From positions 3,661,044-3,725,043 of the forward strand of contig NC_057759.1 in assembly GCF_004010195.1 (NCBI RefSeq): a stretch of DNA of 64,000 nt. The letters are read 5' to 3'. Positions within the stretch are counted from its first letter, which is position 1; each line of letters starts with the position of its first letter. Position numbers and translations under genes: made by a program. This document shows positions 1 through 64,000 of the stretch, one piece after another. Under the pieces are notes generated by a model, which did no database searches, had not been told where the DNA came from, and saw only the letters and a program-made list of their open reading frames with translations. Origin of the DNA: Chiloscyllium plagiosum (lineage: Eukaryota).

Positions 1-1075
1 TCTGTGTTGTGCGTATTTTGAACTGGTCCTCCTGGGAGCAGATGCGGCGGAGTCGAAGGAATTGGGGGAATGGGATGGCGTTTTTACAGGGGGCAGGGTG
101 GGAGGTGGTGTAGTCCAGGTAGCTGTGGGAGTCGGTAGGTTTGTAGTAGATGTCCGTGTTGATTCGGTCGCCTGAGATGGAAATAGAAAGGTCGAGGAAG
201 GGGAGGGAGGAATCTGAGACTGTCCAGGTGAATTTGAGGTTGGGGTGGAAGGTGTTGGTGAAGTGGATGAACTGTTCAACTTCCTTGTGGGAGCACGAGG
301 CGGCGCCGATACAGTCATCGATGTAGCGGAGGAAAAGGTGGGGGGTGGGGCCAGTGTAGTTGCGGAAGATGGACTGTTCCACATATCCTACGGAGAGGCA
401 GGCATAGCTGGGGCCCATGCGGGTGCCCATGGCTACTCCTTTGGTTTGGAGAAAGTGGGAGGATTGGAAAGAGAGGTTATTCAGGGTGAGGACCAGTTCA
501 GTCAGTCGAAGGAGGGTGTCAGTGGAAGGGTACTGGTTGGTACGGCGGGAAAGGAAGAAGCGGAGGGCTTTGAGTCCTTCCTGATGGGGGATGGAGGTGT
601 ACAGTGTCCGTGGTGAAGATAAGTTGTTGGGGACCGGGGAACGAAAATCATGGAGGAGGTGGAGGGTGTGGGTGGTGTCCCGAATGTAGGTGGGGAGTTC
701 TTGGACTAAGGGGGACAGGACCGCGTTGAGGTATGCAGAAATGAGTTCGGTGGGGCAGGAGCAGGCTGAGACAATTGGTCGGCCGGAGCAGCCAGGTTTG
801 TGGATTTTGGGCAGGAGGTAGAAACGTGCGGTGCGGGGTTGTGGGACGGTAGATGGGAGATCCCCTGAGGTGATGAGGTTATGGATGGTCTGGTAGATGA
901 TGGTTTGGTGTTGGCAGATGGGGTCATGGTCAAGGGAGCAGTAGGAGAAGGTGTCCGTGAACTGGCATTTAGCCTCAGTGGTGTAAAGGTCTGTGCACCA
1001 AACTACTACCGCGCCTCCCTTGTCTGCCAGTTTGACAGAGGGAGTGGAGGGCTGCACGTTCCGAGAGTGAGATGT
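1..1075 (-). mobile_element. Penelope-like element (PLE) reverse transcriptase fragment, degenerate, inverted relative to the copy at 1085-2960
   Basis: Reverse complement matches the + strand copy (GVAMGTRMGPSYACL-type RT motif, FYLLPKIHKP..GRPIVS) and continues toward coordinate 1; frames broken. Confidence 0.85.
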
Positions 1076-1084
1076 TGGAGTGAA

Positions 1085-2960
1085 CCTCTCACCCTCAGAA
1101 CGTGCAGCCCTCCACTCCCTCCGTTCCAACCCCAACCTCACTATCAAACCAGCAGACAAGGGAGGCGCGGTAGTAGTTTGGCGCACCAACCATTACACCG
1201 CTGAGGCTAAACGCCAGCTCGCAGACACCTCCTCTGACTGCCCCCTTGACCATGACCCCACCTCCCACCACCAAACCATCATCTCCCAAACCATCCATAA
1301 CCTCATCATCTCAGGGGATCTCCCATCCACCGCCTCCAGCCTCTTAGTCCCACAACCCCGCATCGCCAGTTTCTACCTCCTGCCCAAAATCCACAAACCT
1401 GACTGCCACGGCCGACCCATTGTCTCAGCCTGCTCCTGCCCCACCGAACTCATCTCTGCATACTCCAACGCAGTCCTGTCCCCCTTAATCCAAGAACTCC
1501 ACACCTACATTCGGGATACCACCCACACCCTCCACCTCCTCCATGATTTCCGATTCCCCGGTCCACGACACCTTACCTTCACCATGGACATCTAGCCCCT
1601 GTACACCTCCATCCCCCATCAGGAAGGACTCAAAGCCCTCCGCTTCTTCCTTTCCCGCCGTACCAACCAGTACCCTTCCACTGACACCCTCCTTCGACTG
1701 ACTGAACTGGTCCTCACCCTGAACAACTTCTCTTTCCAATCCTCCCACTTCCTCCAAACCAAAGGAGTAGCCATGGACCCCAGCTATGCCTGCCTCTTCG
1801 TAACCCTCCTTCGACTGACTGAACTGGCCCTCACTCTGAACAACTTCTCTTTCCAATCCTCCCACTTCCTCCAAACCAAAGGAGTAGCCATGGACCCCAG
1901 CTATGCCTGCCTCTTCGTAACCCTCCTTCGACTGACTGAACTGGCCCTCACTCTGAACAACTTCTCTTTCCAATCCTCCCACTTCCTCCAAACCAAAGGA
2001 GTAGCCATGGGCACCCACATGGGCCCCAGCTATGCCTGCCTCTTCGTAACCCTCCTTCGACTGACTGAACTGGCCCTCACCCTGAACAACTTCTCTTTCC
2101 AATCCTCCCACTTCCTCCAAACCAAAGGAGTAGCCATGGGCACCCACATGGGCCCCAGCTATGCCTGCCTCTTCGTAACCCTCCTTCGACTGACTGAACT
2201 GGCCCTCACCCTGAACAACTTCTCTTTCCAATCCTCCCACTTCCTCCAAACCAAAGGAGTAGCCATGGGCACCCACATGGGCCCCAGCTATGCCTGCCTC
2301 TTCGTAACCCTCCTTCGACTGACTGAACTGGCCCTCACCCTGAACAACTTCTCTTTCCAATCCTCCCACTTCCTCCAAACCAAAGGAGTAGCCATGGGCA
2401 CCCACATGGGCCCCAGCTATGCCTGCCTCTTCGTAACCCTCCTTCGACTGACTGAACTGGCCCTCACCCTGAACAACTTCTCTTTCCAATCCTCCCACTT
2501 CCTCCAAACCAAAGGAGTAGCCATGGGCACCCACATGGGCCCCAGCTATGCCTGCCTCTTCGTAACCCTCCTTCGACTGACTGAACTGGCCCTCACCCTG
2601 AACAACTTCTCTTTCCAATCCTCCCACTTCCTCCAAACCAAAGGAGTAGCCATGGGCACCCACATGGGCCCCAGCTATGCCTGCCTCTTCGTAACCCTCC
2701 TTCGACTGACTGAACTGGCCCTCACCCTGAACAACTTCTCTTTCCAATCCTCCCACTTCCTCCAAACCAAAGGAGGACCTCCTTCCACCTATGGCATTTC
2801 CAACACCCCTCCCCCAAGTCCCTCCTCCCTACCTTTTATCTTAGCCTGCTGGACACACTTTCCTCATTCCTGAAGAAGGGCTCATCCCCGAAACGTCGAT
2901 TCTCCTGCTCCTTGGATGCTGCCTGACCTGCTGCACTTTTCCAGCAACACATTTTCAGCT
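1085..2960 (+). mobile_element. Penelope-like element, internally deleted: RT N-half, tandem array, then 3' terminal segment
   Basis: ORF 1080-1595 has IKPADKGGAVVVW and FYLLPKIHKP..GRPIVS motifs typical of PLE RT; TAG at 1593-1595; 3' end cctgaagaagggctcatccccgaaacgtcg...ccagcaacacattttcagct matches the copy at ~12040-12140. Confidence 0.85.
1686..2774 (+). repeat. Tandem array of a PLE RT segment: 2 x 117 bp + 6 x 129 bp + 1 partial copy
   Basis: Unit starts (accctccttcgactg) at 1686,1803,1920,2049,2178,2307,2436,2565,2694; near-identical; long unit encodes TLLRLTELALTLNNFSFQSSHFLQTKGVAMGTHMGPSYACLFV. Confidence 0.95.
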
Positions 2961-3689
2961 ACTTTTCAAAGAAGCTCAACATCACCAGTTAAATTAATCT
3001 ATCATGTAAAACGAATTATTGAGTTTGATACTATTCCTCAAACATTGTAATGTTTATGTGATGTACAATGTGTCATAGACAGTTGCGAACATAAATCAGA
3101 ATCCTCTTACATTCTTGGATCGATTTAAATCAAGAATAGGTGACTATTTCTTTGAATTCTTATGTTACAGAATTTTAGGTTACAAATTGTACGTGTTGCG
3201 GTTCGTAAATAAATGATAGAGATGCATTTTCTTGTACTTAACGAAAAATTGTACAGAAAAAGATAGAACAGATATCAGTCTTATATATTTATATATGTAT
3301 GTGTGTGTTAACAAAATATATGCAGAAATTAACATTAATTTAGATTAATGTCCCATGTATTTAATTGTTAAGCGATTAAGAATTAAAAAAAAGAAGCCCG
3401 GTTTTCTTTGTGATGATTAATTTTTTTCTTATGCAGGGCGGTGTTATGAAGCGTGTACTATACATTTAAGAGAGAGTGAATGCTGAGAGGTTACAAGCAC
3501 CTGTCAGATCACTAGCTAGCAGTCTCAGAGCGTACTATAAATTTAAAATATATAACATTTGCTTGTAAAATACATACCTGAGTTGATTGCAGTTTTGACC
3601 ACAATTCGAATTTTTATTGGAACAGTATAATGTTGGGGAGTTGGAGCCATGTAATGTGCCATTAAGAGAAAGGAAGCTTAGTAAACACT

Positions 3690-4430
3690 TGGTAGAGAGT
3701 CTTGAGAAGATTTGTAGCTGAGGTTGAGATTATGAACGTAGGTTTACTCGCTGTGCTGTAAGGTTCATTTCCAGATGTTTCGTTACCCTACTAGTTAACA
3801 TCTTCAATGGGCCTCAGGAGAGGCAATGCTGAGAATTCCTGCTTTCTATTTTTTGGGGGGGTTTCTTTGGGTTGGTGATGTCATTTCCTGTGGTGATGTT
3901 ATTTCCTGTGGTGAAGTCACTTCCTGGTCCTTTTCACAGGGGGTGGTAGATGGGGTCTAACTAGATGTCTTTGTTGATAGGGTTCTAGTTGGAATTCCAT
4001 GCTTTTAGGAATTCTCGTGCGTGTCTTTGTTTGGTTTGTCCTCGGACGGATGTGTTGTTCCAGTGAAACTGGTGTCCTTCCTCATCCATATGTGAGGATA
4101 CTAGTGAGAGATGGTCATGTCTTTTTGTGGCTAGTTGGTGTTCATGTATCCTGGTGGCTACTTTTCTGCCTGTTTGTCCAATGTAGTGTTTGTTGCAGTC
4201 CTTGCAAGTTAATTTGTAAATGACTTTAGTTTTGATTGTTGTCAATATAGGGTCTTTCAAGTTCATTACCTGCTGTTTTAGTGTGTTGGTTGGTTTGTGG
4301 GCTGCCATGATGCCAAGAGGTCTGAGTAGCCTAGCAGTCATTTCCGAGATGTCTTTGATGTAGGGAGAGTGGCTAGGATTTGTGGACTTGTTGTGTCTGT
4401 TTCTTTGGGTTTGTTGCTCAGAAACAAGAC
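3690..4430 (-). mobile_element. Penelope-like element 3' fragment with GIY-YIG endonuclease (second PLE family)
   Basis: ORF 3985-4341: VIYKLTCKDCNKHYIGQTGRKVATRIHEH...AREFLKAW. Confidence 0.85.
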
Positions 4431-4674
4431 AGCTTGTGGAGTATTATTAATAGAGAAACAAATGTATGGAGGTACATATTTCCTTAAAGGGGTGTCACAC
4501 GTAGTTAGGACGGTGAAGAAGTAGTTTGGCATACTTGCCTTCATCCATCAGTGTATTGAGTACAGGTATTTGAATGTCATCTTACGGCTCTGCAAGGCAA
4601 TGATAATGCTACATTTGTAGTAATGCATATAATTCTTTTTCACATGCACCATGTGAATAATATTGCCTCTATCA

Positions 4675-5270
4675 TAAGCACAGATGTTCGTCGATGATTG
4701 CACGATGTCTAGCACTATTCGCACATCCTCAGACGCTGAAGCAGTTTTTATCCAAACGTAATAAAAACTGGAGAATATCAAGGCTTGAACTGACAAATGG
4801 TAAGAACCATTCACGACGTAAAGATGCCAGGCTTGGTCATCACCAGTACCAGACAATGTAAACACCACCCCTTGAAATTCCAGGGATTTTTCATCACTGA
4901 ATCCCCCACTATCAACATCCTCGGGGTTATCATTGAACAGAAACTGAACTGGAATCCACAGAAGCTCAGTGGTTTCAATAGTAGATCAGAGGGGACGAAT
5001 ACTGTGGTCAGGAACTCACCTACTGAATCCCCAAAATCTGTCCAACATCTGCACGTTAAAGTCAGGAGAGTGTTGGAATGACCCAACAGCACACAAGAAA
5101 GTTGACACCATCCCGGGACAGAGCTGCCCTCATGATTGACACCACAGCTACAAAAATACATTCCATTCACCACTGAATCTCGGTGGCCGCAGTGTCTCAT
5201 ATCAACAAGACACACTGCAGAAATTCACCAAAGATCCTCAGACACCATCTTCTAAACCCACCACCATGAC
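4675..5270 (+). mobile_element. L2/CR1-clade LINE 3' fragment
   Basis: Degenerate F(A/V)DD motif and ESPTINILGVII..KLNW; homologous to 62930-63400. Confidence 0.6.
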
Positions 5271-6649
5271 CATTATTGTAAAGCAATAAGGGGCATAGAT
5301 GACATAGCTAACTGAGGTCTTTTCCCCAATGTACAGGAATCTAAAATTGTAGTGCACAGGTTGAAGCTGAGGGTGAAAATGATTTAAGAGGGACACCAGG
5401 GACAACCTTTTCAAACAGACGGTGGTGTATACATAGAATAAGCTTCCAGATGAAGAGGTAGAGGCGAGTATAATTTAATATATTTAGAAGACATAGAAGG
5501 TATGTGGTTTGGGAAGTTTTGGAGTATGGACCAAAGGCAGTCCTGTGGGATTTGTTCAGCTTAGGAAACTTGGTTGCCATGGACGAGTTGGGATGATTTT
5601 TTTATCCAAAACTGTATGACTGTAAGTCTCTATGAGTCGAAAAGTGTAGTTCTGGAAAAGCACAGCAGGTCAGAGAGCATCCAAGGAGCATAATGACTTA
5701 TAAAACAACGTATGTGGATTTTCCTCTCTTCGGATGCAGCCTGACCGTATGTGCTTTTCCTGAATCACACTGCTCGACTTTGATCGCCAGAATCTGCTCT
5801 CCTCACTTTCTCCTGTATGACTCTAAGACACTATTACTTCTGTTTGGTGACAAATTCTTCACATCCCTCAATTCATTTACAGGTCATAAATCCTCTTTAA
5901 ACGTTTTCAATAATCTAGTTTATCTCACGAGCTTGAGTATTCATGATATTTATTACCTTCTGTGAGAAGAGAACACTGCACCCAACTCTGCACCATGCCC
6001 TTTTGACAGGAACAAAGGAGGTGAACACGTGGGCTCAATTAAGAGTGACTGGTGATGACATCAAGGCAAAATTTGATTGAGGATGCCATCAAGAGGCCAC
6101 AGGGTGAAGTGATGTAAAACACGAAGGAAGATGCTTGTGGTTAGTGACCATCAATTATCTCTGCAGAATATCCTCAGGGTAGCTTCCTCAGCACAAACAC
6201 ATTTAGTGGCTTTTGCTATTCTGAAATCAAAAGCGGAGATGTTCTTTAAAGTTCACGCAACGATCAGAACAATTTGTGACCTCTCAGCTCCTGAAATAGT
6301 CTGTGTCCATGTGCAACAAGACAACATTCACTTTATGTTTTTAAAGAGTAAGTAGCATGCATGTAACAGCCCTGCTCGACATTGCTCATTTCTGCATTGT
6401 GAAAAGGAGCTAATTCAACACCTCAAGCCGGTTTCACAGGAATGTGGGGAAGTCATTAATCCCATCGAAAGTATTGGAGAAGAAGTGCTATAGCCCATTT
6501 AGTCCGATTGTTGTACAACGCAGTAAGAGACGAAGTCTCGTCTTCTAGGAGAGAGCCCAATCAGGCCGTTCAACCTGGTCTTTGGTAACCGGCGTCTTGT
6601 AGCTAGATGACGTTCCTGAATGCGGATTGCTAGTTGTATGCCTGTTTGT

Positions 6650-7060
6650 CACGCTACCTTACAAAGCTTAGAACTGACAGACAGACTCCACCGACCACTG
6701 GGATTCATGACAGCCCTTAAACCTGCAGCTACACTCAGATAGCAACTCACCAGAATGAAGGATTCTGTACTCAGCATGTGAAAGACAAACATAATTTTCA
6801 AAATTCAATTCAAAAACTGTACGAAATCCTTTATAGGACAAACAGGCAGACAGCTACCAATCTGCAACAACAAACTCCAGCATGCCACTAAATGCGACAA
6901 CCAGTGTCCCTAGTAGCCATACACACACAGATGAGAGAAACCACAAGTTCGATTGGGTTACACAGCAATCATTGTACGAGCTAAATGAAAGACAGTCAGA
7001 TAATTCCTTGAAGCAAGATACTCGGCCACAAACTCTATCAACAAGCACATTGACCTTGAA
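6650..7060 (+). mobile_element. Degenerate PLE GIY-YIG fragment
   Basis: Similar to 3985-4341 (RPLGFMTA..KP, IGQTGR, HKFDW). Confidence 0.65.
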
Positions 7061-8293
7061 AAATTCTGGACACTCATCGTTCTCTGGGTGATTTATTTTC
7101 CCTAAAATTCCTAATAAACTTACGCACCTCTACCACGGACCCCTCAGCCTTCTCTGCTTCAAAACAAAAACAAACGCAGTTATCCAGCCCTCTTCATCAA
7201 TGAATGCTCTCTCCCAGGCAATATCTTGGTGAATCTCTTCTGTACCCCTTCCACTGCAATAACATCCTTCTTATAGTGTGGAGACTGAAAATGCACACAG
7301 TGCTCCAGCTGTGGCCTCACCAAAGTCCTGGTCCTCGCTCATATAAACTACACCTTGACTGATAATGGCATGCATCCTGTATGCCTTCTTAGAGACCCAA
7401 TTAAGCAGTCCTACTACCTTTGGAGATCTGTGGACTAGATCCCCAAGATCCATCTGTTCCTTTGAGTTTCCTACTGTCCTGACATTCGTTTCAGTGCTCC
7501 TTGTCTTGTTCTTTCAGCCAAAGGGCATCACCTCCCATTTATCAGAGTTCATATCCTTCTGCCACTGATTTCACTATCTGACCTATCCTCCTGTCACCAA
7601 ACACATTCTTCGTCATTTCCAACCACCCAGTCAGTCTTCCTGTCGTCCATAAAAGTTACATTGATACCATCATATCATATCATTCACATATCATCCACGA
7701 GTTAGTCCATTGTTGAAACTAGCCTTCCATCCATTGACTCTGTTTATACTCCCTGGCTCGGCAAATCAGTCTTAAGGCTTAACATCAATCTAGGTTTGTT
7801 CAATAGATCGTTTCAATTGCATGGCACTGTGAATTGTTTTATTAGTTCTGAGCCTGATGGTCCAGTTCCACAGCTACCTGATGAAAGAGCAGTTCACCGA
7901 AAGTTACTAATTCCAAATAAACCTGTTGGATTATAACCCGGTGTTGTTTACTTTAGGTGGTGTGATAAGTCTGGATGCGTGCAAAACAAAACTTTTAACT
8001 TTATCTCGGTACATGACAATAACATATCAAATCAAATATCACCCCTCACATGATTTATGAATATCATAATCCAGTCATTCAACTAAATGTGATGGAAGGA
8101 CATTTCAGAATGGGCGACTCGCTCTTTTGATCTATGAAGCTCAGGAAGGTTCTCCTGTATCAAAAATTGCTGATGGCTGGGGTCATTATGTCAAGGCATC
8201 CTCGAACTAGACCGTTTGCATCTCGCTGTCAGACAGTGTGATTTCACGGCAGTTCCTTGGATATGTGCTGCGGGCAGAGGCGAATTTTAAAAA

Positions 8294-8348
8294 CTCACTT
8301 TTTCACTTGTCGTTCGAAATGTGGAGGGTGCGTGATTTCGGTTTCACT
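8294..8348. promoter_or_regulatory. Candidate ISRE/IRF-element cluster
   Basis: TTTCGGTTTCACT at 8336-8348 (reverse AGTGAAACCGAAA, fits GAAANNGAAA) and CACTTTTTCACTT nearby, in TE-poor sequence that retains CpG. Confidence 0.35.
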
Positions 8349-9934
8349 TGTTCCAAACCTCTGCGATATTGTTCAGCAGCTTTCCACGGACATTTGTGTA
8401 CATGAAATCGATCAGGCTGGAGATTTCGATTTATAACCAGGGACAAGCGGCTGAATGATCCACAGTGATGAGATTATAAACAGGAACTGTACCAGTGATA
8501 GTGGCTGGCATTGATCACAAGTTTCTAGAGGACTGAACAATAATTCTGGGTGCCCTTGACAGCAGGGAGTAACTTTAAGATTTGTCATTTTAAAGGGTAG
8601 TGCTGGTGGATAGATATACGCAAACCTGTTCGCATAACACATCTCCTTGCAAACTGTGCTACATTTGTGGCCGTTAGGTTAGGGGAAAGTCATCTTAGCC
8701 CTAGATGACCATCAGGCTGCTCTCATTAGAGAGAGATGACTGGTGGGGTTTAACCTCATGGTCTCCATGCCTCAGGTAGCTGGAGAAGTTCAAGGAGGTT
8801 CGACACTTATGGTAACCTCAGTTGGTGTGGGGACTAGTTCGCTCAGTGATTGAGATGGCTTGTTTTGATACAGAGTGACACCAAACAGTACATGGTTTGT
8901 TGAAGTCATTGAAACAATAAAGTTGTTGCACAGACAGAAACGCATAATTTTGTGGCATGGTTCTGTGCGTTAAAACAGATTACTCTTGAATATGCACCAG
9001 TTTGTAACTGAATATTAGTAATTTTTTATCACTGTTCTTTCTTTCCAAGTAACAACGCTCGATGAATAGTGGAGTTTTTTTGGATGTTGTACCAGCTTCT
9101 GCTAGGGGTTACGAGAGGCAACCTTTTACTTGCATTCAGCAAAACAAGCACATGTTCTTTGTCGATAAAACGTGGAGCAGGAAAGGCACAGAGGAGCAGG
9201 AAAGTTGTCGTTTCGGGTCAGAACCGTTCATCGGGATCATGTGGCTGTAAGTAACAGGAATGTTTCGGGATGTGGTCGAAGAGTTTTTGGACGGAAGAGA
9301 TAACCAGGGGTTTGTAATAAGAGAGACCTACTGAGATCATTTCTGAGGGAGGAGGAAATCCTTGGAAGAGTAAGAACTGCAGATACTAGGCGTCGGACTC
9401 GATAAAACGTGGAGCTGGAAAAGCACTGCAGGTCAGACAGTATTGAAGCAGCAGGAAAGTCGATGCTTCTGGTCAGGACTCTTCATCAGGGGATTGTTTT
9501 GTATTCACTTGTGAGACATAGGAAACCCTGGTTGGCCAGCAGTTAGTGTCCATCCCAAACTGTCCTTTAATAAGGGTTGGTCTGCTTGCAAGGCCATTTC
9601 AGAGGACACTTGAGAGGTGACCACTGACCTGGATGTCACATACAGTAATTAGGTAAGAGGAGCACATTTCCTTCCATAAAGTCTATCGTGAACCATTAGG
9701 ATTATTACAAGAGCTGAATGTTTAAACAGTCATCATTAAATAAAGGTGTTAATTCCAGATTTTGCCCGAAACGTTGATTTTCCTTCTCCTCGGATACTGC
9801 CTGCCCTGCTGTACTTTTCCAGTACCACTCTAATCTTGACCCTAATCTCCAGCATCTGCAGTACCTACTTCTGCCATGGATAAGTGATTAGCACTGGGCC
9901 CAACATGAGGATCCCCTGGGATTTTATTACTTCG

Positions 9935-10330
9935 AGTTTAGAAGGTTGAAAGGAGATCGAATAGAAACATACAAGATAATGCATGGCTTAGAAATGGTGG
10001 ACTGTGGGAAGTTGTATCGGTTAGGTAGGGAGACTAGGACCCATGGGCACAGCTTTAGACTTAGAGTAGGTCAATTTAGGACGGAAATGAGGAGCTATTT
10101 CTTCAACCAGAGAGTAGTGGGCCTGCAGAATTCATTGCCACGGAGTGCAGTAGAGGTTGGGAGGTTAAATGCCTTTAAGGCAGAGATCAATAAAATCTTG
10201 ACCTCACAAAGAATTAAGGGCTATGGGGAGAGTGCGGGTAAGTGGAGGTGAAATGCCCACCAGCCGGCGGAGTGCACTCGATGGGCAGAATAACCGTACT
10301 TCCACTCCTATGTCTAATGGTCTTATTATG
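9935..10330 (+). mobile_element. CR1 LINE 3' fragment
   Basis: ORF 9946-10251 KGDRIETYKIMHG...RTHGH...FFNQRVV..QNSLP, typical CR1 ORF2 C-terminus. Confidence 0.8.
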
Positions 10331-12321
10331 AAGGCCTGCGTGCCAAAAGCCTTCTTCACTGCTCTGTCCACTTGTCACTCCAGCTTCAGAGAACCTTTGC
10401 CTTATCTCCAAATTCTCTCTTTTCCACTCGACTTCTTGAATGGTGAGCTGGGAGGATGTGAAATGGCAGATGTTACATCTTCTGTGATGCTGTCCGACTC
10501 GCTTTGATCTCCATTATTGGTTGTTTTCAGTACAGATTCCAGCAACTGCAGTAACTTTCTCCTAAAATATTTATCATGCTTGGAGATCCACACAACAGAA
10601 AGAAGTCATGGTTTCCAGACTCATCATGAATTTATACCCAGTTCACTCACTCCATTTGCCATCTCTCCCAAAATCACAATTCGGCAAGATTTTTCCTTCA
10701 CGTTAAACACACCTTTGCCAAATACAAACATAAAGCAAAGAGTCAATCCTTGTGGAGTTGGAAAGTGGATGCAGAGCGTGCTTTGGAGAAACCAGTAGGA
10801 CACCTTTCCTTCTCTGTTTCCCTTCCTCACTTCACAACACCCAGAGCAGGCAGAACACAAAGCTGCTTTCCTAGACCTGAAAAAGGAGGAAACAACGTTG
10901 TTAGCTAAGTGGGTACAAATTTAATGCATAAACAGTATCACATAAGCTTATTTCACAAAGGGACATAGGTTTTTAATCAGACAATTGAAAATAAATTTAT
11001 TAAACAATTGAACAGAAACTTCTTACACTAATGAAATAAAGTGGGCCCATAAAAACATTTTTATGTATTAAAACTCTCCTTACACAATTTAAAGTAAATT
11101 TCAGATGCCAACTAACTTGAGTGTCTTCCCCCTCATTGTATTAAACATTTGAAAAGAAGTTTACAGCGCACTTTATGAGGAGGTGTGTTTTGCACTCAGC
11201 AAAGGAGCGGCCACAACAGGACCTCCACAACAGGGCATGATGGTGAGGGAGGGTTGTGAGCGAAGGAGCTGTGCAATCCAAACGGACCTCCAAGGCATGG
11301 GCTGATAATGAGGAGGCCACTGCGGAAACAATGGGACAGTCAAACAGACCTCTGCAACAGATGGCAATGGTGAGAGAGGACAGTGAACAAAGGAGCTGGA
11401 CCTCCACAAATGGGGATGTTGATAAGGGCAAGCGTCGAGCGCGGCAATATTGTATTCCAGCTTGTGCTCCACAATAGGGTGCGATGGTGAAGAGGACACT
11501 GATTGTTGGAGCTGGATATCAACAGCACGGGGCAGTGTTGAGGGAGGGCAATGATGTAGGGAGCTAAAATCAACAACATGGAACAACACTGAGAGGTAGA
11601 ACTTGACCAGGGAATATGAAAGGGCAGGCGTCTCTCCATTTAGTTTCAATGTATAGCATGCCACGATCCAATGCAAATTTGTACAAAAGAAAAATTAGCA
11701 TTTCTCACTTCCACTGTCTGATTTCCCATTGACAATGCTGAAAATGCAGGTTTCCAATGGTACAGAGATTGTGCAAGATCCGTGTTGGTTCCAATTGTTT
11801 TACAATTCAATGTAAAAAGTGAAGTCACCATAGTGTTAGTGGACGAGAGCAACTGTTCCCTCATTACAGACAGAGAGAGATGACTGGCTAGTGGTTCAAT
11901 TTGAGCGTTACCATGCCTCAGTCGAGGGAAGAGGTTGAGATGGACAGCCTTTCACAGTAACGTCAATTGACGCAGGCATTGAACCGACTCTATTGGCATC
12001 ACACCGCTGGAGAAAGTGAGGACTGCAGATGCTGGAGATCAGAGCTGAAAATGTGTTGCTGAAAAAGCGCAGCAGGTCAGGCAGCATCCAAGGAGCAGGA
12101 GAATCGACGTTTCGAGCATGAGTCCTTCTTCAGGAATGAGGAAAGTGTGTCCAGCAGGCTAAGATAAAAGGTAGGGAGGAGGGACTTGTGGGAGGGGCGT
12201 TGGAAATGCGATAGGTGGAAGGAGGTCAAGGTGAGGGTGATAGGCCGGAGTGGTGGTGGGGGCAGAGAAGTCAGGAAGAAGATTGCAGATTAGGAAGGCG
12301 GTGCTGAGTTCGAGGGATTTT

Positions 12322-12479
12322 AGATTAGATTAGATTACAGTGTGGAAACAGGCCCTTCGGCCCACAAGTCCACACCGACCCGCCGAAGCGAAACCCACCC
12401 ATACCCCTACATTTACCCCTTACCTAACACTACAGACAATTTAGTATGGCCAATTCACCTGACCCTGCACATCTTTGGA
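12322..12479 (-). mobile_element. HE1-like V-SINE 3' part, running into the gap
   Basis: (TTAGA)n tail plus gtggaaacaggcccttcggccc..., near identical to 45637-45800. Confidence 0.8.
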
Positions 12480-12735
12480 NNNNNNNNNNNNNNNNNNNNN
12501 NNNNNNNNNNNNNNNNNNNNNNNNNNNNNNNNNNNNNNNNNNNNNNNNNNNNNNNNNNNNNNNNNNNNNNNNNNNNNNNNNNNNNNNNNNNNNNNNNNNN
12601 NNNNNNNNNNNNNNNNNNNNNNNNNNNNNNNNNNNNNNNNNNNNNNNNNNNNNNNNNNNNNNNNNNNNNNNNNNNNNNNNNNNNNNNNNNNNNNNNNNNN
12701 NNNNNNNNNNNNNNNNNNNNNNNNNNNNNNNNNNN
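12480..12735. other. Assembly gap (N run)
   Basis: Run of N. Confidence 1.
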
Positions 12736-13044
12736 ATTTGACTGAGACAAGGTGGGGGGAGGGAAAATGAGGACATTGGAGAAATCTGAGTTCATCCCTT
12801 GTGGTTGGATGGTTCCTAGGCAGAAGATGAGGCGCTCTTCTTCCAACCATCGTGTTGCTATGGTCTGGCGATGGAGGAGTCCAAGGACCTGCATGTCCTC
12901 GGTGGAGTGGGAGAGGGAGTTGAAGTTTTGAGCCACGGGGTGGTTGGGTTGGTTGGTCCGGGTGTCCCAGAGCATCATGGAGCGGGCATCCCAGAGCGGG
13001 CATCACACCGCTGTCCTGCTGATTGAATAAGTGCATTGAGCTAC

Positions 13045-16000
13045 AGCTCAGTTCGATGTGAATAAGAACAGCAAATTTCAAAGAAAAATTAAACCAGAGA
13101 GAATTGCTTAAGAGCCTGCTTCCTTGCGTGGCCCAAACAGTTACGCAATGTGCACAGTTTGTTCCCATTTCAGTTCAACCGTATTGCCTGCATAAGTGCA
13201 GTCTTGTCATGCTGCAGCTAATGAGACTGGCTCAAGGGGGGGGGGGGGGGGGTATTTGCAAGTAGCATTAAGCAGAATACTCAATCGTTTTGAAAACTGC
13301 TATTGGCAAAATAATTCTCTGCTGGTTTTTGAGTCAGGCAAACCCCAAATTATCCTCAGAGACTTGAGACCTCTCAGAGTCACCCCTTATGATTTGTTAT
13401 TCAGTTAATAGCACCAGGCTCACTGTGACATTTATATTGTCCGGATGCCATTGTCAATATTACATTCTTCGTGCCATTTGCAAATGTGAGTTTCAAAAGA
13501 AGGAATTAATTACCATTGGGTCTTCCAAAACCACCTCTGTGCATTGGTTATGTCCTGATATTGCTTTAAATAGATGACTAATGTTCCCTTTGAAACATGT
13601 TTATTGGAGATTCCCTTGCATAGGCTATTATCTGTGGAGCGATGGTCACCATTTAAAAGTTTATGGATAGGTTGAGTAGCCAAGGCCATTTTCAATAATA
13701 GTGAATCCCAAACGTAGAGGGCATAGGTTAAAAGTGAGAGAGGAATAAAGTGCCCCAAGGGGCAACTTTTTTCACCTAGAGGATGATGTATGAAATGAGC
13801 TGCCAGAGGAAGTGGTGGAGGCTAGGACAATTACAGCATTTAAGCGGCATCTAGGTGTGTGTATGAATAGGAGGGGTTGGAGAGATAGGGGCCAAGTGCT
13901 GGAAAATGGGACTAGATTATTTTAGGATATCTGGTCAGCTTGAATGAGTTGGACTGAAGAGTCTGTTTCCGTGCTGTACAGTTCTATGACTCGAGAAGGA
14001 ATGTGGAGTCAGCCATGACAGAGCAAACAACTGAATGGCTGAGTCCTGTTCCCACATCTTACTGTCTGAAAACTAGCTTCTGATGACCTGAACACTGCAT
14101 GCCCATCAGTAACTCCGTTCCCACTGCTTTCTGAGGTTAACATTTCCAAAGCTAAGCAATCCTACCCCATCTCACTGCTACTAAAAGAAATTAAAATTCA
14201 TCCTCCTTTTACCTATGCAGCCATTCATTGAATTGAATACCATTCCTGCTCATCAGCAGCTTCAAATTTTTCCAAAACCTCAAATGCCTCAGCAACTCAG
14301 TATCCTTTATTATTTTTTAAAACGTCAGCGCTCACACATTTGATACGATCACCTCTCACATATCTTCACTGCATTTTGAACCTACACGATCTTGGGCCAT
14401 AAGGGCACCCTTTCAATCCTGGAACCAGCCCGGTGAATCTTGTATGAATAGTCGACAACGGAAATGGATTGACTGTTAAATAAGGGACAAAAACTATACA
14501 GTTATTGGGGATACTGACCAGTGTCCTGCAGTAAATTTCACAATGTGATGTTTCATCTCAGCTGGCAACATAATTCACTGATCTATTTGGTTATTACAAA
14601 GCTTTCTGTGCCTTTAGTTTTTTTTTCAAAGCAAACTTTTTTTTTGTACACAGGCTGCCGGCTTTAGCCACCAGACTCTTAATAGAGAAAACTAGATCAT
14701 TTCCTCTGGAATTTACGTTAAAACCCCTCTGTGACAGATGTAGGATTTGAATTCAATAATAATCTGGAATTCTGAGTTTAATGGCCAATTGGTGCAACAA
14801 CCCATCTGGTTCACTAATGTCCTTTCGGGAAGGAAACTGCAATCCTTACCTGGTCTGGGCCTACACGTGATTCTAGACACACAACAATGCAAATGACTCT
14901 TAACTGCACTTTGTGCATGTTGCGGATGGGGGATAAATGCTGGTCTAGCCACTGACATCCATGAACTAATTTTAAAAACTCAGTCTCATAGAACATAGAA
15001 CATTGAAGAATACAGCGCAGTACAGGCCCTTTGGCCCTCGATGTTGCGCCGATCCAAGCCCACCTAACCTACACTAGCCCACTATCCTCCATATGCCTAT
15101 CCAATGCCCGCTTAAATGCCCATAAAGAGGGAGAGTCCACCACTGCTGCCCCCAATCAACTCATACCTGATAGTTAATTTGTACTATCAAATTTAATATC
15201 CCATTTTTCCACGTTATAATCTGTTCTTTTCCTAGCCATTCACATGGTCTATCTCTAACCTATTTTACCAGCTTTGTGATCCCCTTCAACTTGTTATCTC
15301 CACCCAAGTTTGTAAAAAAAACCTTTTTGCTTCAATGCACGAAGTCCATTCATCCAGTTCATGACATCATTTATAATTATTACTGATAATTACTACTGAT
15401 CCTTGTGACAGGTCACTTGTTACAGCTTCTCAATCTGATAATGGCCTGGTTAGCCAATCTTCATTGGCACTTAAGAAAACAATCTGTAAATGTAATAGAA
15501 TGCTGGCCTTTACATCGAGGGGGCTGGAGGACAATGATGCAGAAGTTATGCTGCAGTTATACAAAGCCCTGATTCGGCCTCATTTGCAGCAGATCTGGAT
15601 GGATAGATTGGCCTTGCAGGGAATACAACGTTGGTTCACAAGAATGATGCCTGCTCTTCGGGGCTTAAATTGTGAAGAGATTTTAGACAAATTAGGGCTG
15701 CTCTCTCTAGAATATAGAAAGTTAATAGATGACCTGATTGAAGTCTTCAAGATACTAGCAGTGAAAGACAGGGTAGATAAATGTAAATTATTTCCATTGT
15801 TTGGGGATTCCAGAACAAGGGAGGGCATTGTCAGAGAATGAGGTCTGTATCATTCAAGAGAGTTGATAGGATACACTTCACCGCACAAAGACTGTTAGAG
15901 GTTTGCAACTCTCTTCCACAAACATCAGTAGATGACAGATCAGTTGTTTGTTTTCAATTACATTTTTGCTTGGCAGCGTTCCCATAGGGAGTGTGGCCAT

Positions 16001-19000
16001 AGATCAGCCATTTACCAATTGAATAGTGAATAACGTCAAGGGGCTGAATGGCCTACTTCTGCCTTCCTGATTCCTAAATAATGGTTTGGGCGCTGGGAGA
16101 GAGAGATGGACAGGTGGAGACGCTAAAATAATACAAGAAGCTGTGGACGCTGGAGATCTGAACCAAGAACATATAATGCTGGGGAAACGCAGCAGGTCCG
16201 GCAGCATCTGTGGACAGAGCATGAAAAGTTAACGTTCTCAGTCCAGCAACCCTTCTTCAGAACGGAGCAGCTGAAGACAATGACCAGAGGGAAATAAGGG
16301 GAAAGCAGCAAAGGAATTGTTGATAGTTGTTGACAGGCAATATTAAACCCATCTGCAATACCTATATGGCTACTTTCAGCACTGCAAACCCTTTATTAAT
16401 TCCTCCTTATCTCTATTATCCAACCTCTCTTCTTCGCTGGTTTCCTACTAACCAGCCCTTTGGTTGCATTCACTCTTATCTCTCTCTCTCTGGGCACTGT
16501 CTCCATCTATTTCTCACACTCTCCATCCCTCCATACTATCTTTATCTAGACTCTTCTAGTTCTGAAGAAGGGTCTCTGGACTTGAAACGTTAACACTTTC
16601 TCTCTCTCGTTACAGCTGCTGCCAGACCTGCTGAGTTTTTCAAGGGTAACCCTAATTTATCCAATATTAATTCTATTAGCATTATTTAAAATGATATCAA
16701 TGGTCTCTGTCTCTCATTCCCTTTGGAAAATTCCTTTTCAACCATTCTCAGGATTTTGTTATTTTACTGTCCTCTACGATAAAGACAGAGCGGAGAGGTC
16801 CGCCCATTTTGTCTGTCGCTAATTTCATGCTCATGCTTTTCCACAGATTCTCACACGAGGGGCCAATGACTAAAAGTTAGGGCCATACAATCCAGGGGAG
16901 GTTCTGGGAAGCATTTTATTATTGCTCATGGAACGTGAGTGCCGCTGGCTGGTGCAACATTTGTTGTCCAACCATAATTAGCCAGAGAGAAGCTCAGAGT
17001 CAATCACATCACCATGGGTCTGGAGTCAGACGGAAACCATACAATTAAGAACTGTAGATCTCCTTCCCTGAAGGACAGCCGTGAACCAAATTGTTTTTAT
17101 TCTGACAATCAGCATTGGTTTCATGATCATCATTAAATATTTAATTCCAGTCGATCATTGAATTCAATTTCCATCTGCCGTGGCAGGATTTGTACCCAGT
17201 TCCCATGAACATTACCAGGGTCTCGAGCTTAATTGACTGGTGATAGTACATATCACAAAAAGTACGGGAGACATATGGAATTAACTTCTACAAACCACAA
17301 ACTACTTTGATTCAAACCATTCATAAGTTATTTGATTTAAAACTGAGAGAGATACCTTTTGTGTTAAGCAGATGTATTAAAGGAGCTAGGGGGCCAAAGG
17401 TAGGGCTGTGGAGCTATCAGTCAAAATTTGATTGAATGGTGGAACAGGTTCAAGAGGCTGAATGGACTACTCCTAATTCTTAGAGTGCTATGGACTTGAA
17501 ACGTTAATTCTGTATCTCTCTCGCTCACCCCACAGATACTGCCAGACCTGCTGAGTTTCTTCAGTTATTTCTGCTTCAGTCAATTTTTCTAACGTCTACT
17601 TGTATTGGATTCACATAATTTAGGACATAATTAGTCTTTTATTTTTGTTCTGTACATTTATTCTAAATCTGCATGCTTTCACTTATTCTGGAACCTTTCT
17701 GATATCTAATAGTTCCCCAATTTTCTGGCGTGCTTTAGTCTGCACGCCGTTGGACCCTGCTTCTTTCAAAGGGACGGAGACTCTGTTTATTGAAATGAAA
17801 ACATTCACAAACGCTTCTTTCGCCAGAAATGTATACTCGGTGACGTTCTCTCTCTCTCTTTCTCTATCTATCTATCTCGTACTTCAGCCAGGCGGGATTG
17901 GCGGCAGAGTGTGCGCGGGGGGTGGTGCGGTGATAAATTGATTTACCAGTTGAGCTTTAGCAGGCAACATGACAGAAGCAGACTGCAACGGTGAAGTGTA
18001 GTTTGGTGGAGGGTGTTTGGGACAACATTTGTTATGTTTTAATGTCCATATAAATGCGTGTCTCTTTCCTGATGACTGAGGCAGATTCACTTTGATTCAA
18101 ACCATTCATATTCAAGGCAGCGTAAGTCACTCCCTCATATTTGTCTTGTGCACATCAGAATACTCGCCCTGTATTCAGTAACATGGAAATTGCTGTTTGT
18201 AAAGTATACGCTGATATCTTTTGCCTTTAACACTCTATAAAGGTTTTTTTTTGTGTGTCCACCTATCTCAACCTCTTACTTCTTGTCAATCCCTTTCTCA
18301 CCTAGTTCTTTTCACTTTTTTTTTGTTTGGTCTCTTCATTTGAATTGGAATATAGGGGATATGGTGAGTAAATTTGCAGTTTGGTGATATCAATGAAGAA
18401 GGTTATCTCAGAGTCTCACGGGACGTTTATCAGCTCGGCCAATGGGCCAAGGGGTGGCAGATGGAGTTTAATTTAGATAAGTGTCAAGTGTTGCATTTTG
18501 GTAAAAAGAATCTGGGCAAATCTTAGAAAGTTCATTGCAGGGCCCTGGGAAGCGTTGTCGAACAAATGGACCTTAGTGTGCAGGTGCATAGTTCCTTGAA
18601 AGTGGCATTACATGCTTGCCTTCCTTGCTCAGAGCATGTAGTATTGGAGTTGGGATATCATACTGCAGCTGGACAGTACATCGATTAGGCTACTTTTAGA
18701 ATTTGGAATATAATGCTGATTTCTCTCCTGTAGGAAGGACGTCGTTAAACTAGAAAGAGTACAGAAAAATGTTGCAAACTTATTTCTGGAACTGGAAGGG
18801 TTTTTGATTATATGGAGATGATAAATGAGCTGGGACACCTGTTTCCATAAAGTGTCAGAGGCTGAAGGATGACCAGGCAGAGGTTTATAAAATCATGAGG
18901 GGCATAGATAAGGTAAACAGATAAGATCTTTCTCCCAGATTTCAGGAGTCTAAAACTAATGGGCACAGTTTTAATGGGAGAGTGGAAAAAATTGGAAGGG

Positions 19001-19652
19001 ATCTGAGGGGCAACTTTTTGACATAGAAGGTGGTGTGTATATGAATGAGCTATCAGCAGAAGTAATAGAGGTGATACAATCACAACATTAAAAAAAGAAC
19101 ACTTGGAAAGGTGCGTGGATAAGAAAGGTATGTGCCAAACACAGGCAAATGGGAGTAGTTCAATTTAGGATACTTTATCGGCATGGATGAGTTGGACTGA
19201 GGGGTCTGTTTCTGTGCCGTACGACTCTATGACTCTCTCACTTTTCAATGTGCTTCTGAAAGTTGAATGTATCTGGAAAGTCTCACCACAGAGAGCTGTG
19301 TGGGGGCAGAGTTATTGTGTATGCAAAGGCTGAGAGAGCTAGATGCTTGATCAGTGAGGAATCAAGGGAAAGGACAGGAAATTCAACGTGACTCATATTC
19401 GATCAGCTATGATGCTATTGGATTGTAAAGCAGTCTCGAGGTGCTGAACGTCCTTGTGCTCCCAACCGACCTTTGGACAACTCCCAATCATGGGACTTCC
19501 GTGAAAAATTCAAACCTGTTCTGTAAGTTGCATCTTTGTCCCGTCAGTGCGAAGTAGTGCCCAGGTGGAGACTGAAAAGCAACATAATAGTTTTGGCTGC
19601 TTATTTGTACAGAGGAAAACATAACACACTTGACTCATTCCAGGCTACTGGG
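13045..19652 (+). repeat. Segmental duplication, copy A (direct paralogue of 28392-32942)
   Basis: Collinear blocks: 13045-13580~28392-28920; 17340-17480~29530-29660; 17700-18340~29800-30480; 18350-19260~30480-31380; 19270-19652~32580-32942. Confidence 0.85.
18350..19235 (+). mobile_element. CR1 LINE 3' fragment (shared with copy at 30480-31362)
   Basis: agtaaatttgca..WQMEFNLDKC..HFG motifs; (actctatg) tail. Confidence 0.8.
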
Positions 19653-19654
19653 TC

Positions 19655-21945
19655 ATAGAGTCATCGAGTTATAGAGTAACAGAGATTTACAGCACGGAAG
19701 CCGGCCCTTCAGTCCAACTTGTCCATGCCAACCAAATATCCAAACCCAATCTAGTTCCACCTGCCAGCACCCGGTTCATATCCCTCCCAGCCTTTTCTAT
19801 TCATATACCCATCCAGATGCCTTTTAAATGTTGCAATTGTACTAGCCTCTACCACTTGGTCTGGCAGCTCATTCCAAGTACGTACCGCCCTCGACATAAA
19901 AATGTTGCCGTTCAGATCTATTTTTATCTTTCCTCTCTCACCCTAAAACTATGCCCTCTAGTTCTGGACTACCCTATCCCAGGGGAAAAAAAAAACTTTG
20001 TCTACTTATACTATCCATCCCCTCACTATAAGGTCACCACTCAGCCTCCGACGCTCCGGGGAAAACAACCCTAGCCTACTCAAACTCTCCTAATATCTCA
20101 AATCCTCCAACCCTAGTAACATCCTTGAAAATCTTTTCTGAACCCTTTCAAGTTTCACAACATCTTTCAGGTAGGAAGGACACCAGAATTGCAGGCAATT
20201 TTCCAAAAGTAGCCTATCCAATGTCCTATACAACCGAAACATGACCTCCCAACTTCGGTACTCAATACTCTGACCAATAAAGGAAAAACAAAGGCCTTTT
20301 CACTAACCTATCGACCTGCAACTCCACTTTCAAGGAGGTATGTACCTGCACTCCAAGGTATCTTTGTTCAGCTATACTCCATACGACATTACCATTAATT
20401 GCATAAGTCCAGCAAAGATTTCTTTTCCAAAATGCAGCAACTCCCATTTATCTAAATTTAACTCAATCTGCCATTTCTCTGCCCACTGGCCCATCTGATC
20501 AAGATCCTGTTATAATCTGAGGCAACCTATTTCGCTGCCCACTACACTGCAATTCTGGTGTAATCTGCAAACTTAAAACTATACATCTTATGCTCACATC
20601 CAAATCATTTATGTAAATGACGAAAAGTAGAGGACACAACACTGATCCTTGTGGCACTCCACTGGTTACAGGCCTCCAGTCTGAAAAACAACACTCCGCT
20701 ACCACTCTTGTCTTCTACCTTTGAGCCAGTGCTGTACCAAATGGTTAGTTCTCATCGTATTTCATGAGATCCAACCTTATTCACCAGTCTCCCATAGGGA
20801 ACCTTGTCGAACGCCTTACTGAAGTCAATATAGATCACGACCACCGCTCCAACCACATCAACCCCCTGTTTCACATCTTCAAAAAAACTCAATCAAGTTT
20901 GTGAAACATGATTTCTCATGCATAAAGCCATGTTGACTACCCTAGTCAGTCCTTGCCTTTGCAAATACTTGTACATTCTTTCCCTCAGCATTCCCTCCAA
21001 CAACCTGCCTACCACGGACATCAGGCTCACTTGTGTATAGTTCCCTGATTTGTCCTTACCACTTTTCTTAAACAGTGGCACCACGTTATCCAACCCCCAG
21101 TTTTCCTGTACCTCACCTGTGACAATCAATGATATAAGTATGTCAGCAAGAGATCCAGCAACTTCCCACAGAGATTTAAGGTGCATCTGATCAGGTCCTC
21201 GGGATTTATCCATTTTTATGTGTTTCATGACATCCAGCACCTCCTCCTGTGTTTTCTGGACATTTTGCAGATGTCACCATCTATTTCCTTACATTCTATA
21301 TCTTGCATGTCCTTTTCCATAGTAAACATCGAAGCAAATTACTCGATTAGTATCTCCTCCATCTCCTGTGGCTCCACCTTGCTGACCACCTTGCTGATCT
21401 TTGAGGGGCCCTATTGTCTTCCTAGTAAACTTATTGTCCTTAACGTCTTTGTATAAACCCTTTGGATGCTCCTTAACTCTTTTTGCCTAAACTATCTCGT
21501 GTCCCTTTTTTGCCACCCCGACTTCCCTCTTAAATATACTCCTACTGCCTTTTTACTCTGCTAAGATTTCATTCGATCTCTCATCGAACGAGAGTCTCTG
21601 GACTCTCGTTATCTCATTTCTGAAGGCTTCCCATTTTCCAGCTGTCCCTTTACCTGCAAACGTCTTCCCGCAATCAGCTTTTCAAAACTTTTGCCTAATA
21701 CTATTGAAATTAGCTTACCTCCAATGTAGAACTTCAACTTTTAGTTCTGGTCTAGCCTTTTCCTTCACTATTTTAAAACTAACAGAATTATGGTCGCTGG
21801 CCCCAAAGTGCTCCCCCAGAGACACCTCAGTCACCTGCTCTATTTTATTTCTCAAGAGTAGGTCAAGTTTTGCATCTTCTCTACTAGGTGCATCCACATA
21901 TTGAATCAGAACATTTGCTTGCACACACTTAACAGATTCCTTAAC
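19655..21945 (-). mobile_element. CR1 LINE, ~2.3 kb degenerate ORF2
   Basis: [63 protein letters not shown]. Confidence 0.9.
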
Positions 21946-21989
21946 ACTGCCTATATACAAATCAAAAACACTTCCCGCTCCATCACCTA

Positions 21990-22960
21990 CCTGTATTTTT
22001 TGGGAATTAGATCACAATGTCGTGCTGTTCTCCCGGTTTACAAGGAGAAGTTGAAGCAAGAGTACCCAATGCAGACAGTCGTCCAGTGTTGATCTGAGAC
22101 AATAGAAGGGCTTCAATGGGTCTGCTTCGAGTCGGTGGACTGGGTCATTTTCAAGAAGTCAGTGGTCAACTTAACCGAATGTGCCACTAACATTACAGAC
22201 TTCATTAGCGAGCGTGTAGTAGACTGTGTTGCCAAGAAATCAAACCAAATGTTCCCCAACTAGAAATCATGCATGAACTGTGAGATCCATTCCCTACTGA
22301 AGTCCACGCCTGAGGCTTTCAATTCGGGTCACGCTGACCTATACAGGAAAACCAGTTACGACCTTTCTACGACCATCAGTGATGTCAAGAGGCAATACCA
22401 AACTAAGTGTGACACAGAGACCAACAGCACGGACCCCGTCATTTGTGGCAAGGGTTGCACAACATAACGGTCTGCAAAGCGAAATTGAACAGAATCATGG
22501 TCAATAGTACATCCCTACGCGATGAGCTCAGTGCATTCTACGCTCGCTTTAATCACAAGGTCAATGAATCTATGTTACCTATCCCAACAGTCTCGGATGC
22601 ACCTGGTACCCTCATTCATAGCCACAGGTGTTAGATCAGTCTGCTTCAGTGAATCCATGGAAAGCTACTGACCCGGATGGTGTCCTCAGCCATGCATTCA
22701 AATCCTGCATGGACCAGCTGCTGAGAGTTTTCACAGGCATATTTAACCTCTCCTTACAGCGACGTGAATTCACCATCTGCGTCAAGATGAGCAGCACTCT
22801 CCTGGTGTCAGCAAATCATGGAATGTGCCTCAATGACTTCTGCCTGGTGGCTGTGTCCTCCATACATATCAAGTGCTTCGAGAAGTTGGTCATGTTTTAT
22901 ATCAAATCCAGCCTATCAACTGCCTTGACTCATTACAATTCCCCAAACGACGCAAAATAT
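21990..22960 (+). mobile_element. Rex1/Babar-type LINE fragment
   Basis: WQGLHNIT...DELSAFYARF; VNPWKATDPDGV..DQLLRVFTGIFNLSL...CLNDF..VA..KCFEKLV. Confidence 0.75.
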
Positions 22961-23934
22961 TATGCACGTTGTCGTACTATCTCTGAAATATAGAGGAGAC
23001 CACATGGAGAGCAATGGACACAGTAGATGACATTTCAGACAACATCTCTGGGACACACGCACTATACAACCCCACCGCCCTGTGGTCGAACACTTCAACT
23101 CCTCCTCCTACCCTGCAAAGGACATACAAGTCTTCGTCCTCCTCCACCACCAAACTCTGGCCACTCGACCCCTGGAGGAAGAATGGTCCAGCTTCTGTCT
23201 TAGGACAGAAACAAATACACGGGATCAATTTGGATTTCATTAATTTCACATTTCCTTTCCCCTCACCTTATCTCAGATCAAACCTTCCAACTCGGCTGCC
23301 ACTTTTGAACTGTCCTACCTGTTCACTTTCCTTCCCACTTATCAACTCCACCCTCCTCTCTGGCCTATCACCTTCACCTCCACCTTTATCTACCTATCAC
23401 ATTCCCAGCTACTTCCTGCCAGCTCGACTCCACCCTATTTCCTGACCTATTACCATCACCTACTACCTCTATCTACCTAACACATTGCCAGCTACCATAC
23501 CTCACCCCCACCCCTCTCCAATTTATCTCTCAGCCCCCTTGGGCCACCCCCTCATTCCTGCAGACCCATTGAAGCCCTTCTATTATCTACCTCTGACATC
23601 TCCCCTAATTCTTCCTCCAATTACCTTAAAATTATGGTCCCTCGTGAGAGACATTTCTGTTATGGGAAAAAAAGTCTCTGGCTCTCTATTCTATTCAAGC
23701 CTCTCATCATCTTCTGCACCTGTATCAAGTCACCTCTCATTCTTCTTCTATCCAATGAATAAAGCTCTAGCACCCTCAGCCTTTCTTCATAAGACATAGC
23801 TTCCATTCCAGGGAAGCATACTGAAAAATCTTCTCTGAACCCTGTCTAAAGCTTCCACATCTTTCCTGTAACGAGAGGACCAGAACTGAGCACAATATTA
23901 TAAGTGTGGTCTTGCCAGTATTCTATAGAGATGC

Positions 23935-24460
23935 AGGGAGAAAGTGAGAACTGCAGATGCTGCAGATCAAAGTCGAAGGGTGTTGTACTGGAAAAGCACA
24001 ACAGGTCTGGCAGTATCCGAGGAGCAAGAGAATCCACGTTTCGGGCAAAAGCACATCATTAAATAATGAATGCTGGGGTGGCCCGAGATGGCTGAGAGGT
24101 AAATGGGAGAGGGATGTGGCCGGTGGGTTCGTAGCTGGGAAAGTGGTAAGCACATGGACGTGGTGGGGTAATGGTGATAGGGCAGAAAGGAGGGTGGAGC
24201 GGAGAGGTGGGAAGGAAGATGGACAGGTAGGATAGCTCGAGGTTGGTGCTGAATTCGAAGGTTGGATCATGGTTAAGGTGGGGGAGCGAAAATGAAGACG
24301 CTGGTGAAATCTACACTGATCCCGAGTGGTTGGAGGGTCCCAAGACAGAGGATGATGCACTCCTCCTCCAGGTTTCGGGTGGCTTGCATTTGGCACTGGA
24401 GGAGACTCCGGACCTCCATGTCCTCGGTGGTGGGAGAGGGAATTAAGACATTCGACCACA
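23935..24460 (-). mobile_element. PLE 3' fragment (a related + strand fragment lies at ~23040-23520)
   Basis: RNLEEECIILCLGTLQPLGISVDF; PLE-type terminal segment. Confidence 0.7.
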
Positions 24461-24551
24461 AGGTGGCCTGGCTGTTTATTGCACGTTAATCAAATATGAT
24501 GGTGAGATCACCTTTAGAATTGTGCACTCAATTCTGGTCTTCCTGCTATCA

Positions 24552-24895
24552 TAGAATCCCTCCAGTGTGGAAACAGGCCATTTGGCCTAACAGGTCCACA
24601 TGGATCCTCTGAAGAATAACCCACCCAGACACATTCTCCTACACAATTAATTTGCCCCTGAGTAATGCACCTAACCTATATATCACAGCATGATATGGGC
24701 AATTTAGTATGGCCAATTCACCTAAGCTACACATCTTTGGTTTGTAGGAATAAACCAGAGCACCCGGAGGAAACCCACTCAGTCAGGGGGAGAATTTGCA
24801 AACTCCACACATACAGTCACCTGAGGCTGAAATCGAACCTGGGTCCCTGGGTACTGTGAGGCAGCATCACTAGCCACTGAGCGATCGTATCACCC
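24552..24895 (-). mobile_element. HE1-like V-SINE
   Basis: tRNA-like head and V-core (ggtttcctccgggtgctc) on the minus strand. Confidence 0.75.
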
Positions 24896-26660
24896 AATAT
24901 AGGAAGGATATTGTCAAATTGGAAAGGATGAACAAATGATATACGAGGGTGTTACCAGGACTGGAGGGCTTGAGTTATCGGGAGAGACTGGACAAGCTGC
25001 GGCATTTTAATAGCAAAAGAGGTTTAGGAGTGACTTTATGGAGGCTTATAAAATTTTGAGGAGCCTTAATAAGATGAATAGCAAAAGTCTTTCTGCAGAG
25101 TAGGGGATTTCAGCAGCAGAGTGCATAATTTTAATGTAACAAGAGGAAGCTTTAAAAAGTGACTTGAGATGCAACTTCTTCATACAAAAGGTAGTTCATA
25201 TGTAGAATGAACTGCCAGAGGAAATGTAGACGTGGGTACAATTACCGTGATTAAATACATTTGGACAGGTTCATAAACGGGGAAGGTTTGGAGAGCCGAG
25301 CCCAGCCAAATGGCATTGGTTCAGTTTGGAAAAACGGACCAGCATAGATGAGTTGGACCGAAGGGCCTTATTGCTGCTTCATGACTCTGTGACTCTATGA
25401 TCTGCGGCGGGATGTGCATCCGCCTGAAACACAGTCCCATCTGTTTTGCTGCGACCGTTGTTACCCTATCTCTAATCATTTCCGTTGTGGTTGATCCACT
25501 TAAATCATAAGTTAACTGGTAGTACTCACATGCCTTCTTTGTAAAAGTAACCTCCTGTTAGGAAGGAAAAGACAGTTTCCAGACTGAAGGTTGAAAGCAG
25601 TGAAAGGGCCTTTTCACATGTCCACAGAAAGAGAAATATGTTTGAATGTTTGCCGCTGATAGCTGAAAATCTAACTGTTACAGTGTCCTGTGCAGCATAA
25701 TGACATGCTCAGATCTCTGTGGAGGCCAGTTTTTTTTTAACCTCTCTCTCTCTCTCTCATTGAGAAGCTGCTGCATATCTGCCTGCTAGTTTTGCAGAGA
25801 TGCCATGAATTCCTTATTTGACTCTATGACGAAGATACACCGAAAATAGGAGTAGGTGCAGGCCATTCGTTTGTACTGGCCTGGGCTGCCAATTCAATAG
25901 GATCATCCAGCTCACCTGTTACGCGATGCTGTACCAAACATTTGTCCTAGCTTAAGCACCTATCCATGTACCTATCCAATTGTCGCTTAAAGGTCACCAA
26001 AGATTCTGACTCTGCCACTCCCACAGGCAGCGCATTCCATGCCCGCACCACTCTCTGGCTAAAGAACCTACCCCTGACATCCACCCTATACCTTCCACCC
26101 TTCACCTTAAACTTATGTCCCCTTACAGGTTTCTATGAGATATCTCCTCATTCAAAAAAAAATCGATTGAAAGTAATTCTAATCTAACCAGTATCCCTTC
26201 ATACATTAGTCCTGCTATCCTAGGAATCAGTGTGGAAAACCTCCAATGCACTACCTCCATAGCCAGAACATCCTTCCTCAGCTATTAAAAACAGAGATAT
26301 ATTGCCCAATATAAAGCAAAGAACTGTGGCTGTTTAAGATCTGAAAAAAAAAGCAGAAATGACATGACGAACTCTGCAATTCTGGCAACATTGTGAGGTT
26401 GGGGTTTGGTGGTTGCTGGAGCTAGATAGCAAGAGAGAGAGAAAAAAATATTTAATATTTCATGTTATATATAAGGTTTGTCCTACCTCCCATTGTCTTT
26501 CATAATTTTATACATCTCTATTATGTCCCTCAATCTCCTCTGCACTAAGAAAAAAATGGCATTCTATACAATCTGACTTCATAAATGAAACTCTCCAGCC
26601 CCAGGACAACATTCTGGTAAATCCTCCTCTGCAGACGGGTCACTGGAGCCCAAACATGAA

Positions 26661-26683
26661 CTCTCTCTTTCTTTCTCTCTCTT

Positions 26684-26716
<33 letters not shown>

Positions 26717-26870
26717 TTCTCTCTTTCTCTCTCTTTTTCTCTCTCTCTCTTCTCTCTCTCTCTCTCATTCTCTCTCTCTCTCTCATTCTCTCTCTCTCTC
26801 TCATTCTCTCTCTCTCTCTCTCATTCTCTCTCTCTCTCTCTATCTCTATCTCTATCTCGCTCACTCTCCC
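26661..26870. repeat. Compound (CT)n/(CTAT)n microsatellite
   Basis: Direct observation. Confidence 0.95.
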
Positions 26871-27429
26871 CTCCACCCCACCCCCTCAGGATGCTGTCAT
26901 ACCTGTTCATTTCTTCCAGCACTTTCTGTGTTTGTTTCAGATTTTTGGCATCGGCACGATTTCGTTTTTAGAAATCCACCCTTATCGTCTTGCAGCTGTT
27001 TGTGCAAACTATGAAAAAATGTAATTTTGCCAAGGAAACCAAGCTTTTGAGGGAACAGAAGTTTTTGTTCCAAGTTGTATCACATTACATAGAGTATTTT
27101 GTTTTGTGCTAAAACTCCGACACATGCAAAGTTTAGCGTATTTTTAAAATCATATCATCAAACTTCATTCTGACTAAGTGAAAATAATGCTTAACATGTT
27201 TCAGAGGGGGTTACTTATTTAACTCTTACATGAATTTAAACTTGATAATAAAAGTCACATATATTGTTATCAAGTTCACATTCATGTTAGAGGCACCATC
27301 GTCTGAAGGTCGCCCAACAGGTCACTTTTAAACTTTTTATCTCTCACCTTAAACATCTCCTTTCTAGTTTTGGACTCCCCGTCCTGGGGAAATGACTTTA
27401 AGTGTTCATGACTTTACGAACATCCATAA

Positions 27430-27732
27430 GGTGGCACGGTGGCACAGTGGTTAGCCCTGCTGCCTCACACCGCCAGAAATCCGGGTTCAATTCCCGCCTC
27501 AGGCGACTAACTGTGAGTAGTTTGCACATTCTCCCCGTGTCTGCATGAGTTTCCTGCGGGTGCACCAGTTTCCTCCCACAGTTCCAACGATGTGCAGGTC
27601 AGAAGAATTGGCCTTGCTAAATTGCACGTTGTGTTAGGTGAAGGGGTAAATGTATGGCTGGGTTGCGCTTTGCTGGGTCAGTGTGGACTTGTTGGGCCGA
27701 AGGGCCTGTTTCCACACTGTAAGTAATCTAAT
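27430..27732 (+). mobile_element. HE1-like V-SINE, full length
   Basis: A box tggcacagtgg, B box ggttcaattcc, V-domain, CR1-like tail ending taatcta. Confidence 0.9.
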
Positions 27733-30479
27733 ATCATCACTCAGTCCCCGATGCTCAAGGGAAAACTGTCCCAGCCTATCCAGCTTCTTATTTTTACTCA
27801 AATCGTCCAATCTGAGTTAAATCCCTGTGATTTTGTTTTTAAAGTAATACCATGCTTCCTATATCACAGGAACCAGAACTGTACACATTACTCGAAACGT
27901 GGTTACATGTCGACAATGACTACTGCACAACCTTCATTTATCTTCTTGGTCTCCTCTTGAAAACACACAAGTTTGTGAGACACAATTTCACAATTTCCTA
28001 CACACAAAGGCATACTGCATATTCCTCATCAGTCCTTGGATCCAAATACATGTAAATTCCAATTCTCAGAACTCCCTGAAATAACTTATACACTACATGA
28101 TTTCAGACACTCCCAGGCTTCTCCTTTCCTAAATATTGACACATTACACTTTAGTAACACCTTTGAAAATGTTTCACATGATAGACTGGTGAGCAAAATA
28201 AATGTGAGGTGATGCTCTTTGAAAGAAGGAATAATAGAAGGGAGTTACTCAATGAATGGCAGGACATTAAGACGCTTAGAGAAACAGCAGGATCTTGGGG
28301 TACTTGCCCACAGAGCCCTGAAGGTGGCAGGACAGATTAATGGAGTGTAAAGAAGGACTACCGGACACTTGCCTTTACCAGTCAAGGCATCAGTTCAGTT
28401 CAATGTGAATAACTTACAGCAATTTCCACCGAAGGGAATAAAACCAAAGACAATTGCTTAGGAGACTGCCCCTCACATGCCCCAAACACTTGCACAATGT
28501 GGACGGGAAGTTCTGCAATTCAGTTCAACGGTATTGCTTCTGTAATTGTGGTCTTGTCACACTGCAGCCAATGAAACTGACTGAGGAGGGGAAGGTCCAA
28601 CTAGCAATCCTTGGAGCAGTCCTTCTGAAAGCTGCTTTTGTCAAAAGAGTTCTCTGCCATTTTGCGCATTACAAAAAAACCCAAGATAACCTCAGAGGCT
28701 TGAGACACCTGCGAGACTGGCATGATTTAATATTCTTTTAATATCACAGCACTCAATATGACATTCACATTGTCTGGGTGTCAATGTCAATGTCATTTCT
28801 TTTGCTTCTTTAGCAGATGTGAGTTTGAAAAGAAGAAATTCACATTATTCCATTGGCCGCCCAGTACCCCCATTGGGCATGGTTTATGTCTATTATTGTT
28901 TAGAGCAGATGGCTACGGCTGTCTTTAAAGCACATGTAACAAAGGTCTTTATTGCATGGTTGTGTTCAGAGAACAAATAGAGGAAAACGGAGTCCCAAAA
29001 CATCAATGAGCCAATGATATTTTCTGAACTGACATGTTATACAGTTTTACCAATTCACAACAAGCATAAAGAAAAGCAGCAGATGCAGTGAACTTGGGAC
29101 CTCAAACCTTCTCTACCTAATAATTATGATGATTTTTGTTCTGATTGTTCATTACAAAGAACGTTTCTGCCATGCAATAGCAATTCGTACTGTTACAATG
29201 AAGTCATCAGGAATGTTAATGGAATGTTAATCCTTGCTTCAAGGTGATTGGAGTATTAGAGTAGAGAAGTCTTCCTGTAACTGTACAAAGTGTTGGAGAG
29301 ACCTCATCTGGAGCACTGCGAGCAGTTTCGCTCCTCGTATTTAAGGGAAAAAGCGATTTCATAGGAGTGTGCTCATCTAATCCCCACATTGTGGAAACAG
29401 GCCCTTCGGCCCAACAAGTCTACACTAACCCTCCAACGAGTAACCCACCTGGACACATTTCTCCTACCTTATATTTATCCCAAACTAATGCTGGTTGATT
29501 TTTGATGCTGGTTGATTTATTTTATTTATATCATAGAGACATTTGTTTTTTTGTTAAGCAGAGGTATTAAAGAGTTAGGGACCAAAGGTAGCTCTACGGA
29601 GTTGGGTAACAGATTACTGGCAGAACTGGCTGGAGGGCCTGAATGGCCTACTCCTGTTCCTTTGATATTCTAACATCTGCTATTTGTTTTTATTTTAAAT
29701 ATATTTTAGGAATTTATCAGTCTATTATTTTTCTCTATATTTCTTGTGTATCTAAATGCTTTCACTTGTTTGGAAGCTTTTTGTCATACGTCATAGTCCC
29801 CGAATTCTCTGGTGTACATAAATCTTGGCAGCACTGGACATCGTTGGCATCTACTTTTCTAATTGAGATGGAAACCTTTCCAAACATCCCTTGAACGAGA
29901 AATGAAAATCTTTCTGACCTCACTCTCTCTCATACTCCAGCCTGATCTATCTTCTGAGTGCAGAATGAGGCCTCCAGGGGAAATCTTGCTGTATTTCAAC
30001 TTCTGGCAATGCTCCAAAGTGACTTTGAGGATTCAGGGAACCAGGGGTGGATAATCGTTGTATCAGTGGATGGAAAGTGGGATGTTGGTTGAATTAATTC
30101 ACAGGATGAGTTTCAGGAAGCAACATGACAGAAGCAGACGTCAACCGTGGAGGCGAGAGTACAAAGGTTGTTATGTTTTCACGTCCATGTACACTCTTCC
30201 CTCACGACTGAGGCTGATTCATTTTTACTCATATGATCCATGTTCAAGACTGCATAAGTAACTCCTTCACATTTCTTGTCATTCACATGGGAATACTCGC
30301 CCTGCATTCAGCAAACATGCAAAGTGGTGTTTGTAAAGTATGCACTGATATCTTGCACTTCTGTTACTCACGAAAGTTTGTTTGCCTATCTAAACAAACC
30401 TATTGCTTCCTGTCAATCCCCTTCACACCAACCCTACACACTATTGTTTATTTTTGTCTTTTCAGTCTCTCAATTTGCA

Positions 30480-31362
30480 TGAGGATTCCAGAAGGTATTG
30501 TTAGTAAGATTGCGGATGACGCCAAAATTAGGGTTATTTGTGAAGAAGGTTATCTAAGAGTACAATAATATCTCGATTAGATGGGACAATGGGCCAAGGA
30601 GTGGCAGATGGAGTTTAATTTGGATAATTTTTCTAAGGTATTCCAGGGTAGGACTTACACAGTTAATGGAACGGTCCGAGGAATGTTTCCAATCAGAGGA
30701 ACTTCCGGGTGCAGGTACGTAGTTCCCTGTAAATGATGTTGCTGGTATACAGGGTGGTGAAGGTGTTATTTGATAAAATTGCCTTCATTTGCCAGAGTAT
30801 AGGAATTAGGTCAACATGTTGCAGCTGCACAAGATATTGATGAGGTCATTTTTAGAATACTTGTATACTGTTGGCCGCCATGTGATAGGAAAGATGTTAT
30901 TAAATTAGAAAAAGAAATCCAAGAATGTAACCAGAATTCGAGGGTTGAGTTATAGGGAGAGGCTGCATAGGCTGGGACGTTTTTTCCTGGAGCGTCGGAG
31001 ATTGAGGGGCAACCTTATAGAGGTTTGTAAAACTATAAGGGGCGGAGTTCATGAGAATAAACAAGGTCTTTTCCCCAGAACCGGGGAGTCCAAACCCAGA
31101 GGGCATAGCTTTAAGGTCAGATGGGAATGATGTAAAAGGGAGCTAAGTGTGGTTTGTATATGTAATGAATTGTCAGAGGAAGTGGTAGAGGTGGATAGAA
31201 TGACAAAGTTTGAAAGACATTTAGATAGTTATATGAATAGGAATGCTTTAGAGTGATATGGGTCAAATACAGGCCAATGGAACTAGTTTGGTTTAGGCAA
31301 TCTCGTTGACATGGACAAGTTGGGCAAAAGGGTCTGTGCACATGTTGTACAATTCTATGACT
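30480..31362 (+). mobile_element. CR1 LINE 3' fragment
   Basis: VSKIADDAKI; LSYRERLHRLG..LERRRLRGNLIEV. Confidence 0.8.
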
Positions 31363-32149
31363 CTCGCTTTTCAATGTGCTTCCTATGTTTATCTCTACCT
31401 CAATATTTCATTGCCATAACCCTCATTCTCACGACTATTTGCCCAATTATCCCTCGATTCTGTGTTGACTTTCTGCATCCCTCACTATCTCACTCTCTCT
31501 GTTAATCAATCTATACTTGTCCTAAACTTCCTCAAACTCCAAGTATGACTTTTTTATTCCAGGACTCTCTCTCGAAATCTAATCAGACTTTGCGTAGCAA
31601 AAAAATAAAAGTGATTAAAGTTTGGTTAATAATTGTGTGCTTATCATGGGATTGTAATAGATCAAATTGGCGTTGCCACCTGTGAAAAAGGAAGCATAGA
31701 AGTTGAGTTTTTCTCTGCCTGTTTTAGGAGTGACACTCAGTAGTTCATGTTGTCAACTGTTTGTGTGTGCTTATTCCTGATGCCCATTGAAATATAGGCC
31801 CAATTTTTTTTTACTGTAGCCCCAATCTTGCTTTGTGTACAGAAAGAGAGAGAGAGAGAGAGACATCTGGTGTTTCAAACAGCTGGTTATCACACCTCAG
31901 TGGATGGAAACATTGAGATGGATAGTTCACAGGCAGCGTTGAAATTGAACCCATATTATTGGAGGCACCCACCAGTCATTACAACGAATCTCCCTTGCAT
32001 AGCCTTCAATCTATTAAATGGTGACAATGTTTATTTATTGGATATATAATCTCTCAACTAGGATGATTCCTGGGATGGCGTTATTGTCTTATGTGTTAAA
32101 AATATTGCGACTCTACTCACTGGAGTTTAGAAGAATGGAGGCAATCTCA

Positions 32150-32437
32150 TTAGAATAGATTACCTCCAGTTTGAAACAGGCCTTTCAGCCCAACAGGTCT
32201 ACACCGACCCTGCGAAGAGCAATCCACCCAGACCCATACCCTACATTCACCCTGTCTGATGCACCTAACGCGACAGGCAACTTAGCATGGCCAAGTTACC
32301 TAACCTGCATATCTTTGGACTGTGGAAAGAAACCAGAGCACACCGGGGGAAACCCACAGAGACAGTTGCCCATGGCTGGAATCGACCCTGGATCCCTGGC
32401 GCTGTGGGGAAGCAGTGGAAACCACTTAGCCACCGTG
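32150..32437 (-). mobile_element. HE1-like V-SINE (internally deleted)
   Basis: Homology to the other SINE copies. Confidence 0.7.
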
Positions 32438-33751
32438 CTGCTGGGAGAGCTTTGTATGTTGGGAGAATGTTTCCCCCTCATTGAAGCGTCACGGACCAGA
32501 AGGTAAAGTCTCAGAATCAAGGGGTGTCAATGGATGACTGAGATGAGCAAGATTGTCTTCTATCGGATGTTTTGGTGTCTTTGGAACTTCTTACCACAGA
32601 GAAATGCATGAGTGGGCAGAGTCCTTGTGTATATTTAAGGCTGAAACAGATACATTATTGATTAATCAGTGAATCAAGTGGTTGTGAGAGATGTCGGATC
32701 AGCCATGGTTCGAATACCTGACTACTGTTGCCCGTTCGTATGTTCCTATGATCCCATTGAATATTCCCAATCTCACGGTTCCAGATAAATTCTGAACATG
32801 TTCTGTAAGTTGCATCTTTGCCCTGTCTGTGCAAACCAGAGTCCAGATGGAAACTGAAAAGCAACATAACTTGGATAGTTTTTCTTCATCCTTCACACAG
32901 AGGAAAACAAACCACACACTACTCATTCCAGCGCACTGGGTCTTCTCTATGATATGATTAAATTCTCCAATGCCCTGACACGGTATTGGAAAATCAGGCT
33001 GTAGGAATGGATTACAGCTTTATCATTGACATTTCTGATTTATTTTGAGGACAGAATAGAACAAGAGTGAATGCAAACACAAAGGTATCACCTCAAATGC
33101 TTGTTTCAACGTGATGTGTTTAACTTCAACATGATGCACACAGTGGCCCAAATGAAATGGCTTGTGTTTTATCTGCCAGTCATTGAGCTAGCTTTTCTGA
33201 AGGAGTGTCAGTGGACTAGAAACATGAATGCTGTCCATGTCTCTTCACAGATGCTATCAGACTTACTGTGTTTCTCCTGCATTGTCTAGTGTTATTTTCT
33301 TTCGCTGTTTGACCGCAACAGTATCCACGACCCCAGCATTCAGATTATTTCAATGTTTGTTTCTGATGCTGTGACGCTGTCTTAACAGAGAGTGAATAAT
33401 CATAGAGTGAACAGGAATGAAGTTTAGAATTTCTCTACTAAAACGATTTACCCATTTATCACCTTAATAATCACAAAGAAAGATGTCACTTTTTATAGCG
33501 ATCATTACAACTAGTCATTAGCACCAGTGATATACTTACAAATGCCATCATTGTTTTTGCTTTGTCTATTTTGAACTGTTGAGGATGGAGTCCTGGAACA
33601 TTGGCTCAAATGTACTCCAGATGCAAAGGGAGTTGATGGCACAAACATCATCAAGGATTAAATACGAGATCTAAAGATGTATTAATGCACGTCTATCTGT
33701 TGCATAAAGTCAAGTATCAGAAAAAAAACAAGAGTCATTTAAAATTCTCAC

Positions 33752-33779
33752 CTCTGAACATTTCGATATTTATTTCGGC
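33752..33779 (-). pseudogene. Candidate cytoplasmic exon (G)RNKYRNVQ(R)
   Basis: ctatatccctcag acceptor, gtgaga donor, phase-1 start matches the TM exon end. Confidence 0.55.
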
Positions 33780-34764
33780 CTGAGGGATATAGAGCAATAA
33801 TGTAATGGTGAAATACATCAAACATGATGGTCAATGTCAATAATATAACACAAAGGCCTGTGGGGTATTGGATATCAGTATCAAAAATCAGAGAATGTTT
33901 AAGAAACACAGCAGCTATGAAACTATCTGTATACACAGAACAAACAGAAATCTAATGCTCAAGGGGGAGTTGGGAGTCCGGGTAAAGGATTCTCTTCAGG
34001 TGAACAGGCAGGTTCAGTTGGCAGTTAGGAAGACAAATGCATTGTTAGCACTCATTGCTAGAGGGTTGAAATACAAGAGCAGAGATGTACTACTGTGGCC
34101 GTATAAGGCTCAGGTCAGACCACATTTGGAACATTAGGAGCAGCTTTAGACCCTGTATGTGTGGAAGAATGTACTGAGCTTGGAGGGAGTCCAGAGGAGG
34201 TTCGCAAGAAAGATCCCAGAGATGAAGGGCTTGCCATGTGACAAATGGTTAAAGAGTAGACATGGAGAAGATGTTTCCAGGAGTAGGAGAGATAAGGATC
34301 CGAGGGCAGGAGGCTTAGAGTGAGGAAGTAACCCTGGAGGAATTTCTTCAAACAGAGGATGGTGAATCTGTCGAAATGTTTGTCACAGAGGGCTATGGAG
34401 ACCAGGTCATTGACTTCCTTGAGAACAGAATTATATCGTGTGTTGAGTGGGAAAGGTGATCCAGGGTTACAGATAAAAGGCAGGACAATGGGTTTGAGAA
34501 ACTTATCAGTCACGATCGATAGATAGGACAAACAGGGACTGAATGCCCTAATTCTGCTCCTATGTCTTAAGGTCTTATAGTCTGTTCAAGGTGCTTGACA
34601 AATTCATTGCTGAGAGGATGATTCGTCCTCATGTGAGAGTGAAGGATCAGAGGGTACAGTCTCAGAATACAGGGGCACCAGTTGAAGAATAAGATGAGGA
34701 GCGATTTCTTCTGTCAGAGAGTTGAGAGTTTTTAGAACTCCACGTTCAAGAGTCTCTCTTTCTC

Positions 34765-34766
<2 letters not shown>

Positions 34767-34820
<54 letters not shown>
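34767..34820. repeat. (TG)27 microsatellite
   Basis: Direct observation. Confidence 0.97.
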
Positions 34821-34823
<3 letters not shown>

Positions 34824-36919
34824 CTTTGTGCATATGTTGGGTGGTGTCCACAATCCTTGTGTATATTGAAGATTGAGGTAGATTCTTCACCAACTGGGGA
34901 ATGATGGGTTGCAGGCAGGAAAGTGGACATGAGGACTGGGGGGAGGGGCAGACATGGCAGAAGTGGGTACTGCAGATGCTGGAGATTAGAATCAAGATTA
35001 AGTGGTGCTGGAAAAGCACAGCAGGTCAGACAGCATCCGAGGTGCAGGAAAATCGATGTTTCGCGCAAAATCTCTTTACCATAGGATCAGCGATCATTCT
35101 GTTGGTGGATCAGGCTCCAGGACACCAACGTATACTCTTGTTTCTATTTCTTTTAGTATTATGGACTTGAAATGTTAACTCTGTTTCTATCTCTCTCACT
35201 CCTCAGATGCTGCCAGACCTGCTGAGTTACTCCAGTGATTTCTCTTTCTCTGAATTATTTTCTGAATACAACATGTAAGTCGTTAATTTGGACATTTAAA
35301 TGAAACCTCCTGAAACGAAACATTAAATAAAACTATGGATATTTCCACTGAAACGTACAAAGAGGAGACCAAAAGCGAAAAAAACACGTTTTCCTGTTAC
35401 AATTTAGAACATCCGCAGAGGAGATAGAGATGATTGCCCGTGAATCTACCCTGACCCTTCAAAGAGCATCCCATATACCTGTAACTCCACACTTCCCATC
35501 ACTAATCCACCTAGACCACACACCATCCCTGGACACTTTAGCATGGCCATTCACCTAATCTATTCATCTCTATTGTTTTTTAATGTCTAGATGATTAGCC
35601 AATCAACAAACCATCATCCCTTGCTTCAAAAAGAGTGTATCACGGTGAAATGACTGTATGGAACAGACCGTTTGATGAAAATATTCTTAGCTACAGTTGA
35701 CAAAGGCTGAAATCCATGTAACTGCCTCAGGTCCATATCCCCTTCAGAGCTTTATTCAACAAATAATTCTCTGTCTCACATTTGAAATTGGCTACTGATG
35801 CGGCATCCACTGCCTTTTTGAATTAAGTTCTGTGTCTATATGGAAGGAAAAGGACCTCAACTGGACATCTGCTATGAATATATTAATGGCCCAGACGGCT
35901 GGACAAACCACATGGGTCGTTCTTTAACACCCATAATTTGTTTGCCTTTCTGTGCACAGAATGGTTCCTATGAGACCTTCATTGAGGGGTTTGTGTGTTG
36001 ACAGTGTTATTGGACACTTCTCCAGAACTGATAGCAACATACCACGTGGTTCCATCTTGAAGTTCGTGATGAAATTCTTCTAAGTTGTGGTTGAAAGCTG
36101 ATTTATATTTTTTTAAAATTCATTCGTGGGATGTAGGCATCTCTGTCCCGGCCAGCATTTATTATCTCTGCTCTTAGGGACCTCTTCTCTCAAAGTGAAT
36201 TGACTCTCCTGAGGTTTCAGAAAAAAGCACATTTTTGTGCTCCTCTCTGAACACATCAGCTGCTACCTTTCCTCACGTCTACCTTTCTCTCTCTAATGTA
36301 AACACTTAAACATCAGGGTTTTAAAGACCCCATTTCGATGTGTGTGAACAGAAAAATCTCCAGATATGCCAGTGTCATTTTCGCTGAATCACCTAACACG
36401 ATTTTTTTTTTAAAAAACTGTCTTGCTCATCTGAGCACACGAAACTAAAATTATTTGAATCGGAGAGTGACACAGCAGGGAAACAGACATTTCTGTTCAG
36501 CTTGTCCATACCGACCAGATTTCCATAACTAAGCTAGTCCTATTTACCTGCATTTGATCCATGTACCTGTCCAAACGTCTCTTAAGTGTTGTAATTGGAC
36601 TCGCATCTACAAAACTTCTCCTGGCAGCTCGTTCTATATATGCACGACCCACTGTGTGAAAAAGTTGCTCCTAAAGTCTCTTTTAAAATTTTCACTTCTC
36701 ATCTTAAATCTATGCACCTCTTTTTTTGGTCTCCGTTACCCTGGGGAAAAGACCTTGACTGTTTATCTTATCAATGCCTCGCATGATTTTCTAACTCTCT
36801 GTAAGATGACCATTCAGCCTCTGACATCTGGAGAAATAAATCGTAGTCTATCCAGACTTTCATTGTAAGTCAAACCCTCCAATCCCAGCAACATCCCAGC
36901 AGCATCTCAAAAGCATCCT

Positions 36920-37240
36920 AGCACGGTGGCTCAGTGGTTAGCGCTGTTACTTCACAATGCTAGGGACCTGGGTTCGATTTCAGCTTCGGGTGTCTCTCTG
37001 TGTGGAGTTTGCACATTCTTCCTGTGTCTGTGTCTATTCCCTCTGTGCGCTCTGGTTTCCACAATGCAAAGATGTGCAGGGCAAGTGAATTGGTCATGCT
37101 AAATTGCGCATGTTGTTAAAGGGTGTGCAGATTAGGTGCTTTAGGGTAGAGGAATGTGTTTGGGTAGGATATTCTTCAGAGGGTCGATATGGACTTATTG
37201 GGGCAAAGGGCCTGTTTCCACAGTGTCGGGATTCAATGGA
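36920..37240 (+). mobile_element. HE1-like V-SINE
   Basis: gcacggtggctcagtggttagc...ggttcgatt...gtgtggagtttgcacatt. Confidence 0.8.
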
Positions 37241-37857
37241 ACTATGCCTCAGCAATTTTTTTAACCTATTCTACTTAAACCACATCTTTCCTAAAGCAGG
37301 GCGACCAGAATTGTAAGTAGTATTCCGAAAGGAACCTCACCAATATCCTGTACAGCCGGAACTTGACATCCCAACTCCTATTCTCAATGCTCTGACCAAT
37401 GAAGGTGAGTGTGCCAAATGCCTTTTTCACTAACATGTCGACCTGTGACCCTACTTTCAAGGAACTGTGCACCTTTGCCCCTGGATCCTTCTGGTCAACA
37501 ATACTCCCCAGAGCCCCTTTGGCACCATATTTTCAAATAGCATCAATACCTTATTGAACTTGATCACATCTATCTATTCCCTTTACAATGGATAAATTTT
37601 CAGAGCGAAAGAAAACACAGGAACAGGAAAAGACCCATCAGTCTGGTTTAGAACTATTCTAATACCATTTCGTCAGCACTTGGCCTGTAGCCTTGGCATC
37701 ACAACTGCACATCAAAATACATTTCTCCCACCTTAGAGAAGTGAGTTCTACATTCCTCATTATAATCTAGATTAATCCTGGTAATTCGTCGCCACACCCT
37801 CTTCCACTGCTAACAAATCCCTCCTAACCAGTTGCATTACACATTTCAATAAATTAC

Positions 37858-37950
37858 CTTTCTTGAAAATTATGAGGCATACCACAAGTAAAATAATGAT
37901 CACGGCAGCAGATCCCAGTCCGATTTACAGATATAATCCTGGCTTGGCAC
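37858..37950 (-). pseudogene. Transmembrane exon with premature TAA
   Basis: ttttcattgcatag|...|gtaatt; 93 nt, phase 1-1; GAKPGLYL*IGLGSAAVIIILLVVCLIIFKK; stop at 37925-37927. Confidence 0.8.
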
Positions 37951-39234
37951 CTATGCAATGAAAAGCAATGGCGTGACATTAATGAAAAGGAAATAAACAT
38001 CAACATGTCCCGCTGACAATAATATCCATCCTCAAGCATCACATGTTGTATTTTATCACACACATTCTGACTTAAACAGCAAACACAACAAATGGACACT
38101 TCAAAGCCTTTCACAACTTAATGTTCTTGAAATTTAATTCGGAGAGTATATCTGTTCTATCATAGAGTGTTCACCATTTTGTGGCTGCAGAGTGAGATTT
38201 ACTAGAATGTTGTCTTGGAGGCTGGCGAGTTTCAGTGATGGAAATAATTTGCACAGATAGGGATTCTGTTCGTTAGAGCAGGAGAGTTTAAGAGAAATGG
38301 ACATGATTGAGTAGCATACATTGATAAAGGCCATGGTTAGCGTAGACAGGAAGAAGGGATTGATGCCGGGAGAGACGGGAGTGCTATTTTGTCAGTAAGG
38401 GGTAGAAATCTGAGAGGTGATGTGAGAATTTTTGGGAACACCCAGAGAGCAGTGGAAATCTGGAACACTCTGCCTGTAAACATGGAAGAAGCACAAACCT
38501 TCATCATACTGAAGGAGGAGGTGGATGTGCACTTGCGATGCCAAAGCAGACTAAGCTATGGGTTGGCCAATGGGTTCAGAGAATCAGAGGTGTTAGTTTT
38601 TAACCAACACAGATTCGATGTGTGAAAGGTCCTGTTTCTATGCTGTAGCTCTCTATGACCCAAGGACATGCAATTCCAGAACTCCCAGTCAAATCGAGTA
38701 TTACCCAAAATCATTCCCTGAGTATGTCCACTGTTCGTTATTTTGATTACTTCTGCTCCTCTGGCAGATATTCTTGAAGAAATTTCACCTGCTCTGGTTA
38801 ATTCACGAATATGCATCTTTCCACCCAACTCAAAAGCAACGGAGGAAACTTTGCTGAAGATTGGGGACACGAAATGATCTAATAGTCTTGTTTGACAATG
38901 CATGGAAACCTCTCTGTCAAAGCCCAGGGGTTATGCCCTACTGAACAATGGCAGCAGCATCTAGCATTGATTGTGAATCAAGATAAAGTCAGCCAATTCA
39001 GAAGGAGATAGCCACTTACCAGGAGAAGGGGTTTATAACCTACTCTCAGACTTTCGATCAAATTGCAAGCAATTAAAATGAGGGCATAAGACAGGCTTAA
39101 AATCTGAAGTACCACGAATCATTGAACAGTCTTTTTGTAAAGATCAAATCAGACACAAATTAAAATAATAGTTTCTCCTATTCTTACGTATTTATGAAAA
39201 CGAGGAAGACTTTCACATACTAAAGCTCGTAATT

Positions 39235-40210
39235 ACCAGGCTGTAAGTTTGCTCGCTGAGCTAGAAGATTTGTTTTCATACGTTTCGTCACTATACTAGG
39301 TAACATCATCAGTTACCTTGACATGGTTACCTTCGCCTCCGGTGAAGCGTTGGTGTTATGTCCCGCTTTTTAGTTATATTTCTTGGTCAATTAAGGTATG
39401 TGATAACATTTCTGGTTATTTTTCTCAGAGGTTGGTAAATAGGGTTCAAATCGATGTGTTTATTGATGGAGTTCCAGTTTGAATGCCAAGCCTCTGGGAA
39501 CTCTGTCTCTGTTTAGTATTTCCTAGGATGGCTCTGTTGTCCCAGTCGAAGTCGTGTCCTTCTTCGTCTGTATGTAAGTATATTAGTGATGGTGCGTCAT
39601 GTCTTTTGGTAGCTAGTTAGTGTCCATGTATGTTCAAAGCCAGTTTTCTGCTTGTTTGTCTGGTGAAGTGTTTGTTATTGTCCGTGCATAGTATTTTGTA
39701 GATGACATTCGTTTTGCTGGTTGTTTGCTTAGGGTTCTTTAGGTTAATCTCTGACCCGTTGTTTCAGTGTGTTGTTAGGTCCCAATGAAGGGCTTTTTCC
39801 CGAAACGTCGAGTTTCCTGCTCATCGGATGCTGCCTGACCAGCTTTGCTTTTCCAGCAACACTCTAACCTAGACTCTAATCTCCAGCATCTGCAGCCCTC
39901 ACTTATGGCGTGTTGGTAGGTTTGTCGGCTACTGCGATGCCAAGGAGTCTGAGTAGTCTGGTCATCATTTCAGAAATGATGTATGGCAATGTAGCTAGAG
40001 TTTCTGGGTGCATTATGTCTGTTTGTTTTGGTTTGTTGTTTAGGAATAGGAGGACTGTGTTTATTGGATATATATTCTTCTTGAATATGTTGTATAGATA
40101 TCTTTCTTTTCCTGCCCCTGAGTACTACAGTGTGTTGTGGCCCGTTTAACTAATGCCCTGATGCAGCTCCATTTGGGATGATTGCTTCTCTATTTGAGTA
40201 GCTGATGTGT
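39235..40210 (-). mobile_element. PLE GIY-YIG/3' fragment with a nested short repeat; inverted terminal piece at ~40600-40870
   Basis: Homology to 3690-4430. Confidence 0.7.
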
Positions 40211-40887
40211 GTGTGTTGATTTTCTATCGACCCTGTTCTGACGTTTTTCATTAACTGCTTCTTTTGTTGCAAACTGCTGTTGCATTTCTGATGGGGCGAC
40301 TCTCCCGAGCCGCCTCCAGGATGGGATTCTGCACAGCTTTCACATCATGTTGCATGCACACACGCCAACACCAATGTCGGTCACTACAAGCGTGCAGGTA
40401 AGTGTTGTGGTGCCGAGGAGTGTACATGCGGTCCAGGTCATTTGCCTCTGGTGAGAAACAGACCGAAAAGAAAAATAATAATAAACATTTAATAAGCATA
40501 CTTATTTTAAAGATGTGCCTCATAGGAGTGAAAGGCATGAGGAACGCAGCTCACTGCGTCAATGAATGTGGAAATGAATGTGATTTGCATTCCCAGAGGC
40601 CAGGTATTCAAACCAAATCTCCATCAATAAGCACATCGATTTGGAACCCATTTACCAACTTCTGAGTCAAAGAACCGGAAACGCCATTACCCAACTTAAC
40701 AATCTAAGATACACAAACAGAAAGCTGACAGAACATCAGTGCTTCACCAGAGGCTCACTGATGATGTTACCTAACACATGGTGATGGAATATCTGAATAC
40801 AAACCTGCCAGCTCAGCAAGCAAACGTACAGCCTGAACATCAACCTGAGCTACAAATCTTCTCAAAACCGCTAACACATGTAGTTAC

Positions 40888-41217
40888 CTTTTCATGGGTG
40901 TTCCACCTCTCTTTTCTCTGTGACTGAAACAGATTGGCTGGACGGGGTAAGGATGGCCCGCCCATTAACGTCTGTTTGATATCGACAACTGTAGTTTCCT
41001 GTAGAAGAATGTTCATGGACATTGATGGTAAAGGCGGAGTTATCTTCGAGACCAGTCACATGACGATGCTGTATAAAACCTTGCTGCCGGCTGTTATACA
41101 AGTATAATATTCCTCCTCTGGACCGAATCTCACCTTTGCAGGAAATCATGACATTGTCCCTGTTTGAATTCGCAGCGGAATTTGCCAGCACGTTGATAAT
41201 TGGTTTGGAGAGTTGAT
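40888..41217 (-). pseudogene. Ig domain 2 exon (C2-type)
   Basis: DQLSKPIINV...ISCKG...LYLY...SAFTI...GNYSCRY...SQSVSVTEK; 50 aa between the Cys; 330 nt, phase 1-1, to a gtaact donor; TGA at 40892-40894. Confidence 0.85.
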
Positions 41218-42119
41218 CTGTCACATCATTTTAAAATGAAGTCTTTTACAAAACATTTAGTTTTGGCTCTAAAAGCAAAACCCTTGAAAGTTGAAAGGTG
41301 CAGACGAAAGCAATTGCAAAGTTCGGAGAGAGATCTTAACAGCAATAATTTTGGAATCAAATATATCATATAATAACATAATCAGTTGCATAAAAACTAA
41401 TAACTTAATTAATATCATCTTACATCTTACATCATACTATGACACAAAGCAATATAATGTTAGTCAACATCTCTTACTCGAAAACAAATGTTCTGTGTAA
41501 AGCATCATAAACGCCTCCCACATTGTGCCAGGATAATATTGCAATACATAATACTCCTGAAAAAATGCAACAATATTTGAAAAGTTTTATGGCTGTTGAG
41601 AATTAGGAGTCACCTTAATCCTGTGTTAAGAATTAGGAGTCATCTTAAACCTGTGTTACCTCAGCATACCATTCTTGCATTTCCTGTTTAGAATCAGACT
41701 TTATGTAACTCTGTCATATCAGTAACTTGGCTTTTGCAAAAGTGAGCAAGTCTCTGCATGAAAACCGAGGAGAATTCATAAGAAGTACCAAGGATTTGAC
41801 CCAAGTGACTCCCTACTCCATTTTCAATGTAGTGAATCGATGTGAAAAGGGGGTGCTAACAGAGTTTCCCCTCCATCAGCTCCAGGGTAGAACATACTGT
41901 GTTGGTTCCGAAGATTACGAGAGATCTCCACCAAAGACAACAGGATCACACTGACGTGTGAGTGTGCTGGCTCAGCACCTCCTTCCTACAGAATGGCTCC
42001 GGCTTGTGAAAATAGTTTACGTCTGCTGTGTAGGTAGCATATGTCCTTCCTTTGTCTAATTAATGATTGCACTGAATCAAAAATTATTACAAATGGCTGA
42101 TTGCCTGTGATCATTTGTG

Positions 42120-44520
42120 ATCACGAACCTCTATTAAATCCCCGTTGATCAGGTTGCGAAATGTTAAATGGACCGTAATGAGATTGATGTTGGGACATCT
42201 TAATTTAGTGATTGCTGACAGCGGTCTGCATCCCATCCCATGCAGAAATGAAGAGTGTACTTGAGAGTACAACGCTGCAAAGAGTCTTGAGACAGAATAC
42301 TCTGAGACCCTGTTCTTCATAGCCAGTAAGTTCAACCAGGCCAACTTCAAGGACATTCCCCCAACATACCATCAGCCCATCTTCTGTCACACTGGAGGCC
42401 TGAAAATTCTTTCTCGTTGTAAGACAACCATCAAAGGCGCCGAATGCTCCATTCCATCCGGATTTCTTTGAACCAGATCATAATGCTGTGCGCCTATTCC
42501 CTACTGACAAACAGAAATTGAAGAGAGAGTATCCAGTAGAGAAATTAATGCAGTTTTGGTCTGAGACAAGGAAAAACTTCTAGCGGACTGCTGACAGTCA
42601 CTGGACTGTCCAAATTCAAAAACGTAGCGGCCAACCTAGCAAAATGCCACTATTTTTAGACATCAGTAGTAAGCATGTAGACGACTGGGTGTTAAAGATG
42701 TTAAATCCAGTGTTCTCCTACGGGAAACCAGGGATGTACAGGGAAGTCCACTCCCTACTGCAGGTCTGAGGTTTTCAACTCGGCAACGTTGACCTGTCCA
42801 GGAAATCCAGGTGCAACCTCTATAAGGAAACCCGGAATGCTGAGAGGCAACACCACGCTCAGCACAAGATTCAGACCAACCACACAGACACCTGTCACTT
42901 GTGGCAAAGCTTACACAACGTAAAGCGAAATTGAACAGAATCACGGACAAGTGTACACCTCAAATGGTGAGGTCAATGTATTCTACGCTCGCTTTTAACA
43001 GAAGATCAGTGAATTAATGTCACCTTTCCCAACAGTCTCGGATGAACCTGTACCGACAGTCACCATCACAGACATCAGATCAGCCTGCTTCAGAGTGAAC
43101 CCATGTAAAGCGACTGGCCCGAATGGAGTCCTCGGACATTCCCTCAGACCCTGTACTGACCAGGTTGGGGGGGGCTGGGGGAGTACTCAAATGCATCCTT
43201 AACCTCTCCTTACTGTGATGTGACATCCCCAGCTGCTTCAAGAATACACCACCATTCTGATGCCAAAGAAAAATCATGCTACCGCTTGATGGTTGTGACC
43301 CACATAATTATCCATTATCTTCAAGTATTTAGTCATGGCTCACACTAACTATTGCCTACCAATTACCTTGATTCTTTACAATTCACCTTGCGGCACAACA
43401 GCTCTACTGCAGACATCACCTCCTAGCCCTGTTCTCATCCCTGGAACATCTGGATAACAAGGACATTAACGTCGGGTTCCTACTTACTGACTACAGCTCC
43501 ACATCAAACGCCATAATTCTAAACAACCTGACCTGGATGCTCAATCAGTAGGAATAGACAACGATATTTCCTTCACCGTAATCCTCAACACCAGTGCTCG
43601 GCAAGGCTGTGTACTCAGCATCCTACTATACTTCCCTATAAAATCATGACTGTCTAATTACATTCCACCACAAATCCAATTACAGATGTGCAAACAATAC
43701 CACGCTCGTACGGTGGATCTCAAACAATGAGAAGACAGAACACAGGAAAGAGATTGTGTGCTTACCTGTGTGATGCGCAGACGACAATCTCTCCATCAAC
43801 ATCAGCAAAACGAAGGAGCTGAACATTGACATCAGGAAGCAGAGTATTGGGCACCTCTTGTGTGCTTCAAAGGTGCTTAGCTGGAGATGGTGCACAGTAT
43901 CAAGCTGCTGGGAGTGATTGTCATCAACAATCAGGTTCTTGTCCACCCACGTGGACGCAATTGTCCAGAAAACATAACAACATCTCAACTTCCTCAGGAT
44001 GCTAAATAAATTGGGTATGTCCACAAGCACTCTTGCCAGTTTTTATAGAGGGACCACTGAAAGCATCCTATTTAGAGGCATCAAAGCGCGACATGGCAAT
44101 GCTCAAGAAATTAGGTCTTAAACACAGCTCAATCCAGTTCACAAATCTGCCTTCATCTGTTGACTCCATCTAAACTTCCTGCTGCGTCCGGGAAATGGCC
44201 AACATGATCAAAGACTCCTCCCATCACAGGTATATCCTATTCAACCGGACAGAAGCTATGAACGTCTGAATATATGTGACATCAGATTAACGAACAGCTT
44301 CTTCCCTGCTATTTTGAGACTTCTAAATAGTTGTCTAAAATATTAATAGTGACCTCTCTTTCACACTATACATTTTCTCTACAGCTGTTGCACTCTATTC
44401 TTCACTCTGTTCTGCTACCCTGAAGCACTTTGTATGGTAAGATCTGCCTGTAGAGCATGCAAAACATCATGTTTTTCACTGTATCTCGGTACATGTGACA
44501 ACAACAAATTTAAAAAAAAA
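42120..44520 (+). mobile_element. Rex1/Babar-type LINE, degenerate, in the Ig1-Ig2 intron
   Basis: VNPCKATGPNGV, RQGCVLS, KTKELNIDIRK; A-rich tail at ~44510. Confidence 0.75.
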
Positions 44521-44548
44521 CAGGGGAGAAGTGGGGTTAATGCCATAC

Positions 44549-44845
44549 CTCTGACGTGTATCAGAATGATGTCGGTCAATCCTGATGTTCTGCATGTTCG
44601 ATTCACCAACATGAATAAATATTCATACGTGTAACTTGATTCACCTCTCTTTAAGGGTTTTAATTGTGAAGATGTTTCACATTGTCCTTCAGAAAGATCT
44701 ATGACACTGCAACCGGGATCGTGACTGTAACAAGAGTGTATCCTTGTGACTGGACATTGACAGGTACACTTCATTGATGCTGTCTCTTCATCTAAAAATA
44801 CCTCATACGTTGGATTCAGAGACAAAACCGGCTTTGGTAAATCAT
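44549..44845 (-). pseudogene. Ig domain 1 exon (Cys-rich), F-strand Cys lost
   Basis: cctcag|ATGATTTACCAAAGCCG...GTCAGAG|gtatgg; DLPKPVLSLNP...KCTCQCP...SSYTYEY...IHVR; ~57% aa identity (manual alignment) to 59827-60117. Confidence 0.85.
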
Positions 44846-45636
44846 CTGAGGAATGCAATTGAAGCATTTTATCAGCAGAATATGACTAATCAAAATGATA
44901 GAACCTGTTATAATATGCTGACTTTTTGTGCATTTAAAGATCCCACACTCATGAATAGTGTGTGGGATGTGTGAATTCTTAAAAAGGTATCTCTGTTTGA
45001 AATTAATTGAATGTGCATGGGAACACCTGCCTTTGTTAGCTGAGAGTTTAAGAGCAGGAAGTTGGTGCTGGGATTGTATGAAACATTGATTTGTCCAATC
45101 AACGAGACTAACGTGTGCAGTTCTGGAATCAACATTACAGGAGAGATGTGATAGCACTGGGAGAGGATGGGGAGGGAGATTTATTAGGATGTTATCTCAG
45201 GGCTGGAGAGTTCCAGTGATGGAAAGAGATTGGACAGACTGTGGTTGTTTTCCTTAGAGCAGAAGAGATTGAGGGGGGGACATGGTTGACATGTAAAATG
45301 AGGGCCAGAAATAGAATAGACAGGAAGAAACCTTTCGCCCTTGATGGAGGGCGTAATAACTGGGGTGGGGAGTGGGCGTGAGGGGAAGGAAGGTGCATAC
45401 ATCCAAGGTAAGGTGCAGAAGGTTTAGAGAGGGATATGAGGAAAACCTTGTTTACTCCGAGATGGACGGGAATCAGAAACTTACTGCCTGTAACGGTAGG
45501 AGAGGTAAAAACTGTCATCACATTGAAAAAGTGTTAAGATGTACACTTGAGACGCCAAGGCTATGGGGCCACGTACTAGGGAAATGGGATTTGAAAATAG
45601 TGAGGTGGCCGTTTTTGACTAGAGCCGATCCTATGG

Positions 45637-45946
45637 ATTAGATTAGATTACATTACAGTGTGGAAACAGGCCCTTCAGCCCAACAAGTCCACACCGACCC
45701 GCCAAAGCGCAACCCACCCATACCCCTACATTTACCCCTTACCTAACACTACGGGCAATTTTAGCATGGCCAATTCACCTGACCTGCACATCTTTGTGAC
45801 TGTGGGAGGAAACCGGAGCACCCGGAGGAACCCACGCAGACACGGGGAGAACGTGCAAACTCCACACAGTCAGTCACCTGAGTCGGGAATTGAACCCGGG
45901 TCTCTGGCGCTGTGAGGCAGCAGTGCTAACCACTGTGCCACTGTGC
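45637..45946 (-). mobile_element. HE1-like V-SINE, young, full length
   Basis: Intact A/B boxes and (TTAGA)n tail; absent from the paralogous intron at ~57380. Confidence 0.9.
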
Positions 45947-46341
45947 AGCCTTTTGCGGTACTGCAGATCTCGAGGACTGTAAGCCTCTAAGCGTTAGAAT
46001 TTTAAAAAGTATACTAATGGTCATAATACAGTTATGAAGTTTCTAACAACAGAACCTGACAAAGTAACTATGGTCATGTTGAACATTGGAATTCTCACAA
46101 TGTTAGTTATGGAAACTGCTGGGAAATATAATGAGCAAATCAATGGACTTCGTGACAGATGCAAAAGAGAGAGAAATGAGAAGATTAACTTTTAAAATGA
46201 TGTCTATAAAGCTGTACACAAATTTCAGAATTAAGTTTGGTAAGTTGGTTATCATAGGTTTTACTGATAATCAAGCGGAAACACATTAATGAAATAATTT
46301 TGATGTTAATGAATTAATACATTACAAATTATCATACTCAC

Positions 46342-46377
46342 ATATCTCCTGTATTTCGACCAGCACTTGGAAATGAA
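46342..46377 (-). pseudogene. 36-nt leader mini-exon with acceptor AG mutated to AA
   Basis: ttccattAA|TTCATTTCCAAGTGCTGGTCGAAATACAGGAGATAT|gtgagt; homologue of 56965-57000. Confidence 0.8.
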
Positions 46378-49300
46378 TTAATGGAAAATAATAAAATTAT
46401 ACCTTAATATTAATATTTTCCTCATGTCAAATCTGGAGACAGACATAGAATGTGGATAATGTCACAGAGGCACAGGCAGACAGCACGGAAATAAACCCTG
46501 CTGTCCAATTCACCCACGCCAACCCGCCAACACAATCTGACCTCGCCCCATCTGCCAGCATGTGGCCCGTACCCCTCTAAACCCTCTTGTTTATGTACCC
46601 ATCAGATGCATTTTAAATGTTGTTATTGGACATGTCTGCACCATCTACACTGACAGCTCGCTCAATACACGCACCATTTTGTGCATGAAAATATTACACA
46701 TCAAGTGCTTTTTAAAATATTTCCTCTCTCACCTTAAACGTATGCCCTCTAACTTTGGATTCGCCACCCCGAGGATACACACCTTGGTTATTCACTCTAT
46801 CCATGCCCCACGTCATTTTATAAACTCTTGTAATATCTCCCCTCTGCCTCCAGCGCTGCAGAGAAAGAAAGCCCTAGCCCATTTAGTCTCTAGCTATAAC
46901 TCAAACTGTCCCGTTCTGCTGTTACAAGCTTTTCTTCATTCTAAAAGTTGGAAATCTTATCTGCACCTACTCAAGTTTAACACAATCTTTCCAACAGAAG
47001 GGTAACTGGGATTGTACCCAGTATTCTAAGAGTGGCCTCAACAAATTGCTGTACAGCAGCAACATGACATCCCAAATCCTATAGTCAATGTAGCGACCAA
47101 TGAAGCCAAACATGCCAAAGGCCTTCTTCACCACCCTGTCCACCTGTGACTCGACTTTTAAGCAACGATGTACCTGTCACGCCAGGCCACTTTCTCAAAT
47201 ACATAAAGGGACTGCTATCATCTATATTAAACACACCGTTGGTTATTCTGAGGGCCACCATTCTCCGTAATACACCTGTTTAACCTTCATGGAAAATGAT
47301 CCAGAAAATTATCCCTGTGTAAATTATGCAGATAATTGCACAAGGTGCCAAAGAAATTTCAGAGATGTTGCGATAAAGATACGGCATTAGTAAAGTGATA
47401 GTTGAAACAAAACTATTGGGGACAGCCATTTTCTATAATACACACAGGGACTGCTAATCAGTAATAAATTAATATTGAGCAATTACACAGTTTATGTGGA
47501 GACTCAACAATCAAATCAACATTAATATGTAGCGTGTGTACAAGATGTCTTCCTAGGCTACTGCATTGAGGCACCAATCTGGGATTGGACGAGGTTAGAA
47601 TGTAATACTTTAGAGTTAATTAGTATCTGTTCTTTAAAAATGCCTATGAGGAAGTAGTGACCATGAGATCGTAGAATTCTGTGGAGTAGTGATTATAATA
47701 TTACCGGGTTTTATTTCAAGTTTAAATGCGACATCATTCATCTGAAAGCTGAACAAAGGAAGTATGGACATCCAAGGGATAGGTCATCGGGAGTAAATTG
47801 TGCCAATAGGAGTTGGGCAGCTTTATAAATAAACACTTCACGTTCGATAACAGATGCATATTCCTTGAGTATAAAGATTCAAATGGAATGGTGCATCTAG
47901 CAAGGTTCACAAACGATTATGATTTTACTTGTGATTGGGTTTTGGAAAAAAACTTTACTGCCACTCACTTTCTCCATAACATGCATATCTCTTGTAATGA
48001 GATCATCAGGAAGGCTAAAGGAGTCTCGGTCTTATTTCACAGCGGTCGGAGTGTTAGCGTAGGGAAGTGTTACTGCAACTGTAAACGGTGCTGGGGAGAC
48101 TACCGTTATTTATGGAAGGACATTATTTCATTGGAGGCAGTTCAGAGAAGACTTTTCTCATCAGAGGAATTTTCTCATCAGCAAAGTTTAAGCAGGTTGG
48201 GAGAAAAATATGTGCTGAGGAAAGACAGCAGATCTAGAAACAACTTTGGACATAAAGACAGAGTGGATATATCAAGTCTTTAAAATCATGAAGAAATAAG
48301 AATAAGAGTAGACCATTCTGCCCCTTCAGCCTGCTTCATCATTAAATAGGATCGTGGATAATCCGATATTTCTCGCGTCCAATTTCCTGTCCTTTCCCCA
48401 AAAACGTGGTTTCCCCAACTGTCACCATTACCCTTAAAATACACAAGAATGATGCCACCATACGTCTCTGTGGCAAGGAGTTCCAAAGACATTCAACCCT
48501 CTGAGAGAAGTAATTCCTTGGCCTCCTCTGTCATTAATCAGTGCCCCGTTATTCTGAAACTGTACTTTCGGGTCCTAGCCTATCCCATGAGGGGCAACAT
48601 CCTCTCAGCAATGAGAATGTCAAGCCCTTGCATGTTTCATTGTGATCACTTCTCATTGTCCTCAACTTCCACATGTCAAGTCCCGCTCTGTTTAAACTCT
48701 GACGTTTGTTAAAAGTGTAGCTGAGGTATGTTGTGAACATTCCTGTAACCTGTGACCTGAAGGTTCTTGTATTGACAATATAAGGGATACTTTATGGTTG
48801 TCTGTAGACAGACTGATACCAGAATAGGTTCATATACAGTATGTTTTGTGGCTGTTTTTGTCTCTAAGTGAATACTGTATTTGTGATTTGTTTAGCAACA
48901 AAATACCATTAGCTGTGATCAGACATCCTGATCAGAAATTGGACAATTCATTGGCTGAGTGCCACGTTGTTTCTGGAGGATGAGCACAAATTGAGATGAT
49001 AGCTACCAGAACAAAGGATTTGTTCGGGAGTGAGCCCTCAAGATCAACATTTGAGAAGTACGTGATCTGATGCTACCTTCAAAAAAGACAGCAAAACATG
49101 AGGCAAGAACTACACGGAGAGTATAATTGGTTACTTCATCCAAATCACAGGAGTATTTATTTGAAGTCAAGCTTATAATGTTAGAGCAACAGTTAAATGT
49201 GAATTAAATTAAAGTGAGGTAAAGTCAAATAAAATGTGTTAATTATCAAGTTAAGTGAGATGAAGTGAGAAATACATTTTTTTTTTGCAAAGGTCGTTTC

Positions 49301-52300
49301 CTTTCAATAAAGATTTTTGTTTTGTTAATGCTCTTTTGGTTAAATCAGTTTTCAGGAATTTCTAGCTAAATGTTAACGTCTCCTAGAGAGATTGTAAAAA
49401 TAGCCTCAATTTCCTGTAAGATTCAAGATTTCCACAATAGTTTACATTTTCTGTTGCTGTGTGTGCTTTGCCTAAGCTCTATGATGTATGAAATCAGTAT
49501 TGCAGGATTGAGAGACAGTCGAATGCTTCAACTTGTCTCCAGATAAACAATAGTGTAGTGTACTCGCTCACAAGCATGTTCATCACTCATAGAGTAGCAT
49601 CATAGGCAGGGGATTTAGAGGAGCTGTTAGGAAACTCCTTTTCACTAAGAAGGTAGTTGGGAATCTGCAACTCACTTTCTGTAAGTGTGGAGAGGCAGAA
49701 ACCCTCATCACATTGAAGAACGGTTTCGATGTGCACTTGCAATGCCAAGGCTATGGGACAAGTGCTGGTGAATTGAGATTGGAAAATTTAGCGTTGTTTG
49801 CAGATTTGGTGGGCAAAGAACCTCTAATGTGCTGTAGATCTCTACGAGGCTAATAATTGGTGTGAAAGCATTTGTTTACACAACAATGAGTGGCTTCCGT
49901 TCAGTCCTAAGACATAACATTGTCATAAACCACGACAGAGCACGCAATGATGTACAAGCATATAACACTATCAAATATTGGCAAAGAGTTAGACCATTCG
50001 GCCTATTGAGTCTGTTCCACCATTTGATCATGGCTGTTTCTCAATTCAAGTCTCCTGTCTTCTCGCCATAACCCTTAATCGCCTCACAAACCATGACGTA
50101 ATCCATCTTTGTCTTGAAGATGCTCAATGACTTTACCTCCCTAGCAGCCTGCAGTAATAAGTTCCACAGAATCACCAGCCTCTGTCTAAAGAAATTCTTA
50201 CTCTTCTCCGTTCTAAAGGGACGTCCCTTCACTCTCTTTTGGGACCTGGTCAACTTACAAGCACAGCAATGTTTCCTGTGTAATGGGATTTCATCACTCT
50301 TTGAAACCCCCAGTTCAAAACATTGTCTTCATGTATTTGTGGAAATTTAAATAAAATGAACAGTGAAATTTGTAACCAGAATAGTTCGCCAAGTTAATAC
50401 CGACAGTGTTGACACCCAGTGATGGACATGCACATGTTTCAGAACTCGACGTAAGCATTTACTTGTTAATCCATTAAAATTCGTCCCACATCTTTGATAT
50501 GATTTTATTTGTATCCCTTTAAGTTTTAAACGTGCTATAGTTGCTACTTTCAATTCATGTGTGCAAAAATGCACATATTTTTAGAGTAATGTATTAAAAA
50601 CGGGTGCTTTTTATGAGTTTTCGTTTAGAGCTGCAAACTCTGTGGGGTCACTAATTTATTGTTGAATGCTGCACGTTTTGCATAGAAGTCAAACAACTTT
50701 TTCAACTCTTGTGATTATGCCCAGCATGAAATTTAAAGCTGGCTCTTTTTTTGTTTTTAATATTCAGAGTCAAAAATATAATGTGGACAGATTAGGTGCA
50801 CTTAAGATGTACAAATAACACGAATGAGTACGCAATGGAACGAGGCACTGATAGCCCTCGCAGAACGAGACTAGGATGGGATTAATAGTGATTAACAAGG
50901 CGAGGTCAATTTTGGCTTCGAAAGCCTATTAGAAGCTTTTAGTTATTCACAATTATTTGGAATTCTTCTCACACTTCTTTTTATGGTTATTTCAGATCTC
51001 CAGTGTTCATTCAGATTTTTTGTTTTGTTTTGTTTTACTTTACGACTTTAGAGAATTTTCGAATGGAAACGACAGACAATAGTTTAAAGGACAAAATGCC
51101 TCCGTTCAGATGGATGGATACGAGGGAATGGAATTCACACTTTTGAAAAAATCCACTTCGACAGGATATTTGTGGGAGCTGATCAGTACTATTGCTGTTC
51201 TAGGAAAATATAGAGAGAGGTGCACAAGTTTCCATTTGGGGAAGTTCCTAGAATCATGAATTCAAGCTGAATTCATGCATGTTATTTTGTTTCCCACACT
51301 GCAAGAAGTTAGGAGCTGAAATTGCTTCCATTTCCATAAACATAAGATCCAATTCTGGATCTCAGCAGGGAAATGGACAAGGTACCAAAGAAAATAATTG
51401 TGTGGAGATATCAGAAATTGTCGTTGCGAATAGATCAAGGTATATTTACTGATACAGACAACTGAAAAATCTTCCTGAATTACCATCATTTGTGCCTTAA
51501 CTATTCTAAAGTCCCGTAAGGGAGATTATCATTTTCTTCAAATTGTTTGCCCTGTTCGATTTTCCCTGTATTCACTATTTTCCTTTAGGAAAATATGTCT
51601 GTCTTCTTTACCTGGTCTGGATGACATAAGGTCATAATATAGAGAGGCACAAATAGGCGATTCAACTCATTGAGTTTGATCTGCCATTCCATCATGATGT
51701 ATTTCTCAACCCCATTCTCCTGCCTTCTCCATTTAACCTTTGATCCTCATACCAATCAAGAAGCTATCTATCTCTATCTTAAAGACACTCAATGACTTGA
51801 CTTTCACAGACATCTGCGACAATGAGTTCCACAGATTCATCACTCTCTGGCTGAACAAACTTGTTCTCATCTCAGTTGTAAAAGTTTATTCCTTTAACAC
51901 AACGTACAGGAGAAACTAAGCAAGTCTGGCAGCATCTGTGGACATAGAGAACAGTTAACAGTAAACATTATAAAGACAGAAATTGTTGGAGAAGTTCAGT
52001 AGATGTGATAGCATCTGTGGAGAGAGGTGATCAGTGCTTGCCATGTGCGACGTGAATGTGACTTGCCACTTGTCAGCCCAAGCCTGGATGTTGTCCAGAT
52101 CTTGTTGCATTTGATCATAGCCTGCTTTAGTAGCTTAGGAGTATCAAATGGTTCTGAGCATTTTACAATCATGGGTGAGCATCCTCACTTCTGACCATAC
52201 ATTGGAGAAAAGATTAATAATGAATCTGATAAATTAAATGCATTGAACAAGTTTGTGGCAGAAATAATTTAACCTGGGTTCTGTTCATCGAATTGAAAGG

Positions 52301-52359
52301 TGAAAGGGAGCTATATTTTTAAGGTGAAATATTACTAAAATATATTTCATCATTTATAC

Positions 52360-54020
52360 AAAATACCTGGATGTGAACATAGGAGGTACAGTTAGTAAGT
52401 TTGCCAATGACACCAAAATTGGAAGCGTAGGGGAGAGCGAAGAAGGTTACCTCAGATTACAATGGGATCATGACGAGATGGGCAAATGGGCTGATGAGTG
52501 GCAGATGTATTTTCCATAAATGCGTTTTGGAAAAGCAAATCATAGCAGGACTTATACCCTTAATGGTAAGATCTTAGGAAGTGTTGCTGAACAAAGGGAC
52601 CTTGGAGTGCAGTTTCATAGTTCATTGACAGCCGAGTCCCAGGTAGATGGGATAGTGAAGGAGGCATTTATTATACTTTCCTTTATTGGCCAGTATTGAG
52701 AATAAGAGTTGGAACGTCATGCTGTGGCATTACGGGACATTGGTTATGCCACTTGTTTGGGATATTACGTTGCAGTTTCATAGTTCATTGACAGCCGAGT
52801 CCCAGGTAGATGGGATAGTGAAGGAGGCATTTATTATACTTTCCTTTATTGGCCAGTATTGAGAATAAGATTTGGAATGTCATTACGGGACATTGGTTAT
52901 GTCATTTGTTTGGGATATTACGTGCAATTCTTGTCTTATTCCTGTCAGAAGGATATTGTGAAATTTGAAATGGTTCAAAAAAGATTTAAAAGCATGTTGC
53001 CAGGGTTGGAGGATTTGTGTTGTAGGGAGAGGTTGAATCGACTGGGGCGACTTTCCCTGGAGCTTTGGAGGCTGAGGGGTGACCTAATAAATGATTAAAA
53101 ATCATGAGGAGCATGGATAGGATAAATAGGCAATATCTTTTCGCTGGGGTGGGGGAGTCCAGAACTTGAGGGCATAGGTGTATCGTGAAAGTGGAAAGAT
53201 ATAAAATGGACTTAGGGGTGTGAGAAACGAACCCACTTAATCAATAATTTTCAGTCCCATCAAAGAGTTCCAAAGCAATACATTTATTCGAACATCTTTA
53301 AAGATGGGTGGCTCTATGAGGAGAGTCACACCCGACAGTGAAATACAGAGTTTTTTATACTTTCTGAGGGGTCTCTCAACACCCATACACTAAGCAATAA
53401 ACCTATCATAAGTGTCTATTTCATTTTATCCCCTTATTTGGTTATTCCCTGCACCCAAGCCTAAGCCGATCATACTTATTAATTACCACACTTGTTTTCC
53501 TTTTAAATCTGTCTCATTTGGCTGTCACTGTTCGTTACACTCTTCCTGTTATTTTATCCAGTTCCTCTTTTCTAACCTTCTGACTTCTGAGATCATCCTT
53601 TACTATTTTGATTGTCCAAAAGGCAGGCCTACAAACCATGAGCTTATTGCGAAATGCCCTTCCTGTTTCTTTTGTGGTCAGTTACAACACTCAAAGTTAT
53701 TTCTTAGCTTAAAACTATTTCTTTAAAATACTCTCTATATTCGTTAAAACCAACATGCACCTGACAACCTGATTTTTTTTTCTCTCAGGGGCAACTTTTT
53801 GACGTGGGGGGTGGAGCATGCATGGAATGAGCTGCCGGGGAAGTGGTGGAGGTTGATGCAATTTAAAACGCATCTGGATGGGAATATGAGTAGGAAGTGC
53901 TTCGAGGGATATGGGCTAAGTGCTGGAAAATGGGACTAGATTGCGTTTGGATATCTGGTCGGCATGGCCAAATTGGACTGAAGGGTCTGTTTCCATGCGG
54001 TACATCTTTATGACCCTATA
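52360..54020 (+). mobile_element. CR1 LINE 3' fragment interrupted by a solo LTR and carrying a 163-bp tandem duplication
   Basis: SKFANDTKIG; LERLGR..LRGDLI motifs; duplicated units start at 52609 and 52772. Confidence 0.85.
53219..53787 (-). mobile_element. Solo LTR (569 bp)
   Basis: TG...CA ends (tgtgagaaa / tttctctca), 4-bp TSD GGGG, splits CR1 sequence ctagggg|caac; minus-strand TATAAAAA (~53352-53359) followed by AATAAA (~53283-53288). Confidence 0.8.
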
Positions 54021-55335
54021 ATATCAATATGGTTGAGATCTAATAAAATATGTGCAGTTTATAATTAACCTGCGTTAGAATAGGATGAATCTTCAACTAT
54101 CTTGAAACCTCTTTTGCAATTGTGGTTCTACGTTACGTATTCTGCATTACTGGCCATTATCACCGAACTAATAATAATAACAATAATAAGAGTAACAAAT
54201 TTGAATAGACACAGCATTGAGAGCAAGACATGAGGATGCAATTCTCCAACAAGCTGTCTGCCACATGCTCAAGGGCAGATCAGGATGGGTAATAATTGCT
54301 GGCCATGAGTAAATAAAAATAAACTTTATGTCTCCGGAACAAACTTACGAAATGCAAAATCATCTTTTCTTCTCCTGAGGAAACACATTGTTATAATATC
54401 ACAGCATAGAAACAAATCCTTCAGTCGAACCAGTGCATGCCACACATGATACTAAACTAAACTTTCCACCTGCTCCTGGCCCGCACCCTTCAAAATCAAT
54501 CCTATTCATGTAGTTATCCAAATGTATTTCAAATGTTGTAATTTTGCTCACAAGCATAAATTTCTCATCCTGCATGCGAATCAACATCTGTGTAAAACAA
54601 AAACATGCTGTTTTAAAATATCTCTCCTCTCTCCTTAAAAATATGCCCCCTTGTCTTGAAATTGCCTAATTTAGGGAAAAGACAACTCCCATTAACCTGA
54701 CTTGTACCCTTGTGATTTTACAACATCATTTCACAACCTCCTACGTGCCAGTGAAAAAAAAAACCCAGCCTTTCCTTATAACTTAAACATTCCATACCCA
54801 GCAACATCCTGATTAAATCTCTTCTGAGACCTCTTCAACTTGATAACATCCTTCCTATAACTGGTCCTCAAAGTTATACCAGCACATGATGTAGCAACTG
54901 ATTTCATAAATTACAGTAGAATTCAAATAGACATCATATATATACATTTTCTTTGACAGTCAATGCTTGCAATCTTCAGATAATGATGCACTTTGGCTTC
55001 TAACCACTGGGTAATGATAATATTGTCATAGTACCACTCTCTCCTATTGAGAGAGAGATGACTTGGGGAGGGGGGAGCTTATCTTGCGGGTCAGCATGTC
55101 TAAAAAGAGGGATGAGATGGTAGTAATGACAGTTGGATGTGAGAACTGAACCCGTGCTCTTAGTGTGACTGCATCACAAGCCAGCTAGCCAGCCAACTGA
55201 GCTAGCCCCCTGTGTAATCTGGCTGAATGGCCTGAAGGCTCCTAGTTATGCAGACTGCTTCTGCGCTGACTGCTCAACACCATGTTTTTTTTTTCATGAT
55301 GAGCAATAGCGTGCGCAATAGAAATAATTTTGTGA

Positions 55336-55369
55336 AACCACATGACAATTTATCATCTCTGTTCCTGTT
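55336..55369 (+). promoter_or_regulatory. Candidate haematopoietic proximal promoter: RUNX, GATA and ETS motifs
   Basis: AACCACA 55336-55342, TTATCA 55350-55355, TTCCTGTT 55362-55369, ~110-145 bp upstream of ATG 55481. Confidence 0.45.
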
Positions 55370-55480
55370 TCAAAATGCTCAATGCAGACTGTTGGCTTCA
55401 ACTAATAGGATACTTAAGCAAGAAAGAAGGCAAACTCAGATCTCAACGTCCAAAGTATCAGGTGGAAATTTCGTCGGAAA

Positions 55481-55511
55481 ATGTTCGCATTTTCAATCTT
55501 TCTTACAACTG
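55481..55511 (+). CDS. Ig-like receptor exon 1, leader part 1 (MFAFSIFLTT-V)
   Basis: aaaATG context, hydrophobic 10 codons, G|gtaagt phase-1 donor. Confidence 0.75.
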
Positions 55512-56964
55512 GTAAGTAGCCTGCCTTCGAAGATGATACAATAGCAGTATTGAGTTAACTTCTGATCGCCTCATTAAAGGAAGGATGTGGAAGCTTTAGA
55601 CTGGGTACAGAGGAGATTTAACAGGATGCTGCCTGGACTGGAGGGTATATCTTATGAAGAAAGTTTGAGGGCGCTCAGGATTTCTCATTGGAACGAAGAA
55701 GGAAGAGAGGTGACTTGATAGGGGTGTACAAGATGATGACAGGCACAGACACAGTGGATAGCCAGAGATATTTTCCCAGGGTGAAAGGCTATCATGGGGG
55801 GAAGGGGTACATAATTTTACGGTGTTTGGACGAAGGTTTACTGGAGAAGTCTGAGGTAGGTACTTTACACAGAATGGTGTGAGTGTGTAATACACTGCCA
55901 ACAGTTCTATGAAGGCAGATACATTAGGGTTGTTTAAGACATTCTTAGATAGGCACGTGGATTGATAGTAAAATGATGGGTATGTAGGTTAGTTTGGGCT
56001 TAGTGGCAGATAAAAGGTCCGCACAACATGGAGGGCCGAAGGGCCTGTACTGTGCAGTACTATTTTATGTTCTATGTTTAAATATCCTCAAAAAGGTCCA
56101 TCAGATTTCTGAAGCATGTTCAGTATTTAAAGCAGCCAAACTGGTTCTGTCCAATTTTGCCATTTTGCCAAGCTGACAAAGAACTGCATTGACACATTTT
56201 CTTCGCTATTTAAAAGGCTATCGAGTCAGCATGACCATTTTCAATATCTATAGAATTATGAAAGTTGGTCAACAATGCAGCAATTATGTTTCTGGCACTC
56301 TTATAATCCACTTACTTTCAACTCTAGAAATTCTGATATCTTTCATAAAACATACTAAGTCCAAGTTCCCATTAGATATTGTCCATGAAAGGAACTGGCT
56401 ATTGTTGTGGAACCTGAAATGTTTATTTATAATTTTGCGCATCTCCTATTGACCATTTTTTGTGTACTTTCAAAATTTATTCCAGTTCTTTGGTTGTGCC
56501 GTATTTTCCATTGTTCAGCTTTAAGATGAATGATGTCACACTCAAACTTAAAATAAAACTCTGTAGTATAATGGTCACAATTTCCAACAACTCTATGCTG
56601 TTATGGTCACTATTTCCCGAGAAAAAGAACAGGAAATAACATCACTACAGTAAATGATGTGACCACAGTAAATGACATCACCAACCCAAAGAAACCCAAC
56701 ATCTAAATGGAAAGCAGGAATTATCAACAGTGCTTTCCCGGAGACATTCTGAATAGGTTACTAGTAGAATGACGAAACGTCTGGAAATGAACCTTCCAGC
56801 TTCAGCGAGCAAACCTACATCCACATCTTCCAAAAACAATACAATCCCTTTTCGTGGTCCGACCTCCAAATGTGTCATTACAGAAATTTGCATCTCTGTC
56901 TGTCTCCAGATTTTTAAATAGTAACATATTAATATTAATCAATTCCTTTATCACTTCCCAATAG

Positions 56965-57000
56965 TCCACTTCCACATTTTGGTCGAAATGCAGGAGATAT
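56965..57000 (+). CDS. Ig-like receptor exon 2, 36-nt leader mini-exon (V)HFHILVEMQEI(Y)
   Basis: cttcccaatag|...|gtgagt, phase 1-1, conserved in the inverted paralogue. Confidence 0.85.
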
Positions 57001-58019
57001 GTGAGTATGAGAATTTAAAATGCATTTAATTCTTTTACATATACTTAACTGTCTAAATGCTTTTCCACTTGATTATCAGATTGATTGATGAGAAACAGTT
57101 TAAACAAATGTACGGCTAAAATTTGTATCCAGCTTTATCGACATCATTTTGAAAGTTAATGTTATCGTGCGTCTTTTTATTGTCCGTCTATCATGGAGTG
57201 TCACCGATTGGTTGATTATATTTCCTGGCAGTGGACAGAAGAAATAGTGTGAGAATTATAATGAATAATATGAACCTCGTGGCACGATCAGGTTCTGTTG
57301 TTTGAAACTTTATAATCATATTATGACCATAAGAAGATTAAACAAAATTTTATAAACATTAGTCGTACAGTCCCAGAGATATATGACACAGCCATCAGAT
57401 CGATTCTAGTCAAAAGCAGCCACCTCACTATTCTCTAAACCCGTTTTCCCAGAACTTGGTCAAAATCCTTGGTATCACAAGTGTTCATCTAAATTCTTCT
57501 TCAATGTGGTGAGGGTTTCTGCCTCTCCCACCCTTACAGACAGTGAGTTTCAGATTCCCCACTGATGTGAAAACATGTTTCCTCACATCCCCTCTAATCC
57601 TACTTGCCCTTACCTTCAATCTTTGTCCCTCTCCCGTACTCATTGATCTCTCCGTCAATGAGCAGAAAGTTCTTCCTGTCTACCTTATGCATCCCAATAA
57701 TGATCCTCTCTAAATATCCTCTGCTGCAGCGAAAATAACCCTTGTTTGTCCACTCGCCCTCTCACTGAAACTCTACAGTCCCAAGGTAACATCCCTCTGC
57801 ACCCTCTCCTAGTGCTGTCACATCCGTTCTAGAATGTGGATTCCAGATCTGGGCACATTACCCTCGTTCGATGACCGAACCAACACTTTATACAGTCCCT
57901 GCATCATCTCCCTGCTCTAAAACTCTGTGCTCTAAAGGCAAGTATTCCCGTACACTTTGATTAATTTCAAACAGTAAGTGGAACTATCAGCTAAAACTGA
58001 GTAACTTTAGTCTGAAATC

Positions 58020-59720
58020 CTTATGCAGTCTTGGTTGTGAGTATGTTCGCCGAGATGGGCAATTGATTTGCAGATATTTCATCCTCTGTCACGGTGACAT
58101 CTTCAGTGCTTTGTAGCCTCCTGTGAAGTCGTGCTGCACTGTGTCTTCTGGAATTTGGCTCCGTTTCTGCTGCTTCCAGTTCTTCGTTGTAGTGACCGGT
58201 ATATTGGGTACAGGTCAAGGTGCTTGTTGATGGAGTCCGTGTCCATGCTTCGAAGAATTCACTGGCTGACCTCTGTTTAGCTTGTTCTGTGATCGTTGTC
58301 TTGGCCCATTCAAATTTGTTTTCCCTGTCTTCTGTGTGTATAGCTACTCGGGTTAGCTGGTCGTGGTGTTTAGCGGCCAGTTGGTGTTCATGGTTGCAGA
58401 TTGCTAGTTGTCTGTCTGTACATCATCTACATTATTACGTGCAGTCTTTGCATGGTATTTTGTAAATTATTTTAGTCTTGCACATGCTGGGTAAGGGTGT
58501 TTTGTCCTTGTGAGTTGTCTGAGCATGGCTGTCGATTTATGGGCTGACATGAAACCTCATGGTCGGAGAAGTCTGATGTCAACTCGGAGACATTTTTTAA
58601 AATCAGGTAGCGTGGCTAATTTGTTAGGACGTGGCATGTCCTTGTCACGTTGGTTGTTAGCCATCTGCGAATGTAGTTGTAGTGATATCCGTTCTTGGTG
58701 AAGACTCTGTGCACGTGTTTTTTATTCTCTTTGTAGGCCGGGAGTGCTGCAGAGTGTTGAATCCCTAATACAGATTGTCTCGTGGATGTTCGGGTAGTTG
58801 CTGTTGTAATTCAAGATCTGGTCAGGGTGTACTCTTTTGTGGTGCATTCACTGTTCTGTGTTGTTTGTACCATCGCATCCAGGAATAGGAATCGATTGTT
58901 TCTTTCCTCCTCCTGTAAATGTGATTCCTGTGAATATGGTATTAATGATCCGGTGTATATTCTCAATTTATGTTCTCTTACTGATGACAAATGTGGCATC
59001 GCTGTATCTGATTCAGAGTTTGGGTTAGTCTTGTGCTAGTGCTGCTTGTTCCAATCTTTGCATCACTGCTTCTGCTATGAGCCCAGGGATGGGTGAGCCC
59101 ATAGGTGTCCCATTGATCTGTTCATATATTTGAATGCGAAGTGTGTCTAGTATTTTGAGTACACAGTCCTTGTTGGTAGGTTTCCACATCATGTTTTCTG
59201 TTCTGCCTGTTCAGGAGATTGGAAATAGTCTCTCTAGCCAGAGTTTTGTCAAGTGACATAAACAGTGCTGTTACATCAAATGAGACCATTGCTTCGTGCA
59301 AAGGCAGCCTGAAACACGATAAAGGGCAAACAAGAATAAGACTAACAATCCGGATGAACGAACACCAACTAACCACTAAATGCCACGACCAGCTGTCCTG
59401 GTAGCCGTACACACAAACGACAAGGACCACAAATTTGACTGGGACAATACAACGATCAAAGCACACGCTAAACAGAGGACAGTGAGAGATTTGATAGAAA
59501 CAGGCACGGACTCTATCAATAATCACATTGACTTGGACTCAATATAACGGCCACTACAATGAACAACCATAACTGGCAATCAGAAGCAGCAGAAACAGAA
59601 CCAGATAAACAGTACATAATGTTTCACAGGAGTTTCCAATGCACTAAAGATGCCACATGGAGAGGGCACAAAACATCTGCAAATCAATTCCCAGCTGAGA
59701 ACCCAGGCTACAAATCGATG
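58020..59720 (-). mobile_element. PLE fragment (RT + GIY-YIG) with an inverted + strand piece at ~59290-59720
   Basis: MVSFDVTALF, INGTPMGSPI, FLFLDAMV, RMNEHQL; specific to this paralogue's intron. Confidence 0.8.
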
Positions 59721-59826
59721 TACAAACATTTTCAATAAAGTTCACATGAAGTCAGCTTATTGTAACAGTTCAGACATTTTGATTAAACATATTCTACAGA
59801 TGAAATGTTTTAACTGAATTCCGCAG

Positions 59827-60117
59827 ATGATTTCCCCAAGCCAATAGTATCCCTGAATCCATCATATGGAGTGTTTTTGGAAGGAGAGGCAACATCAGTG
59901 AATTGTAGCTGCCAATGTCCAGTCACAAGGGTACAATTTTTTTACAATTCCATATGTCATCACAAAGATCTTCATGAAGGACAATGTGAAACATCTTTAC
60001 CGTTAACACCCTTAAACAGAGGCAAAGCAAGTTACATGTGTGAATGTTTATTTCTGTTGGAGAATGGAACATGGAGAAGATCAGGATTGACTGATCCTGT
60101 TCAGATACATGTCGGAG
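59827..60117 (+). CDS. Ig-like receptor exon 3, Ig domain 1 (7 Cys)
   Basis: ccgcag|ATGATTTCCCCAAGCCA...GTCGGAG|gtatgt; 291 nt open, phase 1-1; DFPKPIVSLNP...VNCSCQCP...ASYMCEC...SGLTDPVQIHV. Confidence 0.88.
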
Positions 60118-60149
60118 GTATGTCATGAAACCTACGTTTACTTTGTATT

Positions 60150-61270
60150 TGATGCTTGATTTAATTTTGTCACATGCACTGAGATAAAGTGAAAAGTGTA
60201 GCTTCACAAGCTTTACACGCAGATCGTGCCTTACAATGTGCATCAGAGTAACTGAGTAGAGTGCAGAATACAGGGATACAGCTGCAGAGAAGGTACAGAG
60301 AGAGACCAGAATTAATATTTGAGAGGTCTGTTCAAAAGTCTGGTAACAATGGGGAAGAAGTTGTTCTTGAATCTGTGCAATCATGTATTCCAACCCTTGT
60401 ATCGTTTACCTGACGAAAAAGAGTGGCATACAATAAAATTACGGTGGTGGGGATTTCTTGATTATTTTGGTTGCTGTCCTGAGTATCGAAGAGATCAAAA
60501 GATGGAAGGTTGGTTTATACGTCGTTCACAACTCTCTGTGATTTCTTGAGCACTTGCTATACTGTGCTGCAGTCAAATATGGTGCAATTATAAAAAAAGT
60601 ATTAAGGGCAGCTTGTGGACATTCTGCCCTTTGTTAGCCTCCTGAGGAAGTAGAGAACCTGTTATGCATCCTTGACCATCGCGTTGACATGCGAGGTGCG
60701 TGACAGATTGTTTGCAATCATCACTGCCAGGAACTTGTCACCCTCGACCATCTCTACTTCAGCACTATTGATGCATCTGAGGGCATGCCCTCCTCTCTGA
60801 TTCTTGAAGTCAATGCTGAAATCCTTGATTTTGCTGATTTTGCTGATGTTGTTGTCTTTACAAAATGCTGCTAAGCACACAGTTTCTTTTCTGTATTTCG
60901 TCTCATCATTGTTTCACATCTGACCGATAACGGTGGTTATCGGTCAGATAACCTGTGAATGGATTTGGGTGAGAATTTGGCCCCACAGTCGTGAGTGTGT
61001 TATGAGTATAGATGTGTGCTGAAACCGCAACCATGTGGGGAATCGGTATTGTGGATTATGATAGAGGAAGCATTGCTGCACATTCTGACTAATTGTGGTC
61101 TATGTATCAGGAGTTCGGGATTCAGTTACAGAGGGAGGAGCCGAGACCGAGGTCTCAGAATTTAGAAATGGGTTCGTTTGGAATTATGGTGTTGAACGCG
61201 GAGCTGTAGTCAGACACTGACGTAGGTGTCCTTGCTATCCAGAAGTTCCAGGGATGAGCATAGTGATGTC
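60150..61270 (-). mobile_element. Rex1/Babar-type LINE 3' part, positionally equivalent to 42120-44520
   Basis: Homologous 3' end just downstream of the Ig1 donor; NSAEVEMVEGDKFLAVMI.NNLS. Confidence 0.7.
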
Positions 61271-61309
61271 TGCTGGGGACAGTTAAAACACTGACATTGA
61301 TCTAACAAT

Positions 61310-63640
61310 GTGTAAAAGTGCCCAGGTACATCCGGTACACAAAATGCAAGACAAATCCAACCGACCAATTACCGCCCAATTAGTCTACTCTCCGTCATCA
61401 GTATAGTGATGGAAGGGGCCATTAAATTGTGGGCGGTACGGCGGTACAGTGGCACAGTGGCTAGCACTGCTGCCTCACAGCGCCGGAGACCCGGGTTCAA
61501 TTCCTGCCTCAGGCGACTGACTGTGTGGAGTTTGCACGTTCTCCCCGTGTATGCATGGGTTTCCTCCGGGTGCTCCGGTTTCCTCCCACATTCCAAAAAT
61601 GTGCAGGTAAGGTGAATTGGCCATGCTAAATTGCCCGTAGTGTTAGGTAAGGGGTAAATGTAGGGGTATGGGAGGGTTGCGCTTCGGCGGGTCGGTGTGG
61701 GCCTGTTTCCACACTGTAATGTAATCTAAAATGTGCTATCAAGCAGGTCCTGCTCAGCCACAATCTGCTGAGTGCCGCCCCGTTTTGGTTTGGCCAGGAT
61801 CCATCAGATCCAGATCTCAATACAAATCTCAATCTCAGTTCAAACGTGGAAAAAAGAGTTGAATTCCATGGTTGAGGTTAGCTTCATACCTCGCACAAAA
61901 GAAGATGGTTATGGTTATGGAGGGTCAGTCATCTCAGCTTCGGGACATCACTGCAGGAGTCCCTCAGGGTCGCGTCTTCCACGCAACAATCTTCAGCTGC
62001 TTCATCAACGGCCTTTGATATTCGGCAATGATTGCACAGAGTTTAGCGTCATTTGTGACTCCTCAGGTACTGAAGCAGTTCATGTTTAAACGCAACAAGT
62101 TCTGGACAATATCAGGCTTGGGCCAACAAGTGGCAAGGAACATTCGCACCACACAAATGCCAGACAATGGCCAAAGGAAACTGTGAGAAGTAACGGGAAT
62201 ACAGACTACTGGGATAATGGTAAGACTCTTGGTAGTATCAGTGAGCAAAGAGATCTCGGTGTCCATGTGCATAGATCCTTGAGAATTGACACCCTGGTTG
62301 ATAGTTTTGTTGAGAAGGCGTATGGTTTGTGGGTAGAGGGATTTAGTTTCGGAGCCATGAGGTCATGTTGCAGCTGGACAAAATTCTGGTGCGGCCGCGC
62401 TTGAAGTCATGTGTACATGTTGGTCGCTGCATTATAGGAAAGTTGAGGAGGCATTTGAACGAGTGCAAAGGAGATTTTGCAGGATGTTGCCTGGCATGGT
62501 GGGGGGGCCTTATGAGCAAAGGGTGAGGGACATCAGGCTGCATTTGTTCGAGAGACGAAAGTTGAGAGGTGACTTATTCGAGACATACAAGATAATCACA
62601 TGATTGGATCGGGTGGATAGTGAGAGCTTTTACCTCGGGCGATGCTGGCTAGCACGAGGGGACACAGCTTTAAATTGAAGGATGGGTGACTTCAGAGGTA
62701 GATTCCTTGCTCAGAAAGTAGTAGGGGCGTAGAATGCCCTGCTTGCAAATGTAGTAGACTCACCAACTTTACTGGCATTTAAATAGTTATTATATAAATA
62801 TATGGATAATAATGTTATAGTGTAGGTTAGATGGGCTTCAGATCGGTTTCACATGTCAATGCAACGTCGATGGCCGAGGGGCCTGTGCTAGACTGTATTG
62901 TTCTATGTTCCATCGCAAGTAAGAGATGCTCTAACCACCTCCGTTTGACGTACAATGGTATTACCTTCACGGAATCTCCTACTGTCAACATGGTTGAGAT
63001 TACCATTGACAGGAAGGTCAGCTGGACTCACCACGTAAAACACAGTGGCTCCAACAGCCGTTCGGGGATGAGGGATACTACGGTGTGTAACTCACCTCCT
63101 GAAACCCTAAAATCGATACACAAAGCACAAGTCAGGAGTGTGATGGAAACGACCCCACATGCGTGAATTGGGGCAGCCGCAACAACATTATAACACTTGA
63201 CATCATGCAGGACAAAGTGACCCGCTTGATTGGCACATCTACAAGCTTTCAATCTCAGTACCACCAGTGTTCAGTAACAGCAGCATGTACTATTTACAAG
63301 ATGCACTGCAGAAATTCTCCAAATATCCTTAGTACCTTCCAAACCCATGACCACTTCCAAGTAGAAGGACGAGGGCAGGAGATACTTGGAAACATCACTA
63401 CCAGCAAGTTCCCCTCCAAGCCACTCACCACCCTGACTTGGAAATATACCACCTTTCCTTTCGCAGTCATTGGACAAAATCCTGGATTTCCCTCTCGACC
63501 GGCATTGTGGGTAAACCGACAGCAAATGGACTGCAGCGATTCAAGAAAGCAGTTCCCACCAGTTTCTTAAGGGCAAATAGGGACGGGCTATCAATGCTGG
63601 CCAGCTAACGACGCCAAAGTCCCATAAATGAAAAACAAAA
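61310..63640 (+). mobile_element. L2/CR1-clade LINE interrupted by a V-SINE (~61435-61729) and a CR1 fragment (~62175-62910)
   Basis: NYRPISLLSVIS.VMEG; ESPTVN; KAQVRSVME; LDIMQDKVTRLIG. Confidence 0.75.
61435..61729 (+). mobile_element. HE1-like V-SINE
   Basis: A/B boxes, V-core and tail. Confidence 0.9.
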
Positions 63641-63879
63641 ACTCAATACTAACATTATGTAGTGTACTATTTTATAGGATGATATCAGTTAAGGTTTATT
63701 TGGTTAACATTTACTTTGCAACTTGTTTATGCATTTGATTTAAAAATTTTGCTATGAAGATCTCTCTTTCTGGACTTTGCAATTGTTTTCTTCCACACTT
63801 TCTTCTTTCGAGTGTTTTGATTTTTTAAAAAATACGATTGTTCTTTTTTGTAAAAGTCTACTTTAAAATTATGGAACAG

Positions 63880-64000
63880 ATCAACTCTCCAAACCGAATA
63901 TCAAAGCGTTGTCAGATTCCGATGCCAATTCAAGCAGGGACATTGTATCGATTTCCTGCCAAGGTGATATTCGGCCCAGTGGAGGAATATTCTCCTTTTA
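63880..64000 (+). CDS. Ig-like receptor exon 4, Ig domain 2 (partial, runs off the window)
   Basis: gaacag|ATCAACTCTCCAAACCG; DQLSKPNIKALSDSDANSSRDIVSISCQGDIRPSGGIFSF, homologous to 41217-41100; not in the ORF track. Confidence 0.85.
   Translation, partial: MNSPNRISKRCQIPMPIQAGTLYRFPAKVIFGPVEEYSPF

What the first reader, a model, noticed from the sequence alone, without database searches (positions are those of the whole stretch)
33752..64000. Head-to-head inverted duplicate pair of Ig receptors (birth-and-death cluster)
Seen: exons and introns mirror each other: 46000-46445~57380-56890, 47600-47950~56620-56300, Ig1~Ig1, Ig2~Ig2. The mini-exons are ~10.6 kb apart and transcription is divergent. 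Ig1 is only ~57% identical by manual alignment. Inference: an old inverted duplication within a diversifying multigene immune-receptor cluster that probably extends beyond the window.
Basis: partly seen in the sequence, partly recalled or inferred. Interest (0 to 1): 0.7.

Follow-up and report, generated by a model that had tools for sequence, protein, structure and literature searches.

The report
Living and dead shark immune receptors
Two related shark genes point away from each other: one encodes a likely immune 'brake' receptor built like human LILR/KIR receptors, the other is a broken copy whose counterpart is intact in the epaulette shark, a gene death in a receptor family that a 2014 survey did not find in sharks.

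Summary
Observation confirmed. Exons and introns mirror each other (A, minus strand, 41,097-47,926; B, plus strand, 64,000-56,328): introns 73% identical, Ig1 55/96 residues, mini-exons 10,587 bp apart. Gene B matches database models of a two-Ig, single-pass, ITIM-bearing receptor. Gene A is a pseudogene: no leader exon, two stops, two dead splice sites, a frameshift, two lost Ig1 cysteines. It extends to 30,171, and so starts before the stated range. Its orthologue is intact in Hemiscyllium ocellatum. Birth-and-death is supported: shared lineages in Chiloscyllium and Hemiscyllium, species-specific clades in whale and zebra shark, and a third relic in the window. One correction: A and B are not each other's nearest copies. 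A's lineage groups with another paralogue, LOC122544523 (tail tree 100/100; A+B rejected there, not on the Ig domains alone). Divergent transcription is an orientation only. The family is closest to LRC receptors (PirB, OSCAR, CHIR, LAIR1) by sequence and predicted fold, and has short-tailed Arg/His-membrane forms; LRC synteny and the strict NxxR motif are not shown. This scan has noted the same family before, elsewhere in this genome and in others.

The parts
55481..55511 (+). Gene B leader exon S1, ATG to GT donor, 31 nt
   Evidence: 100% match to N-terminus of P0001
56965..57000 (+). Gene B leader mini-exon S2, 36 nt, AG/GT
59827..60117 (+). Gene B Ig1 exon, 291 nt, CxCxC and CxC cysteines intact
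63880..64000 (+). Gene B Ig2 exon, runs off the window; TM and ITIM tail known only from P0001/P0002/P0013
46342..46377 (-). Gene A S2 mini-exon; acceptor reads AA, not AG (an in-frame cryptic AG lies 12 nt inside)
44549..44845 (-). Gene A Ig1 exon, open frame, both F-strand cysteines read Tyr
40888..41217 (-). Gene A Ig2 exon, 330 nt, TGA at 40,894-40,892 just before the donor
37858..37950 (-). Gene A transmembrane exon, 93 nt, TAA at 37,927-37,925
33752..33779 (-). Gene A tail exon 1, 28 nt
33540..33592 (-). Gene A tail exon 2, 53 nt
31645..31679 (-). Gene A tail exon 3, 35 nt; donor reads AT, not GT
30171..30301 (-). Gene A last exon with ITIM-like VTYAVL; frameshift near 30,194 removes the last tyrosine motif
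47606..47926 (-). Last block of first-intron homology on A's side; nothing like B's first exon beyond it
18032..18168 (-). Relic C: orphan, frameshifted last exon of a third family copy, inside blocks of 13,044-19,654 that are direct copies (61-71%) of 28,391-32,942

Best explanation
The window holds two old, oppositely oriented paralogues of a shark family of two-Ig-domain membrane receptors: gene B, which matches intact database models and likely acts as an ITIM 'brake' on immune cells, and gene A, a pseudogene with seven defects whose orthologue is intact in Hemiscyllium. Shown: the mirror homology, both exon layouts, A's lesions, the orthology, and that relatives come in long-tailed ITIM and short-tailed Arg/His-membrane forms. 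Inferred history: an ancestor of the B and A/D lineages duplicated before Chiloscyllium and Hemiscyllium split; A arose from the same branch as LOC122544523 (D); A came to lie, or stayed, head-to-head with B; A then died in the line leading to this genome. Inferred function, from LILRB/PirB/LAIR1 biology (established knowledge, untested in sharks): ligand binding by the two Ig domains, phosphorylation of the VTYAAL and terminal tyrosine motifs, recruitment of SHP-1/SHP-2-type phosphatases, damping of activation, balanced by short-tailed forms that would pair with an ITAM adaptor. The ligand is unknown. The head-to-head layout most likely has no function now.
For: Mirror homology. B = P0001/P0002/P0013 at 100%. 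A lesions. The lost cysteines are Cys in 34/34 and 31/34 aligned relatives. No database protein matches A's Ig2 above 80% (4 hits among 32 candidates; weak search). A groups with Hemiscyllium P0012 (D1 100/96 and 99/98; D2 91/96, unresolved) at 80% identity in both domains. Whale shark (3 genes) and zebra shark (2 genes) form species clades. LRC likeness: PirB E=1.4e-6 best of 4 PDB sequence hits; CHIR-AB1 E=0.0018 best of 9 for Ig1; AlphaFold model pLDDT 83; 18 of the top 20 Foldseek rows are named LRC receptors, 2 are labelled only 'Protein receptor'; top 9 VIA rows are LRC, Z 11.7-13.3, against FCRLA 10.1 and FcgRI 9.9.
Against: A's lesions were read in one assembly and not checked base by base in other animals. 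No expression, cell type, phosphatase binding or ligand was tested; LOC122544523 is not in the marker table of PMC11372145 as held (file cut when stored). A+B is not rejected on the Ig domains, and A's Ig2 is closer to the B lineage (67-72%) than to D (64-66%), so exon mosaicism is possible. PECAM-1 follows the LRC rows closely (Z 11.2) and FCRL5 is second for Ig1 by sequence (E=0.071). None of 10 short-tailed forms has a full NxxR motif. Gene-id neighbours of LOC122544523 are histones, PECAM-like/HSPG2-like B-cell markers and, further on, CDC42SE1, APH1A, RPS27, MCL1, SHE, PRUNE1, human 1q21 genes by my recall, and not LRC flanking genes.
Confidence: 0.75

Rival explanations
1. A and B are the two direct products of one inverted duplication, and A's membrane and tail exons were later replaced by gene conversion or recombination from the LOC122544523 lineage.
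For: A+B not rejected on D1 (p-AU 0.066) or D2 (0.25). A's Ig2 is 67-72% identical to B-lineage proteins, 64-66% to D. Adjacency.
Against: Best trees of D1 and D2 also put A with D (79/91, 46/81). A and D share a two-residue insertion in D1 that B lacks. A's D1 is 63-64% to D and 57-59% to B.
Confidence: 0.15
2. Gene A is not dead but makes a secreted decoy: the stop right after Ig2 cuts off the membrane part, as in soluble LRC members, and the downstream exons decayed afterwards.
For: Both Ig exons keep open frames and AG/GT sites. A's Ig2 branch is short (0.055 against 0.17 for the intact orthologue). A cryptic in-frame acceptor exists in S2. B has database isoforms lacking the TM exon or D1.
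Against: No leader exon or start found (score 27 against shuffled maximum 33; control 190). Ig1 lost both F-strand cysteines. No database protein from A.
Confidence: 0.05
3. The family is a sister group or a branch of the FCRL/1q21-type receptors, or a shark-specific branch of the common FcR/KIR stock, and not a true LRC lineage.
For: Gene-id neighbours. The Arg membrane type is also used by Xenopus FCRL and SLAM receptors (PMC6557307, PMC2413239 passages). An FCRL5-annotated frog protein (P0060) is among the profile hits. Earlier scan notes report FCRL-like genes on this chromosome (unchecked).
Against: Leader exons are 31/36 nt, not the FCRL 30/21 rule. Sequence and fold searches rank LRC first. 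Named Atlas neighbours are IGSF1-like, A1BG and KIR3DX1 (scores 0.91-0.92, a lead only).
Confidence: 0.25
4. The opposite orientation is an assembly error and the genes are tandem in the animal.
For: A head-to-head KIR3DX pair in marmoset has been suspected of being an assembly failure (PMC8562567 passage). The spacer is repeat-rich.
Against: No N gap between the genes. The copies differ by 27%, too much for collapse or swapping.
Confidence: 0.05

Closest known systems
Inhibitory LRC receptors: LILRB/mouse PirB, LAIR1, inhibitory KIR, chicken CHIR-B
   Same: Split leader, one exon per Ig domain, uncharged TM, V-x-Y-x-x-L motif in a multi-exon tail; best PDB hits by sequence and predicted fold.
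   Different: D1 carries extra conserved cysteines (positions 51, 53, 76, 96 are Cys in 28/31, 26/31, 27/34, 31/34 relatives) and has no Pfam hit; about 14-24% structural identity; no ligand known; LRC synteny not shown.
OSCAR, GPVI, NKp46, LILRA (two-Ig activating LRC receptors with the NxxR membrane type)
   Same: OSCAR is the top Foldseek hit (E 2.6e-10) and has the lowest two-domain rmsd among the LRC rows of VIA (5.9 A). Shark short-tailed relatives have a similar membrane segment, with an acidic residue at its end in 8 of 10.
   Different: A and B are of the inhibitory build. The shark short forms have Arg in 3, His in 5 and Gln in 2 of 10, and none has full NxxR.
Chicken CHIR cluster (PMC1458963, passages)
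   Same: Block duplication, incomplete copies and pseudogenes (41 of 103 loci) beside working genes.
   Different: Here 3 copies or relics in 64 kb and few known genes per carpet-shark genome: no dense array is shown.
FCRL / Xenopus XFL (PMC2413239, passages)
   Same: Paired Ig receptors evolving by birth-and-death; split leader.
   Different: FCRL leader rule 30/21 nt against 31/36 here; lower fold scores (FCRLA Z 10.1, FCRL5 8.8).
RefSeq models LOC122544523 (C. plagiosum) and LOC132837097, LOC132837309, LOC132837371 (H. ocellatum)
   Same: Same family and exon plan; LOC132837097 is A's orthologue, LOC132837309 is B's.
   Different: Automatic models, named 'uncharacterized' or 'IGSF1-like'; no description as a family found in my searches.

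Membership tests
Inverted paralogue pair | Collinear reverse homology that includes introns | tested here: met
Pair born from one inverted duplication | The two genes are each other's closest paralogues | tested here: not met
   A lineage + D 100/100 and A+B rejected on TM+tail with P0012 standing for A; not rejected on D1 or D2 alone
Birth-and-death multigene family | Lineage-specific gains | tested here: met
   species clades in Rhincodon (3 genes) and Stegostoma (2 genes); gene conversion could give the same pattern
Birth-and-death multigene family | Pseudogenes whose orthologues are intact elsewhere | tested here: met
   gene A against P0012; relic C
Birth-and-death multigene family | Positive selection on the ectodomain | tested here: inconclusive
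   dN/dS 0.77 (0.48-1.32), 146 codons, one partner a pseudogene
Leukocyte receptor complex (LRC) | Ig domains closer to LRC than to other IgSF families | tested here: met
   margins are modest (Z 13.3 against 11.2 for PECAM-1 and 10.1 for FCRLA); no tree with mammalian references was built
Leukocyte receptor complex (LRC) | Leader split over two exons | tested here: met
   31 + 36 nt in B; split leader in LRC per PMC3601082 passage; that 36 nt is the LILR/KIR length is recalled, two searches did not find it in print
Leukocyte receptor complex (LRC) | Inhibitory forms with ITIM tails | tested here: met
   VTYAAL in P0002/P0013; motif only, signalling untested
Leukocyte receptor complex (LRC) | Activating forms with the NxxR membrane type | tested here: inconclusive
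   0 of 10 short-tailed relatives have full NxxR, 3 of 10 have the Arg, 1 of 10 the Asn; the motif is absent from KIR and CHIR and present in Xenopus FCRL, so it does not define the family strictly
Leukocyte receptor complex (LRC) | Linkage to TTYH1, LENG8, CDC42EP5, RPS9, TSEN34, MBOAT7 and the rest (list from PMC6557307) | not testable with these tools
   no genome held; gene-id neighbours show none of them and hint at a 1q21-type region, but id order does not prove linkage
Leukocyte receptor complex (LRC) | Leukocyte expression and SHP-1/2 or FcR-gamma coupling | not testable with these tools
   needs RNA data and bench assays
FCRL | Leader exons of 30/21 nt | tested here: not met
   31/36 nt; rule from PMC2413239, where only a fraction of Xenopus genes meet it

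The most novel reading that the evidence does not exclude
Sharks keep the ancestral state of the jawed-vertebrate paired-receptor system: true LRC-lineage brake and accelerator receptors, with a cysteine-rich first domain, that still share one small chromosome with FCRL-type genes in a 1q21-like region, so that the human LRC (19q13.4) and FCRL (1q21-23) clusters are split halves of one older cluster; gene A is a datable recent loss from it.
Probability: 0.25. Interest if true: 0.82.

Novelty: new variant of a known kind. Interest (0 to 1): 0.55.

Why it matters
The arrangement itself (a working gene beside an inverted dead paralogue) is ordinary for immune-receptor clusters. The family matters more: a 2014 survey found no C2-only LRC homologues in sharks and placed their origin at the base of bony fish (PMC4016189, passages), and a 2026 analysis lists the KIR/LILR cluster as mammalian (PMC13262535, passages). 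An elasmobranch-wide family with ITIM and Arg/His-membrane forms would move paired LRC-type receptors back to the jawed-vertebrate ancestor. This locus adds a concrete loss with a living orthologue in a laboratory-kept shark, which makes gene content, haplotype variation and ligand (MHC class I, immunoglobulin, collagen, pathogen) directly testable.

Tried and rejected
No whole genome is held, so genome-wide tBLASTn, orientation in other sharks and synteny were not done. Run search on 37,700-46,500: 8 of 24 listed runs, in 2 studies, hold 0.73-0.90 of the sampled words (the best may be the assembly's own sample); no RNA holder listed. Read-level checking of A's lesions and of expression was not obtained, so fixed versus polymorphic loss stays open. 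An activating-type TM exon was sought in the window with three relatives' tails: the best hit (54,238-54,149, E 0.004) lies in the spacer, lacks the motif, did not return, and was taken as chance. A copy of B's first exon was sought on both strands of 46,450-55,300 and on the minus strand of 1-46,449: chance-level scores. The 89% match 45,643-45,950~61,729-61,440 is a dispersed short repeat off the diagonal, not part of the duplication. The Spearman value of -1 is on six blocks that I had picked, so it is not a test. Pfam: no hit for B Ig1 or the partial B Ig2, a weak SWIM hit on A Ig1 (chance, cysteine-rich), sub-threshold Ig hits on A Ig2. PDB sequence search with A Ig2 alone gave nothing under E 0.3. 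A single P0122 hit at 63,411-63,557 was set aside as probably repeat-derived. Literature searches for a description of this family: (CC-licensed PMC and bioRxiv only; subscription immunology journals are not covered); the whale shark genome paper has no LILR/IGSF1 mention in its main text. Sequence look-up in earlier scan notes with P0012 gave nothing. No complex prediction was run, as no binding partner is claimed.
Full report
1. Observation. A self-comparison of the window and a more sensitive comparison of 25,000-52,000 against 52,001-64,000 show an anti-diagonal. Of 13 minus-strand rows with A coordinates above 40,000, 7 have low repeat depth, and 6 of those 7 run in strict reverse order from 41,097~64,000 to 47,917~56,338 at 67-75% identity; the other rows are dispersed repeats. 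Six non-exon blocks are 72.9% identical over 1,201 columns (corrected distance 0.34). Ig1 is 55/96 identical, the 39 Ig2 codons inside the window 23/39, S2 8/11. The S2 exons are 10,587 bp apart. Homology stops at 47,926 (A) and 56,328 (B), inside the first intron. No N gap lies between the genes.

2. Gene B. Exons S1 55,481-55,511 (31 nt), S2 56,965-57,000 (36 nt), Ig1 59,827-60,117 and Ig2 from 63,880 have canonical sites and match P0001, P0002 and P0013 at 100%. These models give leader, two Ig domains, an uncharged membrane segment and a tail with EYSKV, VTYAAL and MYMDV motifs. P0002 lacks the membrane exon and P0013 lacks Ig1; that these reflect real splicing is inferred. They lie on a sequence of 8,079,144 bp, the same length as that of the Chiloscyllium plagiosum gene LOC122544523, from which I infer species and linkage.

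3. Gene A. Searching the window with relatives gave the whole skeleton on the minus strand, down to 30,171, with consistent exon phases. Seven defects: no first exon (best score 27, shuffled maximum 33, S2 control 190); S2 acceptor AA; both F-strand cysteines of Ig1 read Tyr, where relatives have Cys in 34/34 and 31/34; TGA at 40,894-40,892; TAA at 37,927-37,925 in the membrane exon; donor AT after tail exon 3; a frameshift near 30,194 in the last exon. No database protein is closer than 80% to A's Ig2 (4 hits among 32 candidates; the tool calls such a blank weak evidence). The lesions come from one assembly; they were not checked in reads. A third relic, C, is an orphan frameshifted last exon at 18,168-18,032 within direct copies of A's 3' region. 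All 203 fetched proteins revealed no other family exon in the window at E 0.01.

4. History. In trees of 26-27 rows and 15-16 rows, A pairs with Hemiscyllium ocellatum P0012 (D1 100/96 and 99/98; D2 91/96, open; 80% identity in both domains), B with C. punctatum P0003 and H. ocellatum P0015 (D2 95/93 and 84/96), and LOC122544523 (D) with H. ocellatum P0007 (99/93, 99/99). So three lineages predate the split of the two genera, and A died afterwards on the line to this genome. A is not B's sister in any best tree: A+D has 79/91 (D1), 46/81 (D2) and, with P0012 standing for A, 100/100 (membrane + tail, 12 rows), where A+B is rejected (p-AU 1e-6). A+B is not rejected on D1 (0.066) or D2 (0.25). 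A's own tail exons match D at 7/8, 13/17, 32/36 and B at 3/8, 9/17, 23/36. Against this, A's Ig2 is a little closer to the B lineage (67-72% against 64-66%). The three whale-shark and two zebra-shark genes form species clades, as expected from separate births or from homogenisation. dN/dS between A and B is 0.77 (0.48-1.32; dS 0.30, close to the intron distance), which neither shows nor excludes selection.

5. Family. A profile of 11 proteins found 19 relatives in the word-indexed search and 674 at E 0.001 or better among 1.84 billion representatives, of which 150 were listed. I looked up names for 30 proteins: sawshark, horn shark (several near-identical loci on one 27-Mb sequence), basking shark, catsharks, sevengill, smooth-hound, white shark, rays, elephant shark, and more distantly turtles, a lizard, opossum, a frog (named FCRL5) and a grouper. 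A fourth C. plagiosum gene, LOC122547209, is on a 25-kb scaffold. Relatives come with ITIM tails or with short tails; sawshark P0016 and P0019 have near-identical Ig domains and opposite tails. Of 10 short-tailed forms that I chose and aligned, 3 have Arg, 5 His and 2 Gln at the key membrane position, 8 have an acidic residue at the end, none has full NxxR. No such exon was found in this window.

6. What it resembles. Sequence: PirB (E 1.4e-6) and CHIR-AB1. AlphaFold model of P0001 from 34 sequences, pLDDT 83, two Ig folds and a membrane helix. Foldseek: OSCAR first, 18 of the top 20 rows named LRC receptors. VIA over 48,161 chains: PirB, OSCAR, CHIR-AB1 (Z 12.9, 1.9 A, 91 residues), LAIR1, LILRB4, LILRB1, KIR3DL1 fill ranks 1-9; PECAM-1 11.2, FCRLA 10.1. 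D1 has four extra conserved cysteines; extra disulfides are inferred from strand positions and were not measured. I conclude that it works like an inhibitory LRC receptor (inferred) and I do not file it as an LRC member: linkage is untested, and gene ids next to LOC122544523 in a single-cell marker table are histones, two B-cell Ig-like markers, an IGSF1-like myeloid marker (LOC122544480, family membership untested) and, further on, genes that I recall as human 1q21. Id order is not proof of linkage.

7. Literature, and what I saw of it. PMC4016189: passages; states that no C2-only LRC homologues were found in shark genomes. PMC6557307: passages; NxxR membrane type, flanking genes, warning that automatic LRC names in non-mammals mislead. 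PMC2413239: passages; 30/21 leader rule, common origin of FcR and KIR families, birth-and-death. PMC13262535: passages; KIR/LILR cluster listed as mammalian. PMC1458963, PMC3601082, PMC8562567, PMC1559706, PMC7677710: passages. PMC10764270 and PMC8455134: term searches without useful passages. PMC11372145: two passages and rows of Supplementary Data 2; the file was cut when stored, so unseen rows may hold these genes. Searches found no description of this family; subscription journals are not covered. The 36-nt length of the LILR/KIR second exon and SHP-1/2 signalling are recalled.

8. Earlier scan notes. My reading was written before the look-up. Notes on this genome report other live and dead members from 3.1 Mb before to 0.2 Mb beyond the window, and FCRL-like genes on the same chromosome. 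They are unchecked leads; they fit a cluster spread over a small chromosome and fed the novel case.

9. Verdict. The pair is real; it is one intact and one dead gene, old paralogues but probably not sisters. The layout is ordinary; the value lies in the LRC-like shark family and in a loss that can be dated and tested. Interest 0.55; new variant of a known kind.

Noticed in passing
window 1-2,775: Reverse-transcriptase-like retroelement present in both orientations (389-517 against 1,803-2,775), ending in an in-frame array of 129-bp units (6.9 copies at 99%, 1,889-2,775); Penelope-type by my recall; could be a real expansion or an assembly stutter.
   Followed up: no
window 13,044-19,654: Relic of a third family copy: last exon only, frameshifted, closer to zebra- and whale-shark genes (25-26/36) than to B (21/36) or D (23-24/36).
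   Followed up: partly
window 21,977-22,955: 68% direct copy of 42,446-43,398 in A's Ig1-Ig2 intron; may be more of relic C or a low-copy retroelement.
   Followed up: no
window about 27,021-26,900 and 25,560-25,535, minus strand: Two stretches that look by eye like small exons with good splice sites; no match to any fetched family protein.
   Followed up: no
window about 57,975-59,740: About 1.7 kb in B's second intron that has no counterpart in A and holds an inverted repeat pair (58,053-58,408~59,696-59,341, 73%), probably retroelement insertions after the duplication.
   Followed up: no
proteins P0008, P0009, P0016/P0019: P0008 has an uncharged membrane segment followed by a His-type one in one model, and P0016/P0019 share Ig domains with opposite tails: one gene may give both brake and accelerator forms by alternative splicing.
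   Followed up: partly
proteins P0020, P0021: Rays encode giant relatives: 3,218 aa with 17 matching stretches (Pristis) and 2,368 aa with 11 (Narcine).
   Followed up: no
PMC11372145 Supplementary Data 2: LOC122544480 (IGSF1-like) is a strong myeloid marker and LOC122544513/517 are strong B-cell markers, with ids next to LOC122544523.
   Followed up: partly

Follow-up and report, generated by a model that had tools for sequence, protein, structure and literature searches.

Exon Structure of the Receptor Gene and Its Decayed Copies

The window, a 64,000-nt stretch of Chiloscyllium plagiosum DNA on the small, 8-Mb chromosome C50, holds the 5' part of an open Ig-receptor gene (gene A) together with two decayed copies. 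The initial annotation had proposed four exons for gene A and a peptide read through them, and both have been confirmed: the exons of 31, 36, 291 and 121 nt (the last counted to the window end) have ATG and AG..GT borders, are all phase 1, and join in frame without a stop. Stops further downstream, in the second Ig domain or the transmembrane (TM) exon, had been named as grounds for rejecting the gene; the genome DNA beyond the window has none in either exon.

55173..55480, + strand: putative promoter and 5' UTR of gene A (~69% identity over 270-350 nt to the upstream DNA of two paralogues)
55481..55511, + strand: first leader exon, with 31 coding nt (MFAFSIFLTT), of equal length in two paralogues
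56965..57000, + strand: leader exon 2, 36 nt, likewise 36 nt in close paralogues and 30 nt in P0193, an activating paralogue
59827..60117, + strand: Ig domain 1 exon, 291 nt
63880..64000, + strand: start of the Ig domain 2 exon (330 nt), which ends at 3725252 in C50 coordinates, beyond the window
C50 3726779-3726874, + strand: TM exon, 96 nt (downstream genome DNA, as are the next two entries)
C50 3733924-3733951, 3734124-3734176 and 3735092-3735126, + strand: tail exons of 28, 53 and 35 nt
C50 3736497-3736634, + strand: last exon, ITIM-bearing

Together, the four window exons and the five downstream encode a complete protein of 345 aa, with AG/GT at all junctions. Three database protein models of gene A (P0001-P0003) have identical junctions, and another intact paralogue, on the contig that carries gene A, repeats the layout in nine exons of 31/36/297/333/96/28/53/35/138 nt; the exon chain is therefore not a product of chance. 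Between these two intact paralogues, dN/dS is 0.57. Some database isoforms of gene A are missing the Ig1 or the TM exon. The idea that gene A has an alternative activating exon of its own has been rejected, none having been found in the 68 kb 3' of its stop.

Gene B is a pseudogene paralogue arranged head-to-head with gene A, and a third copy is represented by a single orphan exon.

46342..46377, - strand: gene B leader exon 2, acceptor AG lost
44549..44845, - strand: Ig1 exon of gene B, which has lost its F-strand cysteines
40888..41217, - strand: gene B Ig2 exon, with an in-frame stop in the stalk
37858..37950, - strand: gene B TM exon, with an in-frame stop
33540..33779, - strand: tail exons of gene B, the first at 33752-33779 and the second at 33540-33592
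31645..31679, - strand: third tail exon of gene B, which has lost its donor GT
30171..30301, - strand: ITIM exon of gene B (its last), from which 7 nt are deleted
18032..18168 (ends approximate), - strand: orphan ITIM-bearing last exon of the third, decayed copy

Exon 1 of gene B has not been found in the window searched, nor has any further exon of the third copy within the window. The copies neighbouring gene A are mostly pseudogenes.

Predicted Receptor and Signaling

In translation, the gene A product is a type I receptor with a split leader, two C2-type Ig domains, an uncharged membrane helix and a cytoplasmic tail. The tail tyrosines are Y289, Y296, Y303, Y316, which lies in a canonical ITIM (VTYAAL), and Y340, 24 residues from Y316. 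Besides the canonical Cys49/Cys94, the first domain (D1) carries the conserved extra cysteines Cys51, 53, 76 and 96 (CxCxC motif); Cys61 has been lost, which leaves Cys66 apparently unpaired, and the congeneric orthologue retains both. The AlphaFold model reaches pLDDT >90 across most of both Ig domains, with a pTM of 0.64. Pfam has given no match for D1 of gene A and only weak Ig matches for the D2 of a paralogue. The predicted end of the signal peptide (..LVEMQEIY) looks atypical.

In such a receptor, ligand binding by the Ig domains would cause Src-family kinases to phosphorylate Y316 and Y340, and the phosphorylated tail would dock SHP-1/SHP-2, by which activating signals are damped. Short-tailed sister receptors with an Arg/His helix may in turn signal via an FcR-gamma-type ITAM adaptor. 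An unrelated self or pathogen surface protein is a plausible ligand, at odds somewhat short of even; immunoglobulin Fc and MHC class I are both unlikely candidates, to an equal degree, and collagen is a little less likely still.

A Shark Family of Paired Receptors

Gene A has a full-length orthologue in a congener (86% identical) and open relatives in three other genera (61-67% identical), and the ITIM is kept in full-length inhibitory relatives across several shark orders. By its predicted products, gene A falls into an unnamed family of shark receptors that come in inhibitory and activating forms, the former represented by the ITIM of gene A and the latter by the Arg/His helices of short-tailed paralogues. 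Birth and death would describe the evolution of this family. The close relatives of gene A are labelled uncharacterized in databases, and shark relatives auto-labelled LILRB3, LILRA2, OSCAR, TARM1-like, IGSF1-like or A1BG-like fall into the same family or a wider group; automatic names for such genes have been flagged as usually misleading (PMC6557307).

The Arg/His of the activating-type helices stands in register with the NxxR helix of LRC receptors, and these helices have given the top non-tetrapod scores against tetrapod NxxR helices (7-14 bits), with six inhibitory helices checked in the same way reaching at most 2.7 bits. They read AIVR, TAIR, AIIR, TLVH, TLVR, NLVH and ALVQ, and the C-terminal acidic residue and the register are kept; the Asn of the strict NxxR motif is mostly absent, and Asn and Arg occur together in none of the shark helices. 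In CHIR-AB, either His or Arg can serve as the charged residue of the helix (PMC10764270), and NxxR helices are present in Xenopus FCRL and SLAM families too (PMC6557307, PMC2413239). Orphan activating helices at 3.94, 4.155 and 5.48 Mb have been considered as parts of FCRL-like genes and rejected for now; no same-strand Ig exon of either family has been found within 21-55 kb upstream of them, in regions that contain gaps.

Profile, Fold and Tree Comparisons

With a profile of the family, LRC receptors or CHIR make up 50 of the best 60 of 343 PDB matches (E<=1), headed by PIR-B (E 2.7e-35) and including CHIR-AB1 at E 2e-8. Over two domains, LILRA2 and OSCAR have scored 56 bits vs 42 for FcgRII, 39 for FcgRIII and 37 for FcgRI. 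FCRL5 ranks second in this search (E 1e-28), with a best stretch of 33 bits vs 46 for PIR-B. Using the AlphaFold model, Foldseek has returned LRC structures at all of ranks 1-10 and the first FcgR at rank 19, and the best 50 of 995 chains in VIA-align are all LRC domains, among them OSCAR (Z 14.7, rmsd 4.3 over 174) and LILRB2 D2 (Z 13.2, rmsd 1.5 over 86). The OSCAR match may reflect an inter-domain angle that the model determines poorly, as its pTM indicates. In both kinds of search LRC thus stands above FcR, and by these rankings the domains of gene A do not conform to the FcR subtypes. The nearest ESM Atlas clusters are MILR1, C17orf99 and HIDE1, none labelled LRC. As a control, neighbouring FCRL-like domains have matched FCRL5, FcgRI and FCRLA first, opposite to the gene A family, and on the domain profiles of that family the FCRL-like genes of C50 score at most 32 bits, under most amniote LRC-type best domains.

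The tree has been built from 76 Ig domains, with tetrapod LRC rows picked via shark profile matches and no tetrapod FCRL among the rows. A starred branch (98/95) parts 10 of 12 FCRL-like and all six CEACAM/CD22-type domains from the gene A family and amniote LRC; the family D2 groups with amniote LRC at 89/79, and D1 is placed without resolution. Amniote LRC domains form a starred clade of their own with the gene A family outside, and gene A is, judged by sequence, the orthologue of no single human gene. Neither constraint has been rejected, whether the family is forced with FCRL-like domains (p-AU 0.068, lnL cost 26) or with amniote LRC (p 0.18, lnL cost 16). The phylogeny called for in the initial annotation thus leans, through D2, towards LRC over FCRL, a lean and not a decision, and orthology with LRC is not settled by it.

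Leader Exons and Chromosomal Context

KIR, LILR and FCAR genes have a split leader with a 36-nt second exon; no supporting passage for this rule has been found in the literature searched. Its use to set gene A apart from Fc-receptor genes with a 21-nt exon has proved weak here, as the activating paralogue P0193 and three neighbouring FCRL-like genes all have a 31-nt first and a 30-nt second leader exon; because 30 nt occurs in both families, 36 vs 21 nt fails to sort them. The 30/21-bp leader exons given for the FcR/FCRL family in PMC2413239 are likewise found neither in gene A (31/36) nor in the shark FCRL-like genes.

In humans, the LRC (LILR/KIR) at 19q13.4 and the Fc-receptor complex at 1q21-23 lie on different chromosomes. 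On C50, FCRL-like exons occur at at least 11 places interleaved with the gene A family, the nearest ~114 kb from gene A, which thereby lies in an FCRL gene cluster as an FcR/FCRL gene would. The joins between the two families mostly cross scaffold gaps (two of 500 N and one other at 2.85-2.89 Mb, one of 972 N at 4.14-4.155 Mb), and a gap-free linkage on C50 has not been obtained. The proposed LRC synteny has gained no support: no LRC framework gene has been found on C50, with only one of four markers clear. CNOT3 lies on C39; the two Tweety genes found lie on C21 and C24, whichever paralogues they are; an S4-family match on C9 is not identifiable as RPS9; and PRPF31 has no match in the assembly, where no control matched either. 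FcR-cluster markers have not been found on C50 either: VANGL lies on C12, and exons of the RGS-like GEF type occur on C35 as well as on two unplaced contigs. Several LRC/FcR marker genes seem to be missing from the assembly.

Interpretation

From the profile and fold ranks, the control, the tree, the ITIM, the helices and dN/dS, we conclude with a probability of about 0.7 that gene A codes for an inhibitory receptor of leukocytes working like LILRB, PIR-B or CHIR-B, with domains nearer to amniote LRC than to FCRL; most likely, the Ig domains of the family share a more recent ancestor with the former. Against this reading stand the unrejected AU constraint, the D1 placement, the choice of tetrapod rows in the tree, the second rank of FCRL5, the ESM Atlas clusters, the synteny, the scarcity of Asn, the NxxR helices of Xenopus FCRL and SLAM families and the leader end. 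The LRC-like leukocyte receptor suggested at the outset is upheld by the searches, the tail and the activating-type paralogues and not by leader or synteny; gene A is LRC-related, and its membership is unproven.

It is unlikely, if worth serious weight, that the family descends independently from the common FcR/LRC ancestor as a third lineage or was born inside an Fc-receptor cluster; it would still be an ITIM paired-receptor system, with its LILR/KIR likeness ancestral or convergent. The position among FCRL-like genes, the shared 31-nt + 30/36-nt leader, the missing framework genes, the unrejected FCRL-like grouping and the exclusive amniote clade would all suit such an origin, whereas direct sequence and fold comparisons all favour LRC over FcR, the same test gives the opposite outcome for the FCRL-like neighbours, and the FcR-cluster markers are missing from C50 too. 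We consider it very improbable that gene A is a copy in decay or without an immune role, whether open only by chance of its recent origin, poorly exported on account of the unusual leader, or acting as an adhesion or matrix receptor. Decayed neighbours, the unpaired Cys66 and the exon-lacking isoforms point that way, but nine open exons with intact splice sites, the congener orthologue and open relatives, a dN/dS well below 1 and an ITIM kept across shark orders argue against it.

Read as an LRC-related inhibitory receptor, gene A resembles LILRB, mouse PIR-B and inhibitory KIR in its type I build, one C2-type Ig domain per phase-1 exon, the uncharged helix and an ITIM tail spread over several small exons. 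It differs from them in the D1 cysteines (a CxCxC motif and four additional conserved residues), its place outside the amniote clade, the framework genes not found on C50 and an identity of 13-24% in structural alignments. The two-Ig ectodomain is shared with OSCAR (the top fold match), NKp46, GPVI and TARM1, whose helices the activating paralogues resemble; unlike these, gene A is inhibitory and its activating paralogues carry xxxR/H/Q instead of NxxR. Chicken CHIRs likewise form a large paired family on a microchromosome, number 31 (PMC6557307, PMC11835228); they are described as a separate cluster, whereas the gene A family is interleaved with FCRL-like genes. FCRL, Xenopus XFL and teleost LITR share the split leader and paired signaling, and FCRL-like genes the shark chromosome itself, but their domain type is distinct.

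Tentatively, and with more doubt than belief, the co-residence of LRC-related and FCRL-like genes on one shark microchromosome, with a shared 31 + 30/36-nt leader, could mark a surviving ancestral FcR-LRC supercluster that later split into human 1q21-23 and 19q13.4. The 21-nt FcR mini-exon would then be derived, and old physical linkage would explain how one activating helix came to occur in the LRC, FCRL and SLAM families of Xenopus.

Wang et al. are said to have reported an LRC-like gene in elephant shark in 2021, in Immunogenetics. Neither this paired family nor its interleaving with FCRL-like genes is described in the literature searched (subscription papers lay outside its scope), and the available parts of PMC7677710, PMC10751288, PMC11659932 and bioRxiv 2022.04.21.489081 do not mention shark LRC. 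Among the records that share words with the Ig1 stretch of gene A, none is listed as RNA; three that might be RNA contain 0.64-0.77 of the words, close to the 0.74 that the exon makes up of the query, and carry no weight. Two paralogue gene ids are absent from four bamboo-shark single-cell supplementary files, which are selective marker lists and hence uninformative. PMC6557307 states the origin time of the LRC family as open, PMC4016189 has LRC homologues absent from cartilaginous fish, and PMC13337447 (2026) has Fc-receptor-like molecules absent from them. Such an intact ITIM receptor, situated next to an FCRL-like family and partnered by activating forms throughout several shark orders, would push both paired-receptor systems back to the jawed-vertebrate ancestor, and it supplies named candidates for the missing antibody- and MHC-sensing receptors of sharks.

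Structure and predicted product of the receptor gene

The receptor gene whose coding sequence begins at window position 55481 on the forward strand (gene A) is, to judge from its sequence, a real and intact gene. The four exons proposed in the initial annotation (31, 36, 291 and at least 121 nt) have been recovered with canonical borders, phase 1 and an open frame, and DNA downstream of the window extends the fourth of them to an Ig2 exon of 330 nt and adds a transmembrane exon (96 nt), three tail exons (28, 53 and 35 nt) and a final exon, so that the complete product has 345 residues. The junctions are identical in three database models, themselves predictions, and the models of this gene vary by skipping Ig1, the transmembrane exon or one tail exon.

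The protein comprises a leader, two Ig domains (D1, residues 24-119; D2, 120-220), a short stalk, an uncharged helix and a tail of ∼85 residues with the tyrosine motifs GIYDNA, LIYCNS, GEYSKV, VTYAAL and CMYMDV; four N-glycosylation sequons are present. An AlphaFold model built from a 30-sequence alignment is confident for both Ig domains (mean pLDDT 84.5, pTM 0.64). Besides the B/F pair, D1 holds Cys51, Cys53, Cys76 and Cys96, conserved in 24, 22, 23 and 27 of 30 aligned rows, respectively, and probably forms two extra disulfides.

With this architecture and these motifs, the product is most likely an ITIM brake, its signalling being assigned by analogy, and would work like LILRB or CHIR-B. 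Y289 and Y296 lie in YxN motifs, which we take to be of the Grb2 type. Ligand binding would lead to tyrosine phosphorylation and docking of SHP-1/2 at Y316 and Y340, and short-tailed partners would offset this through a putative FcR-gamma-type adaptor; these steps are drawn from established LRC biology (PMC6557307).

Copies in the genome

At least about ten copies of the family have been found on the 8.08-Mb contig C50 (genome 3.56 Gb), of which the window spans positions 3661044-3725043; two of them are intact inhibitory genes, namely gene A and a second at 0.86-0.88 Mb, with a dN/dS of 0.57 over 345 compared codons. The head-to-head pseudogene on the reverse strand of the window (gene B) has lost an acceptor, a donor and cysteines and carries two stops and a 7-nt deletion, and a third copy in the window is reduced to a single ITIM exon. 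Among at least six activating-type helix exons on C50, three are joined to broken genes and no Ig exons have been found upstream of the remaining three; an apparently intact activating gene, P0193, lies on an unplaced 25-kb contig.

Several further loci have been noted. A lone D2-like exon at C12:2816634-2816993, part of a large chromosome, adjoins a gap, and no further exon has been found within 20 kb. A multi-Ig relative at C50:7711230-7717023 (reverse strand), which shares 45-50% identity with an A1BG-like protein of the white shark, has a partial duplicated Ig exon. Contig C47 (4.9-7.0 and 8.88-8.94 Mb) carries genes judged CEACAM-like on inspection, together with P0180, a large gene combining SRCR and Ig domains, the latter being related to those of the family. 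At window positions 1686-2775, within a retroelement, a 129-bp in-frame fragment of reverse transcriptase is repeated about seven times in tandem, the copies being nearly identical; either a recent amplification or an artefact of the assembly may account for this.

Affinity to LRC and Fc receptors

In the family-profile ranking PIR-B comes first and FCRL5 second, followed by LILR, KIR and OSCAR, and 50 of the 60 matches listed are LRC or CHIR; a narrower profile likewise places PIR-B at the top. With the gene A model as query, the first ten Foldseek ranks and all of the best 50 VIA-align matches are LRC domains, OSCAR leading both, whereas the ESM Atlas result differs, listing MILR1, C17orf99 and HIDE1 clusters. 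A tree of 76 domains (102 columns; one to three domains chosen from each of 30 proteins, tetrapod FCRL not included) places amniote LRC domains in a starred clade of their own, without the shark family; shark D2 joins amniote LRC domains at 89/79, D1 is placed without resolution, and a starred branch separates off 10 of the 12 shark FCRL-like domains together with all six outgroup domains. AU tests reject a grouping of the shark family neither with FCRL-like domains (p 0.068) nor with LRC (p 0.18).

The NxxR-type helix is the most conserved LRC element and also common to Xenopus FCRL and SLAM families (PMC6557307, PMC2413239, PMC4536121). Shark activating helices are in register with it, having Arg/His and then a C-terminal acidic residue, but the full NxxR motif is absent from those examined. 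Synteny with LRC markers, suggested earlier as a check, has not been borne out: CNOT3 lies on C39, two Tweety genes have been found on C21 and C24 rather than C50, and a genome search for PRPF31 gave no match. Because the strict motif and CNOT3 linkage are lacking and the tree is indecisive, we do not assign the family to the LRC, and LRC-related is the description that the evidence supports.

The initial annotation had further relied on leader exons. KIR, LILR and FCAR genes have a 36-nt second leader exon. Three FCRL-like genes of the bamboo shark share a conserved leader of 31 + 30 nt whose reading frame, after splicing, continues into the first Ig exon, and P0193 has such a leader too; the 36- versus 21-nt distinction therefore fails to separate the families in this species. 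For FcR genes a 30/21 leader-exon rule is given in PMC2413239.

Interleaving with FCRL-like genes

A Pfam Ig_2 search has revealed many additional Ig exons along C50. They form a second family, present at no fewer than 11 places, whose genes have as many as six Ig exons and an uncharged helix. Among PDB entries, its domains match FCRL5, FcgRI (D3) and FCRLA best.

FCRL-like places on C50 (approximate positions)
1.00, 1.49, 2.46, 2.52, 2.89 and 3.85-3.87 Mb (e.g., loci L108, L114)
4.14, 4.90, 5.51, 6.13, 6.98 and 7.07 Mb

The two families alternate along C50, the nearest FCRL-like gene end lying ∼114 kb from gene A. As each examined link between them spans at least one assembly gap, the gene order may be partly a product of scaffolding. 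None of the FcR-cluster markers searched for has been found on C50. Genes annotated fcrl3/fcrl5 are noted in bamboo-shark B cells in a single-cell study (PMC11372145).

Relatives in other species

Searching 1.84 billion proteins with the shark-family profile has returned 688 matches at E ≤ 0.001; names were looked up for 30 of the best 150, and others were named separately. Members with two Ig domains and the CxCxC motif, of both the inhibitory and the activating type, are present in carpet sharks, catsharks, basking shark, horn shark, sawshark and sevengill shark; rays, elephant shark, sardine, frog and turtles have longer relatives. The matches include amniote LRC-type proteins (koala LILRA3, a gecko IGSF1-like protein and a tortoise protein with an NxxR helix).

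The zebra shark model P0013 combines inhibitory-type and activating-type helix exons in one gene, which could reflect alternative splicing between signalling modes or mis-prediction. Long multi-Ig relatives from sawfish, numbfish, sardine, elephant shark, turtles and frog (P0016, P0017, P0022, P0048, P0050, P0061) reach scores as high as those of amniote LRC proteins on the shark-family profiles and may represent a wider unnamed group.

Implications

One review found no LRC or FcRL homologues in sharks (PMC4016189), and a 2026 review repeats the absence of FcRL (PMC13337447). Automatic pipelines already name relatives LILR-, OSCAR-, TARM1- or IGSF1-like. A 2021 study of elephant shark by Wang and colleagues reportedly described a single LRC-like gene and two fcrl genes. 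In the literature searched, the paired shark family or its interleaving with FCRL-like genes is not described; subscription journals or supplements may hold an account. The ancestral LRC has been placed on a proto-gnathostome microchromosome (PMC8302630). C50 could conceivably be a surviving FcR-LRC supercluster, a tentative reading to which we give a probability of about 0.3.
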